Below the pieces are notes generated by a model. The model ran no database searches. It had not been told where the DNA came from and saw only the letters and a list, made by a program, of their open reading frames with translations. DNA of 64,000 nucleotides from an uncultured virus (IMG/VR IMGVR_UViG_2911005044_000001) (taxonomy: Duplodnaviria > Heunggongvirae > Uroviricota > Caudoviricetes). Positions 1 to 64,000 of the stretch are shown here, one piece after another (position 1 is the stretch's first letter; the number at the start of each line of letters is the position of its first letter). The position numbers were made by a program, and so were the translations under genes. The stretch is taken from the IMG/VR virus record IMGVR_UViG_2911005044_000001; one strand, written 5' to 3'.

Positions 1-1545
1 ATGCATACTATAAATTTCAAACAAACATTCCGCAATGAAGAGATTCTTGATAATGTCTTTATACTAACTACTAACCAATGGCAAAGCACAGAAGAGCAGC
101 AGTTATCAGTAATTGAATCAGGACCAAAACAAGTGCTTTTTCAGAACATAATAGAGCACATCCAGCAAGCTGAAGAGATGATTTGCTTACAATCTTTTCT
201 TATTCAAGATACAAGTATCATAGACGCATTAGTTGAAGCAAGTCAAAGAGATGTTAAGGTTTTTATCTTAGATGCTGCAGAGACACGATTAAAAACACAG
301 GCTTACCCAGAGGATGATAATTTTATTACTGATGAGTATAAAGAAATGATAAACAAGAAGTTTAGAAGACATTTTGTACATCGTCAAGCAGAAAATCTAC
401 ACGCAAAATTTATTTTGATTGATCCAAAATCAAACAATGCCAATGGATATCTATTTACAGGTAACTTTAATGAAAAGCCTTTTAAAGAAAACCCAGAATT
501 AGGTGTTGAACTTGATGAGAGACAAACTAATGAGCTATTTAAGTTATTTGTATATCATTTTTGGGAACATACTACAGATGAGCAGAATGACACCGAAACA
601 TTTGATAAAGTTCGACCAGCAAATAAATTCCAAGCACCACAACTAGATCACATTCTTTGCACATCTCCAAATGCGGGCTTGTCTAATCTAAAGAGCACGT
701 TAATTACCAGCATTAGTAATACTCAAGAGAGTATATCATTTTCAACTTTTGGTTTAGATATTGAGCACGAGTTAGCGAAAGAGATCTTAAGTAAAATTAA
801 ATCAGGGATTGAAGTGACCATCTTCTGTAGACCAAGAGAAAAAACTATTGTAAATCATATTTCGGAATTACAAAAAGCTGGCGCAAAAGTATTCTGCCAT
901 CCATTAATACACGCTAAAAGTATTATTGTGGACGATAAAGAAGCGTATGTTTTTACAGCAAACTTTGAAAAGCACGGAATGGATACTGGATTTGAGGTTG
1001 GTATGCTTCTTAGTAATAGACAAACCAAAGATTTGATAGGAATACATAATAAATGGAAACAGGATTTTCCGTTGACATTTCACTCTCAAAAAAGTGTACA
1101 AGAAATTAGCAACTACAATACGTTCAAAAACAAAGCACTAGTAACTGATAAAATTTCAGAAACTAAAAAAGTCAATCTGAAAAAAGAGATTACGAAGCTA
1201 TTAGACTTAGCTACTTTTTTTAAGGATACTAATGGAACAAATAATTTTGAAAAACATAAAAATTTAGAAGTCGATAAGGTCGCTACATTAAAAGGATTTG
1301 TAGAAAACGAATCAGCGAGATTAGAACCTATTGACGAAGTACTTTCTAAGGTATTGATTAAAAAAGTGAACACTTCTAAAATGAAGAAGGGAGAAAAGAA
1401 ACCTCAAGAATCAGAGATTAAATGGATAGCTGCCAATAAAATAGTTATTAATATCGATTGGGTAAAGTCAAATAAAGAAGAGCTAATGCAATACATTAAT
1501 TCAAAATGGTCGGAATATAAAAATATGGAGCTTTATGGAAACTAA
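1..1545 (+). CDS. Phospholipase D-family protein with two HKD motifs (probable nuclease, defence cargo)
   Basis: Motifs LHAKFILID..TGNF and IHAKSIIVD..TANF; no signal peptide or TM segment. Confidence 0.8.
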   Translation: MHTINFKQTFRNEEILDNVFILTTNQWQSTEEQQLSVIESGPKQVLFQNIIEHIQQAEEMICLQSFLIQDTSIIDALVEASQRDVKVFILDAAETRLKTQAYPEDDNFITDEYKEMINKKFRRHFVHRQAENLHAKFILIDPKSNNANGYLFTGNFNEKPFKENPELGVELDERQTNELFKLFVYHFWEHTTDEQNDTETFDKVRPANKFQAPQLDHILCTSPNAGLSNLKSTLITSISNTQESISFSTFGLDIEHELAKEILSKIKSGIEVTIFCRPREKTIVNHISELQKAGAKVFCHPLIHAKSIIVDDKEAYVFTANFEKHGMDTGFEVGMLLSNRQTKDLIGIHNKWKQDFPLTFHSQKSVQEISNYNTFKNKALVTDKISETKKVNLKKEITKLLDLATFFKDTNGTNNFEKHKNLEVDKVATLKGFVENESARLEPIDEVLSKVLIKKVNTSKMKKGEKKPQESEIKWIAANKIVINIDWVKSNKEELMQYINSKWSEYKNMELYGN

Positions 1546-3100
1546 AAACTGTCTTTTAACCTGGGATTCCTACAATCACGGTTTCATTGTTACTGCTAGA
1601 ACTATTCTTGGTTTATTGGAGAATGAAAATATTTTGATAAATGAAGTCTTGTATTTGCATAACCAGCCATTAACTGATCTAAACATAGCAGAAAGAAAGG
1701 TATTCTTTAAAGAAGAGCTAGATGCTAAAATTCTGATTGATAAGGACAGATTAGCCAAAGTAAAAAGGGTAAGAGATCAATTTGAACTACAAGAAAGACC
1801 GCTCCCTATATTCAGAAATAAGGGAATCACAATAAAAAGTGTGACACATTACCAATCCATATATGATGGATTGGTACAATTACTTAAATCTGATTTCAGT
1901 ACCTATTCAGGTAATTTACATATTAATGTTTCTCCAGGAACACCTCAAATGCACGTAGTATGGCTAATGTTAAATGCGAGTGGTTATCTTCCAGAGAACA
2001 CTAGACTATGGTCTAGTCAATGGTCGAAAGCAGATGATAGTTATGCAATAAATGAAATAAAATTTAAGCCTAAAACGTACCTAAGTGAAGTTCTCAAACG
2101 TAAGTTTAATGACATATTTACTCCGCTAATAAATCCTAATGACACTCAATCTGGATTACGAATGGAAGCAGAGAAACGTATTGAAGTTTTTGCGCATCTA
2201 TTAAATGTTCCTATAATGCTTTTAGGTGAACGTGGAACAGGAAAGTCCACTTATGTCAGAGAGGTGATTGCTCCTTTACATACTAATTTACCTTATAAAG
2301 AATTGGCTTGCGGAACTTTTAACGAAGAACTACTTAGAGGAGAACTTTTTGGATATATCAAAGGCGCATTTACAGGAGCAAATCAGGACAAAGACGGCAT
2401 ATTAGCTGAGTTTGAAAAAGGAGGTGTTCTATTTTTGGATGAAATTCAAGATTTATCAAAACCTTTACAACGCCAGCTTATTCAAGTTCTACAAACTGGT
2501 CAGTACTATCCTCTAGGATCTAATGAACCTAGAACCGCCAAATTCAGATTGATTACTGCTAGTAACAAGAGCTTTCAAGAATTAAACGACACATATTTAG
2601 ATTTAGATTTTATAGATAGAATTGCTCATTTTATAGTGGAAATACCACCGCTGAGAAAGTCGAGAGAGGATCTATTAAGATTTTGGAGCGAAGCTTGGAA
2701 AAGCGTTCATAATAGCGATGATGGTCTAAAATTGATTAATACAACCGCGCTTGATAAGTTTTTAACTGAAGATCCGCTTTTCGGAAACTTTAGAGATTTA
2801 CAACGACTTGCAGCACTTGTAGGTGCGTTTTATTTATCACATAAGAATCAAAAAGTTGCCGTAAAGGAGGCTATTTCAGAATTCAAAAAATGGTCAACTA
2901 AACAGCAACCAAACAAATCGAGTGATACTTTCTTTATAGATGGTAAAGATTATAATCACATTATTGCTCATTTCAATAAGGAACTAGTTCTCTGGGCTGA
3001 ATCTAACTACGGCACACTGCAAAAGGTAAGTAAGGTGCTGAAGCGTTCAGAAAGTGCATTAAGAAAGGATAAAAGTATGGAACGGTTGTTTAAGAGGTAA
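1535..3100 (+). CDS. Sigma54-dependent enhancer-binding AAA+ regulator with RtcR/CARF-like N-terminal domain
   Basis: N-terminal HINVSPGTPQM; Walker A GERGTGKS; GAFTGA; Walker B LFLDEIQD; GNFRDL; C-terminal HTH. Confidence 0.8.
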   Translation: METKNCLLTWDSYNHGFIVTARTILGLLENENILINEVLYLHNQPLTDLNIAERKVFFKEELDAKILIDKDRLAKVKRVRDQFELQERPLPIFRNKGITIKSVTHYQSIYDGLVQLLKSDFSTYSGNLHINVSPGTPQMHVVWLMLNASGYLPENTRLWSSQWSKADDSYAINEIKFKPKTYLSEVLKRKFNDIFTPLINPNDTQSGLRMEAEKRIEVFAHLLNVPIMLLGERGTGKSTYVREVIAPLHTNLPYKELACGTFNEELLRGELFGYIKGAFTGANQDKDGILAEFEKGGVLFLDEIQDLSKPLQRQLIQVLQTGQYYPLGSNEPRTAKFRLITASNKSFQELNDTYLDLDFIDRIAHFIVEIPPLRKSREDLLRFWSEAWKSVHNSDDGLKLINTTALDKFLTEDPLFGNFRDLQRLAALVGAFYLSHKNQKVAVKEAISEFKKWSTKQQPNKSSDTFFIDGKDYNHIIAHFNKELVLWAESNYGTLQKVSKVLKRSESALRKDKSMERLFKR

Positions 3101-3103
3101 GTG

Positions 3104-3640
3104 TCAAACAAAAGGATTAACCTCCGCAGGCGTCCCACTTGGATAACCCCAAGCAACATACTGCGACTTCATATCATCAGTATCAAGATGTACAAAGGTT
3201 CTACCTACTCCTATGCGCTTAAAACCAACATCGCGAGCCACAGAGACTAAGTGATTTCGGATAAATGTAGTTTGAGCCTTTATATCTACAGCTTTACACG
3301 TAGGGATTTTATGAGACGAACTGGAAACACCGCCCACTTTTTTGTTGTGTGATGGGCTACGAGCTCCAGAGTTGATCCATTGAAAAATGGGATAGCCTGT
3401 TCTGGCTTCCAGTTGCTGAAGCATAAAAATTAATTGCCTATCCATACAATTACCAGAACCAGGAATATCTGGACTGTCAAAAACCGACAAGTCGATAGGT
3501 TGTCGATTGATTTGTACCACTTGATTTTTAACCGATTTTACTTTTGATTTTCTATAAATAGCAAAAGCACCTATCATCAAAATTGACAAGGTGCCTAATC
3601 CAACATAGATATGTTGATTGTTATTTTTTACCACAACCAC
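3104..3640 (-). CDS. Peptidase M15A (Zn D-Ala-D-Ala peptidase, endolysin-like) with N-terminal membrane anchor
   Basis: INSGARSPSHNKKVGG-SSSH..KAVDI..GVGRTFVHLD; N-terminal hydrophobic helix. Confidence 0.85.
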   Translation of the reverse strand: MVVVKNNNQHIYVGLGTLSILMIGAFAIYRKSKVKSVKNQVVQINRQPIDLSVFDSPDIPGSGNCMDRQLIFMLQQLEARTGYPIFQWINSGARSPSHNKKVGGVSSSSHKIPTCKAVDIKAQTTFIRNHLVSVARDVGFKRIGVGRTFVHLDTDDMKSQYVAWGYPSGTPAEVNPFV

Positions 3641-3767
3641 ATCCTTTTACAGACTCTTTACTTTTCTTGTATCTCAAGAATAGGTCGGAACTTATTTTTA
3701 CAGCGCTTAATAGTATAAACGCTCCAAAAATATAGTTCAATGTATTATTTCCTTTATCTACGTTCAT
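3621..3767 (-). CDS. 48-aa single-TM protein ending in GCGCGKK (absent from ORF track)
   Basis: Manual translation MNVDKGNNTLNYIFGAFILLSAVKISSDLFLRYKKSKESVKGCGCGKK; fills the operon gap and overlaps both neighbours. Confidence 0.7.
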   Translation of the reverse strand: MNVDKGNNTLNYIFGAFILLSAVKISSDLFLRYKKSKESVKGCGCGKK

Positions 3768-4086
3768 TGCTTTTTTGCTTATTAAAAATTTGAATTTCTT
3801 CTTCTAACTGCTCGATATACTTTTCAAGATCAGTGATACGATCTCGTTGTTTAGTTATCGTTTTATTCATCAAGGTATTCTTGCTCTCCAGTTGTTTTAA
3901 ACGCTTTTCCATATTCTCAGACCATAGCTTATAGTTTTCCACTACAAGACTATTGGCCTGGACGTTTAGGTTACGTATTTCCGCACTTTTAAGACGTCTT
4001 TGCGTCCCATATTGCAATAGCACTTCAATGAGTTTCCAAAACCCAGTAGCACCCAGTACAATTGCAAGTATTTTGATTAAATCCAT
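3754..4086 (-). CDS. N-terminal TM plus coiled-coil protein (holin/lysis accessory-like)
   Basis: ILAIVLGATGFWKLI followed by heptad-rich coil; next to M15 peptidase. Confidence 0.5.
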   Translation of the reverse strand: MDLIKILAIVLGATGFWKLIEVLLQYGTQRRLKSAEIRNLNVQANSLVVENYKLWSENMEKRLKQLESKNTLMNKTITKQRDRITDLEKYIEQLEEEIQIFNKQKSNERR

Positions 4087-4128
4087 TACTTTTTAGATTA
4101 CGCTTTCGCGAAAGCATCATTATTTTTA

Positions 4129-4662
4129 TTACAGCGTTTTAGAAACTCGTGTTCTTCTTACAATTACTGGCTCAGATTCTTCGATTTCATCTCTCTCGAT
4201 GACATCTGGAGGCAATACAAATATTCCACCTGAGAACGGTCTGAATTTCAGTGGAAGCTCAGCCACATAAGGGTTAACATTAAAGATGATTTCATCTTCT
4301 GGATCGTTAAAAATGCCACTTACAAATACACGACCGTCATCATCTATTGCATAGTAAAATGGTTTTCCTTGACGGCTCAAAAGTGTTCCTGTATGCTCGC
4401 CTTGTTGGTTTTTGTTGATTGGTGCTGGTAGACTCAACTGCCAGCCCGCAATTTCCTTTCTTCCAGATCTGGAGCGCAATCTAATGTCTTTGCCAATGAC
4501 GATATTCTCGTTAATCACTGCATAAATATTACGTCCAGGTGAGTGCAACATATCTGCATTTAATTGATTAGATGGCACACTCAGCTCACGCTGAGTGTTT
4601 GCTATTAATCCGCCACCTTGTGTTTTGATTATTACATTACTTTGATATCCTACTATACTCAT
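4129..4662 (-). CDS. Hypothetical beta-rich protein, possibly a virion fibre/minor component
   Basis: 177-aa ORF coupled within the operon; beta-strand-like pattern. Confidence 0.45.
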   Translation of the reverse strand: MSIVGYQSNVIIKTQGGGLIANTQRELSVPSNQLNADMLHSPGRNIYAVINENIVIGKDIRLRSRSGRKEIAGWQLSLPAPINKNQQGEHTGTLLSRQGKPFYYAIDDDGRVFVSGIFNDPEDEIIFNVNPYVAELPLKFRPFSGGIFVLPPDVIERDEIEESEPVIVRRTRVSKTL

Positions 4663-5081
4663 TATTGTGCTATTATTATTCCGGTTAGTATGAGTAAGCC
4701 TCCGCCAAAAAACCAGCGCTCCAGCTTACCTCTTTTTATTTGTTTGTGCTGTCTTTTAATGGTCAAGTTCAGCTCTTGAATATGTGACTCATCATTATCT
4801 TGAATGATAACAAGGTTTTCAACTTTACGCTCCAACTTAACTATGATCGTATCCTTTTTTTGAGTGAGATACTGCCATCTATAGTTCCGTAATTGCAGCG
4901 TGTCTATAATACTATCTTGGTAAACACTGAACTCTAATCGCTTTGCCAGATACTTGGATTGTGACAAATCAAAACAGAAGTATTTTTTACTCTTTATATC
5001 TTGTACTATCGGCTGTAAATCCTGAGAAATACTCATACAAGTCCAGAGCAGACATCCTATCAATAGTATTAATTTTTTCAT
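4662..5081 (-). CDS. Signal peptide, coiled coil and C-terminal TM protein (spanin-like)
   Basis: MKKLILLIGCLLWTCMSISQ start, coiled coil, WFFGGGLLILTGIIIAQ end; overlaps upstream gene by ~95 bp. Confidence 0.5.
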   Translation of the reverse strand: MKKLILLIGCLLWTCMSISQDLQPIVQDIKSKKYFCFDLSQSKYLAKRLEFSVYQDSIIDTLQLRNYRWQYLTQKKDTIIVKLERKVENLVIIQDNDESHIQELNLTIKRQHKQIKRGKLERWFFGGGLLILTGIIIAQ

Positions 5082-5337
5082 CCAGTGCATTTTGTAAATT
5101 TTCTATCGTTTTATGGCTTGAGACTATTTTACCAGTTAAGCTATCCGTTTGCTTTTTTAGCCTTTTTATTTCTTCATCAAGGGTTACATTCTCAATTGAG
5201 AGTAGTTCGTTTTCCTCTTCTAATTTCTGAATAGTGTCATTGTTCAAAGCTTCTTCGTGCGGAATGATGTAAAAGATGAGCAAGACAATAATCCCTGCAA
5301 TCCAAAGCACTAATAAAAAAGGTTTCCAAAACTTCAT
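4987..5337 (-). CDS. Type II membrane coiled-coil protein (i-spanin/Rz-like)
   Basis: N-terminal TM followed by long heptad coil. Confidence 0.5.
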   Translation of the reverse strand: MKFWKPFLLVLWIAGIIVLLIFYIIPHEEALNNDTIQKLEEENELLSIENVTLDEEIKRLKKQTDSLTGKIVSSHKTIENLQNALDEKINTIDRMSALDLYEYFSGFTADSTRYKE

Positions 5338-5660
5338 TACTCTTTGGGTTTCGTTTGAAATAGCTTGTTCAAAAACTTCTCTAATAAGAGTTTATGAAAG
5401 ACCAATGCAAAAGCAAAAGACTGTAATAAACACTCAATCATTTTTATTTGATAACCTCTCAAGAAAAACAGCGCAACGCCGTAAATAATGCCAATTATGA
5501 GCACACGATAACGAGTCGCAATTTTGAGCTTAAAGACTTCATAGAAAAAGTTGGTTGAGCGGTAATGATTAAGACCATAAGCAATCACTATAAAGGTGAG
5601 TATATAAGCCCAGTCCAGACTGTTTAAATAATTGGATATGTGTGCTAAAATTTCTATCAT
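5337..5660 (-). CDS. Three-TM membrane protein (holin-like)
   Basis: 107 aa, three hydrophobic segments, basic C-terminus, upstream of spanin-like pair. Confidence 0.5.
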   Translation of the reverse strand: MIEILAHISNYLNSLDWAYILTFIVIAYGLNHYRSTNFFYEVFKLKIATRYRVLIIGIIYGVALFFLRGYQIKMIECLLQSFAFALVFHKLLLEKFLNKLFQTKPKE

Positions 5661-5905
5661 TTTAATTGTGTTTTAAGGGTTGATTTTATGCTTTTAATAT
5701 CTGCTTGTAACGCTACTATTTGATGATTAGGAAATAGATTCTTAGTCAAATGTGCTACTAAAACTATGGTTGCTCCAGAAGCTAATAGCGCAAGAATTAT
5801 CTTGGTTAATGTTTGATTGGTAAGTGTGACTGTAACTTCTGTTTTGATACCATCTTTATCTACCAGACCGTCTATTAAATCTTTAATGCTTCTCTTTTCT
5901 GCCAT
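5657..5905 (-). CDS. Small single-TM protein (putative virion membrane protein)
   Basis: IILALLASGATIVLVA segment. Confidence 0.55.
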   Translation of the reverse strand: MAEKRSIKDLIDGLVDKDGIKTEVTVTLTNQTLTKIILALLASGATIVLVAHLTKNLFPNHQIVALQADIKSIKSTLKTQLK

Positions 5906-6386
5906 CTTTTTGTTGCTTTTTTATCTTACCCATTTTTCGTTCGTTAAATAGCTGTTCTGACACTTCTTTTACTTTGTAAAGTCTTAAAACACGTTCTTCA
6001 GTAATGGCATCAAACTCATCAGTAATTATGCCTTTTGCTGCTCCGTGATTTTTCAAGAGATACACACGTAGTTGATAGACGCGTTCTCCTTTGCTTCCTA
6101 ATTTTAAAGGGAAATCATCATTGGGTTCTGGCAGTACTTCGGGCTTATTGACAATTGCTTTCTTTTCTTTTTCTAAGGAAACAATAGGCTTTATTTCTAC
6201 AACAGGAATCACTTTTTTAACAGGTATTGGTTTATCTTCTTTTTCAGATTTTGATTCCTCAACAATGGTAAATTCAGCATCCTCAACAGTTTGTTCTTTA
6301 TCTCTAAAGAGGACGTAACCCAATAATCCTAATCCCAAAAGCCCACCAGCGATAAGTAATCCTTTTTGCATCGTTTGTTCGCTCAT
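5883..6386 (-). CDS. N-terminal TM plus PG_binding_1-like domain protein
   Basis: TM GLLIAGGLLGLGLLGYV; FPLKLGSKGERVYQLRVYL...DEFDAIT. Confidence 0.6.
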   Translation of the reverse strand: MSEQTMQKGLLIAGGLLGLGLLGYVLFRDKEQTVEDAEFTIVEESKSEKEDKPIPVKKVIPVVEIKPIVSLEKEKKAIVNKPEVLPEPNDDFPLKLGSKGERVYQLRVYLLKNHGAAKGIITDEFDAITEERVLRLYKVKEVSEQLFNERKMGKIKKQQKDGRKEKH

Positions 6387-6889
6387 TATTTCCCAAGACT
6401 TGACAGCGCTTTTCGCATTCCAGCGATATCGGCTTGTGTGAATACTGTTTTCTTTAATCGCTTTTGCGCAGCTCGTGAAGTTTTAGGTCCAAATTGTCCA
6501 TCCACACCATCTCGTTTTGGTCCCGTTTTACCTAAATCTTCTTTGTAGATTTTCAGGTAACGCTGTAATATTTTCACATCAGGATGACGGCTTCCATATT
6601 TGATAGGATAGCCTGTTTTAGTAATAACTGGTTTCGTACTTGAACTTGATGATGTTGAAGAACTCGGAATAAAAGGTGGCGTTTGATAGCTGGATGAACT
6701 ACTTGGTACTGTTGTAATTCCTGACGAAGAAGCGCTCGCTAATGCAGCTTCTTTTTTCTCCTTTTTTTTGGTCATAAAATAATACGCGGTGGCTGCTCCT
6801 GCGAGTACCACGATAACACCACCTACCACTAAAAGGTCTTTGTTCTTAGCCATAAATGATGGATTTGTTGCTGTTGATTTCTGTTTCAT
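6386..6889 (-). CDS. N-terminal TM, Ser/Thr linker and peptidoglycan-binding (PG_binding_1) domain protein
   Basis: YPIKYGSRHPDVKILQRYL...DGVDGQFGPKTSRA. Confidence 0.7.
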   Translation of the reverse strand: MKQKSTATNPSFMAKNKDLLVVGGVIVVLAGAATAYYFMTKKKEKKEAALASASSSGITTVPSSSSSYQTPPFIPSSSTSSSSSTKPVITKTGYPIKYGSRHPDVKILQRYLKIYKEDLGKTGPKRDGVDGQFGPKTSRAAQKRLKKTVFTQADIAGMRKALSSLGK

Positions 6890-6898
6890 TGGTTCGAT

Positions 6899-7420
6899 TT
6901 ACGATTGATAATTAGGAAGGCGTTGCACATAATTTGAGACGTATTCCTTCATTTCACTTTGGCTTAAAAAGCTATTCAAGTGTTGCCACATATCTTTTTT
7001 GTAGAGTTGATAATATGCTTTAGAAAGACTGGCGATTTGCGTTTTATCACGCAACTTTTTACCAAAAACATCTTTGATGGCCTCTTCATCATCATTAAAA
7101 GTGCCTTTCGCATCCTTAATGATTTTAGCCAGTTTCTTAGCCGAGGCATCGTCCAGTACTTGAATGCTTTTGGGCGCTACCCATTTCTGAACGTCAGTTA
7201 GGTAGTTCATATCAAATGGACTGTTCCAGTTCGGCTCTTGTTTGGTCGTTCCTACGTTTCCAGTAGTGACTTGCACGCCAGTTCCAACAGATGCGGTTGT
7301 TGTGGATTTAAGTGCTTGTTGCTTTGTACGCTTTCGCGAAAGCGTAACAAAAACACCTATCCCGATAACGCCAAGTCCCGCGCCACCTATCATCCACCAT
7401 CCTGTTTTTGAGATTTCCAT
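6899..7420 (-). CDS. N-terminal TM plus annexin-repeat-like helical domain
   Basis: AKIIKDAKGTFNDDEEAIKDVF..TQIASLSKAYYQLYKKDMWQHL. Confidence 0.55.
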   Translation of the reverse strand: MEISKTGWWMIGGAGLGVIGIGVFVTLSRKRTKQQALKSTTTASVGTGVQVTTGNVGTTKQEPNWNSPFDMNYLTDVQKWVAPKSIQVLDDASAKKLAKIIKDAKGTFNDDEEAIKDVFGKKLRDKTQIASLSKAYYQLYKKDMWQHLNSFLSQSEMKEYVSNYVQRLPNYQS

Positions 7421-7421
7421 A

Positions 7422-7910
7422 TTAAGCTGTTCTGTAATTAGGTAGCGCCTTCACGATGTTGAGCACTATGGTTATTTCTTCCTTGTCAAAGCGGTCTTTG
7501 AGCGTGTCAATTAGGTTTTTTGAATAGGTTTCTTGGTAGGCTTTTGCTACTTGTGACACCTGAACTTTATCTTTCATCTTGCGGAAGACTCCGTAGACTT
7601 GTTCTTCATCATCGCCACCTTGATACCAGCTTCCCCAAGCTTTGTGAATCTGGTCTGCATAGCGAGAAGCCGTACTTGTTTTTACTACCAATACTTCGCG
7701 ATTTACGGTCTGTAACACCTTATTCAAAAAATGAATATCAAAAGCATTTTGCGAGGTCAGTCCACTTGAAATTGGTTGAATTTGTGCTTGAATAGCAGTC
7801 AGTAATTTGCTGGTGCGTAAGTCACGACTACGCTTTCTCATTGAGAAAAACGTGGTTCCTATAAAGAGTGTTCCCACACTGGCGCCTATAATTTTATACG
7901 TCATACTCAT
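7422..7910 (-). CDS. N-terminal TM plus annexin-repeat-like domain; paralog of 6899..7420
   Basis: ADQIHKAWG..GDDEEQVYGVF..VQVSQVAKAYQETYSKNLIDTL; both proteins end LPNY. Confidence 0.55.
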   Translation of the reverse strand: MSMTYKIIGASVGTLFIGTTFFSMRKRSRDLRTSKLLTAIQAQIQPISSGLTSQNAFDIHFLNKVLQTVNREVLVVKTSTASRYADQIHKAWGSWYQGGDDEEQVYGVFRKMKDKVQVSQVAKAYQETYSKNLIDTLKDRFDKEEITIVLNIVKALPNYRTA

Positions 7911-8353
7911 TTGCCCAACAATTTTAAGCCACGACCTGCAGGTGTGAGCATTGCTAAATCTGATACATCCGCATTTTTTGCTGAATTTTTAAGAAGTACG
8001 ATAACTCCAACCAACACAACTGCAAGTATCACAGGCACTCCAATCGATAATACTTTCGTCAAACTTTTTCCCAAGCCAAAAATATTTCCACGTATCTCAG
8101 ATAAATCGGCAATTGTTCTGGTTGCCATATTGGAAACATCAAGGTTGTTTTGATGGAGCCATTTGTTAAAGTTGGGACTCGTCGTACAAGTTGCTGAACC
8201 ATTAGATTTCCAAGTAATGAGCCATATCATTTTTGCATTCTCTTGACCTAATTCGCTTTTCAATTTGGCGAAATAGCTTGTCCAGAAATCACACGGATCG
8301 TCTGCTTCTGGAACTAAAAAAATGCGGTTATCTATGTTTACTTGTATAGCCAT
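7907..8353 (-). CDS. Hypothetical protein with C-terminal TM (putative virion membrane protein)
   Basis: IGVPVILAVVLVGVIVLL; coupled in operon. Confidence 0.55.
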   Translation of the reverse strand: MAIQVNIDNRIFLVPEADDPCDFWTSYFAKLKSELGQENAKMIWLITWKSNGSATCTTSPNFNKWLHQNNLDVSNMATRTIADLSEIRGNIFGLGKSLTKVLSIGVPVILAVVLVGVIVLLKNSAKNADVSDLAMLTPAGRGLKLLGK

Positions 8354-8541
8354 TAATTACTTCTGAAAATGGTATTACTGTGTTTTTTGCTATCGGTTTT
8401 ACTGAAATCGTTCTTTTCTAAAAATTGCTGAAGGCGAGCTTTGAGTTGCGCTTCTTTTTTTAAAGCGGTGCGCTTATCGTAATTGATATATAGCTGCCTG
8501 CCCAACCAAAAACCAACACCTAATGTCAAAATCGTTTTCAT
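8353..8541 (-). CDS. Small membrane-associated protein
   Basis: 62 aa, hydrophobic N-terminus, abuts both neighbours. Confidence 0.5.
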   Translation of the reverse strand: MKTILTLGVGFWLGRQLYINYDKRTALKKEAQLKARLQQFLEKNDFSKTDSKKHSNTIFRSN

Positions 8542-9036
8542 CTACTTTCTCTTATAAATATTATGCTCGGGAATGTCTAATTCTCTGAGCCATTCTGCTA
8601 CTTCAAATCCTGGACTATCTTCATCTGCTTTGGTAGGGATTTCATTAAAACCTGCAATAATGATGTCTGGAAAGCGCAGTATATAGAACTTTACAATCGC
8701 TTCAAGTGCCGCTTTTTGTTCATCGGTACGCGTGTCTTTGTCCCAAGCTTCCTTGAGTGTTCTGCCACCTACATAAGCAATGTGTTTGGCAATTCCCGTG
8801 ATACCGTTTTGACCGTGAGAGATTCCCCATAAATCTGTAGTTGTTGGGCTTTCTTCACTTATGATGGTTTGTAAAACACCATCTTGAAGTACGAGGTAAT
8901 CAATGCCTGGACGATTCCAACCAAAGCCGCCTTTATCTTTAGGAAGCGTATGTTGATTGATAATAATTTCCTTACCGAAGTCTTTCGCTTCGCTGGTGTC
9001 GGTACTTTGTATAATGAGATAATCTACTTTTTGCAT
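8542..9036 (-). CDS. T7-lysozyme-like N-acetylmuramoyl-L-alanine amidase fold, Zn ligands substituted (probably inactive)
   Basis: LIIQST, GW..PG.DYLV..DG, IAYVGG, RTDEQK.AL, IAGFNE, DSPGFEV align with Amidase_2 motifs. Confidence 0.7.
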   Translation of the reverse strand: MQKVDYLIIQSTDTSEAKDFGKEIIINQHTLPKDKGGFGWNRPGIDYLVLQDGVLQTIISEESPTTTDLWGISHGQNGITGIAKHIAYVGGRTLKEAWDKDTRTDEQKAALEAIVKFYILRFPDIIIAGFNEIPTKADEDSPGFEVAEWLRELDIPEHNIYKRK

Positions 9037-9046
9037 CTTCTGTGAT

Positions 9047-9484
9047 TTAAGAGTTTATAGCTGATAAGCGTCTAAAGCCTAATAAGCGATAGACAGGATA
9101 TATTTTGATGTTGACTTGATTTTTCTGATTACCACCCAAGACATAGATGTATTTTTTGTCTTCTGAATAGCTAATGAATAGACCTACGTGACCTTTCCAA
9201 CTGGCTTTTTTACTACGCCATAAGACGACCACATCGTTGAGTTTGGGTTCTTTGATTTCGGTACCAACTTGCAGCCAAGAACGAGCAGTGAGTTTGTTAG
9301 TTCGTTCTACTTTCGCCTTGAGTGCTACCCAATTGATAAACGCAGAACACCACGCAGTTTCATCGGTTGTGACCCAAGTGTGTCCTATTTCTTTGAAGTA
9401 ATTTAGAACAATGGGATTGTGCTCTTTGCCTACAATTTCGGTTACACCGTATTGGCTTAAGGCTATATTAATAAGTTGACTCAT
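9047..9484 (-). CDS. TIGR02594-family NlpC/P60-like cell-wall peptidase
   Basis: DETAWCSAFINW, ARSWL, GHVG, VLGGNQ. Confidence 0.85.
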   Translation of the reverse strand: MSQLINIALSQYGVTEIVGKEHNPIVLNYFKEIGHTWVTTDETAWCSAFINWVALKAKVERTNKLTARSWLQVGTEIKEPKLNDVVVLWRSKKASWKGHVGLFISYSEDKKYIYVLGGNQKNQVNIKIYPVYRLLGFRRLSAINS

Positions 9485-11057
9485 TAGGTGGCTCGTCTTT
9501 AGGGTTATCGAGCCACGATACTGGAATGCCCTTACTCATTTGGACACCAGTAGATATTCTTGATTTTTCGGGAAGCATATTATACATCTCGATTTGATTG
9601 TAATAAATTAGAAAAGTCACTTGCTGGAACGGATTAATTTTAAAACACCACGTCACGTGTCCATCTATTAAGTTTCCATCAAAGTCAAATACTTCTGACA
9701 CGTTAGCAAAGTTTTGAGGACTCTGACTATTACTCAACGAGATGGTTTTACAGATTTCGGTACCAGTGACGGACTTTTCTGTAATCTGTAGTGCATTGAT
9801 GCGGTCTTCTCCAGAAGCAACCAGCTTGACGTGACCAACCATTGCAGGATTATGCTGGAAGTCTTCACGATCTTCATAATATTCTTCGTTTACTGTTACG
9901 GTAGGACCTGATTGTAATCCCGAAATGCCAACTGTATCATCTGCAGAGTTGCTCACGCCTATAATATCTTCCTTAGAACTAATTGCTAACCCAAGTCCAA
10001 AACTTTCAGTTTTAATAGTATCTATTACTTGATGCTTTGGGCTAATTCTACTAAACGTTTGATCGCCTCGATTCCCTACGTACATCAATCCATTATGCGG
10101 ATTATAAGCAATAGCCACAGGATCTTTTCCAACACTTAATTTAGTGATGGCTCCAAATCTTACGGTGTCTAAAACCGAAACAGAATTTGAATTATTCAGT
10201 ACCATATACATATTCTTGGTCACTGGATGGAATTGAAACGAAACAATATCTGCCACCACAGAACCTACGCTTCCTTTTTGATTGCCTTGAAGATCATATA
10301 CATTGATGGCACCATCCACTATATTATGAATGTATAAATCGCCTGAGTCGGTATCAACCCCAAGTGTTCTTGCTCCAGGTACTAAAGGCAGGTTATTTAC
10401 TCTACGATTGATGCAAATTTTAGAGATTGTCCCTGAAACTAAATTTGCTGTATAGTAACATTGATCCACAGGATTGTAAACGATATCTACTGGGCGATTA
10501 CCAACAGCTTCTCTTCTTAAAATTGAAAAATCTCTATTGATAAAAACGACTTCGTTTGAAACTGAACAAGCTACCGCAACTACTCCGTATTCAACACTAT
10601 TAGCAGATGTATTTACCGCTAAAGCAACTGGACTGATACTACCTGGAACGCTTAAAATTGTCGGATTGACAGCTCTTCTTTCGCCAATTCCAGATCCACT
10701 ATCAGTCTGAGAATTACCTTGCAACAAGTCAATTGTAGTGACAAGTTCTCCTGAAGGATTAACCACCGAGACAGAATCGCCTAATTGATTCACTACATAA
10801 AATAAGTCTGTAACAACATTATAGACCAGCTCTTGTGGTTGCTTATCTACGATTACACTTTTTATTCCTTCTTCATTTATAAACATTGGGTCAGTAAGAG
10901 GTGTGCAAGCAATCGCACCCCAAAGACATACTTTTCTAATATCCTTCGTATGGTTTGTAACCGTTACTTGTACAACATCATTCTCTTTTTGAAGTTGTGC
11001 GTAGAAACGTTTTAAACTTGCCTGCTTGTCTAACCAAGTATATATTGCTCTACTCAT
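9468..11057 (-). CDS. Capsid-like jelly-roll paralog with inserted YncE/YVTN beta-propeller (candidate spike/vertex protein)
   Basis: Repeats such as VGNRPVDIVYNP and VGKDPVAIAYNP..MYVGN; flanking segments match 14424..15335 (shared SPQNF). Confidence 0.6.
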   Translation of the reverse strand: MSRAIYTWLDKQASLKRFYAQLQKENDVVQVTVTNHTKDIRKVCLWGAIACTPLTDPMFINEEGIKSVIVDKQPQELVYNVVTDLFYVVNQLGDSVSVVNPSGELVTTIDLLQGNSQTDSGSGIGERRAVNPTILSVPGSISPVALAVNTSANSVEYGVVAVACSVSNEVVFINRDFSILRREAVGNRPVDIVYNPVDQCYYTANLVSGTISKICINRRVNNLPLVPGARTLGVDTDSGDLYIHNIVDGAINVYDLQGNQKGSVGSVVADIVSFQFHPVTKNMYMVLNNSNSVSVLDTVRFGAITKLSVGKDPVAIAYNPHNGLMYVGNRGDQTFSRISPKHQVIDTIKTESFGLGLAISSKEDIIGVSNSADDTVGISGLQSGPTVTVNEEYYEDREDFQHNPAMVGHVKLVASGEDRINALQITEKSVTGTEICKTISLSNSQSPQNFANVSEVFDFDGNLIDGHVTWCFKINPFQQVTFLIYYNQIEMYNMLPEKSRISTGVQMSKGIPVSWLDNPKDEPPNESTY

Positions 11058-11808
11058 TGGCTCTATAATTTTCTATAAAATTGATAATATCTTTGGTACG
11101 CTCAATTTGTGAAGCACCGACTATTTCTGGATTTTTACCAAACACTTTTGTTACTGCATACACGGCTTCAATGGTGGGAAAACCATAATCGAGGTATTGT
11201 TTCATACCGCATAAATCTGCGGTAGTTTGACTGCGTGTATTTAAGAACCAATGACAGCCTTCGTGTGCCAAAATCGCCACACGAATAGGAATCGTATAAG
11301 ACTTAAACAAACGTTGAGAAATCTGTACTCTCGGCATTTTTCGATGCGTTCTCGCAGGTGTGATAAGCTCTGCGCCAAAAGGATCTGTAATCTTATCTAA
11401 ATATTGAAACAGAAATTCGTTGTCGGTGCTTTCATAAAAACCAGGAGGTACATATCCTGCTTTTTGCGCAAACTGAATTGCAAATTCTAAGAAACGATGT
11501 TGGTCGTCAGTCGCCCAAACCGCAAGTGCTGGCATTTTTTCAATTTTCACATTGACGATTTCAAAAGCATCGTCATCTGAGTGGTTTTTATCAAAGACTT
11601 CCATTTCCAGTACTTCTGGAGAGACTGGCAATGCGATCACAAATTCTCGTTTTGAGTTCGCTTTCGCGAAAGCGGCTTTTCTCCTAAAATAATAGCTGTT
11701 AGGATGCTCAGGATCATACACACGAATTCCCAACTCAAAAGGCATCAAAGCCATAATGGTCAGTTTTATCTGAAAGCGTTCTCTATTTGATGGTATGGTT
11801 GTTATCAC
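11050..11808 (-). CDS. Zincin-like metalloprotease (HExxH), candidate virion maturation protease
   Basis: AILAHEGCHWFLN..QTTAD; M48-like spacing, but the third ligand position appears to be Q. Confidence 0.6.
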   Translation of the reverse strand: MITTIPSNRERFQIKLTIMALMPFELGIRVYDPEHPNSYYFRRKAAFAKANSKREFVIALPVSPEVLEMEVFDKNHSDDDAFEIVNVKIEKMPALAVWATDDQHRFLEFAIQFAQKAGYVPPGFYESTDNEFLFQYLDKITDPFGAELITPARTHRKMPRVQISQRLFKSYTIPIRVAILAHEGCHWFLNTRSQTTADLCGMKQYLDYGFPTIEAVYAVTKVFGKNPEIVGASQIERTKDIINFIENYRANE

Positions 11809-12278
11809 TGAGGAGAGTGTTGGTATTGCTTATTTTTAGAACTACTCATTACCGCAAGTCCAATCACTCCGACAACTACGACGCCACCCAAAACATAAAC
11901 GATGGTAGGAATCCCTTTTTTCTCTTCTTCTGGAACTTCTGGAGCTCCTAAGTCTACAGAGAAGTCTGAAGGCAGTTCTGTGTTAGTGCCATATCCATCT
12001 AAAGGTTTTGGTGTAGTAAACGAATCGATTACTTGACCTATCGCTGTAGCGCCTCCAGCTTCTTTATAAATCTGTCCTACATCTTTAAAGAACTTTGTGC
12101 GCTTTGCTTTGCGCTCTATTCGTTTTGGAGCAGATCTTCTTACCGTTCTTCTGGCGACACGTTTTGCTTTTCGCTTGGCACGTCTTGCTTTACGTTTCTT
12201 TTTATTTCCAAAAAAGTCATCGTAATCCTCATCTTGTAGATGGCGACTTAAAATGCTTTCTGTTTCTCCTAAAATCAT
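11805..12278 (-). CDS. Basic core-like protein: DEDYDDFFG motif, Arg/Lys tract, C-terminal TM
   Basis: Direct reading of translation. Confidence 0.6.
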   Translation of the reverse strand: MILGETESILSRHLQDEDYDDFFGNKKKRKARRAKRKAKRVARRTVRRSAPKRIERKAKRTKFFKDVGQIYKEAGGATAIGQVIDSFTTPKPLDGYGTNTELPSDFSVDLGAPEVPEEEKKGIPTIVYVLGGVVVVGVIGLAVMSSSKNKQYQHSPQ

Positions 12279-12287
12279 AAATGGGTA

Positions 12288-12515
12288 TTAGATAATTTGC
12301 ATTATTCTTAAGGTCGAGGCTCCAGGATCGTAGGTGATTTTCTTATAACCTTTACCCACAAAAGGATAACCCTTTGCTTCGCCTGGAAATAAAACCACTC
12401 CATTAACCAAAGCTTTTCCTTCTCCGACGTTTTTAATTGAGGCACTCAAAAACCCATCACTGATTTCTCCTGAGACCGTGGTGTCTATTTCATTTACTTG
12501 TGCTAATATGTCCAT
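12288..12515 (-). CDS. Small beta-rich hypothetical protein (75 aa)
   Basis: Likely start MDILAQ at 12515, overlapping the end of the upstream gene. Confidence 0.55.
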   Translation of the reverse strand: MDILAQVNEIDTTVSGEISDGFLSASIKNVGEGKALVNGVVLFPGEAKGYPFVGKGYKKITYDPGASTLRIMQII

Positions 12516-13050
12516 TTTGTAATTTTTTGTTTTGAATGAATTTATAAATCCCAAATCCTGTTACACCTGCAACTCCCACGACAGCAATTACTTTAACCAC
12601 TTTGCTCACCTTACTGTCAGACTTCATTGTCTTTTTACTGGCTTCTACTTGGTTAGCTTGAAGTTGTTTGACTTCGGCTTTTGCAATAGCAGATAATGGT
12701 GTTTTGACAACCGCAGGACTTAATTTTTTAATCAAGTGGCTTATGGGTGTCTTTACTTTGACTGGTGGTTTTTTAGTTTTGATGACCGCTTTTTTCGGTT
12801 GTACCGTTTTCTTACGAATCACAGGAATGGTTTTGACTCGAATAGGCGGTAATTTCATAGGACGACCACGAACTACTCTGGGACGACTTCTTACAGGTGG
12901 TCTGCTTAATTTTGGTTTAGAAGACCGTCTGCGTTTTAAAAGTTTTCGCGTACGGCGTTTCTTTCTGCTACGACGACGTCTGCCTCCGAAGTTATCGTAG
13001 TCTTCGTCCTGATAAACATCATAATCTGTAAGTGCGTAGGTGTTTGTCAT
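12490..13050 (-). CDS. Highly basic core/DNA-condensing-like protein: DEDYDNFGG motif, Arg tract, C-terminal TM
   Basis: GGRRRRSRKKRR..; VIAVVGVAGVTGFGIY. Confidence 0.6.
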   Translation of the reverse strand: MTNTYALTDYDVYQDEDYDNFGGRRRRSRKKRRTRKLLKRRRSSKPKLSRPPVRSRPRVVRGRPMKLPPIRVKTIPVIRKKTVQPKKAVIKTKKPPVKVKTPISHLIKKLSPAVVKTPLSAIAKAEVKQLQANQVEASKKTMKSDSKVSKVVKVIAVVGVAGVTGFGIYKFIQNKKLQNGHISTSK

Positions 13051-13051
13051 T

Positions 13052-13690
13052 TTATCTCGGCATTGGCACCGGTGGCTGTCCGTAAGGCATTGGTGGACGT
13101 CCCGATTTCATTAATACTACCGCTCCGATACCTAAGACGACCACACCGCCACCTATCATTAGCATCATATTGGTTTTCTTTTTGGCAGCTTCGGCTTTCT
13201 TCTTTTCTTCCTCACGACGACGCGCTTCCTCTTGTCTGCGTCTTTCTTCTGCCTCACGACGTTTGCGTTCTTGCTCTTCGCGCATACGCTGCATACGCAT
13301 TTCCATATCTCTTTTAGCCGCAGCAGCCTGGGCAGATGCTCTTGCTTGTGCAGTTGCTTGAGCTGCGCCATTATTAGATGAACCTCCACGTTTCTTTTTC
13401 TTAAAGAGTCCACCTATAATGCCTACAGCACCTTTGGCAATCGCTCCCCAAAATTGATCGTTCTCTTGTGATGAGAATCGAGCGATTAAATTTTCTAACG
13501 CTTTCGCGAAAGCGTAATCTCCATCTTTTAATAGGTCAACCACCTCATTTACGAGTTGCTCTTTTGATGGTTTACCTTGAAAGAACACATTGCTTTTAGC
13601 AAGTAATTCTTGAACAGGTTTTGGATAATTGAGAACCAAATAAGTAAGGTTGTCAATCGCCTGATTATATTGTGATTGTTTATTTGACAT
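13052..13690 (-). CDS. Putative virion protein: helical N-domain, ENDQFWG motif, charged coil, C-terminal TM
   Basis: Translation; N-domain resembles that of 13680..14321. Confidence 0.6.
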   Translation of the reverse strand: MSNKQSQYNQAIDNLTYLVLNYPKPVQELLAKSNVFFQGKPSKEQLVNEVVDLLKDGDYAFAKALENLIARFSSQENDQFWGAIAKGAVGIIGGLFKKKKRGGSSNNGAAQATAQARASAQAAAAKRDMEMRMQRMREEQERKRREAEERRRQEEARRREEEKKKAEAAKKKTNMMLMIGGGVVVLGIGAVVLMKSGRPPMPYGQPPVPMPR

Positions 13691-14321
13691 TGCTAAAATT
13701 GAATTTTAAACCGTGTCCGACCAATGCGCCTGCAATGAAAACCACTCCAAAAAGTAGGAGTTCATCTTTAGTCACGCTGAAGGTTTTATGCGGTTGTGGT
13801 TTAGGTTCTTCTTCTTTTTTCTTTGCTTCTTTACGAATGCGCACTTCGTTCCAAACCATTTGCACTTCCTGCGCAAGATTCTTGTCATCTGCTTGAGCGT
13901 TAGATCGTTTTACGATGGTTTGGTAATAGCGTTCTAAGTCCTTGTCAGAATAGCTCTCAAACTGGTTAAGAAAACTGACTTCATCGCCTGTCCCTGAATA
14001 ATTAGAATGCCCACAAGCTTTGCAGAAATTACTTTCTGTATTATAAGAGTCGTTGCTGCAAGCACCACAAAAGTTGTCTTCTTTGGGTTGGCTAAGCTTT
14101 AAAATGGCCTGCTTATCGGGATGTAATTGTATGAGCTCTTTAATAACTTTACGCCCTTTTTTACGGGCAAGTTCTTTTATAGCTTCTGCGAGGTGTTTAG
14201 GATCTTCGGGCGCTTCAAAACCATACTCAAATAACAATTTTGACACATCATCTGTATTGTGATAGACGATATAATCGATTCTATTTTGAGCTAGTGAAGG
14301 TGTTTGTTTTGAGTTTTTCAT
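13680..14321 (-). CDS. Putative virion protein: helical N-domain, EDNFCG motif with CxxC/CxxC knuckle, C-terminal TM
   Basis: FCGAC...FCKAC; LLLFGVVFIAGALVG. Confidence 0.6.
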   Translation of the reverse strand: MKNSKQTPSLAQNRIDYIVYHNTDDVSKLLFEYGFEAPEDPKHLAEAIKELARKKGRKVIKELIQLHPDKQAILKLSQPKEDNFCGACSNDSYNTESNFCKACGHSNYSGTGDEVSFLNQFESYSDKDLERYYQTIVKRSNAQADDKNLAQEVQMVWNEVRIRKEAKKKEEEPKPQPHKTFSVTKDELLLFGVVFIAGALVGHGLKFNFSNVK

Positions 14322-14337
14322 CTTGTTTTCAATAAGA

Positions 14338-14380
14338 ACAGCCAGAGTTTATGGTTTAGGGGAAAACCGACTCTGGCTGT
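14338..14380. terminator. Hairpin downstream of capsid-like gene (partial terminator or processing stem)
   Basis: ACAGCCAGAGT...ACTCTGGCTGT 11-bp stem with inner GGTTT/AAACC pairing. Confidence 0.4.
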
Positions 14381-14423
14381 CTGGTATTAGGTACAAAGTC
14401 TGGACGAGTTCCTTATTACAGGA

Positions 14424-15335
14424 CTATCGTCTACGACGTCTTACCAATCGAGAAACTGGACGTCTCGCCACCGGTTTTCTGACTAGTCTACGACGTTTTA
14501 CAACTCTACGAGTAGGACGTCTCACCACTCTACGTCTAGGACGCACACCTAATGCTGTCGGTCTTTTTCTTCGGATTAAATCCAACTGTGGAAGCCCAGT
14601 GGTACGTGGTGCTCTTGAAAGCTCTGCCACGTTAGTGCCTTTTAAAAGGTTACCCAGATTTGCTCTCGCTTTAATCGTAAATGTGAATACTGCCGTCACA
14701 CCATCTTCTACAGATACACGCAGGGAATCCTGACCTGTAACATCCATCTCGAAGTTGTCATCGTCAATGAGTTGTTGGGTAAAGTTTTGAGGCGAGGTCG
14801 CATTACGTGGTTGATACACTCTGGTCGTTTTAGATCCGGAAGCGGTTCTACGATCTATACGTAGCACATTATCAAATTGCAGTGCGTTACTCACAGAGTA
14901 TTTCATTCCCGCAATCTTGAACGGATTTGATTTACTCTCTTCACGTACTTCCTTATGGCTGGACTCTTCAATCTCAACGGTTAATCCGTTAGGCTGAGCA
15001 GCTTCTGCATTACCACCAAAGATGACTGCCTCTGCACGAGCACCAGACTTGTTAGTCACGACTACCGTAAGGGTTCTGTCGTTAGGATCTATTTTTCCAA
15101 TGCTCGATTTTGTATAATCATCATAGGCATCATCGTCGTACTCGCCTTCATCAGCGTAGTCGTCGTAATCATCATATTCATCTTCGTACTCTTCGTCGTA
15201 ACCATCTTCTAAACCTTCAAATCCAGTATCGAAGTCGTCTTCTTCATCGTCGTACATCTCGTCGTTATCGTAGTCGTCATACTGATCTTCAGCAGCTTCC
15301 TCGTAACGCATTAATTCGTCGTTATAATCTTTCAT
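14424..15335 (-). CDS. Candidate major capsid protein (single jelly-roll core, acidic N-arm, Arg-rich C-tail)
   Basis: ~140-aa all-beta core between a ~75-aa D/E/Y tract and an RRRVVRRP tail; heads the structural operon near the packaging ATPase. Confidence 0.55.
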   Translation of the reverse strand: MKDYNDELMRYEEAAEDQYDDYDNDEMYDDEEDDFDTGFEGLEDGYDEEYEDEYDDYDDYADEGEYDDDAYDDYTKSSIGKIDPNDRTLTVVVTNKSGARAEAVIFGGNAEAAQPNGLTVEIEESSHKEVREESKSNPFKIAGMKYSVSNALQFDNVLRIDRRTASGSKTTRVYQPRNATSPQNFTQQLIDDDNFEMDVTGQDSLRVSVEDGVTAVFTFTIKARANLGNLLKGTNVAELSRAPRTTGLPQLDLIRRKRPTALGVRPRRRVVRRPTRRVVKRRRLVRKPVARRPVSRLVRRRRR

Positions 15336-15408
15336 TTGTTTTCATTGTTTGCCTGTTCAAAAAACAGGATGATACTTTTGTTTTGGTGTCCAAAAGTGTC
15401 TCTAAACA

Positions 15409-15579
15409 CTATTTTTTAGTTGGACTTGCAGTTACTGGTTTCTTTGCTTCAGCTAATTTTTTAGCTTTCATTTTTTGCATCATCGGAGCAATTAAAAAAG
15501 TTCCTAATGCGATTCCAGCGACGCCTGCTCCCACACAATACAGAATTGGTGTCCAGGCGATGTCGTTCTTGTTTGCCAT
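15409..15579 (-). CDS. Small single-TM protein (56 aa)
   Basis: Likely start MANKND; ILYCVGAGVAGIALGTFLI; basic tail. Confidence 0.6.
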   Translation of the reverse strand: MANKNDIAWTPILYCVGAGVAGIALGTFLIAPMMQKMKAKKLAEAKKPVTASPTKK

Positions 15580-15731
15580 TCGTTTAATTATTGATTGATT
15601 TCGTTTTGAATTACTTGGCGAGGTCTCTAAACCTTGATTGACTGCGAAGTTGAGAATGAATGGTAGTTTTTCCGCTGTCGCGAAAGGGACTTTGGGACGG
15701 AGGAAGAAATAATTATATTGCTGATTGTAAT

Positions 15732-16697
15732 ATGGATAATAGTATCTCAAAAAAGAAAATCATCTACCTCGACCAATTTGCTGTAAGTGAAATGATGGAT
15801 AGAAATTCTAATGTTGAATGGAAAGAGATAAAAAAATTATTATTGAAAGCTTACAAAGCTGGTAAAATCGTATGCCCAACTTCTTCTGAGCATCTTATTG
15901 AAACAGTACCTAAAGGTTTTTTAGACGCTTCAGATCACGATGGGTTTTTGAGTAGCCTATCTGATGGTTTAACATATAAGTCCGAATTGCTTGTTGTTAC
16001 TCAACTTATTTCAAGTAGACTAAGAAAAAACAATAAGACACTTAATACTTTTTTTCATTTCAATACAAAAGAAGTGTTGTCAAATAAAAAGACGTACGAT
16101 GAACTTTTTACTCATAATATTCAGAGCAAAGAGTTAATGAATTTCGGTGTTAATGACGTTAATCAAATAAGAAAAGCGGTTGGCAGCAATAGAGTTGATC
16201 CTAAAACTAAAAGAACTTTATATTTATTAACCAAAAAACTTACCATTGATAAATTCATAGAACGTTTAGACGATTTGTTAAAAAAAGGGCAAACCGTTTT
16301 AAGGGGAGACCAAATGGGCAATACTAAAATCCCCAATTGGATTGATTCGATAATATGGAGACTTTTAAATGTTCATAAATTCAAAAAAAAGGATATCATC
16401 CATCTAAAAGCCCAATTGAAGAGAACAGGTTTTGATAGTATTCCTACTTTAGATATTCGACACTCCTTAAAAGCTTTGATTTCACTTTATAACAAGACTG
16501 AAGATTTCGGAGACCAAATTGATATATCCAGAATTTCAACAGGATTGCCAATTTCAGATGTTTTGTTTACAGATAAAAAGCGCAAATCTGAAATAATTGA
16601 ATTAGAGTTAGATGTAAAGTATAAAACAAAAGTCCTTTCAGGACAACATCAAGATTTTTGTCTTTTTATAGATTATCTAAAAAAAGAAATAAATTAA
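15732..16697 (+). CDS. PIN-like domain protein, opposite-strand cargo gene
   Basis: IIYLDQ..E..E ... DQIDISR..LP.SDVLFTD acidic pattern; AT-rich; antisense to the operon. Confidence 0.5.
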   Translation: MDNSISKKKIIYLDQFAVSEMMDRNSNVEWKEIKKLLLKAYKAGKIVCPTSSEHLIETVPKGFLDASDHDGFLSSLSDGLTYKSELLVVTQLISSRLRKNNKTLNTFFHFNTKEVLSNKKTYDELFTHNIQSKELMNFGVNDVNQIRKAVGSNRVDPKTKRTLYLLTKKLTIDKFIERLDDLLKKGQTVLRGDQMGNTKIPNWIDSIIWRLLNVHKFKKKDIIHLKAQLKRTGFDSIPTLDIRHSLKALISLYNKTEDFGDQIDISRISTGLPISDVLFTDKKRKSEIIELELDVKYKTKVLSGQHQDFCLFIDYLKKEIN

Positions 16698-16698
16698 T

Positions 16699-17628
16699 CT
16701 AAATTGGACTACTCAACCCATCCTCGTGATAACGTAACTTTTCAGAAATCATTTTTACAATAGCCTCGTTCTTAGTTTTGTAAATGTTATTTCCATCAAA
16801 ATCCTGTTCGTTTAAAAGCATCTTTACTTTTCTGCTTTCTTCCTGATCGATGAACTTTTTACAAGCTCTTATAAATGCAGCACGACTGCAACCTTTAATG
16901 CGTTGCTCTCGCATATTCACGTACACAAAAAAACTCTTCTGGATTTTATATTCAAGCTCAGTAATCTTACCCATTGCAAAGGCATTAGAACATAATTCAT
17001 ACTGCTCATCTACGATAAGCTGACCTATGCGTACCATTTGATATTTAGGAATACGCTCTCTATAGCGAGTGACATCATCCACTTGATGATGTAAGCGCAA
17101 CCACGTACAGTTTTGCCATTCAGAGGTTGTGATTTTTGCTACAGATTGGTGTGTAAGCACAATATCAATCCCTTTATGACGCACTGTACAAAGTGCACCA
17201 ATCATAGACTGTCCTTTTGCACCTGTCATATAATGGTCAATATCGTCTAGGACTACGAGACCATTTTTATAGTGTTTCATAATCTTAGTAATGACTTCTT
17301 TCTTTTCGTCATTATCCATAGGCGAACCATCACTATTAAATGGTCTAATTCTGCGTGAAGATACTTTGGTAAGTGCTTTTAAATGATTTGGGCTTACGGT
17401 TCTGAATTGTGGGTAATCATCATCATTAGTGTCAAAAGCTAAAACTTTGCGACCTTTCTTTCCTATCACTAAATGATCCATCATATAGTGTTTGATCTCT
17501 TGTTTGTTGCGATAGGTTTTACCAACACCAGTTTCTCCACAAACCAGCATAATCATCGGTTGGCGCTCTAAATCTTCTTTCTTATAGCTTATAGGCTTAC
17601 GACCTCGATTAGATGTAGTTCCTGACAT
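16699..17628 (-). CDS. FtsK-HerA superfamily packaging ATPase (A32/PRD1 P9/Zot-like)
   Basis: Walker A GETGVGKT, Walker B LVVLDD, Arg-finger/sensor motif RHKGIDIVLTHQ. Confidence 0.75.
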   Translation of the reverse strand: MSGTTSNRGRKPISYKKEDLERQPMIMLVCGETGVGKTYRNKQEIKHYMMDHLVIGKKGRKVLAFDTNDDDYPQFRTVSPNHLKALTKVSSRRIRPFNSDGSPMDNDEKKEVITKIMKHYKNGLVVLDDIDHYMTGAKGQSMIGALCTVRHKGIDIVLTHQSVAKITTSEWQNCTWLRLHHQVDDVTRYRERIPKYQMVRIGQLIVDEQYELCSNAFAMGKITELEYKIQKSFFVYVNMREQRIKGCSRAAFIRACKKFIDQEESRKVKMLLNEQDFDGNNIYKTKNEAIVKMISEKLRYHEDGLSSPI

Positions 17629-18650
17629 TACGAATTGTTTTGTGGTTCTTCGGCAACATCTATGATGGGAATATCATCATCGACTTCTTCGACTTCTATA
17701 TCTTGAATGGTAGGTTCTGGTTTAATTTCTTTTTCTTTAAATGGCTTTTGTTCTGGTTGCGCTTTAACGCTGCGCTCTCCCTGCGGTCGTGAATCTCGCA
17801 CGCTCGATTTCGCGAAAGCGTAATCAGAACTATCTGTATCGTCCTTATTTTCATCTTCCTCCTTAATATCTTCAATTTCTGTTTCTCCTTTTTCCTGACG
17901 AACGATGTCCAGAATGCGATTTTCAAGTAGACTGTTTTCGGCACGTACTTCCATAACGACTTGTGCCTTTTTCATTAAAATAGAAATAACCGCACCCATT
18001 AATTGCTGTTCTGGCGTAAGCTTTTTAGCTTTCTTACGCAGGACTTGAGCGAGTAATGGCCTTAAGAGCGCTTGATCTTCTTTATCAAGCTTGATACGCT
18101 CAACATTTTTATCATTCTGCTGATCTACAACTTGAATGATTTCTTCAAACTCATAGAACTCTTGATGCTTTCTGATTTTTACGAAATAACCACCGCCAAC
18201 TGCAAGAACATTGTTAGACATTCCCAATATCGCATCGGCTGCTTGATTTGCTTGTGCGAGCGGTACTTCAAAATCTTGGTCGGTTACGGTTTCATCAGCT
18301 TCGGTATCAAATCCGTTTCCGTTAATTTCTTGTTCTGGAGCATCAAGTGGTTCTTGGGCTTTTTCCTTTTCGACCTTAGCTTCAACCTTAGTTCTAAAAT
18401 CGGTTTGGGTGTTTCCACTGCGTCCAGGTTCTAGTTCATCAAGGGTTTTATGCTCTTGTTCTGGTTTCCAAACGTTCCAGCTTTTTTGTTTTTCTTCATC
18501 GGCTTCAACAGGACGCTCGCCACCTATGTCTTTTTCAATTACAGGTTGGTTAAGTGGACTACTATCTTCGTTTTGAAGTTGTTCAAAATTGATTTCTTCT
18601 GGAGTTGCGGTAAGGGCATCTTGTACCTCTTGAGCGATTTTGTCTTGCAT
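17628..18650 (-). CDS. Acidic hypothetical protein coupled to the packaging ATPase
   Basis: Stop/start overlap at 17628; acidic termini, helical core ending PEQQLMGAVISILM. Confidence 0.6.
   Translation of the reverse strand: MQDKIAQEVQDALTATPEEINFEQLQNEDSSPLNQPVIEKDIGGERPVEADEEKQKSWNVWKPEQEHKTLDELEPGRSGNTQTDFRTKVEAKVEKEKAQEPLDAPEQEINGNGFDTEADETVTDQDFEVPLAQANQAADAILGMSNNVLAVGGGYFVKIRKHQEFYEFEEIIQVVDQQNDKNVERIKLDKEDQALLRPLLAQVLRKKAKKLTPEQQLMGAVISILMKKAQVVMEVRAENSLLENRILDIVRQEKGETEIEDIKEEDENKDDTDSSDYAFAKSSVRDSRPQGERSVKAQPEQKPFKEKEIKPEPTIQDIEVEEVDDDIPIIDVAEEPQNNS
17766..17810. repeat. 45-bp in-frame GC-rich insertion splitting a CGCTTTCGCGAAAGCG palindrome
   Basis: CGCTTT[aacgctgcgctctccctgcggtcgtgaatctcgcacgctcgattt]CGCGAAAGCG; TTT at both junctions. 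Confidence 0.65.
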
Positions 18651-18654
18651 AGGC

Positions 18655-19107
18655 TTAGTTCAATTTTGCGATAAAATTGATAATGTTGTTTTCGAGGATT
18701 TTGAATTTTTCTACAAAAGGCTTGTAGAATTGAGGGATGGAAAGAATCTCATCGCACTTGTGGTAATTGTATAGTATGGCACGTTTGGACTGGCTAAAGC
18801 TTTCGCCAATCTTTGCATAACTAGAATCTGTATATTTTTTGAGTAAATAATAACAGGACATACGAGCCTCACGATACTCTTGAACGCTGCTGGTGTAGAA
18901 GTTTTCTTCTTTCAAATCAAAGACTTCAATGCTTCGTGAAATAATAAAAACCAGAAGAAGTTTTACTTTCTCCTTGTCTTGAGTGGTAAGCTCTGTATTG
19001 CTGGTTAAACTATCAATAACCTCAATGGTTTTCTGAAGTCCAAATTTTCCAATTAAGGAATCTATACTCTGCTGTAAATCGTGATAATCGTGTGCTGTCT
19101 TTTTCAT
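18655..19107 (-). CDS. DnaA C-terminal/TrpR-like HTH DNA-binding protein
   Basis: EARMSCYYLLKKYTDSSYAKIGESF..SKRAILY resembles Bac_DnaA_C; likely start MKKTAH. Confidence 0.6.
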   Translation of the reverse strand: MKKTAHDYHDLQQSIDSLIGKFGLQKTIEVIDSLTSNTELTTQDKEKVKLLLVFIISRSIEVFDLKEENFYTSSVQEYREARMSCYYLLKKYTDSSYAKIGESFSQSKRAILYNYHKCDEILSIPQFYKPFVEKFKILENNIINFIAKLN

Positions 19108-19207
19108 TGGGCAAGTGCCGAATTGTTTGACAGGCAAACTACTAAAAGTTGTTTTTCAATTTATTTACAAAAAGTTTATAGAAGATTTACTTTGATGTAA
19201 AATCTTT

Positions 19208-19465
19208 TTAATCAATTTTTTGCAGTATTTGATTTTTAGCTCTAAGGTATAATCTACCGTTCGTTTTCTTGCAAACTTTTACATTTTCAGCAATAAATTT
19301 AGTCCCAAGAGGATATTGTTCTCTAAATTTTTTAAGACACTCAATAACCATTGTAATTGGGACTTCTTGATTTGGTAATGGTCTTACACGAATTCTATTT
19401 GTTTCTTTATCTAAGAAAGATTCACACTTAATGTTGTCTATGTAATTACCGATTATTAAACTCAT
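19208..19465 (-). CDS. Small hypothetical protein, last gene of defence operon
   Basis: 85-aa ORF, 3 bp from PLD gene. Confidence 0.55.
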   Translation of the reverse strand: MSLIIGNYIDNIKCESFLDKETNRIRVRPLPNQEVPITMVIECLKKFREQYPLGTKFIAENVKVCKKTNGRLYLRAKNQILQKID

Positions 19466-19468
19466 TTT

Positions 19469-22162
19469 TTAAAATATCTTTACTTTTTTACTAATATAAA
19501 CTTCTTTATAAACACCTCCGTCATCTTCTTTTAAATCCCTATTTAAAATAGGCGAATAGAATTCCAATTTTGCATCTTTTAAGACTTTACGTATCATTCC
19601 GAAGCCCATTACTTTACTATACACAATACTATTAACCAGTTGAGCATTGACTTCCGTACCTTTTATTGAGGCTTCAATTAAACCTTTCTCAAATTTCAGA
19701 TAGTCGTTGCAAAAGCTCCAGTCTAATAATTTGTCAGGTAGGTCTTTATGTTCAATATGTAATGAAGACAGATTGAATGTATTATAGACATTGAGTAATA
19801 CCAATTCCTTCCAGTAACTGAACTTATTATTCCATACTAACTTATTAATTAATTGGTTACTCAAAATTATTAACTTTAGTTTTTGAGCTTCGTCAACAGT
19901 AAATTCAGAAGATTTTAATGAAATCATAATTTGACTCAAGCCTAAATCTATAAAATCAAGTAACCAATTCTTAGATGTGTAATCTTGAATGTACTTATTT
20001 GATATAATTGAATGTCTAAAAGTTATTGGTTCTGATGGAGTATCAACTAATTTAAAGGCTTTATTACTATTTTCTACGAATAGGATAAATGTGTTTAGTA
20101 GCGCGTAATCGACATAATAACTTACTTCATAATTTGATGAGTTGATTTGTGATTCTAATCGTTTCAACCCAAATTTACGTTCCAATTTGTGCAATTCATC
20201 TAGCTGTTTATAGTGAACTTTGACTTGAGATAGTTCTTCAACATAGACTTCGTCCCAAAAATGTAAGAGAATATGAAATCCCACAAAGAGCGCATTAAGA
20301 CTTTTTGTGTCCTGTGATACTTTATTAATCCTTCGACTATCGATTAGAGTGGTAACCGCTTTAATTGTTTTCTCAATTTTACGAGCTATTCGTTGACCTT
20401 CACTTGCATTGATAAACGATTGCGTATGTTTTAAACTTATTTCCTCGTCCATACCATCATCGCCAGCTTCAGTAGCAAGCTCTTCTGCATTATCTGAGAG
20501 TTCTTCAGGATTCTCTCTAATTTTAAGAACATCAAGAAATTCTTCAACCATTGAAGTTATGTTGTCGCTTGTTACTCGTTCATCAAGGCTTAAACTTGCA
20601 TTTTTATTGTATTCATTTTCAGAAATGACTTCGCCTTCATCTTCTACATTTTCATTACTTACCAATAAAGGAGCTTGAGATGTCGAGCTATCCTTAAAGA
20701 CTTGCTCTTGATCTAAGAAATCTAATACCAGCTCATAGTTTAAAGAACTAAATATGTCTAAGTGTTCAAAACTTTGCAATCTAGCTAGGCGTTCATCTGG
20801 ATTAGATTTTTTGAGGGCATTTACATTTTGAATCAGTCCAAAGGTTGAAATACGTTCTTGTGAACTTGCATCATATAAAGCGACCTTAAAAATGCTTTCG
20901 GTCACTTTAAGTGGTGTCTGGATTGTTTTAGAGTTAACTGTAACATTTATATTTTCAAGTAGAACATTATTACTGTCAAACGTTTTCAGCGCACATTTGC
21001 TATTAAACTCTTTATCTAATGAAACTTCAACGATGCCATCACTCAACTCTGCGTGTTTGATTTTTAATAGACCTTCGATAATTTCTTGATTTTCTGACTC
21101 TGCGTTTATAGTGTTTTTAATATCAAGTGATCCATTTTTAGGAATTTGAATACCCAACTCTTTTATAAAGTCTTTATGCTTTTTAGTACGAAGTGTAACA
21201 ACAGCTTCGTCGTTTTTAAAAGCTCTATTACTTATTCCATAAGCCTCTAATGTTGCGTTGGCGCTTCCTAAAATAAATATAGTCTCCTCATTATATTCAA
21301 TCTGAATAATCTTTGCGTGAAGTCGCTGTATGCTTTTAGAGTTTTCAGTATTAATAACATCTTTCCAGTCAGAAAACTGACAAATACTTGATGTGAAATC
21401 CACAGGTAATGTGCCATTGCTAGTATCAACAACGCAGTGTATTTCTTCAGGTGCTAAGTCATCAATAAGCTTTTTCAAAAAGGCTCCAGACTTATTATAA
21501 TAAGGTGCTATAATTTTGATACTTTTTGGCTTTCGCGAAAGCGTACTTATAACCTCACTATACAAAGACTTTGTACTTTGAGTATAAAACATACTATACT
21601 CAATATCCTTAATAACAGTACTACTACCTTGATTATTTTCTAAATCTGATATCCATTGTGAATGTTGTGCAATCCAATTGATTTTGGTAACATTGATTCC
21701 CAAACTATGAGACGATAGTGACTGAATATATTGCCAAGCAGATTTAAAAATAGGCTGCGCATCCAATCGTTCTTTTGACGTGTAAAACGATGACCATATC
21801 TCATCATTATAGAGAAGTCCACTCGAAGTAATGTTACCACTACCTATTGAAAGATATCCCTTATCCTTTCCTACTAAAAATAGCATCTTAGGATGAAATG
21901 CTCCTGAAATACTAACTGGTGTAATACTGTAATTTGCATTGAATTTTTTAATACTATCGCCCAAGTGTGATGCGAGATATTTTTCTAGCATTGAAGCATC
22001 TACAAATAGATTAATATTAGTAATTCCTGCTCCTCGTAATCTTGGTAATATGAGTTGTTCAAAAAAAGCAAGGTCAATACTGTAGCTAGTAATAACGCAA
22101 CTATGGTATTTGTTCTTTCCTGTACCTATAAGCTCTAAAATGTTAGACCTTTCTATTTTCAT
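19469..22162 (-). CDS. Large PLD-superfamily nuclease-like protein (defence)
   Basis: TSYSID..FFE, FHPK..GSGNIT, LHAK..GSANAT. Confidence 0.7.
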   Translation of the reverse strand: MKIERSNILELIGTGKNKYHSCVITSYSIDLAFFEQLILPRLRGAGITNINLFVDASMLEKYLASHLGDSIKKFNANYSITPVSISGAFHPKMLFLVGKDKGYLSIGSGNITSSGLLYNDEIWSSFYTSKERLDAQPIFKSAWQYIQSLSSHSLGINVTKINWIAQHSQWISDLENNQGSSTVIKDIEYSMFYTQSTKSLYSEVISTLSRKPKSIKIIAPYYNKSGAFLKKLIDDLAPEEIHCVVDTSNGTLPVDFTSSICQFSDWKDVINTENSKSIQRLHAKIIQIEYNEETIFILGSANATLEAYGISNRAFKNDEAVVTLRTKKHKDFIKELGIQIPKNGSLDIKNTINAESENQEIIEGLLKIKHAELSDGIVEVSLDKEFNSKCALKTFDSNNVLLENINVTVNSKTIQTPLKVTESIFKVALYDASSQERISTFGLIQNVNALKKSNPDERLARLQSFEHLDIFSSLNYELVLDFLDQEQVFKDSSTSQAPLLVSNENVEDEGEVISENEYNKNASLSLDERVTSDNITSMVEEFLDVLKIRENPEELSDNAEELATEAGDDGMDEEISLKHTQSFINASEGQRIARKIEKTIKAVTTLIDSRRINKVSQDTKSLNALFVGFHILLHFWDEVYVEELSQVKVHYKQLDELHKLERKFGLKRLESQINSSNYEVSYYVDYALLNTFILFVENSNKAFKLVDTPSEPITFRHSIISNKYIQDYTSKNWLLDFIDLGLSQIMISLKSSEFTVDEAQKLKLIILSNQLINKLVWNNKFSYWKELVLLNVYNTFNLSSLHIEHKDLPDKLLDWSFCNDYLKFEKGLIEASIKGTEVNAQLVNSIVYSKVMGFGMIRKVLKDAKLEFYSPILNRDLKEDDGGVYKEVYISKKVKIF

Positions 22163-23736
22163 TCGGCAAGCATTTTTAAATGTTCTTGACCTTTTTGAGT
22201 TAATGCTGTACTATCTGTATCTATAATACTCAAATCGCGCATAAAGTCAACGAGTGTATGGATTCGTGGGGAAGAGTAATCATACATAAAATGATCTACT
22301 AAACGTATCATACCGTCTTCTCTATAGAACTTTGCGCTGTTCTGTGTAGCATTTAATTTTCTTAACGCTACAAAGTGATGTCTGTTTATTACATTACGTG
22401 TGAGAAAGTATCTTACGAACTCTTTTATAGTTAGGTCTTGTCTTGATTTAAAGTCATCATAAGAAACAAGAAAACTACTGGCTGTATGTATTTTGAACTT
22501 ATTAGATATTTCTAATAGGTCAGCGTTGCTTGCGCTATTTTCTATTGCTAACTTCTGGATTGCGAGAAGCGCATATTGTATTTTGATGTAAGGACTCTGC
22601 TCATTCTTTGAAAGAAATACTAACTCTTGAATAGACTCTTGAGTAAACGTTGATTCAAAAAACAAATCTGACTCTTCATCAAAACCATCTTTGTGAAACA
22701 ACTCCATAACTTTTAGGATGATCTGGTCAACTAATTCAATCTCGTCTATCCAGTTATTTTTGGACTGTTCATCTAAAATTTTAAGAAAAGAATCTAAGCA
22801 ACCGGTACTTGAAACACTCCAAAACTGTTCAACAATAAAGAAATACCAGAGTTTTTGTGAGGTAGAGTAATCATTATTCCAGCCATTATTATAAATGGAG
22901 AAAGGAACGTTTAATTGCTCGTATTTTGTCTCGCTATCAATCTCATCTACATTAGACAATAGAAGCTTTATCGTGTCTTTTCTGAAATAAGTTTCGTCCT
23001 TTTCTTTAGGTCGATCTACGCCAGAAAAGAGCTGCCATAATAGCTGTTGCTCCTCACTATCATTTGGTATGTTAAGCATATTAAACTCACTACTCAATAG
23101 CTCTAGCTCTGTTTTAGTAACTACATTGTTTTCTATCGCTTTCGCGAAAATGTGAGATGTATTAGAAATATTTAACCCAAAAGCATCGGCTAATTGCTTA
23201 CCAGAAATTTTAGTTTCGTGCTGAAAATCGGTACGAACATACAATCCTTCCTTATCGCCTTGATCGCCAAGAACGCCCATTTGTTTTATAGAACTGATAT
23301 AATACTGACCAAGAACTCCTCGTGGATTTTTCCAGTACGACCCTTCACTTTTAGACCCTTCCTGAGTGCCTTTTGTCAAATCAATTATTTCATCACTCTC
23401 AGCATAAATTGTCAACGCTTTTGTAATACCAGGAACACCACTTAATTCTTTATGTGCAGCTACTAGTGATAGTAAAAATTCTGCTCGCCTTAAATAACTA
23501 TTTTGCTTACTCCTCGATGTTGTTCGAACTTGAGAAGCATACCAATCAAAAAACCAACAATAAAAAGAATAGTAGCGTATGCGACCAGTTACGTTATTAA
23601 GTCCAGGCAATAGTAAGTCGAAAATACGTTCACTTGTAAGATTCAACCCTAGTTGATCTAGACCTGATATTGGGTAATGTGGTTTACCTAAAAATGGTGC
23701 TTTTACCTGTGCGGCTTCAAATTGTCTTATGCTCAT
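22159..23736 (-). CDS. DUF6361-like partner of the PLD protein (defence)
   Basis: DQLGL...LLPGLNNVTGRIRYYSFYCW..YY.SS..QMG; 4-bp overlap with PLD gene. Confidence 0.55.
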   Translation of the reverse strand: MSIRQFEAAQVKAPFLGKPHYPISGLDQLGLNLTSERIFDLLLPGLNNVTGRIRYYSFYCWFFDWYASQVRTTSRSKQNSYLRRAEFLLSLVAAHKELSGVPGITKALTIYAESDEIIDLTKGTQEGSKSEGSYWKNPRGVLGQYYISSIKQMGVLGDQGDKEGLYVRTDFQHETKISGKQLADAFGLNISNTSHIFAKAIENNVVTKTELELLSSEFNMLNIPNDSEEQQLLWQLFSGVDRPKEKDETYFRKDTIKLLLSNVDEIDSETKYEQLNVPFSIYNNGWNNDYSTSQKLWYFFIVEQFWSVSSTGCLDSFLKILDEQSKNNWIDEIELVDQIILKVMELFHKDGFDEESDLFFESTFTQESIQELVFLSKNEQSPYIKIQYALLAIQKLAIENSASNADLLEISNKFKIHTASSFLVSYDDFKSRQDLTIKEFVRYFLTRNVINRHHFVALRKLNATQNSAKFYREDGMIRLVDHFMYDYSSPRIHTLVDFMRDLSIIDTDSTALTQKGQEHLKMLAE

Positions 23737-23744
23737 ATCTTGAC

Positions 23745-24761
23745 TTAATATCCTTTTCTTCCATACTCCTTCACTACATCGATATGCTTATTATGCAATC
23801 TCAAATAGTTCTCTAACGAGTACTGAACACTTCCATTTTCTGAAGCCTCAAAGTGCTCTGGTAAGGGTTTGTATTTTTCTATGAGTTCATCATAGAGCTT
23901 ATCTAGTATTAAAAAGTAATCCATAACAAATTCATATCCTGAAATGTCTAATTCCAATTCAACTTGTTTCTGTCTGTAGGATATGATTGAATCTGTTTTC
24001 CAATTGTCTGGAAACTCATAATAAATGGAGCCGTAATGATACTTTTGGTTTTTGAAGAACCAAATCAATCTTTCTCTTTCCGTTTTGCAATTTTGATATT
24101 CAATAAGACTTTCAGTGGCCTGGTCTTGAACTTGAGACATCTCAAATACACGTTCTACTTGACTAGTTAAACTATAAGCATCGCTATATAAATTGTAGTC
24201 AAAACATTCAAATGGACCAAAACCGTTAATTGTCTTGCTTAAGTAATTGAAGTTGTCGTAATACCAATTCTTTAACTCATCTACTTTAATAGGCTCATCG
24301 ATCTCACTTATTTGATTCAACAACGCATCGTATTCCTTTTTTATAATGAGATACTCTGTGGTAGGTTTAAAGTCGTGGTATTCATCTTTGTTAAAACTAA
24401 AACCTAGGTCTATTGATTTTTCAAGCTCTGTAAAATTAGTAAGCTTATTGCATACGTAGATGTCATCTGCTGTTTCTCCATCTTTACTTTCAATAAATAA
24501 GTCTAAATAGTATCCAGAATTAGATAGAAAGGTCATTCCTTCACAGCCCTTATTGCAAGATTCACAAATGCCAAAAAACACATCGTCGAATGAATGACAA
24601 TCATCACGTTTAGCTTGCTTAAATTTCTTCTCTAATTTTTCAAGAAAAAGAGATTTAGACACATCTTGATAAGGCTTATCATCATCGAGTAGTTCTTTTA
24701 GAGAGGCTATATCGAAGTTTTTGATGGCATTAGTAATTTTGTTTATTGAATTAATCTTCAT
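23745..24761 (-). CDS. Hypothetical protein with Cys cluster (CESCNKGC)
   Basis: 338-aa ORF in operon. Confidence 0.55.
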   Translation of the reverse strand: MKINSINKITNAIKNFDIASLKELLDDDKPYQDVSKSLFLEKLEKKFKQAKRDDCHSFDDVFFGICESCNKGCEGMTFLSNSGYYLDLFIESKDGETADDIYVCNKLTNFTELEKSIDLGFSFNKDEYHDFKPTTEYLIIKKEYDALLNQISEIDEPIKVDELKNWYYDNFNYLSKTINGFGPFECFDYNLYSDAYSLTSQVERVFEMSQVQDQATESLIEYQNCKTERERLIWFFKNQKYHYGSIYYEFPDNWKTDSIISYRQKQVELELDISGYEFVMDYFLILDKLYDELIEKYKPLPEHFEASENGSVQYSLENYLRLHNKHIDVVKEYGRKGY

Positions 24762-25137
24762 TCTTTTCCTTCTTCTCGTAATTCTGTATTAATGAAGAAA
24801 TGAAAGCTCCACCAGCAGCAGTCGCCAACCAACCCCAAATACCAACACCTGTTCCTAAAGCCGCAATGCCAATTCCACCAGTTCCAAAGACGAATAAGCC
24901 TGTTATAGCACCTAAAAAAGCTCCAATAAAAAGCTTATTATTAGTGGATTGATCACTCCACATAATTCGCTTTATTTCTTTTGTTTTTTCCTTGGTCGTT
25001 AGATCTGAAGATTGAACGTCCTTCACTTTCTTCAAAATAGCCATCAATTTTTCCTTTTTTGAACTTGATAGTTTTGCGATGTAGTTAATTGCTTTTTGTA
25101 GATTAACTTGTAATTTATTTTCATTCATCTTTATCAA
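24751..25137 (-). CDS. Glycine-zipper membrane protein
   Basis: GAFLGAITGLFVFGTGGIGIAALGTGVG. Confidence 0.6.
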   Translation of the reverse strand: MIKMNENKLQVNLQKAINYIAKLSSSKKEKLMAILKKVKDVQSSDLTTKEKTKEIKRIMWSDQSTNNKLFIGAFLGAITGLFVFGTGGIGIAALGTGVGIWGWLATAAGGAFISSLIQNYEKKEKNED

Positions 25138-26683
25138 AGATTTTTAGAGCGTCTACTGCAGCGACTTTCAACCCACCTTTCTGTTTTTCGTATTCATCAA
25201 TATTTTTTAGACATTTTATAAGTACGTCTTTGGTTATTTGATTTTCATCAATTTTTGTGGACTTCAGTTCGTTAAGTATTTTAGATAAAAATGCCTTTCT
25301 TTTTTTTAAGTTGTTTTGAAATTCTTTGAAAGTGAATATGGAATCAGAAGTGTTATTTATTAAAGAAGTATTTGAAAATAAATCATTATTAACTTGACCT
25401 GGTTTTGCTTTAGTTTCAATCAACTCTTTTTCAGAACCATCATTAATTTTTGATTCAATATTTTTTACTGTATTTATTGGTTTACTTTCTACTTTAAGCT
25501 GAACTTGTATTGGCTGTTCAGTTTCTTCGTTGTAATTATTTTGATTAGGTATATTGTTTCTATTTTCACTTTCAGCCTCCTCTTTATTTGATTCACTATT
25601 TGCAAATACTTCATTACTAAATTCTTTTGTAACCTTTGGTTTCCAATCTAAATCCAAAGATTTTGTATTTTTCAACAACGGAGTACTTGAAAATGACTGT
25701 AACGATTTAGAGATTGTCTGAATAGAAAATGTATAACCAAGTATAAAGAGAACTTTTGAAGCTGATTCAGAATCATAATATTTCAATTCCAGAATATTCT
25801 CCTTAATAATTTCAATATTATAATGATTTTTTTCCATTAGTCTTTTTAGATAATAGAAATAGGTAAATAATAAGAATGCGCTTGGATACTTATCATTTTC
25901 AGATAAGGTATCTTTTAGCTTATTAAATCTTTTAAGCTCATCGTCATCTATAGTATTCTTATCAATATATTGAACTGCTTTAAATAGGCTCTTTTGGTTT
26001 ATTTCTGATTTTCTCTGAATTACGAAGTTGTAAAAAGCACTTTTGGTAATTTTTTCAACATCCTGTCCTAATTTTCTCATTCCTATACAGGCGGACTTTA
26101 TTAGAGCTTCAATATTTCCTTCTGGTATAAAGCTTGGCGTGGTATTAAAATCTACTAAGTGGGCTAGAGTTGAATCGTTCTTTCCTGGACTTTGATTATT
26201 TAATTGAAATAATGTTGCAGCTTTAAAATCACTTATAAAATCATCTTTTGGTACCTCAAGTTCATATATTGAGCAAAGCTCAGTACCTGCCTTATTTCTT
26301 AAAATATGGCTTCGGTAATTAGTAAATGATATGTAAACTGATGGATTGAGAGGTTCCGCTATTCTAAAATCGTTATTAAGCTTAGATGAAAGCAGCCTTG
26401 AACCAATATCTGATAAAGGTATAATAGACTTTATTCCTTTAAATTTTAATAACGGAGCATTGTCATAGTCTAAATTCCTGCTGTATTCGATTAGCAATAC
26501 CTCGTGCTCTTGCTCATAAATAGGAACTGAATTTTGTAAGAAGTTTACCTGTCTATCTTCAGACAGCTTTTCAAATTCGTAATATGATAAGTGAATGATT
26601 CTATCTGATGACGTTCTTAACCTATCATATTTAATTAGGTAATTTAATTCTGAACGAAATAGAACGATAATTATATTTTTCAT
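25121..26683 (-). CDS. Hypothetical protein (520 aa)
   Basis: Long ORF in operon; no recognised motif. Confidence 0.6.
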   Translation of the reverse strand: MKNIIIVLFRSELNYLIKYDRLRTSSDRIIHLSYYEFEKLSEDRQVNFLQNSVPIYEQEHEVLLIEYSRNLDYDNAPLLKFKGIKSIIPLSDIGSRLLSSKLNNDFRIAEPLNPSVYISFTNYRSHILRNKAGTELCSIYELEVPKDDFISDFKAATLFQLNNQSPGKNDSTLAHLVDFNTTPSFIPEGNIEALIKSACIGMRKLGQDVEKITKSAFYNFVIQRKSEINQKSLFKAVQYIDKNTIDDDELKRFNKLKDTLSENDKYPSAFLLFTYFYYLKRLMEKNHYNIEIIKENILELKYYDSESASKVLFILGYTFSIQTISKSLQSFSSTPLLKNTKSLDLDWKPKVTKEFSNEVFANSESNKEEAESENRNNIPNQNNYNEETEQPIQVQLKVESKPINTVKNIESKINDGSEKELIETKAKPGQVNNDLFSNTSLINNTSDSIFTFKEFQNNLKKRKAFLSKILNELKSTKIDENQITKDVLIKCLKNIDEYEKQKGGLKVAAVDALKIFDKDE

Positions 26684-26695
26684 TTGTTTTCTTTA

Positions 26696-27871
26696 TTAAA
26701 AAACGACTTCGTCGTTATCAGATTCTAAATTGTTTATTTCTCTTACCCTAGTGCTTAATAAAAACCTCTTAAACCCTGAATACATAGAACCAGTAAAGGT
26801 TATTAATAAATCTCTTTTAGCTCTAGATAAAGCAACAAGGATTACAGCGTTTTCATTATCCGCTTCTCCTAAATCAGTTTGAATACCAGGCAAAGCAACA
26901 GCATCAAAATCAAGTCCTTTAGATGAATGATAGGTAATCAAAACAATTTTGTTCTCAATATTAGCTCTCTCTAAAGATCCAGTACCATTACCTACGTACA
27001 TTAATGGAATATCTTGGTTATTCAAGTATGTATTCATAGCTTCAAAATTTCTACTTGACAAAGCATAATCTGGATACGTACCTTCAGACCACTTTTGTTT
27101 CCCTTCCAATTCTAATATGGTATCGACATACTTTATCATATCATTTTTCTTAAAAAACAATACCGCGTTAACTTCTCCAGATCTATCAATATTAATTTGC
27201 TTAGACTCGTTCCAAGAGAACTTTATTTCTTCCTTGTAGTTATTTGCTTTGAATAACCTTATATCAGAATCTTCTCTACCTATGTGAACCATATCTGCAA
27301 ATAGATTTGTGTAAACATTTTTTAAAACACCTATTACCGTTCTTGTTAATCGATAGATTGTGGTAGTCGTTCTCTCTACTGGATTCAGTTGTGCTACAAT
27401 TTCCTCTTTAGTAGCGGGCTTTTCATTAAAGTTTGGGACAGAAGAATAAATAGATTGTGCTGCATCACCAGCTATAATTAATTGATCGCATCCTTTTTTC
27501 ATTCTTTCTAAAAGAACAGTTGGTATATCTTGTATTTCATCACAAAATACTGCATCAAACTTTTCTCCTTTATAAAGGCGCTTATTGACATCATAGATTG
27601 TTATCACTGGAATCCGTTTTCCATTTAAAGCAGGAATTTGTCTCAAACCTGAGGCTAGTAAATCAATTAAGGCGTGTGTAAAAACAACTACTACAATACT
27701 GGCTTTAGGGTTTCTTATAACATAATCTGTTAAAGCGTGAAGTAGTACAATAGATTTGCCAGATCCGGCGTGACCTTGTATCCAAATAGGTTTCCCTTGT
27801 AAATCGTGTATTTCATCAATTATTTCTCTTTGCTCAGGACCTAACCTGGCTTCTTCTATCATCCACTGCAT
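26696..27871 (-). CDS. Compact SF1 (UvrD-like) helicase/ATPase
   Basis: GHAGSGKS, DEIQD, AGDAAQSIY, TYHSSKGLDFD, ALSRAK. Confidence 0.8.
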   Translation of the reverse strand: MQWMIEEARLGPEQREIIDEIHDLQGKPIWIQGHAGSGKSIVLLHALTDYVIRNPKASIVVVVFTHALIDLLASGLRQIPALNGKRIPVITIYDVNKRLYKGEKFDAVFCDEIQDIPTVLLERMKKGCDQLIIAGDAAQSIYSSVPNFNEKPATKEEIVAQLNPVERTTTTIYRLTRTVIGVLKNVYTNLFADMVHIGREDSDIRLFKANNYKEEIKFSWNESKQINIDRSGEVNAVLFFKKNDMIKYVDTILELEGKQKWSEGTYPDYALSSRNFEAMNTYLNNQDIPLMYVGNGTGSLERANIENKIVLITYHSSKGLDFDAVALPGIQTDLGEADNENAVILVALSRAKRDLLITFTGSMYSGFKRFLLSTRVREINNLESDNDEVVF

Positions 27872-27875
27872 ACTT

Positions 27876-30377
27876 TTATTGTTTGTTTATTTCTGGCTTT
27901 AATCTAATGATTGATTTGTCTGTAACTAAATCACAAATGATTCTTGATTCTTGATTTACTTTCAAGATAAATTTTAATGGGTTCGAGTTTATATGCTGTT
28001 GCCAATCAAATCGAACTTTTTCGTCAGTGACGTCAGAGTATAAGATAATTGAATATGTGCCAGCATCAATCATACTCTCATACTCCAAAGTAGGCAGCAC
28101 TTCACCTTTTTCAAATATTAGGGTATGGTTATCGTTTTTGTATATATAGATACCTCCATTAAGAACTGATTCAATAATTTGTTTTCCAAATGCATTGGAA
28201 ACAAAAGATTGGATTGCATTTCCGAACCCTACTTGTTCTTGGCTATTATTAGGCATAACTATTTTGTCTACCTCAAAATAATCAGCACATAGTGATCTCA
28301 AGTAAGGGTTTTTTGCTCCACCTCCAGATATAATGACATAGTTAAAATCATCTCTTGATAAATTAGCCTCGTTTACTGTTTTATCGATACTACTTTTAAA
28401 TCCCTTAAAATTTTCGTTTCCATTAAAATAATTAGTCATTACATCATTAAACTCTGAATAACTAATATCAATCGAATTGTAATTACCGTAATCACGAGTA
28501 TTACATTGCTTATTTATTTCTGATTTAGATAATTCAGGTAAAGCATAATGTACTTGAGCGTCCGTCCTAACCGATTTACAAAATTCAAGTTTTAAATCTT
28601 CACAATTTTTTGAAATAAAATCATCATTAATAACTAGACTATTGTCCTTCTCAAATAGCCTGTTAGCGATTAGTCTATTAATAAGATTACCACCCATATT
28701 ACTATTTCTGTAGATAGCTAAATTTTCCGCAATGACGTTGTCAGAGTCTTTAACTAATCGAATGGCGCAACAATCAACCGTTCCTGCACCAACATCAATT
28801 ACCAAAATATTTAGGTCATCCTCTAAATCTAACGCAAGATTTTCTTGATGGATGGTTCCTAAAAGAGAAGAAACAGGCTCTTCTATAAAAGCAAATGTTC
28901 CTTCTTCATAGCCTGCCTGTATAATATAGCTTTCAAGAAGTTCTTTTTCTTTTAATCCATAATTAGCTGGAGTGCTAAAAGAATAACGCTTTTCAAAAGG
29001 TAATTGTTTATCGTTTATAATTTTATCAATCTCAGCTTTCAATCTCTTTAAAAAGACAATTAGAGCATCAGCGGCATTTTTAATGGGAAACTCAGCGTGA
29101 TCATAGAGTTTTGAAGTTGGGTAAGCATAACTTTTCAATTCTATTAGATTCTCTTTGAAGCCATACCAGCCATCAGTGCCTAAAGTCAAATCGGCTCTTC
29201 TCTCATTAGCATATTTACCTAATAAAAATCGGTTGTTTATTATTCCAATGATCGAAGGAACTATGGTACTACTAAAGGCAATTCCTAAATGATCTTTTTG
29301 TTCAATTTCAAGCAATTCCACTTTTAGCTTGTCATCTTGAACATAAGCTATGGAGCATACAGAACTAGATGTTCCGAAGTCTATTCCAATAAATGAACGA
29401 TCTGTTAGATTTTGTATTGAGTCTTTTAAATTGTCTAAAGGACGGTATATAGCATTAATTCCTATTTTATTGACTTCTTGCTTCTCTTTTGGCAAATTCT
29501 TGTTCAAAAGCGAAAAGTCATATTTAAGATGTTTGCGAGGCCACAAACCATCTGTTTTATTTAATAAATTCTCTCTTATAATTTGAGAAGGAATATAATT
29601 AATTGAAGTAACTGCAGAAGCACTTCTGTTTCCAGAGGTAGTGTTTTTGTTAATGTCCGGAAATTTGGCTTCAACCGCCTTTTCTAACTGCGCTATTTGC
29701 GATCTCACACTAGTTGTTAAGTCAACCAATAGTAGCGACGAAGCGTTTGGGATAAAATTAAAAATATCAAGAATATTATTTTCTAAAACTTGATATTCAT
29801 TTTGAGCGATTTCATTTATGCAATTTTGAATTACAACTAAATCCGCGCTATCAAACAGCGTTCTATTTGCGCTTACAACATTTGAATCAACGAGATCAAA
29901 TTGATGACTATTCCAGTGCAATGAGACATCGTTAAACCTATTTAATTCTGGTAACAAAAATCCAGTTAAAGCAGAATGGCTATAATTCCAAGTACCGGCA
30001 TTAATATCTAGAATATCAATGTTGATGTTTTTAATATTAGGGCAATATTCAAGAATATATTTTACGGTTCCGTAGGCTTCAGACCCTGGACCTCCACCAA
30101 TAAAAACAGCAGAAAAATCTGCTTTAGATTTCATTAACTGCAAATCTTGCTCTAAAAGTATCTTATAAATTAATTGATAATAATGAGGCAAATAGGTGAT
30201 TAAATAAGCACTTTGAATATTCTGTTTTGCATAATCTACGTAAACAGGTGGCGGTTTTCTATAGGAAGCTCGTAACTGTCTAACGTCTGGCTTTAAAGAT
30301 TGTAAGTAATCCTTAATTTCTAGTTGCTCATCATTTAATTCATCTATGGCTTCCACAATTTTATTGTAAACACTCAT
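27876..30377 (-). CDS. Fusion of class I SAM methyltransferase-like domain and Hsp70/DnaK-like ATPase
   Basis: N: AYLITYLPHYY, FIGGGPGSE, LVVIQNCINE; C: GIDFGTS, EEPVS, VIDVGAGTVD, GGNLIN, SGGGAKNP. Confidence 0.75.
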   Translation of the reverse strand: MSVYNKIVEAIDELNDEQLEIKDYLQSLKPDVRQLRASYRKPPPVYVDYAKQNIQSAYLITYLPHYYQLIYKILLEQDLQLMKSKADFSAVFIGGGPGSEAYGTVKYILEYCPNIKNINIDILDINAGTWNYSHSALTGFLLPELNRFNDVSLHWNSHQFDLVDSNVVSANRTLFDSADLVVIQNCINEIAQNEYQVLENNILDIFNFIPNASSLLLVDLTTSVRSQIAQLEKAVEAKFPDINKNTTSGNRSASAVTSINYIPSQIIRENLLNKTDGLWPRKHLKYDFSLLNKNLPKEKQEVNKIGINAIYRPLDNLKDSIQNLTDRSFIGIDFGTSSSVCSIAYVQDDKLKVELLEIEQKDHLGIAFSSTIVPSIIGIINNRFLLGKYANERRADLTLGTDGWYGFKENLIELKSYAYPTSKLYDHAEFPIKNAADALIVFLKRLKAEIDKIINDKQLPFEKRYSFSTPANYGLKEKELLESYIIQAGYEEGTFAFIEEPVSSLLGTIHQENLALDLEDDLNILVIDVGAGTVDCCAIRLVKDSDNVIAENLAIYRNSNMGGNLINRLIANRLFEKDNSLVINDDFISKNCEDLKLEFCKSVRTDAQVHYALPELSKSEINKQCNTRDYGNYNSIDISYSEFNDVMTNYFNGNENFKGFKSSIDKTVNEANLSRDDFNYVIISGGGAKNPYLRSLCADYFEVDKIVMPNNSQEQVGFGNAIQSFVSNAFGKQIIESVLNGGIYIYKNDNHTLIFEKGEVLPTLEYESMIDAGTYSIILYSDVTDEKVRFDWQQHINSNPLKFILKVNQESRIICDLVTDKSIIRLKPEINKQ

Positions 30378-30997
30378 TAGCTTACAATAGTTCTAAACGT
30401 TAGATTTATCCTTGAATCAGTTATTCTTTTCTGAACAGGAACTTGATGCAGCCAATTGTGCTGTAAAGCACCCTTCATAATGACTAAAGAACCTGGAAGC
30501 AACTCTAATTGAAGTTTCTGATTAGGATCTGATTTGTGTTTTAAGTCAAAACGTCTAGTAGCACCTAGGCTTACTGATGCAATCAATGGGTTTATACCTA
30601 GGCCTTTTTCGTCATCTGCGTGCCAGCTTACTTTATCACTGCCGTCTCTGTATAAGTTAAGCAGTACACTATTAAAATCTGACTCGGGCAAAAAACTTTC
30701 TATAACCCTTTTAATACCCAGCAATTCTTTAGTCCAAGGTTCTGGATTACATAAAATTCCTGAGTATTTATAGTTAAAACCTTCATAACCGTACCAAGCT
30801 GTTTTGCGCGGCACAGGATAGGTTTTACCATACATTTTTATCTCTTCTTGTCGCCAGTTAATAGTCTCCACAAATTTTTTGAAATAGCTATTAGCTTTGT
30901 CAAGAGGTATAAAATTTTCCATATACCAAATCTCGCCATCCAATAAATCTATTTTCTTGAACTCTCGTTCTTTTGGCGTCTGATTAAATAAATCCAT
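30377..30997 (-). CDS. alkB: AlkB-family 2OG-Fe(II) dioxygenase (ALKBH2/3-like)
   Basis: PRKTAWYG, LLNLYRDGSDKVSWHADDE, H.VP, RINLTFR. Confidence 0.9.
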   Translation of the reverse strand: MDLFNQTPKEREFKKIDLLDGEIWYMENFIPLDKANSYFKKFVETINWRQEEIKMYGKTYPVPRKTAWYGYEGFNYKYSGILCNPEPWTKELLGIKRVIESFLPESDFNSVLLNLYRDGSDKVSWHADDEKGLGINPLIASVSLGATRRFDLKHKSDPNQKLQLELLPGSLVIMKGALQHNWLHQVPVQKRITDSRINLTFRTIVS

Positions 30998-31117
30998 AAA
31001 GCAATACTAGGTTAATTGGTATATCTAAAATTTAAGAGAACAAAGTAATAAATATTCCACACATATTCCTTAAATTGTCCAATATTTGTCAAGTCTTTTA
31101 ATGAAAACTTTACTAAG

Positions 31118-31396
31118 ATGATAGGTGAACACATACGAACACTGAGAGAAGCTAATGATATCCTATTGCGGCAGCTGGCTGCAAAGTTAGAGATGGATCA
31201 AGCAATGTTGAGCAAGATGGAACGTGGCGAGCGTTCCTTTAGAAGAGAAGATATAGATGCACTTGCAAAAATCTTTAAACAGCCTAAGAAAGAACTCCTT
31301 ACGCTATGGCTAGCAGACAAGATTTTAAAAACTACAGAAAACCAACGCTACAAAAAAGAAGCATTACAACTGGCTATTGACCAGTTTGATAATTAA
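31118..31396 (+). CDS. XRE-family HTH regulator (controller-like) upstream of mod
   Basis: LRQLAAKLEMDQAMLSKMERGER. Confidence 0.85.
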   Translation: MIGEHIRTLREANDILLRQLAAKLEMDQAMLSKMERGERSFRREDIDALAKIFKQPKKELLTLWLADKILKTTENQRYKKEALQLAIDQFDN

Positions 31397-31405
31397 GATA
31401 CAGGT

Positions 31406-33259
31406 ATGAGTGAAAAACTAGATATGACAAGCCCAGACCTTGTTAACGCCAATTTTGAAAAACTAGCAGAACTATTCCCTAACTGTGTGACCGAAAGTGC
31501 TACAGGAAAAGCCATAGACTTTGACCTTTTAAAACAAGAGTTAAGTCACGACATCATAGAAGGTAACAAAGAACGCTACCGCCTAGAATGGCCAGGTAAA
31601 CGTGAAGCCATTGTAACCGCAAACTTACCTACTACAAAAACCCTAAGACCTATACGTGAGGACTCTGTAGACTTTGACAATACAGAAAACCTGTATATAG
31701 AAGGTGATAATCTGGAAGTATTAAAGCTGCTGCAAGAAAGCTACTTGGGTAAGATTAAAATGATTTACATAGATCCACCATATAACACAGGTAAGGACTT
31801 TGTCTATAAAGATAATTTTACGGGCGATAAAACCGAGCACGAAGAAGAAAGTGGGCAACGTGATGAGTATGGAAGACGTCTTGTACCCAATCCAGAAAGC
31901 TCAGGACGATACCATAGTGACTGGCTCACAATGATGTACCCAAGATTAAAGCTTGCGCGAAATTTACTAACCGATGATGGCGTGATTTTCATTTCCATTG
32001 ATGATAATGAGGTTGATAACCTTAGAAAACTTTGTGATGAAACTTTCGGAAATGTGAACTTCATAGGGCAATTAATTTGGAAAAGTCGTCAAAACAAGGA
32101 TAATAGAAATATTAATGGTCTTTCTTCAGATCACGAATATATCCTTGTCTATTCTAGAAGTAGTGATGTTAGAGTTTTCAAGGGAACAGAAAGAAAAACA
32201 GAACAATATAAGAATCCTGATAAAGATCCTAGAGGAAAATGGGTTAGCGGAAATATGGTTGGACTATTACCTGAAGCTCAACGTCCGAATTGTCATTATG
32301 AATTATTGAATCCTGAGACAGGGATTATTTATGATAAGCCTAAAATGGGTTGGCGATATGATCAGAAAACAATGTCTAGGCTAATAGAAGAAAAAAGAAT
32401 TTTATGGCCTGAAAATGTTGATGGTAGACCTAGACGTAAAGTTTTTCTAGCCGATGTTAGTAAAGAATTACCAAATTTCACATCGATGATTGGCGAAGGA
32501 ATTTATACACGAAATGGCACTCAGGATATTGATGAGCTTTTTGGTGACAAATATTTTGATTTTCCAAAGCCTAAAGATTTGATTGAAATTTTAATATCTC
32601 AAACCACCGAAAATTCAGAAAATCATATTGTACTAGATTTTTTTGCAGGATCTTCTACGTCGGCACATTCTGTAGTTTCAATCAATTCAAATGATAACGG
32701 TAATCGTAAGTTTATTCAAGTCCAATTACCTGAGGCAATAGATACAAAGGGTAAAGCATACTCGGAAGGATATCGTAGTATTTGTGATATTGGGAAAGAG
32801 CGCATCCGCAGAGCAGCCAAACAGATTAAAGAAAAAACCAAAGCAAATATAGATTACGGCTTTAGAGTCTACAGACTTGATGAGAGTAATATGCAAGATG
32901 TGTATTATAAACCACAGGAGTATGACCAAGGGCAGCTGGATGCGTTCTCAGATAATGTAAAACCAGACCGCAGCTCAGACGACTTACTGGTACAAATACT
33001 ACTAGATTGGGGCTTGCCTTTATCCTTACCTATTGAGCAAGTGACCATTGAAGGCAAGCACGTATTTAAAGTAGCGAGCAACTCACTCTATGCGTGTTTT
33101 GATACTGGTATAGATGAAGCTTTCGCGAAAGCGGTAGCCCAAGAAAAACCATTGCGCATTGTATTTAAAGACAGTGGCTTTAAAAATGATACCGCCAAAG
33201 AAAATGTAAAACAACTACTCAAACAATTGAGTCCAGATACCGAAATGAAAGTATTATAA
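31406..33259 (+). CDS. mod: Type III restriction-modification methyltransferase subunit
   Basis: IEGDNLEVLK, IYIDPPYNTG, HSDWLTMMYPRL, FPKP, LDFFAGS. Confidence 0.95.
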   Translation: MSEKLDMTSPDLVNANFEKLAELFPNCVTESATGKAIDFDLLKQELSHDIIEGNKERYRLEWPGKREAIVTANLPTTKTLRPIREDSVDFDNTENLYIEGDNLEVLKLLQESYLGKIKMIYIDPPYNTGKDFVYKDNFTGDKTEHEEESGQRDEYGRRLVPNPESSGRYHSDWLTMMYPRLKLARNLLTDDGVIFISIDDNEVDNLRKLCDETFGNVNFIGQLIWKSRQNKDNRNINGLSSDHEYILVYSRSSDVRVFKGTERKTEQYKNPDKDPRGKWVSGNMVGLLPEAQRPNCHYELLNPETGIIYDKPKMGWRYDQKTMSRLIEEKRILWPENVDGRPRRKVFLADVSKELPNFTSMIGEGIYTRNGTQDIDELFGDKYFDFPKPKDLIEILISQTTENSENHIVLDFFAGSSTSAHSVVSINSNDNGNRKFIQVQLPEAIDTKGKAYSEGYRSICDIGKERIRRAAKQIKEKTKANIDYGFRVYRLDESNMQDVYYKPQEYDQGQLDAFSDNVKPDRSSDDLLVQILLDWGLPLSLPIEQVTIEGKHVFKVASNSLYACFDTGIDEAFAKAVAQEKPLRIVFKDSGFKNDTAKENVKQLLKQLSPDTEMKVL

Positions 33260-35026
33260 ATGGCGTTACCTATAAACATAAACGACTTAGTACACGGGCA
33301 AACCGTAGAATGGGAACGCCTAGAGTTTAAACAAGGCTGGAATCCAGAAGAGATTGTACATACTATTTGCGCATTTGCAAATGATATTAATAATTGGGGT
33401 GGCGGTTACATTATAGTCGGTATTACAGAAAATGCAGGACAGCCTGTGTTGCCACCTGCAGGTTTACAGCAAAATCAGTTAGACCAGATACAAGGTGAGA
33501 TTGTGAGGTTAGCCCATCAGCTACAACCCAATTATTTCCCTATAAGTCAACCGTATGTTATAGACGGGCAGCACATTTTAGTATTATGGTGTCCTGCGGG
33601 AGATAACAGACCTTACACGGCACCATCTACTCAAGGTGGTAAGGCGCAACGCCATAGGTATGTACGCTCAGGTTCGCGCAGTATTGTCGCAAGAGGTGTA
33701 CTAGATGTACAACTTACAGAGCTTGCGGCGCGTATTCCTTTTGATGATCGTATTAATAATCAAGCGAGTATAGATAATCTGGATCTTGCAACCATACAAG
33801 GGTATTTACAAGAAGTTAAGAGTGACTTATATGCAGAGAGCACAAGTATGTCACTTACAGAAGTCGCGCGTGCAATGCGCATTGCAAAAGGTCCAGACGA
33901 AGCGATACGTCCTGTTAATGTGGGATTGCTTTTCTTCTCTAAAACACCTGAAGCTTTTTTCCCGAGAACCCAAATAGAAATTGTGGTTCATAAGGATGAT
34001 ACAGGCAAGTCTTTTAAAGAACATATTTTTAATGGACCATTGCACGTACAGTTACGTGACGCGCTATCTTTTATAAAAAACAACATTTTAAGTGAGCAAA
34101 TTGTAAAACATAAAGACAAAGCTGAGGCAGATCGTTTTGAGAATTACCCATATACCGCTATTGAAGAAGCGTTATCTAATGCGGTCTATCATAAAAGCTA
34201 TGAGATAGGTAGTCCTATCGAGGTACAGATATGGCAAGACAAAATAGAAATATTAAGCTATCCTGCGCCAGTACCACCTGTTACTAATAAAGTACTAGAA
34301 ACTAAAAAACGTATAGTTGCCAGAGATTATAGAAATAGACGCATAGGTGATTTTCTAAAAGAGTTAAGACTTACTGAAGGTAGAGGAACTGGTTTTCCTT
34401 CTATATATAATGCAATGGAAGAAAATGGCAGTCCTGCACCTACGTTTGAAACAGATGATGAAAGTTATGTGCTTGTAACACTTCCTGCACGAGTAAATGA
34501 CCAAGCTCGTGACCAAGAACAAACTCCTACTACTAATGAAGCTACTAACCAAGTTAAAGTTCCTGTTTTCAATACAATAGAAGATATTATTGCTTTTAGT
34601 AACCAAGTTAGTAACCAAGTTAGTAACCAAGCTAAAGGTGAAGCTACTGTCCAAGTTAATGACCAAGCTAGTGTCGGAGCTAGTGTCGGAGCTCAAGCTA
34701 GTGATAGTGAGGATTCTATTGATTTAAGAAATCTTACAGACGGAGCTCGGGACGGAGCTCGAGACGGAGCTCTTAAAATACTTAATGACCAAGTTCATAC
34801 AGAAGTTGTTGCGATACTTACTGCAGTAAAGCAATGGACTAAAAGAACCGAATTATTTGATAGCATAGGCTTAACGAATCGAACAGGGAATCGTAAAAAA
34901 TATTTAGACCCATTATTTGAGTTTGGATGGATACAAATAGAGTTCCCGGATAATATGACACATCCTAACCAACGCTATAAAATAACCGCAGCAGGAAAAC
35001 GAATTTTAGACCTTATAACAGCATAA
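33260..35026 (+). CDS. Schlafen/AlbA_2 + RecG-C (HATPase_c_4)-like + winged-HTH protein inserted between mod and res
   Basis: EWERLEFK..ICAFAN..GGGYIIVG; EALSNAVYH; EGRGTGF; C-terminal PNQRYKIT. Confidence 0.85.
   Translation: MALPININDLVHGQTVEWERLEFKQGWNPEEIVHTICAFANDINNWGGGYIIVGITENAGQPVLPPAGLQQNQLDQIQGEIVRLAHQLQPNYFPISQPYVIDGQHILVLWCPAGDNRPYTAPSTQGGKAQRHRYVRSGSRSIVARGVLDVQLTELAARIPFDDRINNQASIDNLDLATIQGYLQEVKSDLYAESTSMSLTEVARAMRIAKGPDEAIRPVNVGLLFFSKTPEAFFPRTQIEIVVHKDDTGKSFKEHIFNGPLHVQLRDALSFIKNNILSEQIVKHKDKAEADRFENYPYTAIEEALSNAVYHKSYEIGSPIEVQIWQDKIEILSYPAPVPPVTNKVLETKKRIVARDYRNRRIGDFLKELRLTEGRGTGFPSIYNAMEENGSPAPTFETDDESYVLVTLPARVNDQARDQEQTPTTNEATNQVKVPVFNTIEDIIAFSNQVSNQVSNQAKGEATVQVNDQASVGASVGAQASDSEDSIDLRNLTDGARDGARDGALKILNDQVHTEVVAILTAVKQWTKRTELFDSIGLTNRTGNRKKYLDPLFEFGWIQIEFPDNMTHPNQRYKITAAGKRILDLITA
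34495..34771 (+). repeat. In-frame 12-bp tandem repeats in the linker of the AlbA protein
   Basis: TAGTAACCAAGT x~3 (NQVS), AGTGTCGGAGCT x2, GACGGAGCTCG(G/A) x~3 (DGAR). Confidence 0.8.
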
Positions 35027-38000
35027 TGAAATTACAATTTAAAGAACAACAGTTTCAGGTAAACGCTGTAAAAGCAGTGGTAGATTGTTTTGAAGGTCAA
35101 GCTCTCAAGACAAATACATTTACATTAGAAAAAAGTAAGGAGCTCCTGCGCAAGGCAAAACAAGCCAGTAGTACAGAAATGACACTGCAGTTAGAGTCAG
35201 AACTGGATGAAGCCATAGGCTATCGTAACAGCACTATACAAATTACAGAATCGCAGATGCTTAAAAACATTAATGCGGTACAGCAACGTAATGAGTTGCT
35301 AGAAAGTGAGCAGATAGAACGACCTAAAAAAGTAAAATTAGGGTACAATCTTACTATAGAGATGGAGACAGGTACTGGGAAAACTTACACCTACATACGC
35401 ACAATGTATGAGCTTCACGCAAAATATGGCTGGAGTAAGTTTATAGTCATAGTACCTAGTATTGCCATACGAGAAGGCGTTTACAAATCTTTTGAGGTTA
35501 CTCAAGAACACTTTCAAGAGAAGTTCGGCCATAAAATAAAGCCATTCATTTACAACTCTAGTCGTCCCCAAGATATAGAAACCTTTGCGTCAGATAATCG
35601 CATAAGCGTTATGATTATTAATACCCAAGCATTTAATGCGCGTGGTAAAGATGCAAGACGTATTTATCAAGAGCTGGATGATTTCGGAACCAGAAAGCCT
35701 ATCGAGATTATAGCGCAAACTAATCCTATACTCATCATAGACGAGCCACAATCTGTAGATGGTGTGCGCACGTTAGAGAGTATGCAGGATTTTAATCCGC
35801 TGTTTACCTTGAGGTATTCTGCGACTCATAAGGTGGAGTATAATAAAGTATATCGCTTAGATGCGCTAGATGCATACCAGAAAAAACTGGTAAAGAAAAT
35901 TCAGGTAAAAGGAATCAACTTAAAAGGCTCTACAGGAACTACTGGATATATCTATGTAGAACAAATCTCATTGAGTAATTCTAAACCGCCTGTAGCACTC
36001 GTAGAATATGAACAACGCAGTGGTACAGCAGTAAAAAGAGTGCGTAAAAAATTAGAAAAAGGGGCCAACTTATATGAGCTCTCTGGAGATATGCCACAGT
36101 ATAAAAACTGTGTCATTCAAGAAGTAGACGGTTATTTTAATAAGATTGTAGTAAATGGAGAAGATATTTATGCTGGAGACGCTGTAGGCGATCTGGACGA
36201 AAAAGATTTTAGACGTATTCAAATAAGAGAAACCATTTACTCGCACTTACAAAAGGAGAAAGCCCTTTTTGGGAGTGGCATAAAAGTATTGTCACTGTTC
36301 TTTATAGATTCTGTAGACAAATACCGTGTCTATGATGATGAAGGCGAGCAGCTTTTAGGAGAATATGCTCAAATCTTTGAAGAAGAATATAATAATGCGC
36401 GTAGTGAGTTTTTAGATCTTTTTAATCAGGAATACAACGATTATTTAAAAGACACCAATCCTAGTGCAGTTCATAAAGGTTATATGCCAGGAACCTTTGG
36501 TGCTTATCTTAAACGAGATAATGCTGAGGATGTACACGATGGCTATTTCTCTATTGATAAAAAGAAAAAGTTTGTAGATCCTACGGTAAAACGTGGCAAG
36601 GAAGACTCAGATGATATTTCGGCATACGATCTTATAATGAAAGACAAAGAGCGCCTGCTTAGTTTTGAAGAACCTACACGTTTTTTATTCTCGCATTCTG
36701 CTTTAAAGGAAGGATGGGATAACCCTAATGTATTTCAAATTTGTGCATTAAAACATAGTGATGCCACAATAAGACGTCGTCAAGAAGTAGGACGTGGTAT
36801 GCGTTTATGCGTTAATAAAAATGGAATACGTCAAGATTTTGATACCGTGGGCGAGCAAGTACACGATATCAATAAATTAACCGTAATCGCATCAGAGAGT
36901 TATGAAGCTTTCGCGAAAGGGTTACAATCAGAAATTGCAGCAACTTTAAAAGGAAGACCACAAAAAGCCGAAGTGGAATACTTCCTAGGTAAAGTGGTGA
37001 AAAATGAAAAAGGAGATGAACATAGAATAGATGATTTAGAAGCAAAACAACTCAATAAATTTCTTTACAAGAATGACATTCTTGATGACGACGATAAAAT
37101 CACTAAGGAAGGACGAGAACTTATAGAACAAGGTAAAGTCCCATTGCCTGAAGCGTTAGAAAGCTTTCGCGAAAGCGTAACACAATTATTAAAAGCAGTC
37201 TATACAGGCGAGGCTTTAATGCCCGAAAACGACAGAGAAACTATTGTGGTGCGAACCAATAAGAACTTTAAGAAAAAAGAATTCCAGGAACTGTGGAACA
37301 AAATTAATCTCAAAACTATTTACGAGGTTCAATTTAATAGTGAGAAGCTCATTACAGATAGCACTATTAAAATTAATGCAGACTTACATATCGCAGACCG
37401 CATTTACCAAGTTAAGACAGGAGAACTAGAAGACGGCTCTATGGCCGATATGAAAGAAGGAACTTTGTTTAAGGAAATTAATAGCGAGAATAATCGAATT
37501 AAAACAAATATTTATACGGACACAGTTTATGACATTGTGGGTGAAATAGTAAACGCTACAAATCTTACTAGAAAAACAGTTGTAGCCATTCTAAAATCTA
37601 TAAAACAAGAAAAATTTGTGCTGGTTAGAAAGAATCCAGAAGAGTTTATCGCAAAATGTGGGAAGCTCATAAATGAGGTGAAAGCAAGTATGATTATCAA
37701 TAATATCGTCTATCATAAAACCGAAGAGCGCCACGATTCTAAAACAGTATTTACTAACGATAAGTACAGTATGCGTCAGTCAGATCCACTTACTAAGCAT
37801 ATCTACGATTATCTAACTACAGATTCTGGTGTAGAAACACGATTTGCAGCTGCGCTAGAAAATAGCACTGAAGTTACTGTGTATGCAAAATTACCCAAGA
37901 GCTTTTACATCACAACGCCAGTAGCAAACTACAGTCCAGACTGGGCTATCGTTTTTGATAAGGAAAAAGTACGTGAGATATATTTTGTTGCAGAAACAAA

Positions 38001-38151
38001 AGGATCAGATTCAGACCAAGATTTAAGGGAGATTGAACGCTTAAAAATTCATTGTGCGAAGGTACATTTTAATGAAATAAGTGACAAAGAAGTGACTTTT
38101 GATAGAGTGAGTAGCTATGATAAATTGTTAGAAATTATAGAATTAAGGTAG
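35026..38151 (+). CDS. res: Type III restriction endonuclease subunit
   Basis: EMETGTGKT, IIDEPQ, RYSATH, EGWDNPNVFQ, QEVGRGMR, YSPDW...VAETKG. Confidence 0.95.
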   Translation: MKLQFKEQQFQVNAVKAVVDCFEGQALKTNTFTLEKSKELLRKAKQASSTEMTLQLESELDEAIGYRNSTIQITESQMLKNINAVQQRNELLESEQIERPKKVKLGYNLTIEMETGTGKTYTYIRTMYELHAKYGWSKFIVIVPSIAIREGVYKSFEVTQEHFQEKFGHKIKPFIYNSSRPQDIETFASDNRISVMIINTQAFNARGKDARRIYQELDDFGTRKPIEIIAQTNPILIIDEPQSVDGVRTLESMQDFNPLFTLRYSATHKVEYNKVYRLDALDAYQKKLVKKIQVKGINLKGSTGTTGYIYVEQISLSNSKPPVALVEYEQRSGTAVKRVRKKLEKGANLYELSGDMPQYKNCVIQEVDGYFNKIVVNGEDIYAGDAVGDLDEKDFRRIQIRETIYSHLQKEKALFGSGIKVLSLFFIDSVDKYRVYDDEGEQLLGEYAQIFEEEYNNARSEFLDLFNQEYNDYLKDTNPSAVHKGYMPGTFGAYLKRDNAEDVHDGYFSIDKKKKFVDPTVKRGKEDSDDISAYDLIMKDKERLLSFEEPTRFLFSHSALKEGWDNPNVFQICALKHSDATIRRRQEVGRGMRLCVNKNGIRQDFDTVGEQVHDINKLTVIASESYEAFAKGLQSEIAATLKGRPQKAEVEYFLGKVVKNEKGDEHRIDDLEAKQLNKFLYKNDILDDDDKITKEGRELIEQGKVPLPEALESFRESVTQLLKAVYTGEALMPENDRETIVVRTNKNFKKKEFQELWNKINLKTIYEVQFNSEKLITDSTIKINADLHIADRIYQVKTGELEDGSMADMKEGTLFKEINSENNRIKTNIYTDTVYDIVGEIVNATNLTRKTVVAILKSIKQEKFVLVRKNPEEFIAKCGKLINEVKASMIINNIVYHKTEERHDSKTVFTNDKYSMRQSDPLTKHIYDYLTTDSGVETRFAAALENSTEVTVYAKLPKSFYITTPVANYSPDWAIVFDKEKVREIYFVAETKGSDSDQDLREIERLKIHCAKVHFNEISDKEVTFDRVSSYDKLLEIIELR

Positions 38152-38154
38152 TAT

Positions 38155-38610
38155 ATGGCAAATGAAGTAACTATTTATTTTGACAGTCCAAAGGATTTTG
38201 TTCCTGAGAATATAAGACCGCTCAATGGTATTGCGGGACTGTACTTCATTTTTAGTAAATCCATAGATATTAACTATCCGTTTGATGTTTCTAAGTTACT
38301 CTACATTGGGATGAGTGAGAAAAAGACAAATAGTATAGGTAGCAGACTTATTGGCCATTATGACGGCAAATCGAAAAACGTTGGGCTATCTAGTTATAGA
38401 GCAGTTGAACCGCTTTTTTTCACTTATATCAATTTTGAAATGTTGCGCAGCATTTGGGATTTCAGAGTTGAAGATTTAGAAAGTTATTTTTTGCTTGATT
38501 TTGTAGATAAATATGGAGTGTACCCTATTTGTAACAACAAAACAGGATACGAAATATTAAAAAACGAATTGATTACCAGTTTTAAAATAGACTGGGAATA
38601 TTTTAAATAG
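38155..38610 (+). CDS. GIY-YIG-like nuclease
   Basis: GLYFIF..LLYIGMS..IGSRL..E..P.CN. Confidence 0.55.
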   Translation: MANEVTIYFDSPKDFVPENIRPLNGIAGLYFIFSKSIDINYPFDVSKLLYIGMSEKKTNSIGSRLIGHYDGKSKNVGLSSYRAVEPLFFTYINFEMLRSIWDFRVEDLESYFLLDFVDKYGVYPICNNKTGYEILKNELITSFKIDWEYFK

Positions 38611-38616
38611 TAACCT

Positions 38617-38811
38617 ATGAGTAATAAGGTAAAGTCAGGTCAAGAAATTCTCGATGATTTCTTCGCCACCATTGAATCTATTGAAGGTGTTGATCCTAAT
38701 ATTTCAAAACTAATATCAGATCTTTATAGTGAGGGAACACTCACTGAGGCTAGGATAAAGAATGAACTAGAGCAATTACGAATTCAAGAAAGGAATAAAG
38801 ATGAAGCTTAA
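38617..38811 (+). CDS. Small acidic helical protein coupled to the ABC ATPase
   Basis: 64 aa, overlaps next start. Confidence 0.55.
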   Translation: MSNKVKSGQEILDDFFATIESIEGVDPNISKLISDLYSEGTLTEARIKNELEQLRIQERNKDEA

Positions 38812-41227
38812 ACAAATCGACATAAAAGGGATTCGAGGTGTCAAGGATTCTATTTCTCTTGAATTAAATGGTAAATCCATTGTACTGTACGGAGACAATG
38901 GTATGGGAAAAAGTAGCATATCTGATGCTATTGAATGGTTCTATACTAATAGAGTTGACCACCTTAAAGGAACTGAGATTGATTTAAAAGATGCCCTAAG
39001 AAACATTACAGTTGATGATGATTTTGTGTCTGAAGTAGGACTTATTTTTAAAGGTAAATCTGATTATAATACTGCAAAAACCTTATTCAACAAGAGAGGT
39101 TCGCTAGACCAAGATTTTACTGTAAAAACAGATCCTATAAGAGACTACCTCGTTCAATCTAAGGAAGAGAATTTGTTATTGAGGTATAAAAGCCTTAACA
39201 AATTTGTCGATGACACTAAAGGTGATAAATTAAAATATCTTTCAGATATCATAGGTTTTTCTGAAGTAACCAAAAAAAAGGAGGTTTTGAGAAAAGCTTT
39301 CACATCAGTTAAAACAGAAATCAAAAAGCAGAATTTTGAAGGTTTAATAGGTTCAGAGAAAAAAACGCTTATTGATAAAATAGAAGCAGTTGTAAGTAAG
39401 GAAGAAGACTTATTTAAAGTTGTAAAAGCAAAAATTGCTTCCCTGAAACTGAAGTTGGAAGTCAACAGTATGGACGACTTAGATGCGTTACTAAAGCATC
39501 TAAAAACTGCGACAAACGAGAAGCTAGTAAAAGAAAATGTTTTTTTAGAAAAAGTCCAGACTTCAATTTCTGGGTTGCAAGCAGAAGTTATCAGTATAAA
39601 CAACGAGTACGATACGTATTATTCAGAATTTCAAAAGATTGCAGCAGATGTAGAAGGCATAATGAAAATATACGTTGCAGAGCTTTTAAAGTCTGGAACT
39701 ACGATATTAAATAAGTTTCATAAAAAAGATTCTTGCCCTTTATGCCTTGAGGAAAAAGATCGGAATGATTTATTGAAGGAGATAGCAGAACGACTTGAGG
39801 AGGCAAAAGAAGCCGAGAAAAAACTAAAAGTATTCAAGGACGCTCAAGAACTTGTTCAAACTGTATCTACAGAAAGAATTAGAAGACTAGATAATCTCTT
39901 GTCTGAACCACTTTTTAAAACGCTCGAAAATGAAAAGCTTAAAAAGAATATAGATGCGATTTCTAGTAAGATAAAGCTTTTGCAAGCAGCTAGCAAAGTA
40001 AGAGCATCTTCTGGAGACAAAATCGCAGATTCTAAAAATATCGCGTTTGGAGTGTCTGATTTTTTGTTCTTAGATGACCTCGCTACTAGAATTAAAAAGC
40101 TAAAAGAAACCATCAAGAAGGATAACGTAACAGAAATTTATTCCAATATATCTGCCGCAAAGGACGCCTTCCAAAAGATAAAATTATACGAGAAGGAAAG
40201 AGCTATATTAGACAATCAAAGTGCATCGTTATCTATCGTGTACAATGAGTTTGTAAAGGTTCAAAAGGAAGGTTTAGAAAATTTTATAGACACATTTTCT
40301 GCTAAAATTAATGAGTACTATCAATATATGAATCCTGACGAGCCTTTTCAGGAAATTAAGATAGTAACGATGGGAGAAGAAGACGAATTGAATGGAATCA
40401 CCATTGAGTATAAATACAACGGAAATTGGGTTTCGCCTCCTCAAAAATACTTTAGTGAATCACATCTTAATTGTTTTGGAATATCATTCTTTTTAGCTTC
40501 AGTTGATGCTTTTAATGATATTAACGAATTCATTGTTTTAGATGATGTAATCTCCAGTTTTGATTCCAACCACAGAAAACGATTTGCCGAGCTACTATTT
40601 GAAAAATTTTCTGATAGGCAAATCATATTATTGACGCACGAAGAGGAATGGTTTAGAAACTTTGTAAAACCACTTGCAAAAAGAAAAAACTGGTTGGTCA
40701 ACGAAATAAAATGGACTGAAGATAAAGGGACTCACTTTGAAGAGTCGAAAGGGGATTTGAAAGCTAGAATCGAAGCCAAGTTGGCAGCATCTGATATAGA
40801 TAGTCTTGGAAACCCAATAAGACAATACTTGGAATCTTCATTAAAAGAAATATGTATAAATCTTGATGTTAAGGTTAGTTATAGACCCAATGAGGTAAAT
40901 GAAAAAAGAATGCCCGACGAATTAATTAATGAACTCAAGTCTAGGGCAAAGGCAAAAAAAAGTGCTGGTTTAATAGATCAATTTCCAATTATTGAGAGAG
41001 TTGCTAGCTCATCCATTTTAGGGAATTTGCTTTCTCACGATAACCCATTCAATCCCAAGTTAGGAGATTTAAAAGCGTTTTGGTCTGATGTACAAGAAAT
41101 GGAAAGATTATTTTATTGTCAAGAAGAAGATTGTACCAAACGGGCAGTTTCTTTTAGGAATCTAGATACAGTAACTAAGGAAATTAGATGTGGAGGATGC
41201 GGTAGGACTAAATATGATTGGAAATAA
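38801..41227 (+). CDS. Rad50/SMC-like ABC ATPase with zinc hook and probable C-terminal HEPN (RloC-like)
   Basis: GDNGMGKS, coiled coil with CPLC, FSESH signature, LDDVISSFD, LTHE, N.IRQYLE...GNLLSH, terminal Cys knuckle. Confidence 0.65.
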   Translation: MKLKQIDIKGIRGVKDSISLELNGKSIVLYGDNGMGKSSISDAIEWFYTNRVDHLKGTEIDLKDALRNITVDDDFVSEVGLIFKGKSDYNTAKTLFNKRGSLDQDFTVKTDPIRDYLVQSKEENLLLRYKSLNKFVDDTKGDKLKYLSDIIGFSEVTKKKEVLRKAFTSVKTEIKKQNFEGLIGSEKKTLIDKIEAVVSKEEDLFKVVKAKIASLKLKLEVNSMDDLDALLKHLKTATNEKLVKENVFLEKVQTSISGLQAEVISINNEYDTYYSEFQKIAADVEGIMKIYVAELLKSGTTILNKFHKKDSCPLCLEEKDRNDLLKEIAERLEEAKEAEKKLKVFKDAQELVQTVSTERIRRLDNLLSEPLFKTLENEKLKKNIDAISSKIKLLQAASKVRASSGDKIADSKNIAFGVSDFLFLDDLATRIKKLKETIKKDNVTEIYSNISAAKDAFQKIKLYEKERAILDNQSASLSIVYNEFVKVQKEGLENFIDTFSAKINEYYQYMNPDEPFQEIKIVTMGEEDELNGITIEYKYNGNWVSPPQKYFSESHLNCFGISFFLASVDAFNDINEFIVLDDVISSFDSNHRKRFAELLFEKFSDRQIILLTHEEEWFRNFVKPLAKRKNWLVNEIKWTEDKGTHFEESKGDLKARIEAKLAASDIDSLGNPIRQYLESSLKEICINLDVKVSYRPNEVNEKRMPDELINELKSRAKAKKSAGLIDQFPIIERVASSSILGNLLSHDNPFNPKLGDLKAFWSDVQEMERLFYCQEEDCTKRAVSFRNLDTVTKEIRCGGCGRTKYDWK

Positions 41228-41230
41228 TTT

Positions 41231-44200
41231 ATGAAATTAATAGATAACGTAAACTATCGTCTAGGGGAAGACTTGAAGCAAGAAATAAGAAAGGGAAGTA
41301 AATTAAGTATTGCTGCAAGCTCCTTTTCCATCTATGCTTATGAAGCTCTAAAAAAAGAATTAGGTCGTATTGATGAAATGCGTTTCATTTTTAGCACTCC
41401 TACTTTTATAGAAGAAAAATTCAAGAAACACGCTCGTCAGTTCTATATTCCTCATATTTTTCAAGAGGCAGATTTATGTGGTGGAGATTTTGAGCTTCGA
41501 TTAAAAAGTGAACTGAATCAGAGAGCTATTGCACGAGAATGTTCTAAGTGGGTAAAAGATAAAGTGACATTCAAATCTAACATAGATAGCGGTAACGCTA
41601 TTAATGGAATGATACATTTAGATAATGGAGCTTCAGATGGCGCAGCATACTCTGGGCTAAGCAGCTTTACTTCGTCCGACTTAGGAATTACACATAAAAA
41701 AGGATTTCCTACCCTTATTCAAAAATCTGAATTCCCTCAAAGTAGTGCATATCTGGAATACTTTAATCAGATATGGGAAAACGAAGAGGACTTAAAAGAT
41801 GTAACCTCTCAGGTACAAGAATATTTTGAAAACGCTTTTAAAGAAAATAGTCCAGAGTTCATCTACTTCATAACACTCTATAATATTTTCAATGATTTCC
41901 TTGATGATATTTCAATGGACAACCTACCTAATGACCAGATTGGATTTAAGCATTCTGTCATTTGGAGTAAACTGTATAATTTTCAGAAAGATGCAGTCAT
42001 TGGAGCAATTAATAAACTTGAAAAATACAAAGGATGTATTCTCGCAGATAGTGTAGGATTAGGTAAAACCTTTTCAGCACTTGGCGTTATCAAGTATTAT
42101 GAAATGCGAAATAAGGATGTACTGGTTCTATGTCCTAAGAAACTAGAAGCCAACTGGAATACTTTTAGACATAACGATAAAAACAATATTCTATCAGCAG
42201 ACCGTTTTGGATATGATGTACTCTTTCATACTGACTTGTCGCGCGATCGAGGAATGAGTAATGGACGTAATCTAGAAAGTGTTAATTGGGGTAATTATGG
42301 GCTTATTGTTATAGATGAGTCACATAATTTTAGAAATAACAATACTGTAGTTGGAAAAGAGAACAGATATCAAAAACTATTACGAAAAGTAATTCAAGAA
42401 GGCATTGAGACCAAAGTAATGATGCTTTCTGCAACGCCAGTGAATAATAGATTTAACGATTTAAGAAACCAGCTAGCGCTGGCTTATGAAGGAGAGGCTT
42501 CCCAAATTGATGATAAGCTGAATACAGACAAAGGAATTGATATTATTTTCAGAAGAGCACAACAAGCTTTCAATGTATGGTCTAAATACAGTACAGAAGA
42601 AAGAACAACTGAGAAGCTATTAGGTATGCTGGATTTTGATTTCTTTGAAATTCTAGATTCATTAACAATAGCAAGATCTCGTAAGCATATAACAACATAT
42701 TATGACACTACTGATATTGGAGAGTTCCCGAAGAGAGATAAGCCAATATCTATTCAAAGTCCACTTACGGATGACGGATCTGTCACATACACTGAAATTG
42801 CCGAAAAGCTCACACTTTTAAACCTGTCTATCTATTCGCCTTTAAACTACATACTGCCAAGCAAGCTTCAATTTTATGCTGACCTTTATGATAAGACAGT
42901 AAAAGGCGGACGACTCACACAAATGGATCGCGAAAAGAGTTTGCAAATTTTAATGCGCATCAATTTATTGAAGCGTTTAGAAAGCTCTGTTGATTCTTTT
43001 AGAATTACTCTGGATGGTGTTATAAAGCAAATTAAAAAAGCACTCAAGGCTATAGAAAACGGAAAAGATGAGGCATATTCTGGTATTCAGGCTAAAATTG
43101 AAAATGAGGAGTTTGATTGGGAAGCAAACTGGGGAGATGAAGAAAGTGTTATCGGTAAAAAGATTAAAGTTCACGTTGCAGATATTGACACAGCAAGATG
43201 GAGTGAAGATTTAAGTGAGGATTTATTTATTCTGGAAAGTCTGCACACTTCGGTTTCTGAGTTAAAGGGCAAAAAAGATTTAAAACTTCAATCGCTTAGA
43301 AAAAGGATAGAAGAAAAAATAGAGAACCCTAAAAATGAAAATAATAAAAAGGTAATTATTTTTACTGCCTTCGCAGATACCGCAAACTATCTCTACACGC
43401 ATTTAGGAAAACATCTCAAAAAATCTTTTGGTTTAAACACGGCTCTTATAACTGGTTCTAAACGCATGTCAACTACTAAAGATATACCTAACCAGTTGAA
43501 CACGATGTTAAGTTGCTTTTCTCCTATTTCTAAAGACAAAGAACAACTATATCCGTCTATAAAAGATTCTATAGATATCTTAATTGCTACAGATTGTATT
43601 TCCGAAGGTCAGAACTTACAGGATTGTGATTACTTAGTAAATTATGACATCCATTGGAATCCTGTTAGAATTATACAGCGATTTGGTAGAATCGACAGGA
43701 TAGGTTCAAAAAATGATAGTATTACAATGGTTAATTTCTGGCCAGACGTAACGCTAGATTCCTATATCAATTTAAAACAGCGTGTAGAAAACAAGATGCT
43801 CATCAGTAATATGGCGAGCACAGGAGATGACAACATATTAAACGTAGATGAAAAGGATTTAGAGTATAGAAAAATTCAGCTCGAAAAACTTAAAGAAGAA
43901 GTTATAGATCTTGAAGATTTGAGAGAAGGCGTAAGTATCACAGATTTAGGTCTAAATGACTTTAGAGTTGATTTGTCAAATCTAATCAAGCGATATGGTC
44001 AGTTGAAAAATGTTCCAGAAGGTTTACACGCAGTTGTTGAGTCTAGTCAAAATTTGGAGCCTGGTGTAATTTTCGTTCTTAAGAACATTAATACAAGTGT
44101 TAATATTGATAAGCTCAACAGGCTGCATCCTTTTTATCTTGTTTATATGACCGAAAACAACGAGGTTTTATTAGGCCATATTGAGTCAAAAAAGATATTA

Positions 44201-44458
44201 GATGCAATGCGTATGCTTTCCAAAGGTAAAGAAGAACCTCTTTTAGACTTATGTAAAAAACTATCACTGGAGACCAATGATTATTCTAAAATGGATGATT
44301 ATTCTCTGCTTTTAAAAGATAGCATTGCAAGCATATTAAAAACCGAAAAAGAAAAAGATGTACAAAGTTTATTTAGGTCAGGCGGAACAACTGCTCTAAA
44401 GGATAAAATCAAAGGAATTGAAGATTTTAGTTTAGTTTCATTTTTAATTATCAAATAG
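41231..44458 (+). CDS. SNF2-family helicase with N-terminal PLD-like domain (Type III R-M associated)
   Basis: LADSVGLGKT, IDESHNFRN, LSATP, TDCISEGQNLQD, QRFGRIDRIG. Confidence 0.85.
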   Translation: MKLIDNVNYRLGEDLKQEIRKGSKLSIAASSFSIYAYEALKKELGRIDEMRFIFSTPTFIEEKFKKHARQFYIPHIFQEADLCGGDFELRLKSELNQRAIARECSKWVKDKVTFKSNIDSGNAINGMIHLDNGASDGAAYSGLSSFTSSDLGITHKKGFPTLIQKSEFPQSSAYLEYFNQIWENEEDLKDVTSQVQEYFENAFKENSPEFIYFITLYNIFNDFLDDISMDNLPNDQIGFKHSVIWSKLYNFQKDAVIGAINKLEKYKGCILADSVGLGKTFSALGVIKYYEMRNKDVLVLCPKKLEANWNTFRHNDKNNILSADRFGYDVLFHTDLSRDRGMSNGRNLESVNWGNYGLIVIDESHNFRNNNTVVGKENRYQKLLRKVIQEGIETKVMMLSATPVNNRFNDLRNQLALAYEGEASQIDDKLNTDKGIDIIFRRAQQAFNVWSKYSTEERTTEKLLGMLDFDFFEILDSLTIARSRKHITTYYDTTDIGEFPKRDKPISIQSPLTDDGSVTYTEIAEKLTLLNLSIYSPLNYILPSKLQFYADLYDKTVKGGRLTQMDREKSLQILMRINLLKRLESSVDSFRITLDGVIKQIKKALKAIENGKDEAYSGIQAKIENEEFDWEANWGDEESVIGKKIKVHVADIDTARWSEDLSEDLFILESLHTSVSELKGKKDLKLQSLRKRIEEKIENPKNENNKKVIIFTAFADTANYLYTHLGKHLKKSFGLNTALITGSKRMSTTKDIPNQLNTMLSCFSPISKDKEQLYPSIKDSIDILIATDCISEGQNLQDCDYLVNYDIHWNPVRIIQRFGRIDRIGSKNDSITMVNFWPDVTLDSYINLKQRVENKMLISNMASTGDDNILNVDEKDLEYRKIQLEKLKEEVIDLEDLREGVSITDLGLNDFRVDLSNLIKRYGQLKNVPEGLHAVVESSQNLEPGVIFVLKNINTSVNIDKLNRLHPFYLVYMTENNEVLLGHIESKKILDAMRMLSKGKEEPLLDLCKKLSLETNDYSKMDDYSLLLKDSIASILKTEKEKDVQSLFRSGGTTALKDKIKGIEDFSLVSFLIIK

Positions 44459-45112
44459 TTGGAAATATATAAATTACCTCAGTCTACTCTAGTAAACAGG
44501 AATATTCCTAAAAATTCTTTTGATGAATATGCAAATTCAAGGCAGAAGAAAGACTTTACTAACTATGTTTCCAAGATCACTTGGAAACACAAAATTTCTC
44601 AAGAAACAGTAAATCTATCTGGAGATGATATTAAAGAAATTCAGTTGTTTGAAATTATTTTAAAAGAAAAACAACCCATTAATAACTTGTTAGATTTGAT
44701 AGATAAGTCTATTCCTTATCACATAATTTTTATTCTCAATTTTGAAGAAGAAGTTCTAATTCGTTCAGCAAAAAAACATCCACATCCTATCAACCCAGAT
44801 AATTCAGTAATAGATTGGGTTTTCTATTCACACTGGATAAATAAAGAAAAGTGTATATTTTCTCTTCAATTAAAAGGGTGTATTGACGCTACGTATCAAG
44901 ACTTTTGTTCCTTAATTAGCGGTAATGAAAAAAGATTTGCTTCTATTACTGAAATGATTGAATATCAAAGCAAGATAAAAGAATTAACCACTTCAATAGA
45001 AAAACTAGAATCACAAATAAAAAAGAGTAAGCAATTCAATAAAAAAATAGAGATGAATATGGAATTGAATGATTACAAGAATCAATTAAACAAATTAATC
45101 TCGTCAACCTGA
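44459..45112 (+). CDS. DUF4391-family protein
   Basis: LPQST.V...IPK, EIQLFEI, IDKSIPY, KQFNKKIEMN; usual neighbour of this helicase. Confidence 0.75.
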   Translation: MEIYKLPQSTLVNRNIPKNSFDEYANSRQKKDFTNYVSKITWKHKISQETVNLSGDDIKEIQLFEIILKEKQPINNLLDLIDKSIPYHIIFILNFEEEVLIRSAKKHPHPINPDNSVIDWVFYSHWINKEKCIFSLQLKGCIDATYQDFCSLISGNEKRFASITEMIEYQSKIKELTTSIEKLESQIKKSKQFNKKIEMNMELNDYKNQLNKLISST

Positions 45113-45276
45113 GTTGTTATTATAACGAATCTTCTAATTCGATGAAGTTTCAAGAAAAAATAAAAATTTTAATATTCAAAACAACAAGATATCGCTACCC
45201 TGCGTGTTTATGTAAATTTCCTAAAAATGCTCAAATGATGGATATATGTGAGCGGTGTAAAAAAATAATCTAGCCT

Positions 45277-45849
45277 ATGAATGAGAATTTAATCGATGCA
45301 GTTGTAGATCAATTATTAGATTTTAACACTTCAAAGCCGTTATCTCACTACGTTATTTTTAACGGGAATAAAATAAGATACTCTAATATTCCAGAAAATG
45401 AATTGGGTCTTTATGCATTTTGGTTAACGAATAATGATGGTATTGTAGAAACACTTAATCGTTCTTTAGAAATAAAAGGACCAGGCAACAAATCTTACAA
45501 ATTTACTTGGGATTGGAATGTGAATGAAAAACACATATTACTTTATATTGGTAAAACGACTACGTTTAGGAGCAGATTATCGCAACATCTAAAACTAAAG
45601 ACTTTTACTTGGGTAGTTCCAGAAGACAAAACAAGTCCTTATAAACGGACAACTTCCTGTCAATTAAGAAGCGGCATTGAGCATTTACTTAGTGGCAATA
45701 TCCAACCTAGTATCCTTGGATTGGATTTTATACGAAAGCGAATTCAAGTTACATATATACCACTAGAGGGATTGGGAAATCGGTTCTTCGCAGAGGATCT
45801 TGCCATAGGAAAAGGCAAACCGTGGTTCAATGTGGACTCAGAACGTTAG
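45277..45849 (+). CDS. GIY-YIG nuclease-like protein
   Basis: GLYAFW..LLYIGKT..FRSRLSQH..E..PWFN. Confidence 0.65.
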   Translation: MNENLIDAVVDQLLDFNTSKPLSHYVIFNGNKIRYSNIPENELGLYAFWLTNNDGIVETLNRSLEIKGPGNKSYKFTWDWNVNEKHILLYIGKTTTFRSRLSQHLKLKTFTWVVPEDKTSPYKRTTSCQLRSGIEHLLSGNIQPSILGLDFIRKRIQVTYIPLEGLGNRFFAEDLAIGKGKPWFNVDSER

Positions 45850-45856
45850 AGATAAA

Positions 45857-45909
45857 TGTTCAATAAAAACCTCTGTTCATTGTCACTGAACAGAGGTTTT
45901 TATTGAACA
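45857..45909. terminator. Perfect 23-bp inverted repeat; bidirectional intrinsic terminator between convergent genes
   Basis: TGTTCAATAAAAACCTCTGTTCA-ttgtcac-TGAACAGAGGTTTTTATTGAACA. Confidence 0.8.
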
Positions 45910-45919
45910 CACCATTACC

Positions 45920-46396
45920 TTATATCCGCTCCACCTCATACCGATACCTAAAAACACTAGTCCTTACCACACGATATTTTCCAATTACAGTATTCCAACC
46001 CAACTGAGTTTTTACACCCAAATCTCGAAATGTCGAACCAGCAATATTTCGGACACGTCCCATTCTTACTAACTCCTCTAAAATAGCCTCGTCGTTAGCA
46101 GGTTTTGCAGCTTCCTTTTTAAGTGCTATTTTTTCAAGTTCTGGTTGTTCTTCTAGTGCATCTTCAATTTCATTGAACTCTAGTTTATCGGCATATTCTT
46201 CATCTATGTCTTCAAGGATTTCTAAATCCAGTTCCTCAAGCTGTTCGTATAAACTCCCTTTTTCACAATCTGAAACCGTTCCAAGCAGTTTATACATTCT
46301 ATCAAAAATTTCTATTTTTTCTTGAATGGGTTGTAATAGCAATTTCTTATCCAACTTGTTATTCTTCAGGAAAACCTGATGTTCTATTTTCTTCAT
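45920..46396 (-). CDS. Hypothetical protein
   Basis: 158-aa ORF ending the minus-strand operon. Confidence 0.6.
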   Translation of the reverse strand: MKKIEHQVFLKNNKLDKKLLLQPIQEKIEIFDRMYKLLGTVSDCEKGSLYEQLEELDLEILEDIDEEYADKLEFNEIEDALEEQPELEKIALKKEAAKPANDEAILEELVRMGRVRNIAGSTFRDLGVKTQLGWNTVIGKYRVVRTSVFRYRYEVERI

Positions 46397-46400
46397 AATC

Positions 46401-46646
46401 TTATGTTATTATTGGGATGAGTTCCTGTTTATCTGCAATAGCATTTTCTAAAACATTAGATAGCGCTGCTGTCGCCAGAGAGGTCACGATGATGATACCG
46501 GTTGTCTTTAAAAGTTCAGCACCTTTTGGTATTTGTAGTTTGAACTCCTTCGATGGGTCATTCTTACCTAAATTGTAATAGATAAGCGCTTCGGCAAAAC
46601 CTATTGCGAGTCCAGCGCCTGTAATGATTAATACTTTTTTATTCAT
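46401..46646 (-). CDS. Small two-TM membrane protein
   Basis: Two hydrophobic segments. Confidence 0.6.
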   Translation of the reverse strand: MNKKVLIITGAGLAIGFAEALIYYNLGKNDPSKEFKLQIPKGAELLKTTGIIIVTSLATAALSNVLENAIADKQELIPIIT

Positions 46647-46648
46647 AG

Positions 46649-47269
46649 TTATTTGGTGGCTTTTTCTTCCATTTTATCATACTTGGCTTTAATGTCTTTT
46701 TCGCCAGCTTCGGCACGTACAAAGTTGATTCCGTAGGTATTCATTATCCCTCTGTGCGCTCGCAGCAGAATCTTCTCGGCTTCTTTCTGCATCTTCACAT
46801 TATCCTTATGCGCTGGCGGAATCAAATTAGCAATCGCAATAAAATGATTCTTGATTTTGGTGTGGCGCATCGGCTTAGGCTTCTTAGACTCATTCTTGCG
46901 CTTTTCTTCGTTGAAACGTTTGATTTTTAACCGACACGCCTTGATGTCTTTACTCAAACTATCCAGTTCTTTCTTAACGGTTTTAGTAGGTGCTTTGTTT
47001 TTTTTTGGAGCATCCTTTTTAGACTCAGCAGATTCCTTTTTAGACGTCTCTTTAGATTCCTTCTTTTCCGCTTTCTCAGCTTTTATAGCATTAGGAGCAA
47101 GACGTTCCACTAACAGAAAAACCTTTTCAATATTTTCTTTGGCAATCTCTTCAAAAGCCTTTTTATCATTGGTTTCTTTGTAGTCATCCATTATGTCCTG
47201 AACAGCAGTTTGTAATGCTTCAGGTTGCACGTTGCTCATATCGAGCGCTTGTAATTGTTGTATGGTCAT
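46649..47269 (-). CDS. Lys/Glu-rich hypothetical protein
   Basis: 206-aa ORF in operon. Confidence 0.6.
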   Translation of the reverse strand: MTIQQLQALDMSNVQPEALQTAVQDIMDDYKETNDKKAFEEIAKENIEKVFLLVERLAPNAIKAEKAEKKESKETSKKESAESKKDAPKKNKAPTKTVKKELDSLSKDIKACRLKIKRFNEEKRKNESKKPKPMRHTKIKNHFIAIANLIPPAHKDNVKMQKEAEKILLRAHRGIMNTYGINFVRAEAGEKDIKAKYDKMEEKATK

Positions 47270-47278
47270 CGTTTATTT

Positions 47279-47593
47279 TTAAGCTGCGATTAATAATTCT
47301 AGTTCCAGTAATTCTAACGCTCTGGCACGTTCTTTTTCTTGAAGGCGTATGATTTCTTTAGCATCGCTACGTTTATCTTTCTGTTGCATTTTAGGATGCA
47401 GCATCTCATATAAAAGCACATCTGCTTCTTGGGCTTTTACGTCAGACTTGCTAAAATCTTCAGAAGTTGATTTAATTACTTCCCAAGCCTTTACAGGATC
47501 AAGTTTACTACCAGTGAGATCTACAATTTCATCTTGGTTTTTAATCTTCAACGCCTTGAGCGCATCCTTGGTTATATTCTTTGTTTTATACAT
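47279..47593 (-). CDS. Hypothetical protein with C-terminal RARALELLELELL tail
   Basis: 104-aa ORF in operon. Confidence 0.6.
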   Translation of the reverse strand: MYKTKNITKDALKALKIKNQDEIVDLTGSKLDPVKAWEVIKSTSEDFSKSDVKAQEADVLLYEMLHPKMQQKDKRSDAKEIIRLQEKERARALELLELELLIAA

Positions 47594-47596
47594 TTT

Positions 47597-47923
47597 CTAT
47601 AATTTATGATCTATGGCATATTGTTGATGGTACAGCGGTTCCAGCGACCAGATAAAGTCATTAGCTTCTTCCTGGTCTGCATAGTGAATAGAACACAACT
47701 GCGACGTTCCATCGGTTTTAAAACACTCGTATCGATAGCATTGCACAGGATTATCTTCATTTGAAATATCAATGGTCGTCCATCGCAGGATGAGTGTGTT
47801 TTTACGCTTTCGCGAAAGCATAATCTGAAAATCTGTACATCGTTCTTTACAAGCTTTATTGATCTCAATCGCTCTGTCCATTATCTTGTGAATGACGCTT
47901 TGCTTTAAGGTTTTCTTATCCAT
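47597..47923 (-). CDS. Hypothetical protein
   Basis: 108-aa ORF overlapping the vWA-like gene. Confidence 0.6.
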   Translation of the reverse strand: MDKKTLKQSVIHKIMDRAIEINKACKERCTDFQIMLSRKRKNTLILRWTTIDISNEDNPVQCYRYECFKTDGTSQLCSIHYADQEEANDFIWSLEPLYHQQYAIDHKL

Positions 47924-48929
47924 TTGGCTGCAACTGATTTTTATAATTGGTAATGATTTGTGAGACCTCTTTTACTGCCGAATCCATCGAATAACTTTGT
48001 TCAAAAACGAAGCCTTTAGGGTTTATCGCTTTCGCGAAAGCGGCACCCATACTAGCCGAAATAGTTCCCAAACCAGAAGGAATCGTGAGACCGAAATAGT
48101 TACTCATCGTCACCAAAGATTTAAAACCACGAAACCTGAAATAACGTGGATCACTACTCATCAATAGCAATTGGTTTTTATCCAGTTTATCCTGAAAGCG
48201 TTTTACGCGCACACAACCCATCGTGACCTGGTTATTGAAAGAAGTGCCCAACATCACATTCACTTCAACCGAAATGCCACGCAGTTCCATAAACTCTACA
48301 AGCTCTGCACAGGCGAGACCTACATAAAGCAAATCGTTACCCTTTACGTGGGCATTTGCACCAGCCATAATGTACAATTGAAGCGATGGATACGACATTT
48401 GCTTGTCCTTGAAATAGGCAAATACACTCTTCACCGAAGTGAGCACTTTCTTGTTTCCTAACTCAATATTCATCTGACTTACAGAGGTGTTGAGTGGCGA
48501 AGTCGTATTAATAGGAAACTGTTGATACATTCCCATCGCAGCACGCTCGAAAGAGAACACGCCAAGACCACGATCATTGTAAGCCATCTTTGGTTTTGGC
48601 ATTACAGAATCGTTGATATACTGCAAATAATGTATGAGTTTCTCCTTGATTTTTGGCTGAATTTTAGCGACAAGTGACATCCCTAAAAAGGTACGATGTT
48701 CGTTAAGCTCCTTAACTGTTTTAGGTGTTGGTGTGCCGTACCAATCCGTTCCACTTTGTAGCTGACTATCGGTACTTTCTTCAATAAAATTCCAACGCGA
48801 CTGATTTGCAGATGATAGATTTTTAGTCTCATCATCTACAAAAGCATTGAAAGCAAAGACACTATCAAATAATAGATAGTTGTATTTGCCATTAGGACTT
48901 TTAAGGGTATGTTGTTTTGGTGCGCTCAC
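47916..48929 (-). CDS. vWA/CobT-like partner of the MoxR AAA ATPase
   Basis: LVEFMELRGISVEVNV..VRVKRFQDKLD..PRYFR.RGF..GLG pattern typical of phage CobT-like vWA partners. Confidence 0.5.
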   Translation of the reverse strand: MSAPKQHTLKSPNGKYNYLLFDSVFAFNAFVDDETKNLSSANQSRWNFIEESTDSQLQSGTDWYGTPTPKTVKELNEHRTFLGMSLVAKIQPKIKEKLIHYLQYINDSVMPKPKMAYNDRGLGVFSFERAAMGMYQQFPINTTSPLNTSVSQMNIELGNKKVLTSVKSVFAYFKDKQMSYPSLQLYIMAGANAHVKGNDLLYVGLACAELVEFMELRGISVEVNVMLGTSFNNQVTMGCVRVKRFQDKLDKNQLLLMSSDPRYFRFRGFKSLVTMSNYFGLTIPSGLGTISASMGAAFAKAINPKGFVFEQSYSMDSAVKEVSQIITNYKNQLQPNG

Positions 48930-49043
48930 GTATGCTCATAAAAGTAATTTTTGAGGTGGTGTGAGTTACGGTGTGGAATTGTAGTTTGGGACGTGTAATG
49001 TCACAAAAATTTTAATACTTTTTTTTCAGGGAACCTATTCTCG

Positions 49044-49051
49044 TAACTTTA
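49044..49051 (+). promoter_or_regulatory. Possible Bacteroidota -7 promoter box
   Basis: TAACTTTA versus consensus TAnnTTTG, 14 bp before the ATG at 49066. Confidence 0.3.
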
Positions 49052-49065
49052 CTGAAAAAACAATT

Positions 49066-49347
49066 ATGACAAAAATTCAATTTACACTTTACAAGAATTT
49101 ATACGATTTAAAAAATAATGGACCAAGTTTTTACCATCAGTTCGATGTTGAAACTCTTCCTGAAGTAGATGGTTTCTTTAATTATAACAAAAGCATTTTT
49201 GAACTTATGGATGAGGAGGCTAAAGATACTTTCGAAAACTTTTATGGTTTAGAATTAGGTAGATATTATATCTACAGCTCTAAAGACTATACTGAAAAAA
49301 ACAGTCCAATATCTTATATTTATTTTGCCGTCTTTGATGGAAAGTAG
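49066..49347 (+). CDS. Small hypothetical cargo protein
   Basis: 93-aa ORF, opposite strand, AT-rich. Confidence 0.5.
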   Translation: MTKIQFTLYKNLYDLKNNGPSFYHQFDVETLPEVDGFFNYNKSIFELMDEEAKDTFENFYGLELGRYYIYSSKDYTEKNSPISYIYFAVFDGK

Positions 49348-49455
49348 GATTTACCCAACCTTCCTTTTAGACTAAATAATAAAAAGTTTGTTTCATACCG
49401 CGACGTTTGTAAGAATTTAAAAGGTCATCAAGGTCTATTGATCTCGTTTTTATAT

Positions 49456-51147
49456 TTACTTGTTTTGATTTAATTCATAACTTCTTTTAATAGGTAATCG
49501 CCAGAATGCAGGAAATGGTTGTGCCCTGAAGTGTCGACTTGCTAGATGCGGTAGGAAATTGAAACCTGTTTTATAAACCTCAAAAGTCACTTCTTTTATA
49601 AATAAATCGATTTCTTCTATAATTTCTTTTTCGTAATCCTTCATATTTTCATAGAGCGTTATGGAGTGCTTTAGCTTTCCTTTTTGTGCGCTATAATTTG
49701 TTCTACAGAAACATTCCTCTGTGTCCTCTGTTGCAAACCATAGCTGAAGGTTGACTTTAGGAAAAGTGTCGTTTATCAGAGTTCTTACGTCTTGATAAAG
49801 TTGATCGTCATTTATCAAAAGTGCGTATTCCGCTATAATTGGCAGTATCATTGTAGAGTCCACTTCTGACAAATCATCCCCATTATGAATATCTACAAGT
49901 TTATCAAAATTTGTTCTGAATAATGGGAAAAACTTATGCGTTTTGTAGCTATTATAAAAGCCAACAGTAACGTTGTTCATCCACTTTAGAGCCCATTTTG
50001 AATTTCCTGTTTGACACAACAATTGAAGTGCTAGTGAAATTTCGATAGAGTGTTCGTCATACTCTGGGTAATTTAAAGGCGGATTATTAAAAATAAAAGA
50101 GACCAAAGCATTCGAAATATTTATAGCGCTTTTAGAATAGATATCAACATTTTCTTTATTATTGAGTTGAGCATAAAAATTCCACTCTTGGATTTCGCCT
50201 AATCCAATTATGGAAATCAATCCTAATTCTTCCCAAGTATTTAAACTGTATTCTATACGATTTCTTCCATACCTATAAAGACTATGCTGTGTCTGGTAGT
50301 GATTAACTGTCTTATTGAAATAGAGAACTCCTATCTTTCTTTTTAATTGAAATAAAGTATAAAACTCAGCCTTTACATAGTTCTTTTCGGTATGCTTATG
50401 TTTAGATATCCAATCCCAGGTTAACAGTAAAGATCTTTCACTGGCTATAAGGGCTGGTCTTAAGTTGTTGATGTCTTCTGACCACTTAAAGATAATGCCT
50501 GTGCACAATCTAACTAGTCGTAATCTCTTCAAGATTTTCTGTTTCTGCTTTTCAGGTTTGTTTAAAATCTCCTCAATCAGCTGATAGAAATGAGTGTAAT
50601 TATAATCCGGTAAATCAAGGAAAGCAAGTGTTTTTCTCAAATAAGATTGATATTCAGCAGGGAATAGTTTTTCATTACTAAGATATTTATCTAGTTTACC
50701 AGCTAACTCTCCTGTTCCCCAGAATTCATAGCTTCTCTTCTTTTTAGTGTGCTCATCTACATAATTTTTCCAATTGATTAGTACGCTTTGCATTATCTCT
50801 CCGTTGGTCGCTACTATGATTTTTATGGGTAGTTTTTTATACCTTTTATCCAGCATTGTGCGTATGTAAACATCTATTACTTCATTTAGACTTTGTCTTA
50901 CAGAATTTACACCACTATCCCAGTTAGAGCGTGTTAGATTTTTTTGTTTTACAACAAACAAAAACATTTTTTTCTTACCATCATCGGGATCAATACCAAC
51001 AGCTGCGATATCTACACCGTGTTGTCTACCTCTCTGAGGTATAGATATAGGTGTTATTTTCATTCCTACAAGTAGATCTGTGATTAAGGTATCCAACTCG
51101 CCATCTTCTTTAAGAAGTGTAATGTATTCACTTAGTATAAATCTCAT
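49456..51147 (-). CDS. Protein with N-terminal Mrr-like PD-(D/E)xK nuclease domain (Olokun OloB-like defence effector)
   Basis: ELD.LI.DLL..M..QHGVDIAAVG...LFVVKQ..IIVATNG. Confidence 0.6.
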   Translation of the reverse strand: MRFILSEYITLLKEDGELDTLITDLLVGMKITPISIPQRGRQHGVDIAAVGIDPDDGKKKMFLFVVKQKNLTRSNWDSGVNSVRQSLNEVIDVYIRTMLDKRYKKLPIKIIVATNGEIMQSVLINWKNYVDEHTKKKRSYEFWGTGELAGKLDKYLSNEKLFPAEYQSYLRKTLAFLDLPDYNYTHFYQLIEEILNKPEKQKQKILKRLRLVRLCTGIIFKWSEDINNLRPALIASERSLLLTWDWISKHKHTEKNYVKAEFYTLFQLKRKIGVLYFNKTVNHYQTQHSLYRYGRNRIEYSLNTWEELGLISIIGLGEIQEWNFYAQLNNKENVDIYSKSAINISNALVSFIFNNPPLNYPEYDEHSIEISLALQLLCQTGNSKWALKWMNNVTVGFYNSYKTHKFFPLFRTNFDKLVDIHNGDDLSEVDSTMILPIIAEYALLINDDQLYQDVRTLINDTFPKVNLQLWFATEDTEECFCRTNYSAQKGKLKHSITLYENMKDYEKEIIEEIDLFIKEVTFEVYKTGFNFLPHLASRHFRAQPFPAFWRLPIKRSYELNQNK

Positions 51148-52727
51148 CTTCTTCTTATAAAATTTTGTCCTTCTAATCGCAAAATACTTTGCGCAACAGG
51201 GTCAATGTATTCTCCACGAGGCAATTCTTCACTAACAGAGAATAATTTCGGTTCCATCTCTTGACTATACTGACCATTGAATTTTCCGAATGCTTTTTTA
51301 CCAGTTCTAAACTGAAGAGTAGTAACCATACTTAAAAATGAATTGTCGGTTTTGTCACTCTCATCGCGCATTTTATTCATTTTTTTATTCTGAATTTTAT
51401 CCATATACCTAAGTCGCTCTGTAGATGGCTGAAATTCTTTAAGAATATCTAAGTCAGAATATGCTTTGTAATAGCGTTCACCTTCAGAAATAATATCTGA
51501 AATAATCTTTTTAAGTTTTCTGTCGGCACTTTTGTTTTGGTCTTTTAGATAATCAATAGTAGAGTAGTAATTAAAAATCAGATAGTCTACAAATAATCTG
51601 CCTACAAGTTGAGTGATATCTTTATTTTGATATCTATACTTGAGTATAGAGAATAGCATAACTCTAGACACTTTTCTATCATAAACATACCCCACAATTT
51701 TTTGAGTTATATATTCAATATCATTAACATTATATGTTGCTAATAATGATGGTGATAGTTCAAAAGTTGAATTACTAGCGAAGCTCATTTCTCGTATCAC
51801 ATTGAACATCGCTAGTTGATATTTGTGATTATCTTCGTTTAACCATTCCGTGATTAGGATTTGAAATTCTACTGGGTGTTGATCATATATTTTACTGAAG
51901 ACAGATTCAAATACTTTTATCTTATTATAGTGGTCATCTTGAACAATCCATTGATTTATGTAGTTTTTGACAATAACTAAGTTTTTGTCAACTAAATTAC
52001 TGAGCATATAGCCGAACATACTATGATAGCCTAATTGGGAAGCATCAAATGTTACCAAAGAGTCTAAAATCGTTAAATAAAATTCTTGCTCAGTATTAAT
52101 ATCTACGCTGTAGTGAATGATATCAATCAGATAACTTTTTATCTCCTTTTCCTCTCGTTTTGTAACTATTAGAACATCACTATTGAGTTTCAAAAAGTGC
52201 TTCCTATGTACTCTATAAACGAAGAGAATAGCTGTTAATATTTCAATAGATCTACCTTCATTGATATACTTTGAAAAAGTATCAATTAGATATTCTTTTA
52301 AGTCTTCAAAACCAGATTTGTCTAATTCAAATCGAGCAACAGAAGAAATAGCTTGCACAATATTTATTTGTTCATCGCTTGCGATTAAGTCTTTTACTAT
52401 TAAAATTGCTGAGTCTTTATCAGAAACAGATAATCCCGCAACAATATCACTGAGTAATTCGAGATTTTTTCCAGACTTAACAATAATGTTGTAAAAGTCA
52501 TTTCCAAAAGATTTATTAGTGGAGGATACTCTTTCTATCCCTTTTTGAAATAAGTGCTTACTTTGATTTTCTTTTTGTAATCTAGCAGTCAATCTAGGTA
52601 ATAAATCCAACAATTCAGTAATTGTAAATATTTCTATATTATTACAAAAATCATTATAACTTGACCAAAACCTTTCTATTGGCTCTTCATTATTGATGTT
52701 GTTTAAAAATTGTTTTACTTCCTTCAT
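51144..52727 (-). CDS. All-helical HEAT/adaptin-like protein coupled to the nuclease (Olokun OloA-like)
   Basis: Helical repeat pattern; C-terminal ELPRGEYIDP; 4-bp overlap with nuclease gene. Confidence 0.45.
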   Translation of the reverse strand: MKEVKQFLNNINNEEPIERFWSSYNDFCNNIEIFTITELLDLLPRLTARLQKENQSKHLFQKGIERVSSTNKSFGNDFYNIIVKSGKNLELLSDIVAGLSVSDKDSAILIVKDLIASDEQINIVQAISSVARFELDKSGFEDLKEYLIDTFSKYINEGRSIEILTAILFVYRVHRKHFLKLNSDVLIVTKREEKEIKSYLIDIIHYSVDINTEQEFYLTILDSLVTFDASQLGYHSMFGYMLSNLVDKNLVIVKNYINQWIVQDDHYNKIKVFESVFSKIYDQHPVEFQILITEWLNEDNHKYQLAMFNVIREMSFASNSTFELSPSLLATYNVNDIEYITQKIVGYVYDRKVSRVMLFSILKYRYQNKDITQLVGRLFVDYLIFNYYSTIDYLKDQNKSADRKLKKIISDIISEGERYYKAYSDLDILKEFQPSTERLRYMDKIQNKKMNKMRDESDKTDNSFLSMVTTLQFRTGKKAFGKFNGQYSQEMEPKLFSVSEELPRGEYIDPVAQSILRLEGQNFIRRR

Positions 52728-52883
52728 TTACAATCAACTATTTGATTGCAAAGAAACTTTTTAAATCGAGAATAAAAGAATTAAGCGCAATAAGTTATTT
52801 AGGAAATATTAAGAATTAAAAATATTTGTTGAAGAAGTACTTAGTTTTGTAAATCAATTTAATTAGATGAAGGTTGATGTCCA

Positions 52884-53834
52884 TCATCCAATCCGCCTTT
52901 TAAACTCAACAATAAAAGCCTGCTTCATTCCGCTACTTTTATAAGAATTTAAAAAACCTTCAAGATTGATTTCCGTCTTAATGTGTTCTGCTTTTTCCTT
53001 CGTCATAGCTATGAAGTAGCTGTGTAGAGAATCCTTTAGGGTTTTACCGTTGGGCATCTTTCGATAGGTCTTGCCAAACTCATCTTTCATTCCAGTTTCT
53101 CGCTTCATTTCAAGCTCGTAGGCACGTTCAAAGTTGAGCATTGTACGAAGTGTCATAATGTCTTCAGTATCGTCATCGCCAGCTTCTTTTCCTTCATATT
53201 TCAAAATAGATTTACGAATAGTCAAACAGATATCCACTACAGCTGGATAAACGAGTTGGCGCTCCAAGGTTTCATTAAAACCTATACGGTAAATACAACC
53301 ACTAAAACGATCCAATAAGGACGCATCTTGCTTATTGTTTCCAACATAGTTTCCGCTTGCACCTTTACCAATAACGTTACCAGTAGCAATACAACCAAAG
53401 TTTCTATGTTTTTTGATTGGCTCATTATTTCCATTAAAAATGATAGCATCTTCACGAGCGCTTTTTGCTAACGCATCGTTTAATAATCCTGCGGTATTGG
53501 CATCCAGCTTTGGCATTTCGTCCAGGATTAAAACCTTGCCATCACGCCAAGCTTCAATAAGCGCACCTTCTTTGTAACCAGAAATAGTCTGTCCACCTTT
53601 AATGTCAATAGGCGATGTCCATTGATTGCAGTTCACAATAGTAAATGGCAATTCTTGCCCATCGTTTTCTGCGCGACCTTTTATAGCGTAAGCGACCTTT
53701 TCTCCAATGGTTGTTTTTCCTGTTCCGGCGCTTCCTACCAAATACGGATTATTTCCAACGCTTAAATCATCCATAATTTTCATAAACTGCGGAATCTGCT
53801 GTACTTCTGGTATGTCTAATTTTCTGTTGTTCAT
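52884..53834 (-). CDS. MoxR/CobS-like AAA+ ATPase (AAA_5)
   Basis: GSAGTGKT, LILDEMP, CIATGN, DASLLDRF, TLR. Confidence 0.85.
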   Translation of the reverse strand: MNNRKLDIPEVQQIPQFMKIMDDLSVGNNPYLVGSAGTGKTTIGEKVAYAIKGRAENDGQELPFTIVNCNQWTSPIDIKGGQTISGYKEGALIEAWRDGKVLILDEMPKLDANTAGLLNDALAKSAREDAIIFNGNNEPIKKHRNFGCIATGNVIGKGASGNYVGNNKQDASLLDRFSGCIYRIGFNETLERQLVYPAVVDICLTIRKSILKYEGKEAGDDDTEDIMTLRTMLNFERAYELEMKRETGMKDEFGKTYRKMPNGKTLKDSLHSYFIAMTKEKAEHIKTEINLEGFLNSYKSSGMKQAFIVEFKRRIG

Positions 53835-53836
53835 TC

Positions 53837-54049
53837 TTAATTTCTTTTTGCTTTTTTGAATAGCTTGTCAGCAGCTTCGTTAGCTTCTTTTTTGGTTGAG
53901 TAAATACTATCGATTACATCTGCATCCATACCACGCCTAAATTTATTTTTGAGTTCTTGCATAGTTGTAGGTTGACCATCAAATATGGATTTTCGAGTTC
54001 GATAGAATGGCGTGTACACGATGTACATTTTATTGGGATTGACTTTCAT
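53837..54049 (-). CDS. Small hypothetical protein
   Basis: 70-aa ORF abutting both neighbours. Confidence 0.55.
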   Translation of the reverse strand: MKVNPNKMYIVYTPFYRTRKSIFDGQPTTMQELKNKFRRGMDADVIDSIYSTKKEANEAADKLFKKAKRN

Positions 54050-57000
54050 CTATTTCAAAGCAATTTGTAGTTGGTTAATTAGTTCATCGATAGATGCTAT
54101 TTGAGCAATCGTATCCTCATAAAAGACACGTCCTAAATCTAGAGCAGTGTACTTTCCAAATACAAATTCTGCATTACCATCTTCGTGTAGGTTATTCAAA
54201 ATAAAATAACCCATTGCCTCAATCGCTTCGTGTAATGGCAAGTCTCTTACTTCTTCAATAATGGCATTAAAATCATCTTTAATTTCTGTCTGGAGGATAG
54301 TCGTTTTCCAATCTTGGTAAGGTTCTTCAACGTTCTTAAAAATGGGAATCAGCGAGTAATTGTATTTCTCCTTGTCAGTAAGTGGGCGATTGTAAATCAC
54401 AAGACCAAATTCGTAATCTGCAGTTGGTTCTTCATAGCTTACAAAACCAATGGTGGGATTACTTCCTTGGCCATAAGCACGTCCTAATTGATACTTAAAA
54501 TTTCCTTTTTTCTGTTTGGTCTGTGCTTTCCAATCGGTTTCATTTTCAATTTCCCAATCTTCGAGTTCACGAGCTTTGCCCATATACTGCACTTGAAAAG
54601 CATCCAATCGATTTAGAAACGGTTGCAGGTTTTCCAAATGCAATGCGCCAGTCATATCGCCAGCATTTTGTACAAAGTCTGGCAATTCATCTTGTGATTG
54701 ACCAGATTCTCGTCTTAATAACGAACGTAGTTTTTCGTCAATTACCGCTGGGTATAAATCCTTTTTGTCTAAATAGACTTGATAATAATTATCACTTATT
54801 CGCTTTGCTCGAAAACTTAACTTGTGATCTGCAAAGAAGTCATCTAAATCCAATTTGCTAATTATTGGATACGCTTCAGAAACTGGAAGCAATGCCGAAT
54901 CTGCCTCGCCTTCTTTGCCAAAGTCTCTATGCAATAGGATTCCATTTTTGATGGTACCTTCTTTGGTATTGTACTTAATCAGTTTGTTTTGAGTACCAAT
55001 CTGACCTGAAGCACCTACGATATTCTCTGTCAAAATGTGACGACGTTCGCGTTTTGAAGAAGCCTTTTTAATCAGCTCGTTCCATTCCAAATTAACCATT
55101 TGTATGTCGACATCGGTAATGCCACGACTCTCTGTAAATACCTGGCTAATGAAACTCTGCTCGGCAGGCTGTAAACTGTATGTTAAAATCTTACGGGAAT
55201 CTGTAACACCAAATTTTAAACTGATATTACTCAACGTATATGGGTTCTTACCAGATTTCCCGACGCTCACACCCAAGAAGATTCCCCAAGATGGTTTTAT
55301 GGTCGTACCAATAAACGGAACACGAATCACATCGCCAATATTCCACATATTGGTATAGCGTAAAATGATGCTTTGAATGTTTTCTAATCCAGCGATATAA
55401 GTAGCGAGCTGTGAAGTCTTTTGATTGATAAGCGCTTCCAACTTGTTCCAGTCCGATAGAATCTTTTCGTTCTCTTCTTCGGTTTCTCCGCTGCCTCTTT
55501 GTGGTAATACTTCCCGATCTTCTTTTAATTTTTCTATGACCTTAAAACGTTTTGCTTTTCGGTCTTCTAAAAGTTTAGGATAAGCTTCATTGATTTGATC
55601 TTCTAATTTCAAACGCACTTGAACTGGTTTTTCTCCATCAAGCGCATCTTGAATGCGCTGATCAATATCTTGTTTGGTAAATGGTCGTTTTAGGTTATTT
55701 ACTATAGTAATATCCCGTACCGTATCTTTACCAAATGGTGTGCGACCACCTTGACCTTTTTGAAACAGGAAACGCTTTTTTACTTCGGCATCGAGTGGTA
55801 AAAATTCAGTTTCCAGATCATACGTGCCTTGCTGTTTTTCTAATTTGATTTGATGGTCGTATCGTTCTAATAAATCATCGTACAACGCGTCTTGATCTTC
55901 CACTTTAAGTAATCCAGCTCTTCCAGTTAATTGACGGATAGCACCTTCTTTAAAACCATTACGTTCATAAGAAATGAAGCCTCGTTTATCGGTTTTCTTT
56001 TGATATGTTGGATAACCCAATTGTTCCATCATCTCTTGGTTTTCATCTACCCAATTCCACGCTGCGATGTCACCATATTTGTTTAGGAAGTCGGCACTTT
56101 TTAAAGTATCATCATTTGTCTTTTGCGAGCCTGTGGTATTAGCATCCAGCGATTTTAATTTTGCTTTAAGCATCGTCATTAAACGCTTTTCGGTCGGAAT
56201 GTCACTTGTGATGTAATAATACTCTGGCAAGTTCACTTGACCAGTACGATTGATGCGTCCCCTTTTCTGAACTTCAGTATTTATATCCAGCTCGAACTGA
56301 TGTACGATCATCGCTCGCTGGCGTTGGTCTTTAAAATCTTTACTCGCGTGCGCAGAAGATCCTGTACTACCACTTTGATTAATAAGCAGCACATCATAAT
56401 CGCCACTATTAAACATTCTAAAAGAGCGTTCTGTATTGCTACGAAAAGATTCTACAACCGCTTCATCATCAGTTAAATCAATACGTTGATTACGACCTGT
56501 TACTTCGGCTACTTTGAAATACATATCAGAATGACCGCCTAAATGTTTGGGCTTCTTTTCAGTCTGCAGTAAATGAATCAACTCGTCAATGGGCGAAATA
56601 GATAGTCCAGAGCTTTCTAATAACATTCGTTTTTTGATGTCGTTGTATTTCTCAATCCCATTCTGAGGCAATTCCTCTAACTGAATACGTTCTCTGGTTT
56701 TTTCGCCATCAATCGCCACATAATTGTAGTTAAATATTCCATCGAGTCCTTTGACTAAAGTTCTAACAAAGTCCATTTGTTCATTTGGAATCACATCGCC
56801 ACTTACCAAATTCAAATCTTTCAAGAATGCACCCATTGTGGACTTAAATGCAATGACTACTTTCTTGTCTTCCTTCAGTAATTTGATGGTGTGCGCTACC
56901 ACATCTTTGACTTTCAATGCAAATAGCATTTGGTCAATGATGTTGAACACACGAGAAAAGTATGGCGATTGTTTTACGCCAAGTCCTCTCGGTTTAGAAG

Positions 57001-58309
57001 ACATATGCTCGCCTTGCGCTTTCGCGGAAGCGTGAACGTCTGCTAATAATGGCGCCACAAATTCCTGCTCAAAAGCCACTACGTCATTCATTAAACTGAT
57101 GATGCGATTGACGCTTTCTCGACTTTTACTGCGTTGTGGTTCGGCGTCCAGTGTTATGTAATCTACATTGATACCTTCGTTGGAACGCTGACGTCTAATA
57201 AGCTGACCACTTTCTGAAAGATTGGATGCCACAATTTCCTGTAATGCTAATCCGCCACTGGTCATTGAACGCACAAAATTTGAGTCGGTCAATCCTGTTT
57301 CAGCGATGGCGGTTTTCTTCGCATAGAAAGGCATCACTTCTGGATATTTGGCGAACGTAGCACTCAAAAAGCAACAAGCTTTAGTTTGCGGCAAGACTTC
57401 GCGCATCCAGGTACCGATGATGGAATCGAAACCGCCAGCCATATGCGACTCATCGAGAATGAAGATGAGCTTCTTATATTTTTTACTTCCATCGATTCCG
57501 TTATTTACCATTTTCTCAATCCACATACGTTTGTAGGGATGTGCAGATTGCACTTGAGAATAAGTAGCAAAAATCATATCATAACCCAATGGTAAATGGT
57601 CGAGCGTCAATGGAATTTTAATAGTTGGTGTTTTATCAGGATCAGGTAGTTTCTTCCCAATCTTTTTATGGTATTCAATAGACTCTGGACTCTCCGTTGG
57701 AAATTCAATTTCGTTTGAAATCAGGTCAGCTTGCGCAGAACTACTCAGCGGACTGAACACCACATTACCATCGGCATCTTTAATCTTTGCATTGGTATCT
57801 GTATTGACTATGAATGGCCTGATGTTCTCAAAACCTATCGCTTTCAGATCACGATACATATCTGTAAACAAGTCTGGTTTCTTGGTAAAAAAGACAGGAA
57901 TATAATCGTTCATAACTGCGTGTCGTATCACCGCAGCAGCCTGCCGACCTTTTCCTATTCCTGTCTGATCTGCTATAATAATGCCTTGCTCATTTTCAAA
58001 TTGATTGAGATACAAACCAACCGCATCCACTTGTTCTGCACCCAATCCACTCCAAAGTTGTTTGGTGGATTCATACTTTAATTGATTACGCACATAATTA
58101 TCAATATTCCCTTTTGTCTTCACAATGCTATTGAGCGACTTTTGAACCTCAAATGCCATATTACGCGGAATGAGCGTATTCATTCGGTATGGCGCTTTTG
58201 ACTTTGGGACGTATTCCACTAAAGCACTTTCTTGCGTGGCAAGTTTTGCGACCTCTTCGGCATCTTGCTTAAAATCTGCCTGTTCTATTTCTAATTCTTG
58301 GTTACTCAT
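54050..58309 (-). CDS. Strawberry-notch-type SF2 helicase with C-terminal DarA_C-like domain
   Basis: YVPKS, EQVDAV, IADQTGIGKGR, LDESH, LSATF, EVTGR, GSTGSSAHA, QKRGRINRTGQ; C-terminal GLVIYNRPLTDKEKYNYSLIP. Confidence 0.85.
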   Translation of the reverse strand: MSNQELEIEQADFKQDAEEVAKLATQESALVEYVPKSKAPYRMNTLIPRNMAFEVQKSLNSIVKTKGNIDNYVRNQLKYESTKQLWSGLGAEQVDAVGLYLNQFENEQGIIIADQTGIGKGRQAAAVIRHAVMNDYIPVFFTKKPDLFTDMYRDLKAIGFENIRPFIVNTDTNAKIKDADGNVVFSPLSSSAQADLISNEIEFPTESPESIEYHKKIGKKLPDPDKTPTIKIPLTLDHLPLGYDMIFATYSQVQSAHPYKRMWIEKMVNNGIDGSKKYKKLIFILDESHMAGGFDSIIGTWMREVLPQTKACCFLSATFAKYPEVMPFYAKKTAIAETGLTDSNFVRSMTSGGLALQEIVASNLSESGQLIRRQRSNEGINVDYITLDAEPQRSKSRESVNRIISLMNDVVAFEQEFVAPLLADVHASAKAQGEHMSSKPRGLGVKQSPYFSRVFNIIDQMLFALKVKDVVAHTIKLLKEDKKVVIAFKSTMGAFLKDLNLVSGDVIPNEQMDFVRTLVKGLDGIFNYNYVAIDGEKTRERIQLEELPQNGIEKYNDIKKRMLLESSGLSISPIDELIHLLQTEKKPKHLGGHSDMYFKVAEVTGRNQRIDLTDDEAVVESFRSNTERSFRMFNSGDYDVLLINQSGSTGSSAHASKDFKDQRQRAMIVHQFELDINTEVQKRGRINRTGQVNLPEYYYITSDIPTEKRLMTMLKAKLKSLDANTTGSQKTNDDTLKSADFLNKYGDIAAWNWVDENQEMMEQLGYPTYQKKTDKRGFISYERNGFKEGAIRQLTGRAGLLKVEDQDALYDDLLERYDHQIKLEKQQGTYDLETEFLPLDAEVKKRFLFQKGQGGRTPFGKDTVRDITIVNNLKRPFTKQDIDQRIQDALDGEKPVQVRLKLEDQINEAYPKLLEDRKAKRFKVIEKLKEDREVLPQRGSGETEEENEKILSDWNKLEALINQKTSQLATYIAGLENIQSIILRYTNMWNIGDVIRVPFIGTTIKPSWGIFLGVSVGKSGKNPYTLSNISLKFGVTDSRKILTYSLQPAEQSFISQVFTESRGITDVDIQMVNLEWNELIKKASSKRERRHILTENIVGASGQIGTQNKLIKYNTKEGTIKNGILLHRDFGKEGEADSALLPVSEAYPIISKLDLDDFFADHKLSFRAKRISDNYYQVYLDKKDLYPAVIDEKLRSLLRRESGQSQDELPDFVQNAGDMTGALHLENLQPFLNRLDAFQVQYMGKARELEDWEIENETDWKAQTKQKKGNFKYQLGRAYGQGSNPTIGFVSYEEPTADYEFGLVIYNRPLTDKEKYNYSLIPIFKNVEEPYQDWKTTILQTEIKDDFNAIIEEVRDLPLHEAIEAMGYFILNNLHEDGNAEFVFGKYTALDLGRVFYEDTIAQIASIDELINQLQIALK

Positions 58310-58727
58310 TCTTGTGTTGGGCTAATGCTTCTAAATAAGTTCGTAATGTGATTTCTAAATACAACTGAATGGCCTCTTCTTTATCCATACCACTTCCATA
58401 AAGCAATGAATCTTGAGGTGCGGTTTCGTCCAGTTTATCCCAACTTTCTTTGAGTGTCCAGAGTGCGAGTTGCATCTTATCTGTATTGGCAAGAAAGTCG
58501 GCTATTTCTGCTACCGATTTCCCTTCGGTGTAGACCAACTCCAGATAATCTTCAATAAGAGCAATTGGGTTTTCACCTTTCGCGAAAGCGTGTTCCACCA
58601 GTAGATGTAATTGAATGTAAAGTGCTGCTTCGTGGTCTTCATAGCGTTCAAATGATTTGGTGTTTGTGACCATAAAGAGTTTTGTACTCGTGTCGTTAGG
58701 CATTAATTGATTATTGAAATAGATCAT
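58302..58727 (-). CDS. Hypothetical helical protein
   Basis: 141-aa ORF overlapping both neighbours. Confidence 0.6.
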   Translation of the reverse strand: MIYFNNQLMPNDTSTKLFMVTNTKSFERYEDHEAALYIQLHLLVEHAFAKGENPIALIEDYLELVYTEGKSVAEIADFLANTDKMQLALWTLKESWDKLDETAPQDSLLYGSGMDKEEAIQLYLEITLRTYLEALAQHKNE

Positions 58728-61468
58728 TTTGTTCTTGCGGTTTTAAGCTGTTTTATGATGGTATCGATATTTGGTTTGATGTGCGATTTGGTTTGCTTCC
58801 AGAGATCTTCAAACGTCTCTACCATATCTTCTAAATGTGGTTGTTCGCTTTTGTTTGGTGCTACTCCATAAGGTTTTGATTTACGACCACCAATGAGAAT
58901 GAGCATTGTTTTTGTAACCGCTCCTTGTTTATTGTAGAGCTTGTAACTATTCATATTAATCACATCGTCTACTTTGTAATGACGATACAGCCAGTTGAAA
59001 AACGGACGGTATTTTGCAAAAAGTCCGTCGTCTCCAAAATAGACGTGTCCCATTATAATAATTGCTGCCTTGCCATCATCTTTCATCGTGTAAAGCGCCA
59101 ATCCAGCCATCAAGTGTTCTAGGCGAATATGGTTTGCTAATCCGCGATGTTTGTTGAAGTATTTCTGTATAATTCGCTCCTTATCAAACTTAGAATCATC
59201 CCAACTTGCAAATGGCGGATTGGTCACGACCACATCGTGAACTTTGTGCATCATTTCTGGAAATGGTTCTGCTGCGTTATCTGATGTAATACGACCAAAA
59301 CCTTGATGCTCTAAAGATTGTTTTCGGCTTTTATCTATCTCGTTGACGTGAGTGATTCTTGGATTCGCTCCTACGAGTAGCAACCCATTTCCAGCACTTG
59401 GCTCAAAGATGAACTCGGCTTCATCCATTTGGGTGTATTGCGCGATGATGGCTCCAATAGGACAAGGCGTGGAATACTGTTTGTAGAGTTCTTTACTACT
59501 ATCAGAATACGCATAGGTAGGTTGCACTTTATTCCAAAACAACACCATCTTTTTCAGTCGTGCTTCAAATGGGATAGGTTCTCTGTAGAGCATCTTGTAC
59601 CATAACAACCAACTCAATTCTACCGCTTCCCAAAGTGCGCCCATCGTTGGTGCATTGGTTTCTTCTCTAAGCTTTTCTATCTTCTTTTTTGATAGGCGTT
59701 CCGCTTTCGCGAAAGCGGTATGCAGAATAGCTATGACCTTATCTAAATAGTCGTTGGGTTCTTGATGTTTTTCTTTTTTAGGCTTGGGTTCTGGAAGTGA
59801 TTCTTCGACCTCTAAATCCTTGTTCATATAATCCTGAATGACCAGTTTGGATCTTTCCAATCTGCTTATTTCCCATTCAATATCATTGAAAGCTTCTTTG
59901 GACTGCTTATCGGTTCTGGGTTTGTTGGATTTTGGGTTGACTAATTCCAATTTCTTTTCAACCAATTCCATTAATAAGGAATCCATAATCACAATTCCCT
60001 TTGCTAAATCTGCAATAGGTCTGGAATGTTCGACCGCAGACCACCATTGATGCCTGTCATCGTATGCGCCAATTTGAGAAGCTAAAGTTGAGACACTTTT
60101 ATAACCAGTATGAACGTTCACATAAGGATAATCTAAATCTGTAGGATAGCCGATTTCTTCAAACGCTTCCAGACCGCGACTTTCCCACTCACGAAGAACT
60201 GTAGAACGATTTACATTAATTCCATAATCATTAGGATGTGCCATTTGAGACAGACGAAATAAATCTAATCCAGAGGCTTGTTCAATGGTATCATCTGTAA
60301 TGTTGTAGAGTCGCTTGAACTTCATTCTCATAAAGTTGGCATCACTTAAATTGAGTCCACCAGATTGAAAAGGTTCGCCAGCTTTTGTTGGGACTAAAAC
60401 ATTGGGAACAATATGATCGCGATTGAAAATATCTTTTGATACAGATAGCGTTCTAGCGACCTCTTCTTTCAGATGGAAAAGAGGTAAGTCTAGCGATAGG
60501 TTCAAGCGATTGATTTCCATTAACGCCATTGTGCGCGATGAGAAAGTCAAATCCAAAATCCAATCCTTAAAGTTTTGTAGCGCTTTTAAAAGTTCGTTCT
60601 TAAAACGTAGTTCGCTGGATTGTTCCTGCGCATCTTCTAAATCTAAAATGGTGGTGGCTATGATGGTTTCATCTTCACCTTCAAGACTCTCTTCTAAAAT
60701 TACAAGTTTGCTAATCACTTCGCTTAAAATCTCACGAGTAGAAATTTTACGCTCTTTATCGGTCTTGTAACCAGACTCATTTTCTTTAGGCACTTCTTCA
60801 AGGGTCTCTTCGTTTTCAGTTTTACTATCTTCTATAGGAAGTTCGTTTTCTATTTTGATTTGCTTTTCGTTGTTTGTTGTCTCAAGAGTAGGTTTGTCTT
60901 GAGCTTTGCCATCCTCTATAGGAAGGTAGTTTTCTACTTCCTTAGTAGGTTCGTTTTCTATTTCCGTTATCTCATCGACTTTAAAACGATTTATAATTTG
61001 CCCTTTGTCATATATAATGCGAGCTTTCCGTTTATAGTTTCTGGGAGAGACTTCGACGTTTTGCAAATCGTCTCCATATTTGGTAATGGCATATTGAGTT
61101 GCTATTTCTGTAGCGACCTTCTTATAGGGATCGAATAAAACATAGTCCTTCGTTTCTGCCTTTTCTGTACCTCTGTATGAAATAGTAACAAAACTAAATT
61201 TGCTTTTATCAATGTTTTCTAAGGAAGGTTGAAACGATGGATACATCGAAACCGTTTTCCAATCGTCTCCACGAGAAAACGCATCTCTTAAGGAAGTAGC
61301 AAAACTTTTATAGGCTGGATGCGCATCAGAATACCAAGTATTTTTCTTCTTAAAAACCTCGCGAAAGCCTAATTCTAATAGGAAGGTCGAAAACTCTTTG
61401 GGTAGGTTTTCACTGAATAGCAATTCAATTGCGTTTTTCTCTTCGTTCTCTGTAATCGTTACCTGCAT
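58724..61468 (-). CDS. Large polyvalent protein with C-terminal N6-adenine DNA methyltransferase (DarB-like)
   Basis: QYSTPCP, FEPSAGNGLL, HVNEID, VVTNPPF, MKDDGKAAII. Confidence 0.85.
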   Translation of the reverse strand: MQVTITENEEKNAIELLFSENLPKEFSTFLLELGFREVFKKKNTWYSDAHPAYKSFATSLRDAFSRGDDWKTVSMYPSFQPSLENIDKSKFSFVTISYRGTEKAETKDYVLFDPYKKVATEIATQYAITKYGDDLQNVEVSPRNYKRKARIIYDKGQIINRFKVDEITEIENEPTKEVENYLPIEDGKAQDKPTLETTNNEKQIKIENELPIEDSKTENEETLEEVPKENESGYKTDKERKISTREILSEVISKLVILEESLEGEDETIIATTILDLEDAQEQSSELRFKNELLKALQNFKDWILDLTFSSRTMALMEINRLNLSLDLPLFHLKEEVARTLSVSKDIFNRDHIVPNVLVPTKAGEPFQSGGLNLSDANFMRMKFKRLYNITDDTIEQASGLDLFRLSQMAHPNDYGINVNRSTVLREWESRGLEAFEEIGYPTDLDYPYVNVHTGYKSVSTLASQIGAYDDRHQWWSAVEHSRPIADLAKGIVIMDSLLMELVEKKLELVNPKSNKPRTDKQSKEAFNDIEWEISRLERSKLVIQDYMNKDLEVEESLPEPKPKKEKHQEPNDYLDKVIAILHTAFAKAERLSKKKIEKLREETNAPTMGALWEAVELSWLLWYKMLYREPIPFEARLKKMVLFWNKVQPTYAYSDSSKELYKQYSTPCPIGAIIAQYTQMDEAEFIFEPSAGNGLLLVGANPRITHVNEIDKSRKQSLEHQGFGRITSDNAAEPFPEMMHKVHDVVVTNPPFASWDDSKFDKERIIQKYFNKHRGLANHIRLEHLMAGLALYTMKDDGKAAIIIMGHVYFGDDGLFAKYRPFFNWLYRHYKVDDVINMNSYKLYNKQGAVTKTMLILIGGRKSKPYGVAPNKSEQPHLEDMVETFEDLWKQTKSHIKPNIDTIIKQLKTARTK

Positions 61469-61689
61469 CTGTATCGGGAATAGGAAAACTCATCGCTATA
61501 GGAAGCTCGTTTTCTCTTTGATTTAGGATAAATATAGATTTGAGAGTCGGTCGATTGACCTTACGGAAATGTACTTCGGTACATTGGGATTATTTTGAAA
61601 TTAGGTTGAAATGGGTAATCGTAGTAACGGTAAGGGTTTTGAATTTATGGGTGGGATAAATTCAATAATTTTAGAAGGTACTCTAAAGT

Positions 61690-61726
61690 AATATCCCTGA
61701 ACTTTCATTTTAAGTTCAGGGATATT
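61690..61726. terminator. Intrinsic terminator after the glycosyltransferase gene
   Basis: AATATCCCTGAACTT-tcatttt-AAGTTCAGGGATATT, 15-bp stem. Confidence 0.7.
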
Positions 61727-61732
61727 GATTGA

Positions 61733-62884
61733 TTAAATATATAAGGAAGTTATTTTATCAATAGATGTCTTTGCAAAGCTGTTATTATTCCAGATATTCT
61801 TTATGAGACTAGAAGAAAAATTTTTCTCTTTATCATATTTTACAAGTGTTTCAAGAGCTTCTAACCACTCAGGAGCTTCACTCGCTAAAAATCCATTTTC
61901 TGCATTGTGAATCCATTTTTTGACTGGATGGTGAGATGATGCAACTACAGGAATCCCAAACGTTGAAAGCTCCATAAAAAGCTGATAGTTTTGATGCCTA
62001 TTAAAAAGACATTCTAAAGCAGGTAGTAAAACTACATCGAGTTGTAAGCTGTTCAACTTTTCAAAATAATCTAAGAATGAAACGGTAGGATGTATTTCTA
62101 CTTTATATTCTTTAAAAAGTTTTTCTACTTCCCATACAGAATAGGGCTTCCCGAAGTAAATAAACTCAATTTGATCTCCAAAATTTTTTCTCATTTTAAA
62201 AAGTACTTCCTTAAGAGATAGCAAATCTTCTTCGGTTGATTTTATTAAGCCTACTCGTAATTTCTCTGAAGTGTTTCTTGTAAGTGGTGGCATTTCTTCA
62301 TAGCCATATCTCGAGACTAAACTGGGAAGGTATTGCACAAATGTATGTGCGTTTTCTAAGCGGTCGTCAATGAATCGCTGCAAGAACTTTTGAAAAGCTT
62401 CATTTGCAACAGTCACGATATCCATTAGACCCAAATTATTTTCTATGCACTTTAGTTTGTCATTAGTTAGCTTTCGCGAAAGCGGAATAGAAACAGGTAT
62501 CGCAAAATAATTTCTATCTAAGTCCATCACTAATTGAACCGAAGGATTAAGCGTTTTGATAGCCTGCATCAAATAGCTAACATCACTAAACAGGGCAGGG
62601 AAAATGATGTAATCTGCCCAGGTAATTAAGCGCTCATCCAGCTGATTTACAAAATCAGAAAGTTTCATCGAGAAGTCATTGGTCTCGATACTGGTAATAA
62701 TCGCCTTATGCGTATCTGTTTTATTGATTTCTAATGCAGGTGTTATCATCCTGTAATAACCTGTCGCATTGAGTTTGGGACTCACATAAAGCAGATGAAT
62801 TTTATCATCTGCCTCTATGTTATATCGCTGGTCAAAATTGTTTTTAGGATTGAGCTTCGCTTGTAATTCTTTAATTGTTCTCAT
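61733..62884 (-). CDS. GT-B (GT4-like) glycosyltransferase
   Basis: TGYYRMITP, VMDLD, DVVLLP, ELSTFGIPVVAS, NGFL. Confidence 0.7.
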   Translation of the reverse strand: MRTIKELQAKLNPKNNFDQRYNIEADDKIHLLYVSPKLNATGYYRMITPALEINKTDTHKAIITSIETNDFSMKLSDFVNQLDERLITWADYIIFPALFSDVSYLMQAIKTLNPSVQLVMDLDRNYFAIPVSIPLSRKLTNDKLKCIENNLGLMDIVTVANEAFQKFLQRFIDDRLENAHTFVQYLPSLVSRYGYEEMPPLTRNTSEKLRVGLIKSTEEDLLSLKEVLFKMRKNFGDQIEFIYFGKPYSVWEVEKLFKEYKVEIHPTVSFLDYFEKLNSLQLDVVLLPALECLFNRHQNYQLFMELSTFGIPVVASSHHPVKKWIHNAENGFLASEAPEWLEALETLVKYDKEKNFSSSLIKNIWNNNSFAKTSIDKITSLYI

Positions 62885-63156
62885 TATATAGTTTCAACTG
62901 ATTTCTCAATCCCTTCGTAAAATTTTGCAATGCGTTGTCCGGTTGCTTTGTCATAAATCTCAATGGTACCAGCTAATGGACCATATTGTTTTATCTTTTT
63001 TCTGAAACGTTCCATACCAGTTTCTTTGCTGCGTGTTCTTGATAATTTGTGCTTCCAATCTATTGAATACATTGTTCTTACGTTACCGTCTTTAAACCAG
63101 ACAATCATTTTTGAAAATGAATCTTGTCCTAGTTTCCATCCTTTGCTTTGTGCCAT
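62884..63156 (-). CDS. Hypothetical protein
   Basis: 90-aa ORF, coupled to neighbours. Confidence 0.6.
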   Translation of the reverse strand: MAQSKGWKLGQDSFSKMIVWFKDGNVRTMYSIDWKHKLSRTRSKETGMERFRKKIKQYGPLAGTIEIYDKATGQRIAKFYEGIEKSVETI

Positions 63157-63641
63157 TATTTGAAATATTTAATTAGTGAATTAAGTGGGATTTGTTTTAT
63201 AAACTCTTCATTTTGAAAAGCTCTAACCTGGACTTTATCGTCCTTGAGGTGAATCCAAATACGGACGCTTTCTTCATCAATACGATTGGCTTCTGCAAAC
63301 TCTTTGAGGTATTGTTTGATGCTGAAGGCAACTTTATTCTGTACGTTATCCAATTGTGCTAATTGCTCTTCCATAAAGAAATACGTGAGCTCTTGAGTAG
63401 GTATAGCGCTCACAGGTTTACTCTGATTGTATAAAAATGAACGTATGATGTGATCTTTTTGAAAAATCCTGATGTAGAGACGATCCTTTGGGATTTGAAG
63501 TCTGTTGGAAATGTAGTTGGTGCGGTTAGTGATAGTTTTAGTTACCATCTTTTCGTAACCAAAAATATCAACCGTCAAATCGGTTAATGCACCTTTGAGT
63601 TTTTTGCTCAAAGACGCATCATTTTTTTTAAATGGATTCAT
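63156..63641 (-). CDS. Hypothetical protein with internal duplication
   Basis: Halves similar: RLYIRI..IRSFLYNQSKPVSAIP and SVRIWI..VRAFQNEEFIKQIP. Confidence 0.6.
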   Translation of the reverse strand: MNPFKKNDASLSKKLKGALTDLTVDIFGYEKMVTKTITNRTNYISNRLQIPKDRLYIRIFQKDHIIRSFLYNQSKPVSAIPTQELTYFFMEEQLAQLDNVQNKVAFSIKQYLKEFAEANRIDEESVRIWIHLKDDKVQVRAFQNEEFIKQIPLNSLIKYFK

Positions 63642-63644
63642 TTT

Positions 63645-64000
63645 TTAAGTATTAAGTTGTAAATATTTGTGTGTAGAGTGATTCAAAACAGAAGCGTGAA
63701 AAGTGTTCAACAATTCTGGTTGACCTAATTTGCTGATTCTGGTTTCGCAAGACCTAAATAGCTCAAGGCGAGGTTTTTGCTTTGCAGTTTCTTTTTTCTC
63801 ATTGTTGAGAAAACGACGAATTTGAGCTTGTAAAATCAGTTTTAACCGCACCTCGTATTCTCTTTTCTTCTGCTTTTGGTACCAGATTCTCGTTCCCGTA
63901 AAACCTGATGGATTTTTTGGGTCAAAGTATTTATCTGGAAGCTGGACGTATCGTTTTGTTGGGTCTTTTGCAATATATTTTTGTACAATTCCTAATCGGC
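63645..64000 (-). CDS. 3' end of a longer protein truncated by the window edge
   Basis: Frame stays open upstream of the listed start: RLGIVQKYIAKDPTKRYVQLPDKYFDPKNPSGFTGTRIWY.. Confidence 0.6.
   Translation of the reverse strand, partial: RLGIVQKYIAKDPTKRYVQLPDKYFDPKNPSGFTGTRIWYQKQKKREYEVRLKLILQAQIRRFLNNEKKETAKQKPRLELFRSCETRISKLGQPELLNTFHASVLNHSTHKYLQLNT

Follow-up and report, generated by a model that had tools for sequence, protein, structure and literature searches.

A palindrome iterated along an integrated island probably marks DNA imported from a tagged lineage of Bacteroidota

Introduction

Why should one 14-bp palindrome recur throughout 64 kb of DNA, read in every frame and in genes of different kinds? 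The DNA considered here (the window, the whole stretch of 64,000 nucleotides that was analysed) carries GCTTTCGCGAAAGC in 11 perfect and 6 near copies, the first at position 4102 and the last at 62470. A preliminary description had taken these copies for a host-wide signal of the HIP1, uptake-sequence, parS or matS kind, selected at the DNA level and acquired by the backbone of a mobile element. The question is therefore to whom the signal belongs.

Precedents for iterated tags exist in several phyla. HIP1, the hyper-abundant palindrome of cyanobacteria, long had no explained function and is now tied to transformation (Rodriguez-Cruz et al. 2026, PMC13756078, partial text), and its density exceeds one per gene in some genomes (PMC5861425, partial text). 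Uptake signal sequences (USS) sit at poorly conserved codons, accumulate after transfer and are scarce in recently acquired genes, according to the available text of Findlay and Redfield (2009, PMC2817400), and in Neisseria a foreign DUS dialect has served to identify integrative elements, or ICEs (Hughes-Games et al. 2020, PMC7371117, partial text). The exact sequence GCTTTCGCGAAAGC was not found in our literature search, and the literature searched on iterated palindromes in Bacteroidetes and on flavobacterial uptake sequences and natural competence contained nothing on this motif.

In this study, we traced the motif through the window, its host genome (G000), related elements and a family sample of 401 genomes. 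We found that it is a property of an integrated island, not of the chromosome around it, and that it fills the chromosomes of three further genera of that family.

Results

The counts and coordinates of the preliminary description were reproduced and lie far above chance. No perfect GCTTTCGCGAAAGC arose in 100 dinucleotide-preserving shuffles, against 11 in the window, and 17 copies with at most two mismatches stand against a shuffle mean of 0.23. Counted from the flank list, 5 of the 11 copies lengthen to CGCTTTCGCGAAAGCG. The two copy-free regions at 23.2-33.1 and 37.2-47.8 kb, which had been singled out, are real at up to two mismatches, but by our estimate, with about one site per 5 kb, gaps of this size are statistically unremarkable.

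Homology mapping to G310, G099, G187 and G064 delimits an integrated island of ~85.4 kb at 3,127,855-3,213,213 of G000, which corresponds to about -17,069 to 68,290 in window coordinates. The window (1..64000) is wholly interior to this island and thus contains no host chromosomal DNA. The backbone covers approximately 3.1-19.2, 45.9-49.0 and 52.9-64.6 kb of the window, and the remainder is variable, mostly defence cargo. The island encodes a large serine recombinase (L004 2675-4279), a DnaA-C-like HTH protein in the backbone and a WYL protein. It has the same ends in G000 and G310, and its right end also matches in G099; both G310 and G099 have a tRNA-Arg at that right-hand junction. Among the annotated ORFs (those of at least 90-100 aa), Tra and T4SS genes were not found with Pfam, PHROGs and NCBIfam, and PHROGs gave no capsid or portal on the island, only a few lysis- and tail-lysozyme-like matches. 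Identity with a known phage was rejected, the single match being weak (29% identity over 26% of a 529-aa protein).

The G000 genome has 16 perfect copies, of which 15 fall in the island (3,130,714-3,207,393) and one in a conjugative transposon. For the 10-bp core the counts are 19 in the 85-kb island and 6 in the remaining 4.47 Mb, which makes the island 166 times denser. The sister species G209 has one copy of the 14-mer, and the element was not found there using the 529-aa backbone protein as query. The motif is thus not host-wide in the organism that carries the window.

The element is discrete, integrative and present in three genera. G310, of genus g15, shares 84-95% nucleotide identity with it over C10:346-91158, and G099, of the motif-poor third genus g100, shares 90-98%; the 16 copies of G099 all lie on one contig (C3:32,331-110,016). 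More distant relatives in G187, G064 and G094 have a collinear backbone at 65-81% identity but lack the 14-mer altogether and have no more than one core. At orthologous positions these relatives have near-miss proto-sites, 2-5 substitutions away, such as GCTTTTGTGAAAGC and GCTTTTACGAAAGC. On these alignments, the element acquired the motif, which is no inherent trait of the element family. This part of the earlier claim stands; its restriction to the backbone does not, for cargo carries the motif too. Relatives of the element occur in 5/39 g15 species, 9/34 g268 species and 6/401 genomes of the family sample, G000 and G310 included. None in the g15 and g268 species representatives is more than 89% identical to the G000 copy, so the direct donor was not found among them. 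At 5-16% divergence, the copies in G000 and G310 still keep nearly all sites, which is a point against import: either motif-rich hosts housed both lines up to a recent date, or selection for the sites comes from the element itself.

The sites can be compared one by one along the window. The perfect copy at 4102..4115, the sole non-coding core site of the island, lies between ORFs 3754-4086(-) and 4129-4662(-); the identical 14-mer is found in G099, and G310 has GTTTTCGCGAAAGC. Perfect copies follow within ORFs 6899-7420(-) (7330..7343, part of a 20-bp palindrome at 7327-7346 that had been noticed before and is present), 11050-11808(-) (11660..11673) and 13052-13690(-) (13500..13513). All three are identical in G310 (~81% local identity at the third) and G099. 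G187, which is motif-free, reads GCTTTTGTGAAAGC at the first and GATTTAGTGAAAGC at the third, and at the second the sequence is unrelated in G187 and G064. The near copy at 15674..15687 (GCTGTCGCGAAAGG, two mismatches), which lacks an intact core, is the weakest member of the set and could be of chance origin. A one-mismatch copy, GATTTCGCGAAAGC, at 17806..17819 within ORF 17628-18650(-) is kept as the same variant in G310. The perfect copy at 21529..21542, within ORF 19469-22162(-) for an 897-aa PLD-like protein, is identical in G310 at ~84% local identity. At 23138..23151, within ORF 22159-23736(-), the variant GCTTTCGCGAAAAT is followed by GTGA; G310 has ...AAAAC there, and the same variant half-site is found again in the chromosome of G268.

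The motif-bearing variable cargo includes a Wadjet block and type III restriction-modification genes. A perfect copy (33119..33132) lies in an N6/N4 DNA methylase gene, 31406-33259(+), which is cargo not common to G310, and the type III restriction helicase-endonuclease gene 35026-38151(+) holds a one-mismatch copy at 36907..36920 and a perfect one at 37163..37176.

Two neighbouring perfect copies beyond these genes, at 47806..47819 in ORF 47597-47923(-) and at 48028..48041 in ORF 47916-48929(-) with a DUF7192 domain, are identical in G310 and G099, the second copy despite differing flanks. The first reads ATTTTGGTAAAAAC in G187 and GCTTTGGCGATACC in G064, and the second GCTTTTACGAAAGC in G187. 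A Strawberry-notch-like helicase gene, 54050-58309(-), has the one-mismatch copy GCTTTCGCGGAAGC at 57018..57031, and ORF 58302-58727(-) has CCTTTCGCGAAAGC, again one mismatch, at 58576..58589, where G310 and G099 share the variant and G064 reads CCATTAGCAAAAGC. The last two perfect copies, at 59703..59716 in the N6 methylase-like gene 58724-61468(-) and at 62470..62483 in the glycosyltransferase-like ORF 61733-62884(-), are identical in G099 and in G310 (~88% and ~86% local identity, respectively).

Eighteen of the 19 island core sites are coding, in all three reading frames, and the peptides named previously (AFAKA, LSRK, SFRES) recur as 11 AFAK-type, 6 LSRK and 1 FRES. AFAK appears 10 times on the island vs 0.3 expected, with the exact motif codons in 10/10 vs 0.10 expected, and 4 times in 1 Mb of host chromosome vs 4.4 expected, with motif codons in none. 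Codon or peptide bias, which had been named as a possible explanation of the counts, is ruled out by these 20- to 100-fold excesses. In alignment zones below 92% identity, 9/10 motif windows are fully conserved, compared with 12-23% of background 14-bp windows (binomial P ~3e-6). The proposal of selection at the DNA level is borne out, given that the sites are conserved above background, override protein sequence and use the exact motif codons. Coding copies occupy poorly conserved positions, and the peptides that they encode are inflated.

The many exact copies, and the 43% of G268 chromosomal copies that are intergenic, might recall a tiny mobile repeat of the REP or MITE type inserted into the island. 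In 28/35 site-bearing genes of G268, however, the alignment to the G000 orthologue is ungapped, with the site opposite different residues, indicating that sites were made by substitution, not insertion. Conservation of the flanks fades gradually, without sharp ends or a longer repeat; 49/86 G268 sites are coding, and the proto-sites and the use of all three frames likewise speak against insertion. A mobile repeat is, together with codon or peptide bias, hardly credible as the source of the copies.

At least three other genera of the family carry the motif host-wide. All 39 sampled species of g15 have 298-858 copies of the 14-mer, all 34 of g268 have 70-906, and the one genome of g248 has 409; every other genome in the sample of 401 has at most 22, and outside the family 5/311 genomes have one copy each. 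In these donor genera a copy recurs every 4-8 kb or so throughout the chromosome, and the flanks lengthen symmetrically towards TTACGCTTTCGCGAAAGCGTAA. Non-coding DNA makes up 11% of G268 but contains 37/86 core sites (43%). Upstream of dnaK, a copy stands at 103-321 bp in 10/11 motif-rich genomes of g15 and g268, in unalignable DNA, and a near-perfect one is found in the g248 genome. Accessory genes carry 1.5 sites per 10 kb and core genes 1.7-2.5, about the same density.

Every ori-to-ter quintile of the donor chromosomes has sites (14, 13, 4, 12 and 10 in G404; 6, 15, 15, 9 and 14 in G438), and spacing is even, short gaps between sites being depleted (1, 0 and 2 observed vs ~13-14 expected). 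Mapping against ori and ter, as had been proposed, gave no pattern at ~60-70 kb resolution. We found no extra ParB paralogue: there is one ParB_N gene in 9/10 motif-rich genomes, as in most motif-poor ones, and the ParB_N family had no match in the scanned island ORFs. Of the signal kinds first listed, the parS- and matS-like ones, and a Noc-like one with them, are not supported, given the lack of ori clustering, ter exclusion and extra ParB genes, and the HIP1- or uptake-sequence-like ones are retained. A site for some chromosome-organising protein of the donor genera, for instance a domain boundary, an SMC loading or blocking site or the target of a nucleoid-occlusion-like factor, would agree with a palindrome of 14-22 bp, with its even, chromosome-wide spacing and with intergenic positions conserved across genera. 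The same null results for ori, ter and ParB/Noc paralogues weigh against it, as do the 300-900 exact sites; to our knowledge, chromosome-organising systems use far fewer. We consider it quite unlikely.

Other mobile DNA is tagged as well. Besides G000 and the four motif-rich genomes, the family sample includes 61 genomes with one copy or more. Many of these have their copies clustered within tens of kb, and the clusters inspected fall on mobile DNA: an island, a conjugative transposon, or a copper/heavy-metal resistance module common to six motif-poor genomes. The motif is also found on the conjugative transposon of G000 and on viral contigs, of which all three annotated (from a set chosen for at least two copies, which is uninformative on frequency) are temperate. 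The half-site flanks of the island are GT in 11/30 and GA in 4/30 cases, compared with 53/124 and 10/124 in the g268 chromosome and 12/76 and 31/76 in the g15 chromosome; Fisher tests of island against g15 gave p = 0.03 and 0.006, on 30 island half-sites and with sites in related genomes not being independent. The island's flank dialect thus looks like that of g268.

Near-host density in accessory genes, island, transposon and temperate phages, together with ~1 site per 4-8 kb, depleted short gaps and the strong conservation of element sites, would also fit a self-tag by which resident DNA escapes a nuclease or defence system of the host in the manner of Chi, effective in either orientation and mimicked by mobile elements and temperate phages. 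Chi sites, however, are short and asymmetric, and chromosomal residence could explain the viral copies without mimicry. As the annotated contigs are all temperate, they do not discriminate between residence and mimicry. We regard shielding as unlikely, if conceivable.

Candidate readers did not follow the motif. A T4P/T2SS (T2SSE/PilB-type) ATPase, the sole competence marker scanned, scored above cut-off in 3/10 motif-rich vs 2/14 motif-poor genomes, and DNA methyltransferases of the C5 family, the one methylase family compared, were present in 7/10 vs 9/14; these counts support a link with neither uptake nor methylation. The island's HTH and WYL proteins were rejected as universal readers, with HTH in 1/5 motif-rich genomes and WYL weakly in 2/5. 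No dedicated reader emerged among the ParB, T4P/T2SS ATPase, C5 methyltransferase, HTH and WYL candidates.

These results also bear on whether the sites are the island's own operators or centromere-like sites, bound by an island regulator or partition protein, with chromosomal abundance secondary. KorB operators, dispersed on IncP plasmids, are such a case. About 15-19 sites over 85 kb, strongly conserved between element copies, would suit this, as would a palindrome for a dimeric binder and the DnaA-C-like HTH protein of the backbone. Against it stand the site-free backbones of G187, G064 and G094; the motif-filled chromosomes of G014, G248 and G268, where two queries did not find the element; the sites in variable cargo and unrelated mobile elements; the patchy occurrence of HTH and WYL; and the ParB-free set of scanned island ORFs. 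The operator reading is very improbable and already largely refuted.

Discussion

Taken together, these observations point to the palindromes being a donor-lineage DNA tag, HIP1- or uptake-sequence-like, that was imported on a mobile island, and we put the probability of this provenance, as distinct from any function of the tag, at roughly 0.8. Point substitutions would turn near-miss proto-sites, mostly intergenic or at poorly conserved codons, into copies, and new sites would then be maintained by DNA-level selection. DNA long resident in a tagged chromosome, be it an integrated island, a conjugative transposon or a temperate phage, would come to the tag density of its host. The ~85-kb island probably gained its copies inside such a host before entering the motif-poor genus of G000 and, separately, g100. 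In G000 the copies most likely ride along as passengers in a cell that has no reader for them.

In the donors, exact, symmetric and evenly spaced sites suggest a putative dimeric, sequence-specific reader that marks DNA as 'own'. Our first choice for the function there, a tentative one by analogy with USS/DUS and with what is now proposed for HIP1, would be DNA uptake or recombination. A fuller version of this reading is possible but doubtful: the palindrome may be a self-DNA recognition sequence of a kind undescribed in Bacteroidota, a 14-22 bp uptake or recombination tag with two-fold symmetry, genus-level dialects and a putative dimeric reader, acquired by resident islands, transposons, metal-resistance modules and temperate phages and serving as a watermark of provenance.

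ParB-family sites offer one likeness. The parS sites, Noc-binding sites and KorB operators are palindromes of 13-16 bp with TTTC...GAAA-like arms, tolerated in genes and dispersed over the replicon, as the motif is. The motif differs in having 10-100 times more sites, no clustering at ori or exclusion from ter, and no additional ParB-family gene to go with it.

The resemblance to uptake sequences is closer. Like the USS of Pasteurellaceae and the DUS of Neisseriaceae, as described in the available text of PMC2817400 and of Frye et al. (2013, PMC3630211), the motif has hundreds of exact copies in lineage-specific dialects, occurs in all reading frames and at poorly conserved positions, inflates certain peptides and is enriched between genes. 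Such copy numbers belong to the donor genera, not to G000. The scarcity of uptake sequences in recently acquired genes (PMC2817400, partial text) differs from the near-equal density of accessory and core genes here. The motif is, moreover, palindromic and longer, and pilus ATPase genes do not track it. It is also ~4-5 times sparser than USS and DUS.

HIP1 (GCGATCGC) shares with the motif, in the available text of Xu et al. (2018, PMC5861425) and Elhai (2015, PMC4390886), a hyper-abundant palindrome in genes and spacers, conservation beyond neutral expectation and quasi-regular spacing. The motif spans 14-22 bp instead of 8 bp, is ~10 times sparser and is limited to three genera, whereas HIP1 occurs in most of a phylum; no methyltransferase of the C5 family was found to track it.

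The closest parallel to the island itself is the Neisseria ICEs, likewise integrated mobile elements with a short iterated tag whose distribution is unlike that of the host chromosome and suggests a source in another genus (PMC7371117, partial text). Here the tag is a perfect palindrome of 14-22 bp, the phylum is different, the recipient chromosome is essentially tag-free, and the island is not recognisably conjugative, no Tra or T4SS genes being found in its scanned ORFs.

The reading of the window is thereby corrected: the motif is no host signal but a mark of imported DNA. As an iterated palindrome it appears to be undescribed and is far longer than HIP1; it is fixed in 73/73 of the species sampled from two genera, and the one genome of a third genus has it too. 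The DNA-level selection on it is clear, its sites are evenly spaced and its dialects differ between genera. It would provide a second or third natural system for studying the purpose of such tags, and it may be used as a practical provenance marker for mobile DNA. If the self-recognition reading is true, the tag would be a watermark that shows the origin of mobile DNA across the family.

Distribution of the palindrome in the host genome

The window possesses 11 exact copies of the 14-bp palindrome GCTTTCGCGAAAGC, each at the position assigned to it in the preliminary description, and 17 copies when up to two mismatches are allowed. Comparison with shuffled sequence confirmed this iteration: 100 dinucleotide-preserving shuffles contained no exact copy, and the shuffle mean at ≤2 mismatches was 0.23 copies. 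Five of the 11 exact copies, as counted on a list of their flanks, extend to a 16-mer of the form CGC...GCG, and the 20-bp palindrome is the extended form of the copy at 7330. The assembly of the host genome, G000, is a single contig of 4.56 Mb (34.6% G+C) with 16 exact copies in total, 15 of which lie between 3,130,714 and 3,207,393, while the remaining one is at 112,003. Copies of the 10-bp core TTTCGCGAAA number 19 within the 85-kb island and six over the other 4.47 Mb, which makes the core 166 times denser in the island. Because both the exact copies and the cores are concentrated in the island, the motif is not a host-wide signal in G000, contrary to what had been proposed from the window. 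The error was invisible at that stage because the 64 kb lie wholly within the island.

Extent and content of the island

By homology with a contig of G310, a genome of the motif-rich genus g15, the island spans 3,127,855 to 3,213,213 of G000 (85.4 kb). Hydrogenase maturation genes border it at the left. A large serine recombinase is encoded at its right end, and beyond this comes a second, small integrative element. In both G310 and G099, a genome of the motif-poor genus g100, the right end of the island overlaps a tRNA-Arg gene, of which G000 retains just the element-borne 3' portion. The second element (L004:4290-9199), directly beyond the island end and just right of the window, encodes a tyrosine integrase, an HTH_17 protein and a DUF5906 primase-like protein, and the other tRNA-Arg half is absent from G000 at its position.

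The conserved backbone (roughly 3.1-19.2, 45.9-49.0 and 52.9-64.6 kb of the window) encodes many proteins without family matches. The matches obtained include peptidoglycan hydrolases, a Zot-like ATPase, a DnaA-C-like HTH protein and a MoxR-like ATPase, and a Strawberry-notch-like helicase adjoins a methylase-like protein. The variable parts are mainly devoted to defence, with Wadjet JetABCD, type III restriction-modification, an SNF2 helicase with DUF4391 and a KAP NTPase. No Tra, T4SS or capsid genes were found among the island ORFs scanned. The complete Wadjet JetABCD system, at L003:9172-15737 just left of the window, is about 95% identical to the G310 copy and lies near WYL, PD-(D/E)XK, DUF2779 and KAP NTPase genes. 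At window positions 27876-30377 and 26696-27871, in a motif-free cargo stretch, an 833-aa protein with an Hsp70-like ATPase domain adjoins a UvrD-like helicase and an AlkB-like dioxygenase; this group may be an uncharacterised defence module.

Motif-rich lineages

Within the family, 66 of the 401 sampled genomes have at least one copy of the motif. Four of them have hundreds (722, 581, 409 and 797), and the next highest counts are 22, 16, 16 and 14. A reversed-sequence control gave no match in G000 or in these four genomes and one in G081, the sole control match noted in that table. The motif was present in every sampled species of three genera, namely g15 (39/39, 298-858 copies), g268 (34/34, 70-906) and g248 (1/1, 409). 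Beyond the family, a single copy was found in five of 311 genomes of the order, none of which had more. The first interpretation was partly right about the kind of signal and wrong about the host; the motif-rich chromosomes belong to other genera. In g268, larger genomes do not have correspondingly more copies (about 830-906 copies at 5.2-5.5 Mb vs 757-899 at 3.3-3.4 Mb), and the additional DNA of the larger genomes may be younger and motif-poorer.

Properties of the chromosomal sites

We characterized the sites in the first 280 kb of G268, which contain 57 exact copies and 86 cores. Symmetric flanks lengthen the palindrome and weaken with distance from it (C/G at ±1 in about 80%, next A/T, next T/A); no longer repeat was found around the sites. 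Of the 86 cores, 37 are non-coding, whereas 11% of the DNA is non-coding. The intergenic cores sit between convergent genes in 10 cases, divergent genes in 9 and tandem genes in 18, as would be expected were gene orientation irrelevant. About 10 of these 37 are situated just 4-9 bases after the stop codon of a neighbouring gene. A variant half-site, GCGAAAAT followed by GTGA, turns up independently at several positions of G268 and at one in the island (window 23138-23155); given this recurrence, the variant may represent an accepted or alternative form of half-site and not a product of decay.

Extended flanks form dialects. In G438 (g268), which has 899 copies of the 14-mer, the form lengthened to a 19-mer, by ACG at one end and GTA at the other, is found 277 times in forward and 274 times in reverse orientation; elsewhere, the 18-mer accounts for 13 of 409 sites in G248, and the 20-mer for 8 of 858 in G404 (g15). 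In two complete motif-rich genomes, sites occupy all ori-to-ter quintiles, which does not bear out a positional bias. Gaps shorter than 0.15 of the mean spacing numbered 1, 0 and 2 against about 13-14 expected, and the CV of spacing was 0.74, 0.68 and 0.92. Ten of 11 motif-rich genomes of g15 and g268 have an intergenic copy 103-321 bp upstream of dnaK; it is near-perfect in the g248 genome and absent from G411 and G000, and the surrounding DNA is unalignable between genomes.

Coding copies in the G268 sample span three frames (AFAK 29, FRES 12 and LSRK-type 8). The AFAK peptide was observed 29 times vs 1.3 expected, in 27 cases with exactly the codons of the motif, which upholds the earlier claim of selection at the DNA level over codon or peptide bias. 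A G000 orthologue covers 35 of the 49 coding sites, and 28 of these 35 alignments are gap-free at the site, usually with different residues in G000. The motif thus originated through substitution, overriding the protein sequence. Motif density was similar in the two gene classes, at 1.5 per 10 kb in genes without a G000 homologue and 1.7-2.5 in those with one.

The exactness of the sites, their two-fold symmetry and their graded flanks fit a putative dimeric sequence-specific binder. Of the candidate readers looked for among the genomes compared, none tracked motif richness, whether an extra ParB, T4P/T2SS ATPases, C5 methyltransferases or the HTH and WYL proteins of the island.

Acquisition of the motif by the island

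The same island is present in G310 at 84-95% identity and in G099 at 90-98%, and all 16 motif copies of G099 are on one contig (C3:32,331-110,016). The islands of G000 and G310 have 16 orthologous core sites in common, with identical 14-mers at 14. In zones of <92% identity, nine of 10 motif windows are fully kept vs 12-23% of background 14-bp windows. Distant relatives in G187, G064 and G094 retain the backbone gene order at 65-81% identity, lack the 14-mer, contain one core at most, and show near misses at alignable sites (GCTTTTGTGAAAGC, GATTTAGTGAAAGC, GCTTTTACGAAAGC, GCTTTGGCGATACC and CCATTAGCAAAAGC). These motif-free relatives and near misses indicate that a single branch of the element family received the motif, through a few substitutions per site. 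The flank dialect of this branch resembles that of the g268 chromosome, not that of the g15 chromosome. Element relatives are frequent in both genera, with 5 of 39 species of g15 and 9 of 34 of g268, and rare elsewhere. In G310, the 90.8-kb element has 14 copies, a density equal to that of a chromosomal contig (16 in 96.9 kb).

Other mobile DNA also carries the tag. The extra-island copy of G000 (112,003) and three near copies (101,167, 121,075 and 132,242) sit in a conjugative transposon of the Bacteroidota type, located outside the window at about 80-135 kb (L005, L006), which encodes TraG, TraM, TraN/DUF4138, a coupling protein and SSB and has heavy-metal efflux genes as cargo. A ParB-like 616-aa ORF lies near this transposon, at 80,860. 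A motif pair spaced exactly 933 bp recurs in six motif-poor genomes (G099, G101, G115, G138, G213 and G277). In G099 the pair is inside an OEP/TolC-like outer-membrane efflux gene (L027:15012-16229) of a copper/heavy-metal resistance module that also has a CusA/B-like pump, a P-type ATPase and a multicopper oxidase; this module seems to have spread out of a motif-rich lineage. Five viral contigs, selected for at least two copies, have the core once per 5-8 kb, and all three annotated motif-bearing viral contigs are temperate.

Relation to known systems

For the donor chromosomes, the closest systems are USS/DUS (PMC2817400) and HIP1, for which an uptake-signal role has recently been proposed (PMC13756078). 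What sets the motif apart from known systems is its length and perfect symmetry, together with a lower density, a narrow taxonomic range and accessory genes in which it is just as dense. Our literature search found no paper with the motif sequence and none that deals with uptake sequences or iterated palindromes from this bacterial group. The tag is apparently an iterated palindrome not described before, under selection and present genus-wide. For the window itself, the nearest precedent is the detection of Neisseria integrative elements through their foreign DUS dialect (PMC7371117). The window shows a donor-lineage tag carried on an integrative island.

Follow-up and report, generated by a model that had tools for sequence, protein, structure and literature searches.

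The adenovirus penton base is a jelly-roll barrel of the shell with a large domain spliced into an interstrand loop, and this inserted domain engages a cell-surface receptor. The closest described systems also include the PRD1/PR772 vertex, with a P31 penton and separate spike and receptor-binding proteins, and the P1 spike of PM2. In the Portogloboviridae virus SPV1, the jelly-roll protein VP4 forms hexamers and a second jelly-roll protein, VP10, forms pentamers (PMC8459092). The penton protein VP9 of HCIV-1 has an N-terminal helix directed to the membrane (PMC6414509). Among tailed phages, the host-recognition device of Staphylococcus aureus phage phi11 has a beta-propeller in its receptor-binding protein (PMC4901313).

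The window, a 64,000-nucleotide stretch from an uncultured virus, carries a tailless, lysis-competent, phage-like element with an approximately 30-kb core. The element belongs to marine Bacteroidota, here a marine flavobacterium. It encodes a 529-aa protein in which a beta-propeller is nested in a jelly roll related to the candidate major capsid protein of 303 aa (Table 1). The 529-aa protein is probably a structural protein of the element, a capsid-lattice subunit, presumably at the vertex, that bears an exchangeable receptor-binding propeller.

Table 1. Features of the locus (window positions; all on the minus strand)
Feature	Position	Strand	Basis
Spike candidate: 529-aa protein, jelly roll split by a propeller	9468..11057	-	ORF; AF2 mean pLDDT 83
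N-flank, residues 1-57: helix 8-25, jelly-roll strands 27-35, 41-45	10887..11057	-	hhalign, AF2 model
Seven-bladed YncE/YVTN-type beta-propeller, residues ~58-385	9903..10886	-	AF2, Foldseek, DNA-level break
C-flank, residues 386-529: rest of the jelly roll (strands and a helix, up to ~490), then disordered tail	9468..9902	-	BLASTP, hhalign, SPQNF motif
Candidate major capsid protein, 303 aa, single jelly roll	14424..15335	-	
Conserved jelly-roll core of 303-aa protein, residues 82-253	14577..15092	-	Invariant columns in family alignment; AF2 model
Packaging-type P-loop ATPase, 309 aa	16699..17628	-	Pfam Zot, Pox_A32
252-aa protein with HEGCH motif	11050..11808	-	Stop overlaps 529-aa start by 8 nt
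Two peptidoglycan hydrolase genes, 145 aa and 164 aa	8542..9484	-	Directly downstream of 529-aa gene
Conserved virion and lysis block	3106..19194	-	blastn to related loci, contig loose ends, Kordia colinearity

The virion and lysis block is colinear with three Kordia copies, and loose contig ends occur at 3106 and 19194 in three sequencing runs. In run X17, joints with short sides (20-26 letters) were set aside as probable repeats or other organisms. Past a 26.7-kb island, the element core resumes at 45920 and extends to ~61468. Three libraries recorded as RNA carry the region on 13-31 kb contigs and may represent DNA carry-over. The virus-like module combines a jelly-roll gene with an A32-type packaging ATPase, which matches Pfam Zot at 27.2 bits (cut-off 20.3) and Pox_A32 at 23.0 bits (cut-off 22.8). 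Adjacency of the ATPase and jelly-roll genes is kept in Kordia and in a distant element, G040. The start of the 145-aa hydrolase gene overlaps the 529-aa stop, and the hydrolase pair matches phrog_1259 (E 5.4e-32) and the phrog_822 amidase (E 8.9e-17). Lysis-related matches in the element comprise an amidase, a lysozyme-like protein, an M15 endolysin, and holin- and spanin-like proteins, and several small proteins have hydrophobic C-terminal anchors. The 252-aa protein gives a weak lead to a DUF4344 metallopeptidase (0.86). No portal, terminase, HK97-type or tail families were found among the 40 element proteins scanned against PHROGs. Pfam and PHROGs yielded no candidate ORF for a double jelly-roll protein of the PRD1/PM2 type; two element proteins were folded.

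Among 185,579 species genomes collected, 92 relatives were identified, and two of 401 sampled genomes of the phylum had a match, the window's own included. A search for related loci with the 303-aa family alignment gave no match to the element family in IMG/VR viral contigs, and tblastn gave no match for the capsid protein or ATPase in GenBank phage records. No description of the element family or of a capsid-loop propeller was found in the literature searched, including the available part of PMC5894146; subscription journals and supplements lay outside the search. Synteny was judged in the 69 of 80 loci whose downstream sequence reaches 7 kb or more; the other 11 were too short. In 65 of the 69, the capsid gene is followed 2.8-5.2 kb downstream by a spike-like gene, which is absent from L055, L060, L075 and L080. 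The 252-aa homolog is retained in three of these four (L055, L060 and L080). The 529-aa protein is therefore not universally essential, nor is it a penton that every element requires, unless the five-folds can be filled by the capsid protein itself.

The 303-aa protein has an acidic N-terminal region (1-80), the jelly-roll core and an Arg-rich C-tail (256-303). Its gene, the most conserved in the module, invariably comes after the ATPase region. AlphaFold2 models the core at pLDDT 95-98 as an eight-stranded jelly-roll barrel with nine strands in all: 88-95, 101-104 and 118-122, then a helix (127-136), then 139-148, 158-163, 169-174, 189-199, 203-209 and 214-225. The top matches in VIA and Foldseek are jelly rolls without exception. 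No PHROGs family was found for the 303-aa or 529-aa protein. In the ESM Atlas, the 252-aa and 303-aa proteins fall only in unnamed clusters, partly labelled viral. P0319, a distant member of the family, fuses two jelly rolls in tandem. P0296 has a large domain inserted at a different loop from that used in the 529-aa protein, on the same barrel end; this insert matches neither Pfam nor the propeller HMM.

The 529-aa protein has 64 near-full-length homologs at 27-98% identity. Those named in databases are annotated 'YncE family', a name that hides the viral barrel and misses the flanking domain. The C-terminal piece is detected by BLASTP in a single comparison, with residues 384-450 aligned to 117-185 of the 303-aa protein (20 of 69 identical, E 5e-6). 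When profiles of the two families (44 and 41 sequences) are compared, the match lengthens to 386-496 against 119-232 (108 columns, probability 92%, E 6.4e-7). The N-terminal piece is seen only at the profile level: BLASTP gave no match between the N-terminal 60 residues and the 303-aa protein, and in hmmsearch the piece alone is not significant (independent E 0.07-310, four examples). It is, however, placed colinearly by hmmsearch, at HMM positions 45-78 followed by 82-208, with the HMM split at ~75/82. With the N-terminal 57 family columns run against a broad capsid-family alignment, hhalign matched residues 22-52 to 82-112 (E 2.6e-5, score 31.6). None of 150 column shuffles reached this score (mean 9.7, maximum 16.3).

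The sequence-only reading had proposed a capsid-candidate paralog with a propeller spliced into one loop, aligning in two pieces around ~330 aa. Both pieces are recovered, its N-terminal VTVTN/VVVTN pair exactly so by hhalign, and the two flanks are colinear with one barrel. In the AlphaFold2 model the flank elements are strands 27-35, 41-45 and 387-389, helix 392-402, and strands 405-414, 422-428, 434-440, 453-456, 468-474 and 479-488. At aligned positions these correspond one-to-one with elements of the independently modelled 303-aa core. The broad capsid family has three near-invariant positions, F106, Q153 and G167; opposite them in the spike family stand W46, the Q of NALQ and the invariant G432. 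The SPQNF motif is common to both families. The 529-aa protein is confirmed as a split paralog of the 303-aa jelly-roll core. Longer homologs have an extra N-terminal hydrophobic helix and linker, and this helix would be compatible with anchoring in a virion membrane, much as the N-terminal helix of HCIV-1 VP9 is directed to the membrane (PMC6414509).

The insert comprises 28 strands forming seven four-stranded blades (residues 59-385 in the AF2 model), with a disordered variable loop at 116-133. Foldseek matches it to E. coli YncE (3vgz_A; rmsd 3.4 over 357 columns, TM 0.77 on target), the archaeal YVTN S-layer propeller 1l0q_A and WDR5, each at E ~1e-14. The window protein falls below every Pfam propeller cut-off (PF25174, 17.6 bits versus 305). 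Some homologs carry precomputed PF21783/PF10282 matches, and P0049 scores 26.0 bits against the PF10282 cut-off of 21.7. Foldseek with the whole 529-aa model matched nothing but propellers in the viral and PDB libraries and is therefore uninformative on the barrel.

Across 65 loci, identity to the window's proteins is 74-100% for the capsid core, 36-100% for the C-flank, 19-100% for the N-flank and 21-96% for the propeller. The split protein evolves much faster than the capsid protein. The question of insert variation among homologs, raised along with the sequence-only reading, has a clear answer: the insert varies far more than its flanks. L004 is identical to the window in the capsid core, with 94% identity in the C-flank, 76% in the N-flank and 21% in the insert; the values for L005 are 97%, 92%, 73% and 22%. 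In blastn, homology with these two loci breaks at window positions 9916-10915 (residues 48-381), which coincides with the insert. On these alignments the pattern is a cassette swap at the domain borders. A shorter insert variant of 187 aa is found in seven loci. Among proteins under 290 aa, no insert-less spike-type barrel was found; the five matches in 13 candidates were all C-terminal pieces, some probably truncated calls.

Variability and cassette exchange are the behaviour expected of a host-recognition domain. In the proposed mechanism, a single jelly-roll capsid gene was duplicated to give the precursor of the 529-aa protein, and a seven-bladed propeller would then have been inserted between the second and third barrel strands. 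The particle would be tailless and probably membrane-containing. The jelly-roll flanks would keep the contacts for a capsid-subunit position, most likely at the five-fold vertices, and the loop would be displayed outward. The propeller would be an exchangeable host-recognition module whose top face and disordered hypervariable loop may contact a cell-surface receptor. The metallopeptidase-like neighbor and the two peptidoglycan hydrolases would belong to the same entry/exit gene block.

An unlikely alternative, and the one that survives best, places the 529-aa protein outside the lattice. It would be a virion-associated or assembly protein whose jelly roll is an adaptor docking on capsomers or membrane, or its propeller would face inward and bind nucleic acid, lipid or, during exit, cell-wall polymer. 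The insertion point fits this reading: with strands counted canonically and the first taken as B, the insert would fall in the C-D loop, at the end of the barrel where both termini lie. In upright jelly rolls of the PRD1 type this end faces inward, and outward display would thus need a tangential or other orientation. The N-terminal anchors predicted in longer homologs and the gene block shared with a metallopeptidase-like protein and two wall hydrolases point the same way. One structure of YncE, the closest named propeller, is titled as DNA-bound (3vh0), so a non-receptor ligand is possible. In HHIV-2, jelly-roll spike proteins sit on top of the penton and not within it (PMC6414509). Against this, the barrel flanks are still recognizable by the capsid-family profile and share the SPQNF loop, which suggests retained capsid-type contacts, and cassette-like turnover is more in keeping with a domain exposed to the host than with an internal one.

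Slightly less likely still is a role for the 529-aa protein as second major capsid protein, in which it would form mixed pseudo-hexameric capsomers with the 303-aa protein, as VP4 and VP7 do in sphaerolipoviruses, and would raise the propeller as a 'tower' on every capsomer and not at the vertices. Two jelly-roll paralogs do lie within one virion module, the P0319 fusion shows that paired barrels can work side by side, and HCIV-1 and HHIV-2 have heterodimers of single jelly-roll capsid proteins, the taller one with an extra domain (PMC6414509). However, no more than two jelly-roll paralogs are detectable here, and some elements have one only: the gene is missing from four of the 69 loci. Wholesale swapping of the insert between near-identical elements, with variability far above that of the capsid core, would be unusual for a subunit present in hundreds of copies per shell, and we estimate on geometric grounds that propellers of ~330 aa would be crowded if every second subunit carried one. 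Very improbably, the 303-aa protein, with its acidic tract and jelly-roll core, is a nucleoplasmin-like pentameric chaperone for the very basic small proteins of the element, with the 529-aa paralog in an unrelated role and icosahedral particles unnecessary; the element, with its packaging-type ATPase and full lysis cassette, has no other capsid candidate, the 303-aa protein bears its own Arg-rich tail, its gene has the conservation and fixed place described above, and viral coat and penton proteins score equally well in structure matching.

If the vertex-subunit reading is right, a duplicated capsid barrel with a nested, exchangeable propeller is a compact host-recognition device for a tailless phage. 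Nesting in a barrel loop would let lattice contacts and receptor specificity evolve separately, which natural variants allow one to test directly, since the cassette is cleanly exchanged between elements whose capsid proteins are identical. It would also flag an element family that is both widespread and sparsely distributed, and a single jelly roll as the sole capsid candidate would bear on the origin of double jelly-roll capsids. More tentatively, these elements could be an unrecognized lineage of tailless phages of marine Bacteroidota. Such phages would have a one-barrel hexamer shell, a duplicated copy as vertex subunit and a host range reprogrammed by the nested cassette. They might represent a living form of the single-barrel stage that is proposed to have preceded double jelly-roll capsids, in a family that also includes the natural tandem fusion P0319, and with a large domain inserted at least twice independently, at two loops of the same barrel end (529-aa protein and P0296).

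Compared with described systems, the 529-aa protein, known from sequence and model, resembles the adenovirus penton base as a single jelly roll with a large in-loop domain. No sequence or specific structural match to the penton base was found, the insert is a seven-bladed propeller, and it lies between the second and third strands, whereas other loops are used in adenovirus. SPV1 (VP4/VP10) and the sphaerolipoviruses (VP4/VP7/VP9) likewise have single jelly-roll shells over an internal membrane and a separate single jelly-roll penton, and helix 8-25 just before the modelled barrel recalls the helix of HCIV-1 VP9. These viruses, however, are archaeal or infect Thermus, no relation in sequence is detectable, and their pentons bear separate spike proteins and no in-loop propeller. 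In phi11, the propeller protein belongs to the tail baseplate, has a different scaffold and is no paralog of a capsid protein. E. coli YncE and the archaeal S-layer YVTN propeller have the same repeat type and seven blades, but they occur in cellular proteins, as free-standing or tandem domains, and the propeller of the 529-aa protein sits within a jelly roll of viral type.

The split homology between the 529-aa spike candidate and the 303-aa major capsid protein candidate is real. The C-terminal piece aligns by BLASTP (residues 384–450 with 117–185 of the 303-aa protein, E 5e-6) and is widened by profile-profile comparison to 386–496 against 119–232 (probability 92%, E 6.4e-7). The short N-terminal piece has no BLASTP match to the 303-aa protein and, taken alone, falls below significance in hmmsearch; the HMMER order is colinear, with positions 46–74 of the capsid-family model preceding 82–208. 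Using the first 57 columns of the 529-aa family and a broad capsid-family alignment as input, hhalign placed residues 22–52 against 82–112 (E 2.6e-5, score 31.6), and none of 150 column-shuffled control profiles came near this score (mean 9.7, max 16.3). By the BLASTP, profile, and hhalign placements, the two pieces therefore adjoin each other in the capsid-family model and have ~330 residues between them in the 529-aa protein. Together with the shuffle control, these alignments bear out the sequence-only reading, in which the 529-aa protein aligns in two pieces with the capsid candidate.

Independent AlphaFold2 models were obtained for the 529-aa protein (mean pLDDT 83, 44 sequences) and the 303-aa protein (core pLDDT 95–98, 108 sequences). 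At aligned positions, both contain two strands, a three-residue strand, a helix, and six more strands in the same order. The expected match of the flanks to the capsid core held for secondary structure and profile alignment, the two levels compared. The insert (residues about 58–385) is modeled as 28 strands forming seven four-stranded blades, with a loop at 116–133 that is low-confidence in the model and indel-rich in the alignment. The Foldseek matches are propellers with seven blades, among them YncE (3vgz_A) and, from an archaeal S-layer protein, the YVTN propeller 1l0q_A, in agreement with the YVTN-type propeller first proposed between the capsid-like pieces. No Pfam propeller family reached its cut-off for the 529-aa protein of the window.

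The insert also varies among homologs, a point that the sequence-only reading had put forward for checking. Synteny was counted at 69 loci with ≥7 kb of downstream sequence, the remaining 11 of 80 being too short, and 65 encode a spike-like gene 2.8–5.2 kb downstream of the capsid gene. Across these 65 loci, identity to the window is 74–100% for the capsid core, 36–100% for the C-flank (residues 386–529), 19–100% for the N-flank (1–57), and 21–96% for the insert; seven loci have a shorter insert of 187 aa. Insert and capsid core contrast most sharply at related loci L004 (capsid core 100%, C-flank 94%, N-flank 76%, insert 21%) and L005 (97%, 92%, 73%, and 22%). Flanking genes there share 83–92% DNA identity with the window by blastn, and the segment encoding residues 48–381 has no blastn match. 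The replacement is still matched by the propeller HMM (E about 1e-93). At both loci, the propeller is swapped at its borders for another propeller.

The 303-aa protein has a D/E/Y-rich N-terminal region of ~80 residues, a highly conserved core, and an Arg-rich tail. At E≤1e-3, 353 homologs match it, the best 120 with 62–100% identity, and a profile run against 1.84 billion representative proteins gave 236 clusters at this threshold, most of them 200–250 aa long. Two metagenomic members depart from the single-barrel form. P0296 (603 aa) is split elsewhere, at HMM 117/120 between the fourth and fifth strands, by a 328-aa insert with no match in Pfam or to the propeller HMM; strand parity suggests that its insertion site and that of the 529-aa protein lie on the same barrel end. 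P0319 (336 aa) is a tandem of two barrels, each with a significant match to the family HMM (independent E 4e-35 and 6.5e-21), and so a natural double-barrel form within a single-barrel family. Near-full-length homologs of the 529-aa protein number 64 (27–98% identity) and are designated "YncE family" where named by the source; many have an extra hydrophobic helix at the N-terminus, with a 100–200-aa linker. A search among short proteins for an insert-less spike-type barrel found none; its five matches are all C-terminal pieces.

The finding covers the 529-aa and 303-aa genes and those in between (see table), within a block found in the same gene order across many Bacteroidota of marine origin (92 relatives found, with 80 loci retained). 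The block encodes an ATPase above Pfam cut-offs for Zot and Pox_A32, the jelly-roll protein, several small proteins that contain basic stretches and end in a hydrophobic anchor, the 252-aa HEGCH protein, the 529-aa protein, two wall hydrolases, and further membrane proteins. Lysis-type matches are spanin-like, holin-like, and M15 endolysin. Of 40 proteins compared with PHROGs, none matched a portal, terminase, HK97-type capsid, or tail family. Block limits agree between blastn comparisons and contigs of three sequencing runs.

Features of the window discussed in the text
Feature	Coordinates	Strand	Remark
Conserved block	3106-19194		
529-aa protein gene	9468-11057	minus	ORF
Segment unmatched in L004/L005	9916-10915		residues 48-381
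252-aa protein gene	11050-11808	minus	HEGCH motif
Acidic-aromatic motif places	11805-12278; 12490-13050		
303-aa protein gene	14424-15335	minus	ORF; related acidic stretch at N-terminus
345-aa ORF in variable slot	15660-16697	plus	no family match
Variable slot	15705-16706		between ATPase and capsid genes
Island	19195-45919		26.7 kb
Recurring island segment(s)	19229-23736		beside L006 and L009
Second half of core	45920 to about 61468		
563-aa and 527-aa genes	49456-52727		in second half of core

The window and the three element copies of a complete Kordia genome have ~30.7 kb of colinear core in common; this core also encodes a methylase, a Strawberry-notch-type helicase, an AAA_5 ATPase, and a DUF7192 protein. 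In the window, the core halves are split by an island that is not in the three Kordia copies. It carries restriction-modification and other defense-type genes. Its products include a type III restriction-modification pair, PLD-like, Hsp70-like, and Schlafen/AlbA proteins, a UvrD-type helicase, a 2OG-Fe(II) oxygenase, an SMC-like ATPase, and SNF2 plus DUF4391. Island sequence also recurs beside two related elements. The 563-aa and 527-aa genes are missing from the Kordia copies, their products have no family matches, and they are probably further cargo. Content of the variable slot differs in related elements and metagenomic contigs. Several small anchor-ended proteins, also at L055, L075, and L080, contain an acidic-aromatic motif, roughly (D/E)-Y-D-(D/N)-F, with a long run of Lys/Arg after it, and the capsid protein begins with a related stretch that is acidic and has Y/D/F. 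This motif may act as a common signal for assembly or packaging, or its charge may pair internally with basic tails.

The capsid protein and ATPase had no match in 50,697 GenBank phage records, nor did the capsid family in IMG/VR. Two of 401 genomes sampled in the phylum matched, the window's own included; in the other, G040, ATPase and jelly-roll genes are likewise adjacent, within a smaller element that has a candidate integrase ORF. At L001, L002, L003, L004, and L006, in genomes labeled as four genera (Patiriisocius, Ulvibacter, Winogradskyella, and Nonlabens), the capsid protein matches that of the window with 100% identity. Flanking DNA of ~11 kb is 91–93% identical to the window at L001, L002, L003, and L006, and 84–91% identical in interrupted segments at L004. 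An identical capsid protein and similar flanking DNA across genera point to recent cross-genus spread. Kordia genome G001 has element copies at contig positions 1553281, 1615553, and 2325205, two of which, 62 kb apart, are 97% identical over 28 kb.

The duplicated capsid barrel would keep its lattice contacts and occupy a special position, with the nested propeller as an exchangeable host-recognition module, a reading considered moderately probable overall. That position would most plausibly be the five-fold vertices, a specific placement proposed tentatively. If the first strand is counted as B, the insert lies in the C-D loop, on the barrel end that carries both termini in the canonical jelly roll. 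Any outward display of the propeller would therefore depend on barrel orientation. In upright PRD1-type barrels, that end faces the membrane; where small viruses have tangential coat proteins, surface insertions are usually in the C-D, E-F, and G-H loops. That the 529-aa protein is an accessory protein, off the lattice or facing inward, is considered unlikely.

Slightly less likely still is a second major capsid protein bearing the propeller as a tower. The 529-aa gene is absent from L055, L060, L075, and L080, which counts against an essential role, also as a penton. Three of these four loci retain a homolog of the 252-aa protein followed directly by lysis or membrane genes, and at L075, an unrelated 422-aa protein occupies the spike-gene position. 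The 252-aa protein has a beta-rich N-terminal third, and its gene, in translational coupling with the spike gene, is conserved also where the latter is missing. Similarity to DUF4344 metallopeptidases is a weak lead only (0.86). It is possibly an alternative vertex or entry protein.

A capsid role for the 303-aa protein is inferred from its jelly-roll fold, its standing as the most conserved module gene, and the detection of no other shell-protein candidate in the element. Its fold scores equally well with nucleoplasmin cores and with coat proteins of plant viruses, and Foldseek found no PDB match to the model at E≤1e-3. A family of nucleoplasmin-like chaperones, in an element forming no such particles, is considered very improbable.

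Jelly-roll vertex proteins with inserted domains are an already-known kind. Propeller-bearing phage receptor-binding proteins are likewise known, as reported in PMC4901313. The literature searched yielded no seven-bladed propeller that is nested in a capsid-paralog loop and exchanged as a cassette, and the element family appears undescribed there and in the passages of PMC5894146 covered. SPV1 VP10 beside VP4 offers an analogy for a duplicated barrel in a special position, and a second is offered by VP9, the penton of HCIV-1, whose N-terminal helix is directed toward the membrane.

Follow-up and report, generated by a model that had tools for sequence, protein, structure and literature searches.

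Four genes encoding an AlkB dioxygenase, a methyltransferase-Hsp70 fusion, a helicase and a 520-aa protein form a conserved unit (25121-30997) in a 64,000-nucleotide window of DNA from an uncultured virus (IMG/VR IMGVR_UViG_2911005044_000001), and they are gained and lost together as one mobile cassette of Bacteroidota defence islands. The cassette may be a writer-eraser anti-phage system, a reading with a nearly even chance of being correct, in which pairing-blocking methyl marks would be placed on single-stranded nucleic acid and removed by a dedicated AlkB. Searches turned up neither a PADLOC, NCBIfam or Pfam model nor a paper that describes this set, in agreement with a preliminary description that did not recognise the combination. 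That description proposed a six-gene operon, divergent from a Type III restriction-modification (R-M) locus in an AT-rich island. The features of the locus are:

31118..38151, plus strand: HTH regulator, Type III Mod, AlbA_2/HATPase gene and Type III Res
30998..31117: divergent intergenic region; a cassette-less allele joins at 31060
30377-30997, minus strand: AlkB gene, first of six open reading frames (ORFs), 206 aa
27876-30377, minus strand: methyltransferase-Hsp70 fusion gene, second ORF, 833 aa
26696-27871, minus strand: SF1 helicase gene, third ORF, 391 aa
25121-26683, minus strand: gene of the 520-aa protein, of no known family, fourth ORF
24751-25137, minus strand: Gly-rich (Gly-zipper) gene, 128 aa, or 125 aa from the ATG at 25128
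23745-24761, minus strand: Cys-cluster gene, 338 aa
19469..23736, minus strand: separate module, a weakly DUF6361/ZacA-like 525-aa gene and a PLD/ZacB-like 897-aa gene (Pfam, PADLOC)

The coordinates and tight coupling of the six minus-strand ORFs hold, with consecutive spacings of -1, 4, 12, -17 and -11 bp (maximum gap 12 bp), but the run does not end at 23745: 525-aa, 897-aa PLD and 85-aa genes carry it to 19208 with gaps of 8, -4 and 3 bp. The 525-aa gene matches Pfam DUF6361 (E 0.0025) and PADLOC ZacA (E 2.5e-4), and the 897-aa gene matches PLDc_2 (E 2e-10) and ZacB (E 1.5e-13); this pair accompanies 0 of 24 core loci and was rejected as part of the system. On the divergent side, Type III Mod and Res genes are present, but they come after a 92-aa HTH gene (31118) that stands first; the HTH/Type III block also lies upstream of the four-gene core in loci L007 and L022. 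The AT-rich island is mild: GC is 32.1%, compared with a genome value of 34.6% (sd 1.8), and 4.8% of 628 segments of equal size are at or below 31.8%. A promoter scan, not tuned to Bacteroidota promoters, was uninformative, with 43 sites against 53.6 expected.

Comparison across loci limits the unit to the first four genes. Where the fusion is full length (n = 32), the helicase gene comes next in all 32 loci, AlkB precedes it in 31 and the 520-aa gene follows in 30; the complete order (30/32) is represented by 27 groups when clustered at 90% identity and by 8 at 50%, and the loci that depart from it are cut by contig ends. AlkB adjoins the fusion in 41 of 43 fusion-bearing loci. Runs from two studies contain the cassette-less allele, with joints 25105->31060 (run X3) and 25117->31060 (run X1) that rest on 30 and 34 letters at the short side. 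Depth in run X1 is ~24 outside the core and 1-5 across most of it; the joints were not seen in runs X2, X4, X10 or X12. Because the joints span just four genes, and of 24 core loci with room only 3 have the Gly-zipper gene and 6 the Cys gene, the six-gene unit must be abandoned; neighbourhood conservation extends to the first four genes, and the last two rarely co-occur with them. None of 36 genomes of the same genus has the fusion, none of 400 genomes of the family has the 520-aa protein, and neither the fusion nor its methyltransferase has a relative in a viral contig collection or 50,697 phage records.

Other defence homologues are found in 20 of 24 core loci (11 of 24 without self-queries) versus 3 of 207 windows of the locus's own genome, a rough contrast only, as queries drawn from the loci themselves overstate the loci and understate the background; 4 of 24 have none. 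Six loci have a type IIG methyltransferase on one side of the core and a DruE-like helicase on the other, and relaxase, coupling protein or integrase genes lie near L007, L017 and L033.

The Gly-rich and Cys genes are accessory island genes, not core members. A single hydrophobic segment (KD19 1.89) is present in the Gly-rich protein. This protein had been proposed as the membrane effector, a role contradicted by its scarcity at core loci, by its occurrence in two (G596, G647) of 250 further genomes of the family with no core gene in 1.5 kb flanks, and by its retention in the cassette-less allele. The Cys gene turns up in 6 of 250 further genomes of the family, and its flanks there lack core genes; C66, C69, C73 and C104 of its 338-aa product are retained in most homologues and likely form a metal site.

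The earlier domain assignments stand, including HSP70 (E 2.3e-8) and, by structure, the methyltransferase fold. The fusion combines a class I SAM methyltransferase (~1-295), an Hsp70 nucleotide-binding domain (~325-730) and a beta-rich C-terminal domain (~735-833). Its first part has a Rossmann-like fold with GGGPGSE at 94 (motif I) and the acidic D124 after strand 2; G94-G96, D124 and Q184-E189 are invariant in 43 homologues. The Hsp70 part has an actin fold with phosphate, connect and adenosine motifs, and D333, K408, E500, D528, T533, D535, E593, K596 and G685-G687 are invariant in the same homologues. The protein is not a canonical DnaK, as it scores 33 bits against an NCBIfam cut-off of 822 and its AlphaFold model (pLDDT 89.6, pTM 0.87) ends in strands at residue 833 without a helical lid. 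Hsp70 structures 3d2e and 5e84 align to fusion residue 831-832, so that their substrate-binding region corresponds approximately to the beta-rich domain.

Foldseek with the whole fusion retrieves Hsp70s only, and the methyltransferase profile matches no solved structure by sequence. The N-terminal part matches 8csp_7 (Z 20.8), 6sg9_F1 (Z 20.4) and 8d8j_0 (Z 18.0), which we take to be mitoribosome assembly factors of the METTL17/Rsm22 type. Such factors may not need catalysis. PF11312 (Methyltransf_34), a family that presumably includes Bmt6, is matched by 11 of 22 methyltransferase members (best E 0.0053), with this locus' domain (12.4 bits), P0205 (17.5 bits) and all other rows shown below the curated cut-off of 26 bits; one homologue, P0358, has a precomputed PF11312 label. 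The product of yeast Bmt6 is m3U, which blocks base pairing (PMC3950682). Despite the fold match (Z 18-21) and weak PF11312 matches, Rsm22/METTL17 and Bmt6 are eukaryotic ribosome factors, whereas the protein here is bacterial, mobile, Hsp70-fused and demethylase-paired. DNA-methyltransferase Pfam families (N6/N4, C5) did not match any of 22 domain sequences.

Among 40 longer methyltransferase fusions, the additional domain is HSP70 in 39, PF00575 in one and RT in none. Related Hsp70s (54 scanned of 150 listed matches) have TIR, HEPN_Swt1, NERD, DuOB, kinase or EAD11 as their N-terminal domain, often together with a C-terminal TPR. The methyltransferase also stands alone in eight loci, with AlkB adjacent in six (L047, L048, L052, L053, L054, L113); two others, L049 and L055, lack AlkB and have DUF1848, which we take to be a spore-photoproduct-lyase-like protein. 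L047 and L048 appear identical. AlkB lies beside the standalone methyltransferase at 4 of 4 inspected cyanobacterial plasmid loci, which, together with adjacency at the fusion loci, bears out the earlier pairing of these two activities. No helicase or 520-aa homologue accompanies this two-gene form.

The AlkB protein matches PF13532 (2OG-FeII_Oxy_2, E 4.5e-33), and H126, D128, H184, R196 and R202, an HxD...H iron triad plus two 2OG arginines, are invariant in 24 homologues. Judged by these residues and by its best PDB matches (ALKBH3 E 7.5e-50, ALKBH2 E 3e-45; E. coli AlkB E 5e-4), it is of the ALKBH2/3 type. Enzymes of this type favour N1/N3 lesions over R-M marks. Within the core, AlkB shows the highest conservation (median identity 74% versus 39% for the fusion), and in a quick tree cassette AlkBs form their own clade (23 rows, SH-aLRT 96), with no supported grouping between them and the cyanobacterial partner AlkBs. 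Ordinary AlkB loci have this methyltransferase within 1.5 kb in 0 of 30 cases. A further AlkB is present elsewhere in the same genome and in 5 of 5 tested carrier genomes, and 325 of 400 family genomes have one of the same type; because hosts already carry such an enzyme, the additional one is not necessarily an antitoxin.

Subfamily and catalytic residues also match human ALKBH2 and ALKBH3 and Synechocystis slr7097, which, from gene order, would be the AlkB directly upstream of a methyltransferase homologue on pSYSA. In the available portion of the source, slr7097 raises survival of MMS-treated M13 8-fold and MS2 7-fold and does not complement in a chromosomal mutagenesis assay; these AlkBs are treated there as stand-alone repair enzymes, and the neighbouring methyltransferase goes unmentioned (PMC3265494). 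Phage survival thus supports 1meA/3meC demethylation for the homologue slr7097 alone, and for the cassette AlkB this activity is predicted.

Core gene 3 reads as a minimal SF1 (UvrD-like) helicase/ATPase, based on Pfam matches (Viral_helicase1 E 6e-11, UvrD_C, UvrD-helicase), a UvrD/PcrA match in the PDB (E 2e-11) and motifs at 33, 111, 135, 173, 313 and 346 that are conserved across 23 rows. The 520-aa protein shares no Pfam family across 58 members and has no PDB sequence match, no usable ESM Atlas match and nothing in BFVD. Its model (pLDDT 80.1) is helical at 120-335, disordered at 352-448 and forms a small helical domain at 445-520. Residues 1-120 possibly adopt a divergent ADP-ribosyltransferase-like fold: for residues 1-126 the six VIA matches listed are DarT, Tpt1 or CteC at Z 4.0-4.8, below the tool's trust level (rmsd 3.4-5.1, 86-108 aligned), and Foldseek gives ART folds at prob 0.72-0.82 with E 0.5-0.9. 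Comparison of this region with seven DarT sequences by hhalign was no better than controls (Probab 0.26), and in the aligned register the catalytic position of DarT carries no conserved Glu. The helical middle resembles ADP-ribosylglycohydrolases weakly (Z 3.8-4.2), a similarity that profile comparison did not back.

Several known systems share part of this design. DarTG is a toxin-antitoxin and anti-phage system that writes marks on single-stranded nucleic acid and erases them. The gene pairing predicts a similar logic here, and the 520-aa N-terminus may weakly resemble DarT in fold, but a SAM methyltransferase would do the writing and a 2OG dioxygenase the erasing, with Hsp70 and helicase added; DarT PF14487 has no match in genome G000, and none of the run's nine genes has a Pfam, NCBIfam or PADLOC match to a DarG macrodomain or NADAR. 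UG25 and UG35 likewise fuse an N-terminal methyltransferase to a second enzyme, with DUF1848 (UG25) or a UvrD-like helicase (UG35) as partner, in the accessible part of PMC9226505. The cassette helicase partially matches PADLOC RTasHel (E 2.2e-12), as a UG35-like partner would, and neighbouring DUF1848 genes match RTasDUF1848. In contrast to UG25/UG35, the cassette has Hsp70 and AlkB and no reverse transcriptase (no RVT domain in the core). A comparison of 22 methyltransferase members with PADLOC UG models gave no match at E 0.1. Type III CoCoNuT and Hsp70-fused McrB systems differ in having McrB GTPase, McrC/DUF2357 and HEPN, which the core lacks, and their Hsp70 motifs are called degenerate in the sections available (PMC11090510), whereas those of the cassette are invariant; no McrB-like GTPase or McrC/DUF2357 match was found in the gene run. 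Single domains resemble PDC-M61B (Hsp70-like, E 1e-7), CARF_2OG (E 1e-50 over the AlkB part) and GajB (E 5e-16), but these are partial matches without PDC-M61A, a CARF domain or GajA, and no GajA OLD nuclease is matched among the helicase's neighbours.

In the writer-eraser reading, the fusion is a predicted gated writer or toxin and AlkB a predicted eraser or antitoxin. The methyltransferase would be the toxic effector, since it occupies the position of TIR, HEPN, NERD or kinase in related Hsp70s and since a direct-reversal enzyme accompanies it even without the other genes. The mark may be N3-methyl-U/T/C or N1-methyl-A, the lesion class reversed by ALKBH2/3 enzymes, with RNA slightly likelier than DNA as substrate, and AlkB would erase it in uninfected cells. 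The Hsp70 ATP cycle would gate the methyltransferase once a trigger, for instance a phage protein, is bound; the 520-aa protein, a predicted sensor or scaffold, might take the place that a TPR tail has in related Hsp70s, and the helicase might expose single-stranded substrate. Translation or replication would then stall in the infected cell. Against this reading stand the thin Bmt6 link, the possibly non-catalytic nature of the closest structural matches, the two standalone loci without AlkB, the failed complementation by slr7097 (PMC3265494), the lack of supported grouping among partner AlkBs, and the four loci without defence homologues.

An alternative close to the modification-sensing idea of the preliminary description is that AlkB attacks or senses, stripping or oxidising methylated bases of phage DNA or RNA, while the methyltransferase marks self and the helicase and 520-aa protein restrict. 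Frequent placement beside or within R-M and type IIG/helicase loci favours it, as does the conservation of AlkB in its own clade, but it is rather unlikely given that the core has no detectable nuclease, that N6/N4 and C5 families are unmatched, that the two-gene form dispenses with helicase and 520-aa homologues, and that ALKBH2/3 enzymes prefer N1/N3 lesions. The cassette could instead serve repair or rescue, the methyltransferase being a harmless RNA modifier or ribosome assembly factor of Rsm22/METTL17-like kind that Hsp70 chaperones, and AlkB (or DUF1848) and helicase mending damage from stress or neighbouring defence systems. The mitoribosomal fold matches, the repair-like partners (AlkB by PDB match, presumably DUF1848) and MMS repair by slr7097 (PMC3265494) fit this account; a rare, mobile, defence-linked cassette in hosts that already have AlkB, with its methyltransferase in the effector slot of TIR/HEPN/NERD-bearing Hsp70s, makes it unlikely.

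Addiction is quite improbable: the same chemistry would stabilise plasmids or integrated elements with no anti-phage role, as the cyanobacterial plasmid form and the relaxase, coupling protein or integrase genes near three loci might suggest, but an ATPase switch, helicase and sensor-like protein exceed its needs, and cassettes are inserted inside other defence operons. It is very improbable that the methyltransferase modifies a phage or host protein captured by the Hsp70 domain, with AlkB reversing the mark. The alignment of the beta-rich domain with the Hsp70 substrate-binding region agrees with capture, whereas the nearest folds work on RNA, AlkB is of a nucleic-acid type, the core includes a helicase and standalone methyltransferases lack Hsp70.

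A more ambitious form of the writer-eraser proposal is doubtful but would define a new immunity class: alkylation damage as a weapon, in which the toxin, a methyltransferase, puts N1/N3-methyl lesions on RNA or ssDNA and AlkB is the antitoxin, the four-gene form being switched by an Hsp70 ATPase from an unrecognised 'effector-Hsp70-TPR' immune receptor family (TIR, HEPN, NERD and kinase variants) with an NLR/STAND-like layout. If the writer-eraser reading is right, base methylation as toxic lesion and AlkB as antidote would be a new chemistry among writer-eraser anti-phage systems, bacteria would have an enzyme for N1/N3 methylation of nucleic acids, and Hsp70 ATPases would be implicated as switches for interchangeable immune effectors. 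It would also give a reason for the extra AlkB in some bacteria and plasmids, including the already cloned Synechocystis slr7097.

The six minus-strand ORFs that the preliminary description placed at 23745-30997 are present at those positions, and their tight coupling was confirmed (gaps of −1, 4, 12, −17, and −11 bp). The observation is real, and its unit is redrawn here as four genes (25121-30997) encoding AlkB (206 aa), a methyltransferase-Hsp70 fusion (833 aa), an SF1 helicase (391 aa), and a 520-aa protein. An alignment of 43 fusion sequences led to 43 fetched loci, 15 from genomes and 28 from metagenomes. The 32 full-length fusions form 27 groups at 90% identity and 8 at 50%, and the helicase lies 3' of all 32. 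AlkB is 5' of the fusion in 31, the exception being L034, where only 212 bp precede the fusion. The 520-aa gene comes after the helicase in 30; in L036 and L041 the sequence stops before it. Named hosts are Flavobacteriaceae, Weeksellaceae, Cyclobacteriaceae, Chitinophagaceae, and Crocinitomicaceae. In one locus (L021:1-10594), ORFs are broken up across AlkB and the genes upstream, probably by assembly frameshifts.

Of the six genes originally grouped together, the first four thus recur elsewhere, whereas among the 24 core loci with at least 1.4 kb of downstream sequence the Gly-rich gene (24751-25137) is found in 3 and the Cys gene (23745-24761) in 6. The pair with the phospholipase D-like (PLD) gene that comes next in the window is in none of these 24. 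Among 250 other family genomes, the Cys gene turns up in 6 and the Gly-rich gene in 2, and their 1.5-kb flanks contain no core genes. Being rare at core loci and occurring elsewhere without the core, these two genes do not belong to the unit, and the proposed Gly-zipper component falls with them. In contigs from sequencing runs X1 and X3, which belong to two studies, 31060 directly adjoins 25117 or 25105, so that exactly the four core genes are missing. The short sides of these joints span only 30 and 34 letters. Read depth in X1 is ∼24 outside the core vs 1-5 across most of it. The joints were not seen in runs X2, X4, X10, and X12; in X10 and X12 the cassette is present together with the downstream genes. 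The four genes constitute a mobile, defence-linked cassette with conserved active-site motifs.

Within the window, the gene run continues past the six ORFs into genes for proteins of 525 aa, 897 aa (PLD), and 85 aa, with gaps of 8, −4, and 3 bp. The first two (19469-23736) are DUF6361/ZacA-like and PLD/ZacB-like, overlap by 4 bp, and have weak PADLOC matches; no adjoining ZacC-like helicase was found. Type III Mod and Res genes are divergent from the cassette, as claimed, but the divergent block, from 31118, also includes a 92-aa HTH gene. The AT-rich island proved mild (GC 32.1% vs 34.6% for the genome). A 345-aa plus-strand gene of low GC and no known family (15660-16697) opposes the surrounding run. 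The defence island splits a long minus-strand run (3104-19137 and 45920-63641) that looks like an integrated virus-like element, and homologue labels point to a putative flavobacterial host. The run also holds endolysin- and amidase-like genes and many small hydrophobic-tailed proteins, and the 303-aa gene at 14424-15335 gives the impression that it might encode a capsid protein. Other features are as follows.

1-3100: PLD-domain gene overlapping a sigma54-type AAA gene
16699-17628, minus: A32/Zot-like ATPase, in the interrupted run
38155-45112: GIY-YIG-like gene, SMC-like ATPase (LmuB-like), PLD-SNF2 helicase (match C3a139, E 6e-121), and DUF4391, after the Type III R-M genes
54050-58309, minus: Strawberry-notch-like helicase, in the interrupted run
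58724-61468, minus: N6 methyltransferase, in the interrupted run

The cassette is sparsely distributed: none of 36 same-genus genomes has the fusion, none of 400 family genomes has the 520-aa protein, and one of 400 phylum genomes has the methyltransferase domain. Neighbours were annotated with Pfam (105 of 170 representatives) and PADLOC (42 locus proteins). Among them are Type I and Type III R-M genes, type IIG together with SNF2 and DruE-like helicases, MmeI/McrB, GmrSD, Zorya II, CBASS, DRT2, retron-like RT, AbiH, and MADS-like genes. In six loci (L010, L011, L014, L018, L039, and L043) the cassette lies between a type IIG gene and a DruE-like helicase, a gap that acts as an insertion hotspot and in L018 also holds Zorya II. 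Defence homologues were counted at 20 of 24 core loci (11 without self-queries) vs 3 of 207 own-genome windows, a rough contrast in which queries drawn from the loci themselves overstate the loci and understate the background. L009, L023, and L025 have no defence neighbour, and L016 has only toxin-antitoxin genes. A role in biological conflict is likely.

None of the PADLOC, NCBIfam, or Pfam models describes the four-gene combination, and no published description was found, although supplements of large candidate screens may list these genes. As far as searched, the cassette is undescribed. It is predicted to work like DarTG but is not a member of that system, nor of Gabija. It is also distinct from UG25/35 (PMC9226505), whose supplement gave no text matches, and from CoCoNuT, which has Hsp70 domains (PMC11090510).

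The core AlkB is of the ALKBH2/3 type, with every catalytic residue invariant in the homologue alignment. Ordinary copies occur in 325 of 400 family genomes, with identity of at most 53% among the 150 best matches listed. The window's own genome has a second AlkB (42% identity), and at least one further copy is present in each of the five carrier genomes tested. In a quick tree, the AlkBs of Bacteroidota cassettes group on a branch of their own (23 rows, SH-aLRT 96), and none of 30 ordinary AlkB loci has the methyltransferase within 1.5 kb. Hence, the cassette carries an additional AlkB dedicated to it.

The fusion is modelled confidently. Nucleotide-binding motifs of its Hsp70 part are invariant in 43 homologues and presumably correspond to DnaK catalytic residues; the model and structural matches show a beta-rich C-terminal domain and no lid. 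In profile searches, fusions are followed by many Hsp70-like proteins of 600-1150 aa. Among 54 scanned of the 150 matches listed, N-terminal domains include HEPN_Swt1 (8), NERD (6), EAD11 (3), DuOB (2), TIR (1), and kinase (1), and many have C-terminal TPRs, absent from the core fusion. The methyltransferase thus fills an effector slot. The wider group of atypical Hsp70 proteins (P0208-P0312) is large; its N-terminal domains are interchangeable, TPRs often close the C-terminus, and the layout is effector-switch-sensor; no description of it was found in the literature searched.

The helicase has the full SF1 motif set within its 391 residues. The 520-aa protein matches no known family and is modelled as an alpha/beta N-terminus, helical middle, disordered linker, and small helical end. 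The structural matches listed for residues 1-126 all have an ADP-ribosyltransferase fold (DarT, Tpt1, CteC, and CC0527) and are all weak, and profile comparison was not significant; a non-catalytic binding domain is possible. A TerB domain is present in two homologues (L023:4572-6290 and P0186; best E 5.7e-6).

By structure, the fusion's N-terminus matches three chains in assembly intermediates of the mitoribosome (Z 20.8, 20.4, and 18.0); we take these chains to be METTL17, mt-SAF1, and Rsm22. ESM Atlas neighbours score 0.97, some with PF11312 in 14-39% of members; direct PF11312 matches are weak. PF11312 presumably takes in yeast Bmt6. The Bmt6 product, m3U, blocks Watson-Crick pairing (PMC3950682). 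In three fused homologues of the methyltransferase (P0332, P0328, and P0360), the partner is TBP-TOTE, pentapeptide repeats, or PF00575. A plasmid search for standalone homologues returned eight records, six from Synechocystis, and AlkB lies directly upstream in all three inspected. On a Nostoc plasmid, AlkB lies immediately downstream of a more distant homologue, and the pair recurs in L047 and L048. Gene order suggests that the pSYSA AlkB is slr7097, with which MMS-treated phage survived better (8-fold for M13, 7-fold for MS2), although chromosomal mutagenesis was not complemented (PMC3265494). Methyltransferase plus AlkB is the minimal form of the cassette.

Planktothrix p1: AlkB directly upstream of methyltransferase
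Picosynechococcus plasmid: same order, inside a DUF1156/DUF499 locus
pSYSA: same order, beside a CRISPR array
L052:6301-8847, L053:5342-6882, L054:6350-7873, L113:5986-7584, and L047: two-gene modules on cyanobacterial plasmids
L049:8968-11649, L055:6766-9818, L052:7909-8847, and L028:8322-9353: DUF1848 beside members of the methyltransferase family, either accompanying or replacing AlkB

DUF1848 takes the place of AlkB in L049, where it sits with two methyltransferases inside a BREX locus, and in L055, next to Type I R-M and accompanied by a related helicase. DUF1848 may thus serve as another eraser.

We tentatively propose a writer-eraser mechanism, a little short of an even chance as a whole. 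The methyltransferase would write pairing-blocking N1/N3-methyl marks, AlkB would erase them, and Hsp70 would gate the writer; substrate and signal would come from the helicase and the 520-aa protein. AlkB as attacker or sensor is unlikely. A repair or rescue module is quite unlikely. Addiction as the sole function is improbable, and protein as the target is the least probable reading. The two-gene cyanobacterial plasmid module is the simplest form in which a toxin-antitoxin relationship could be tested.
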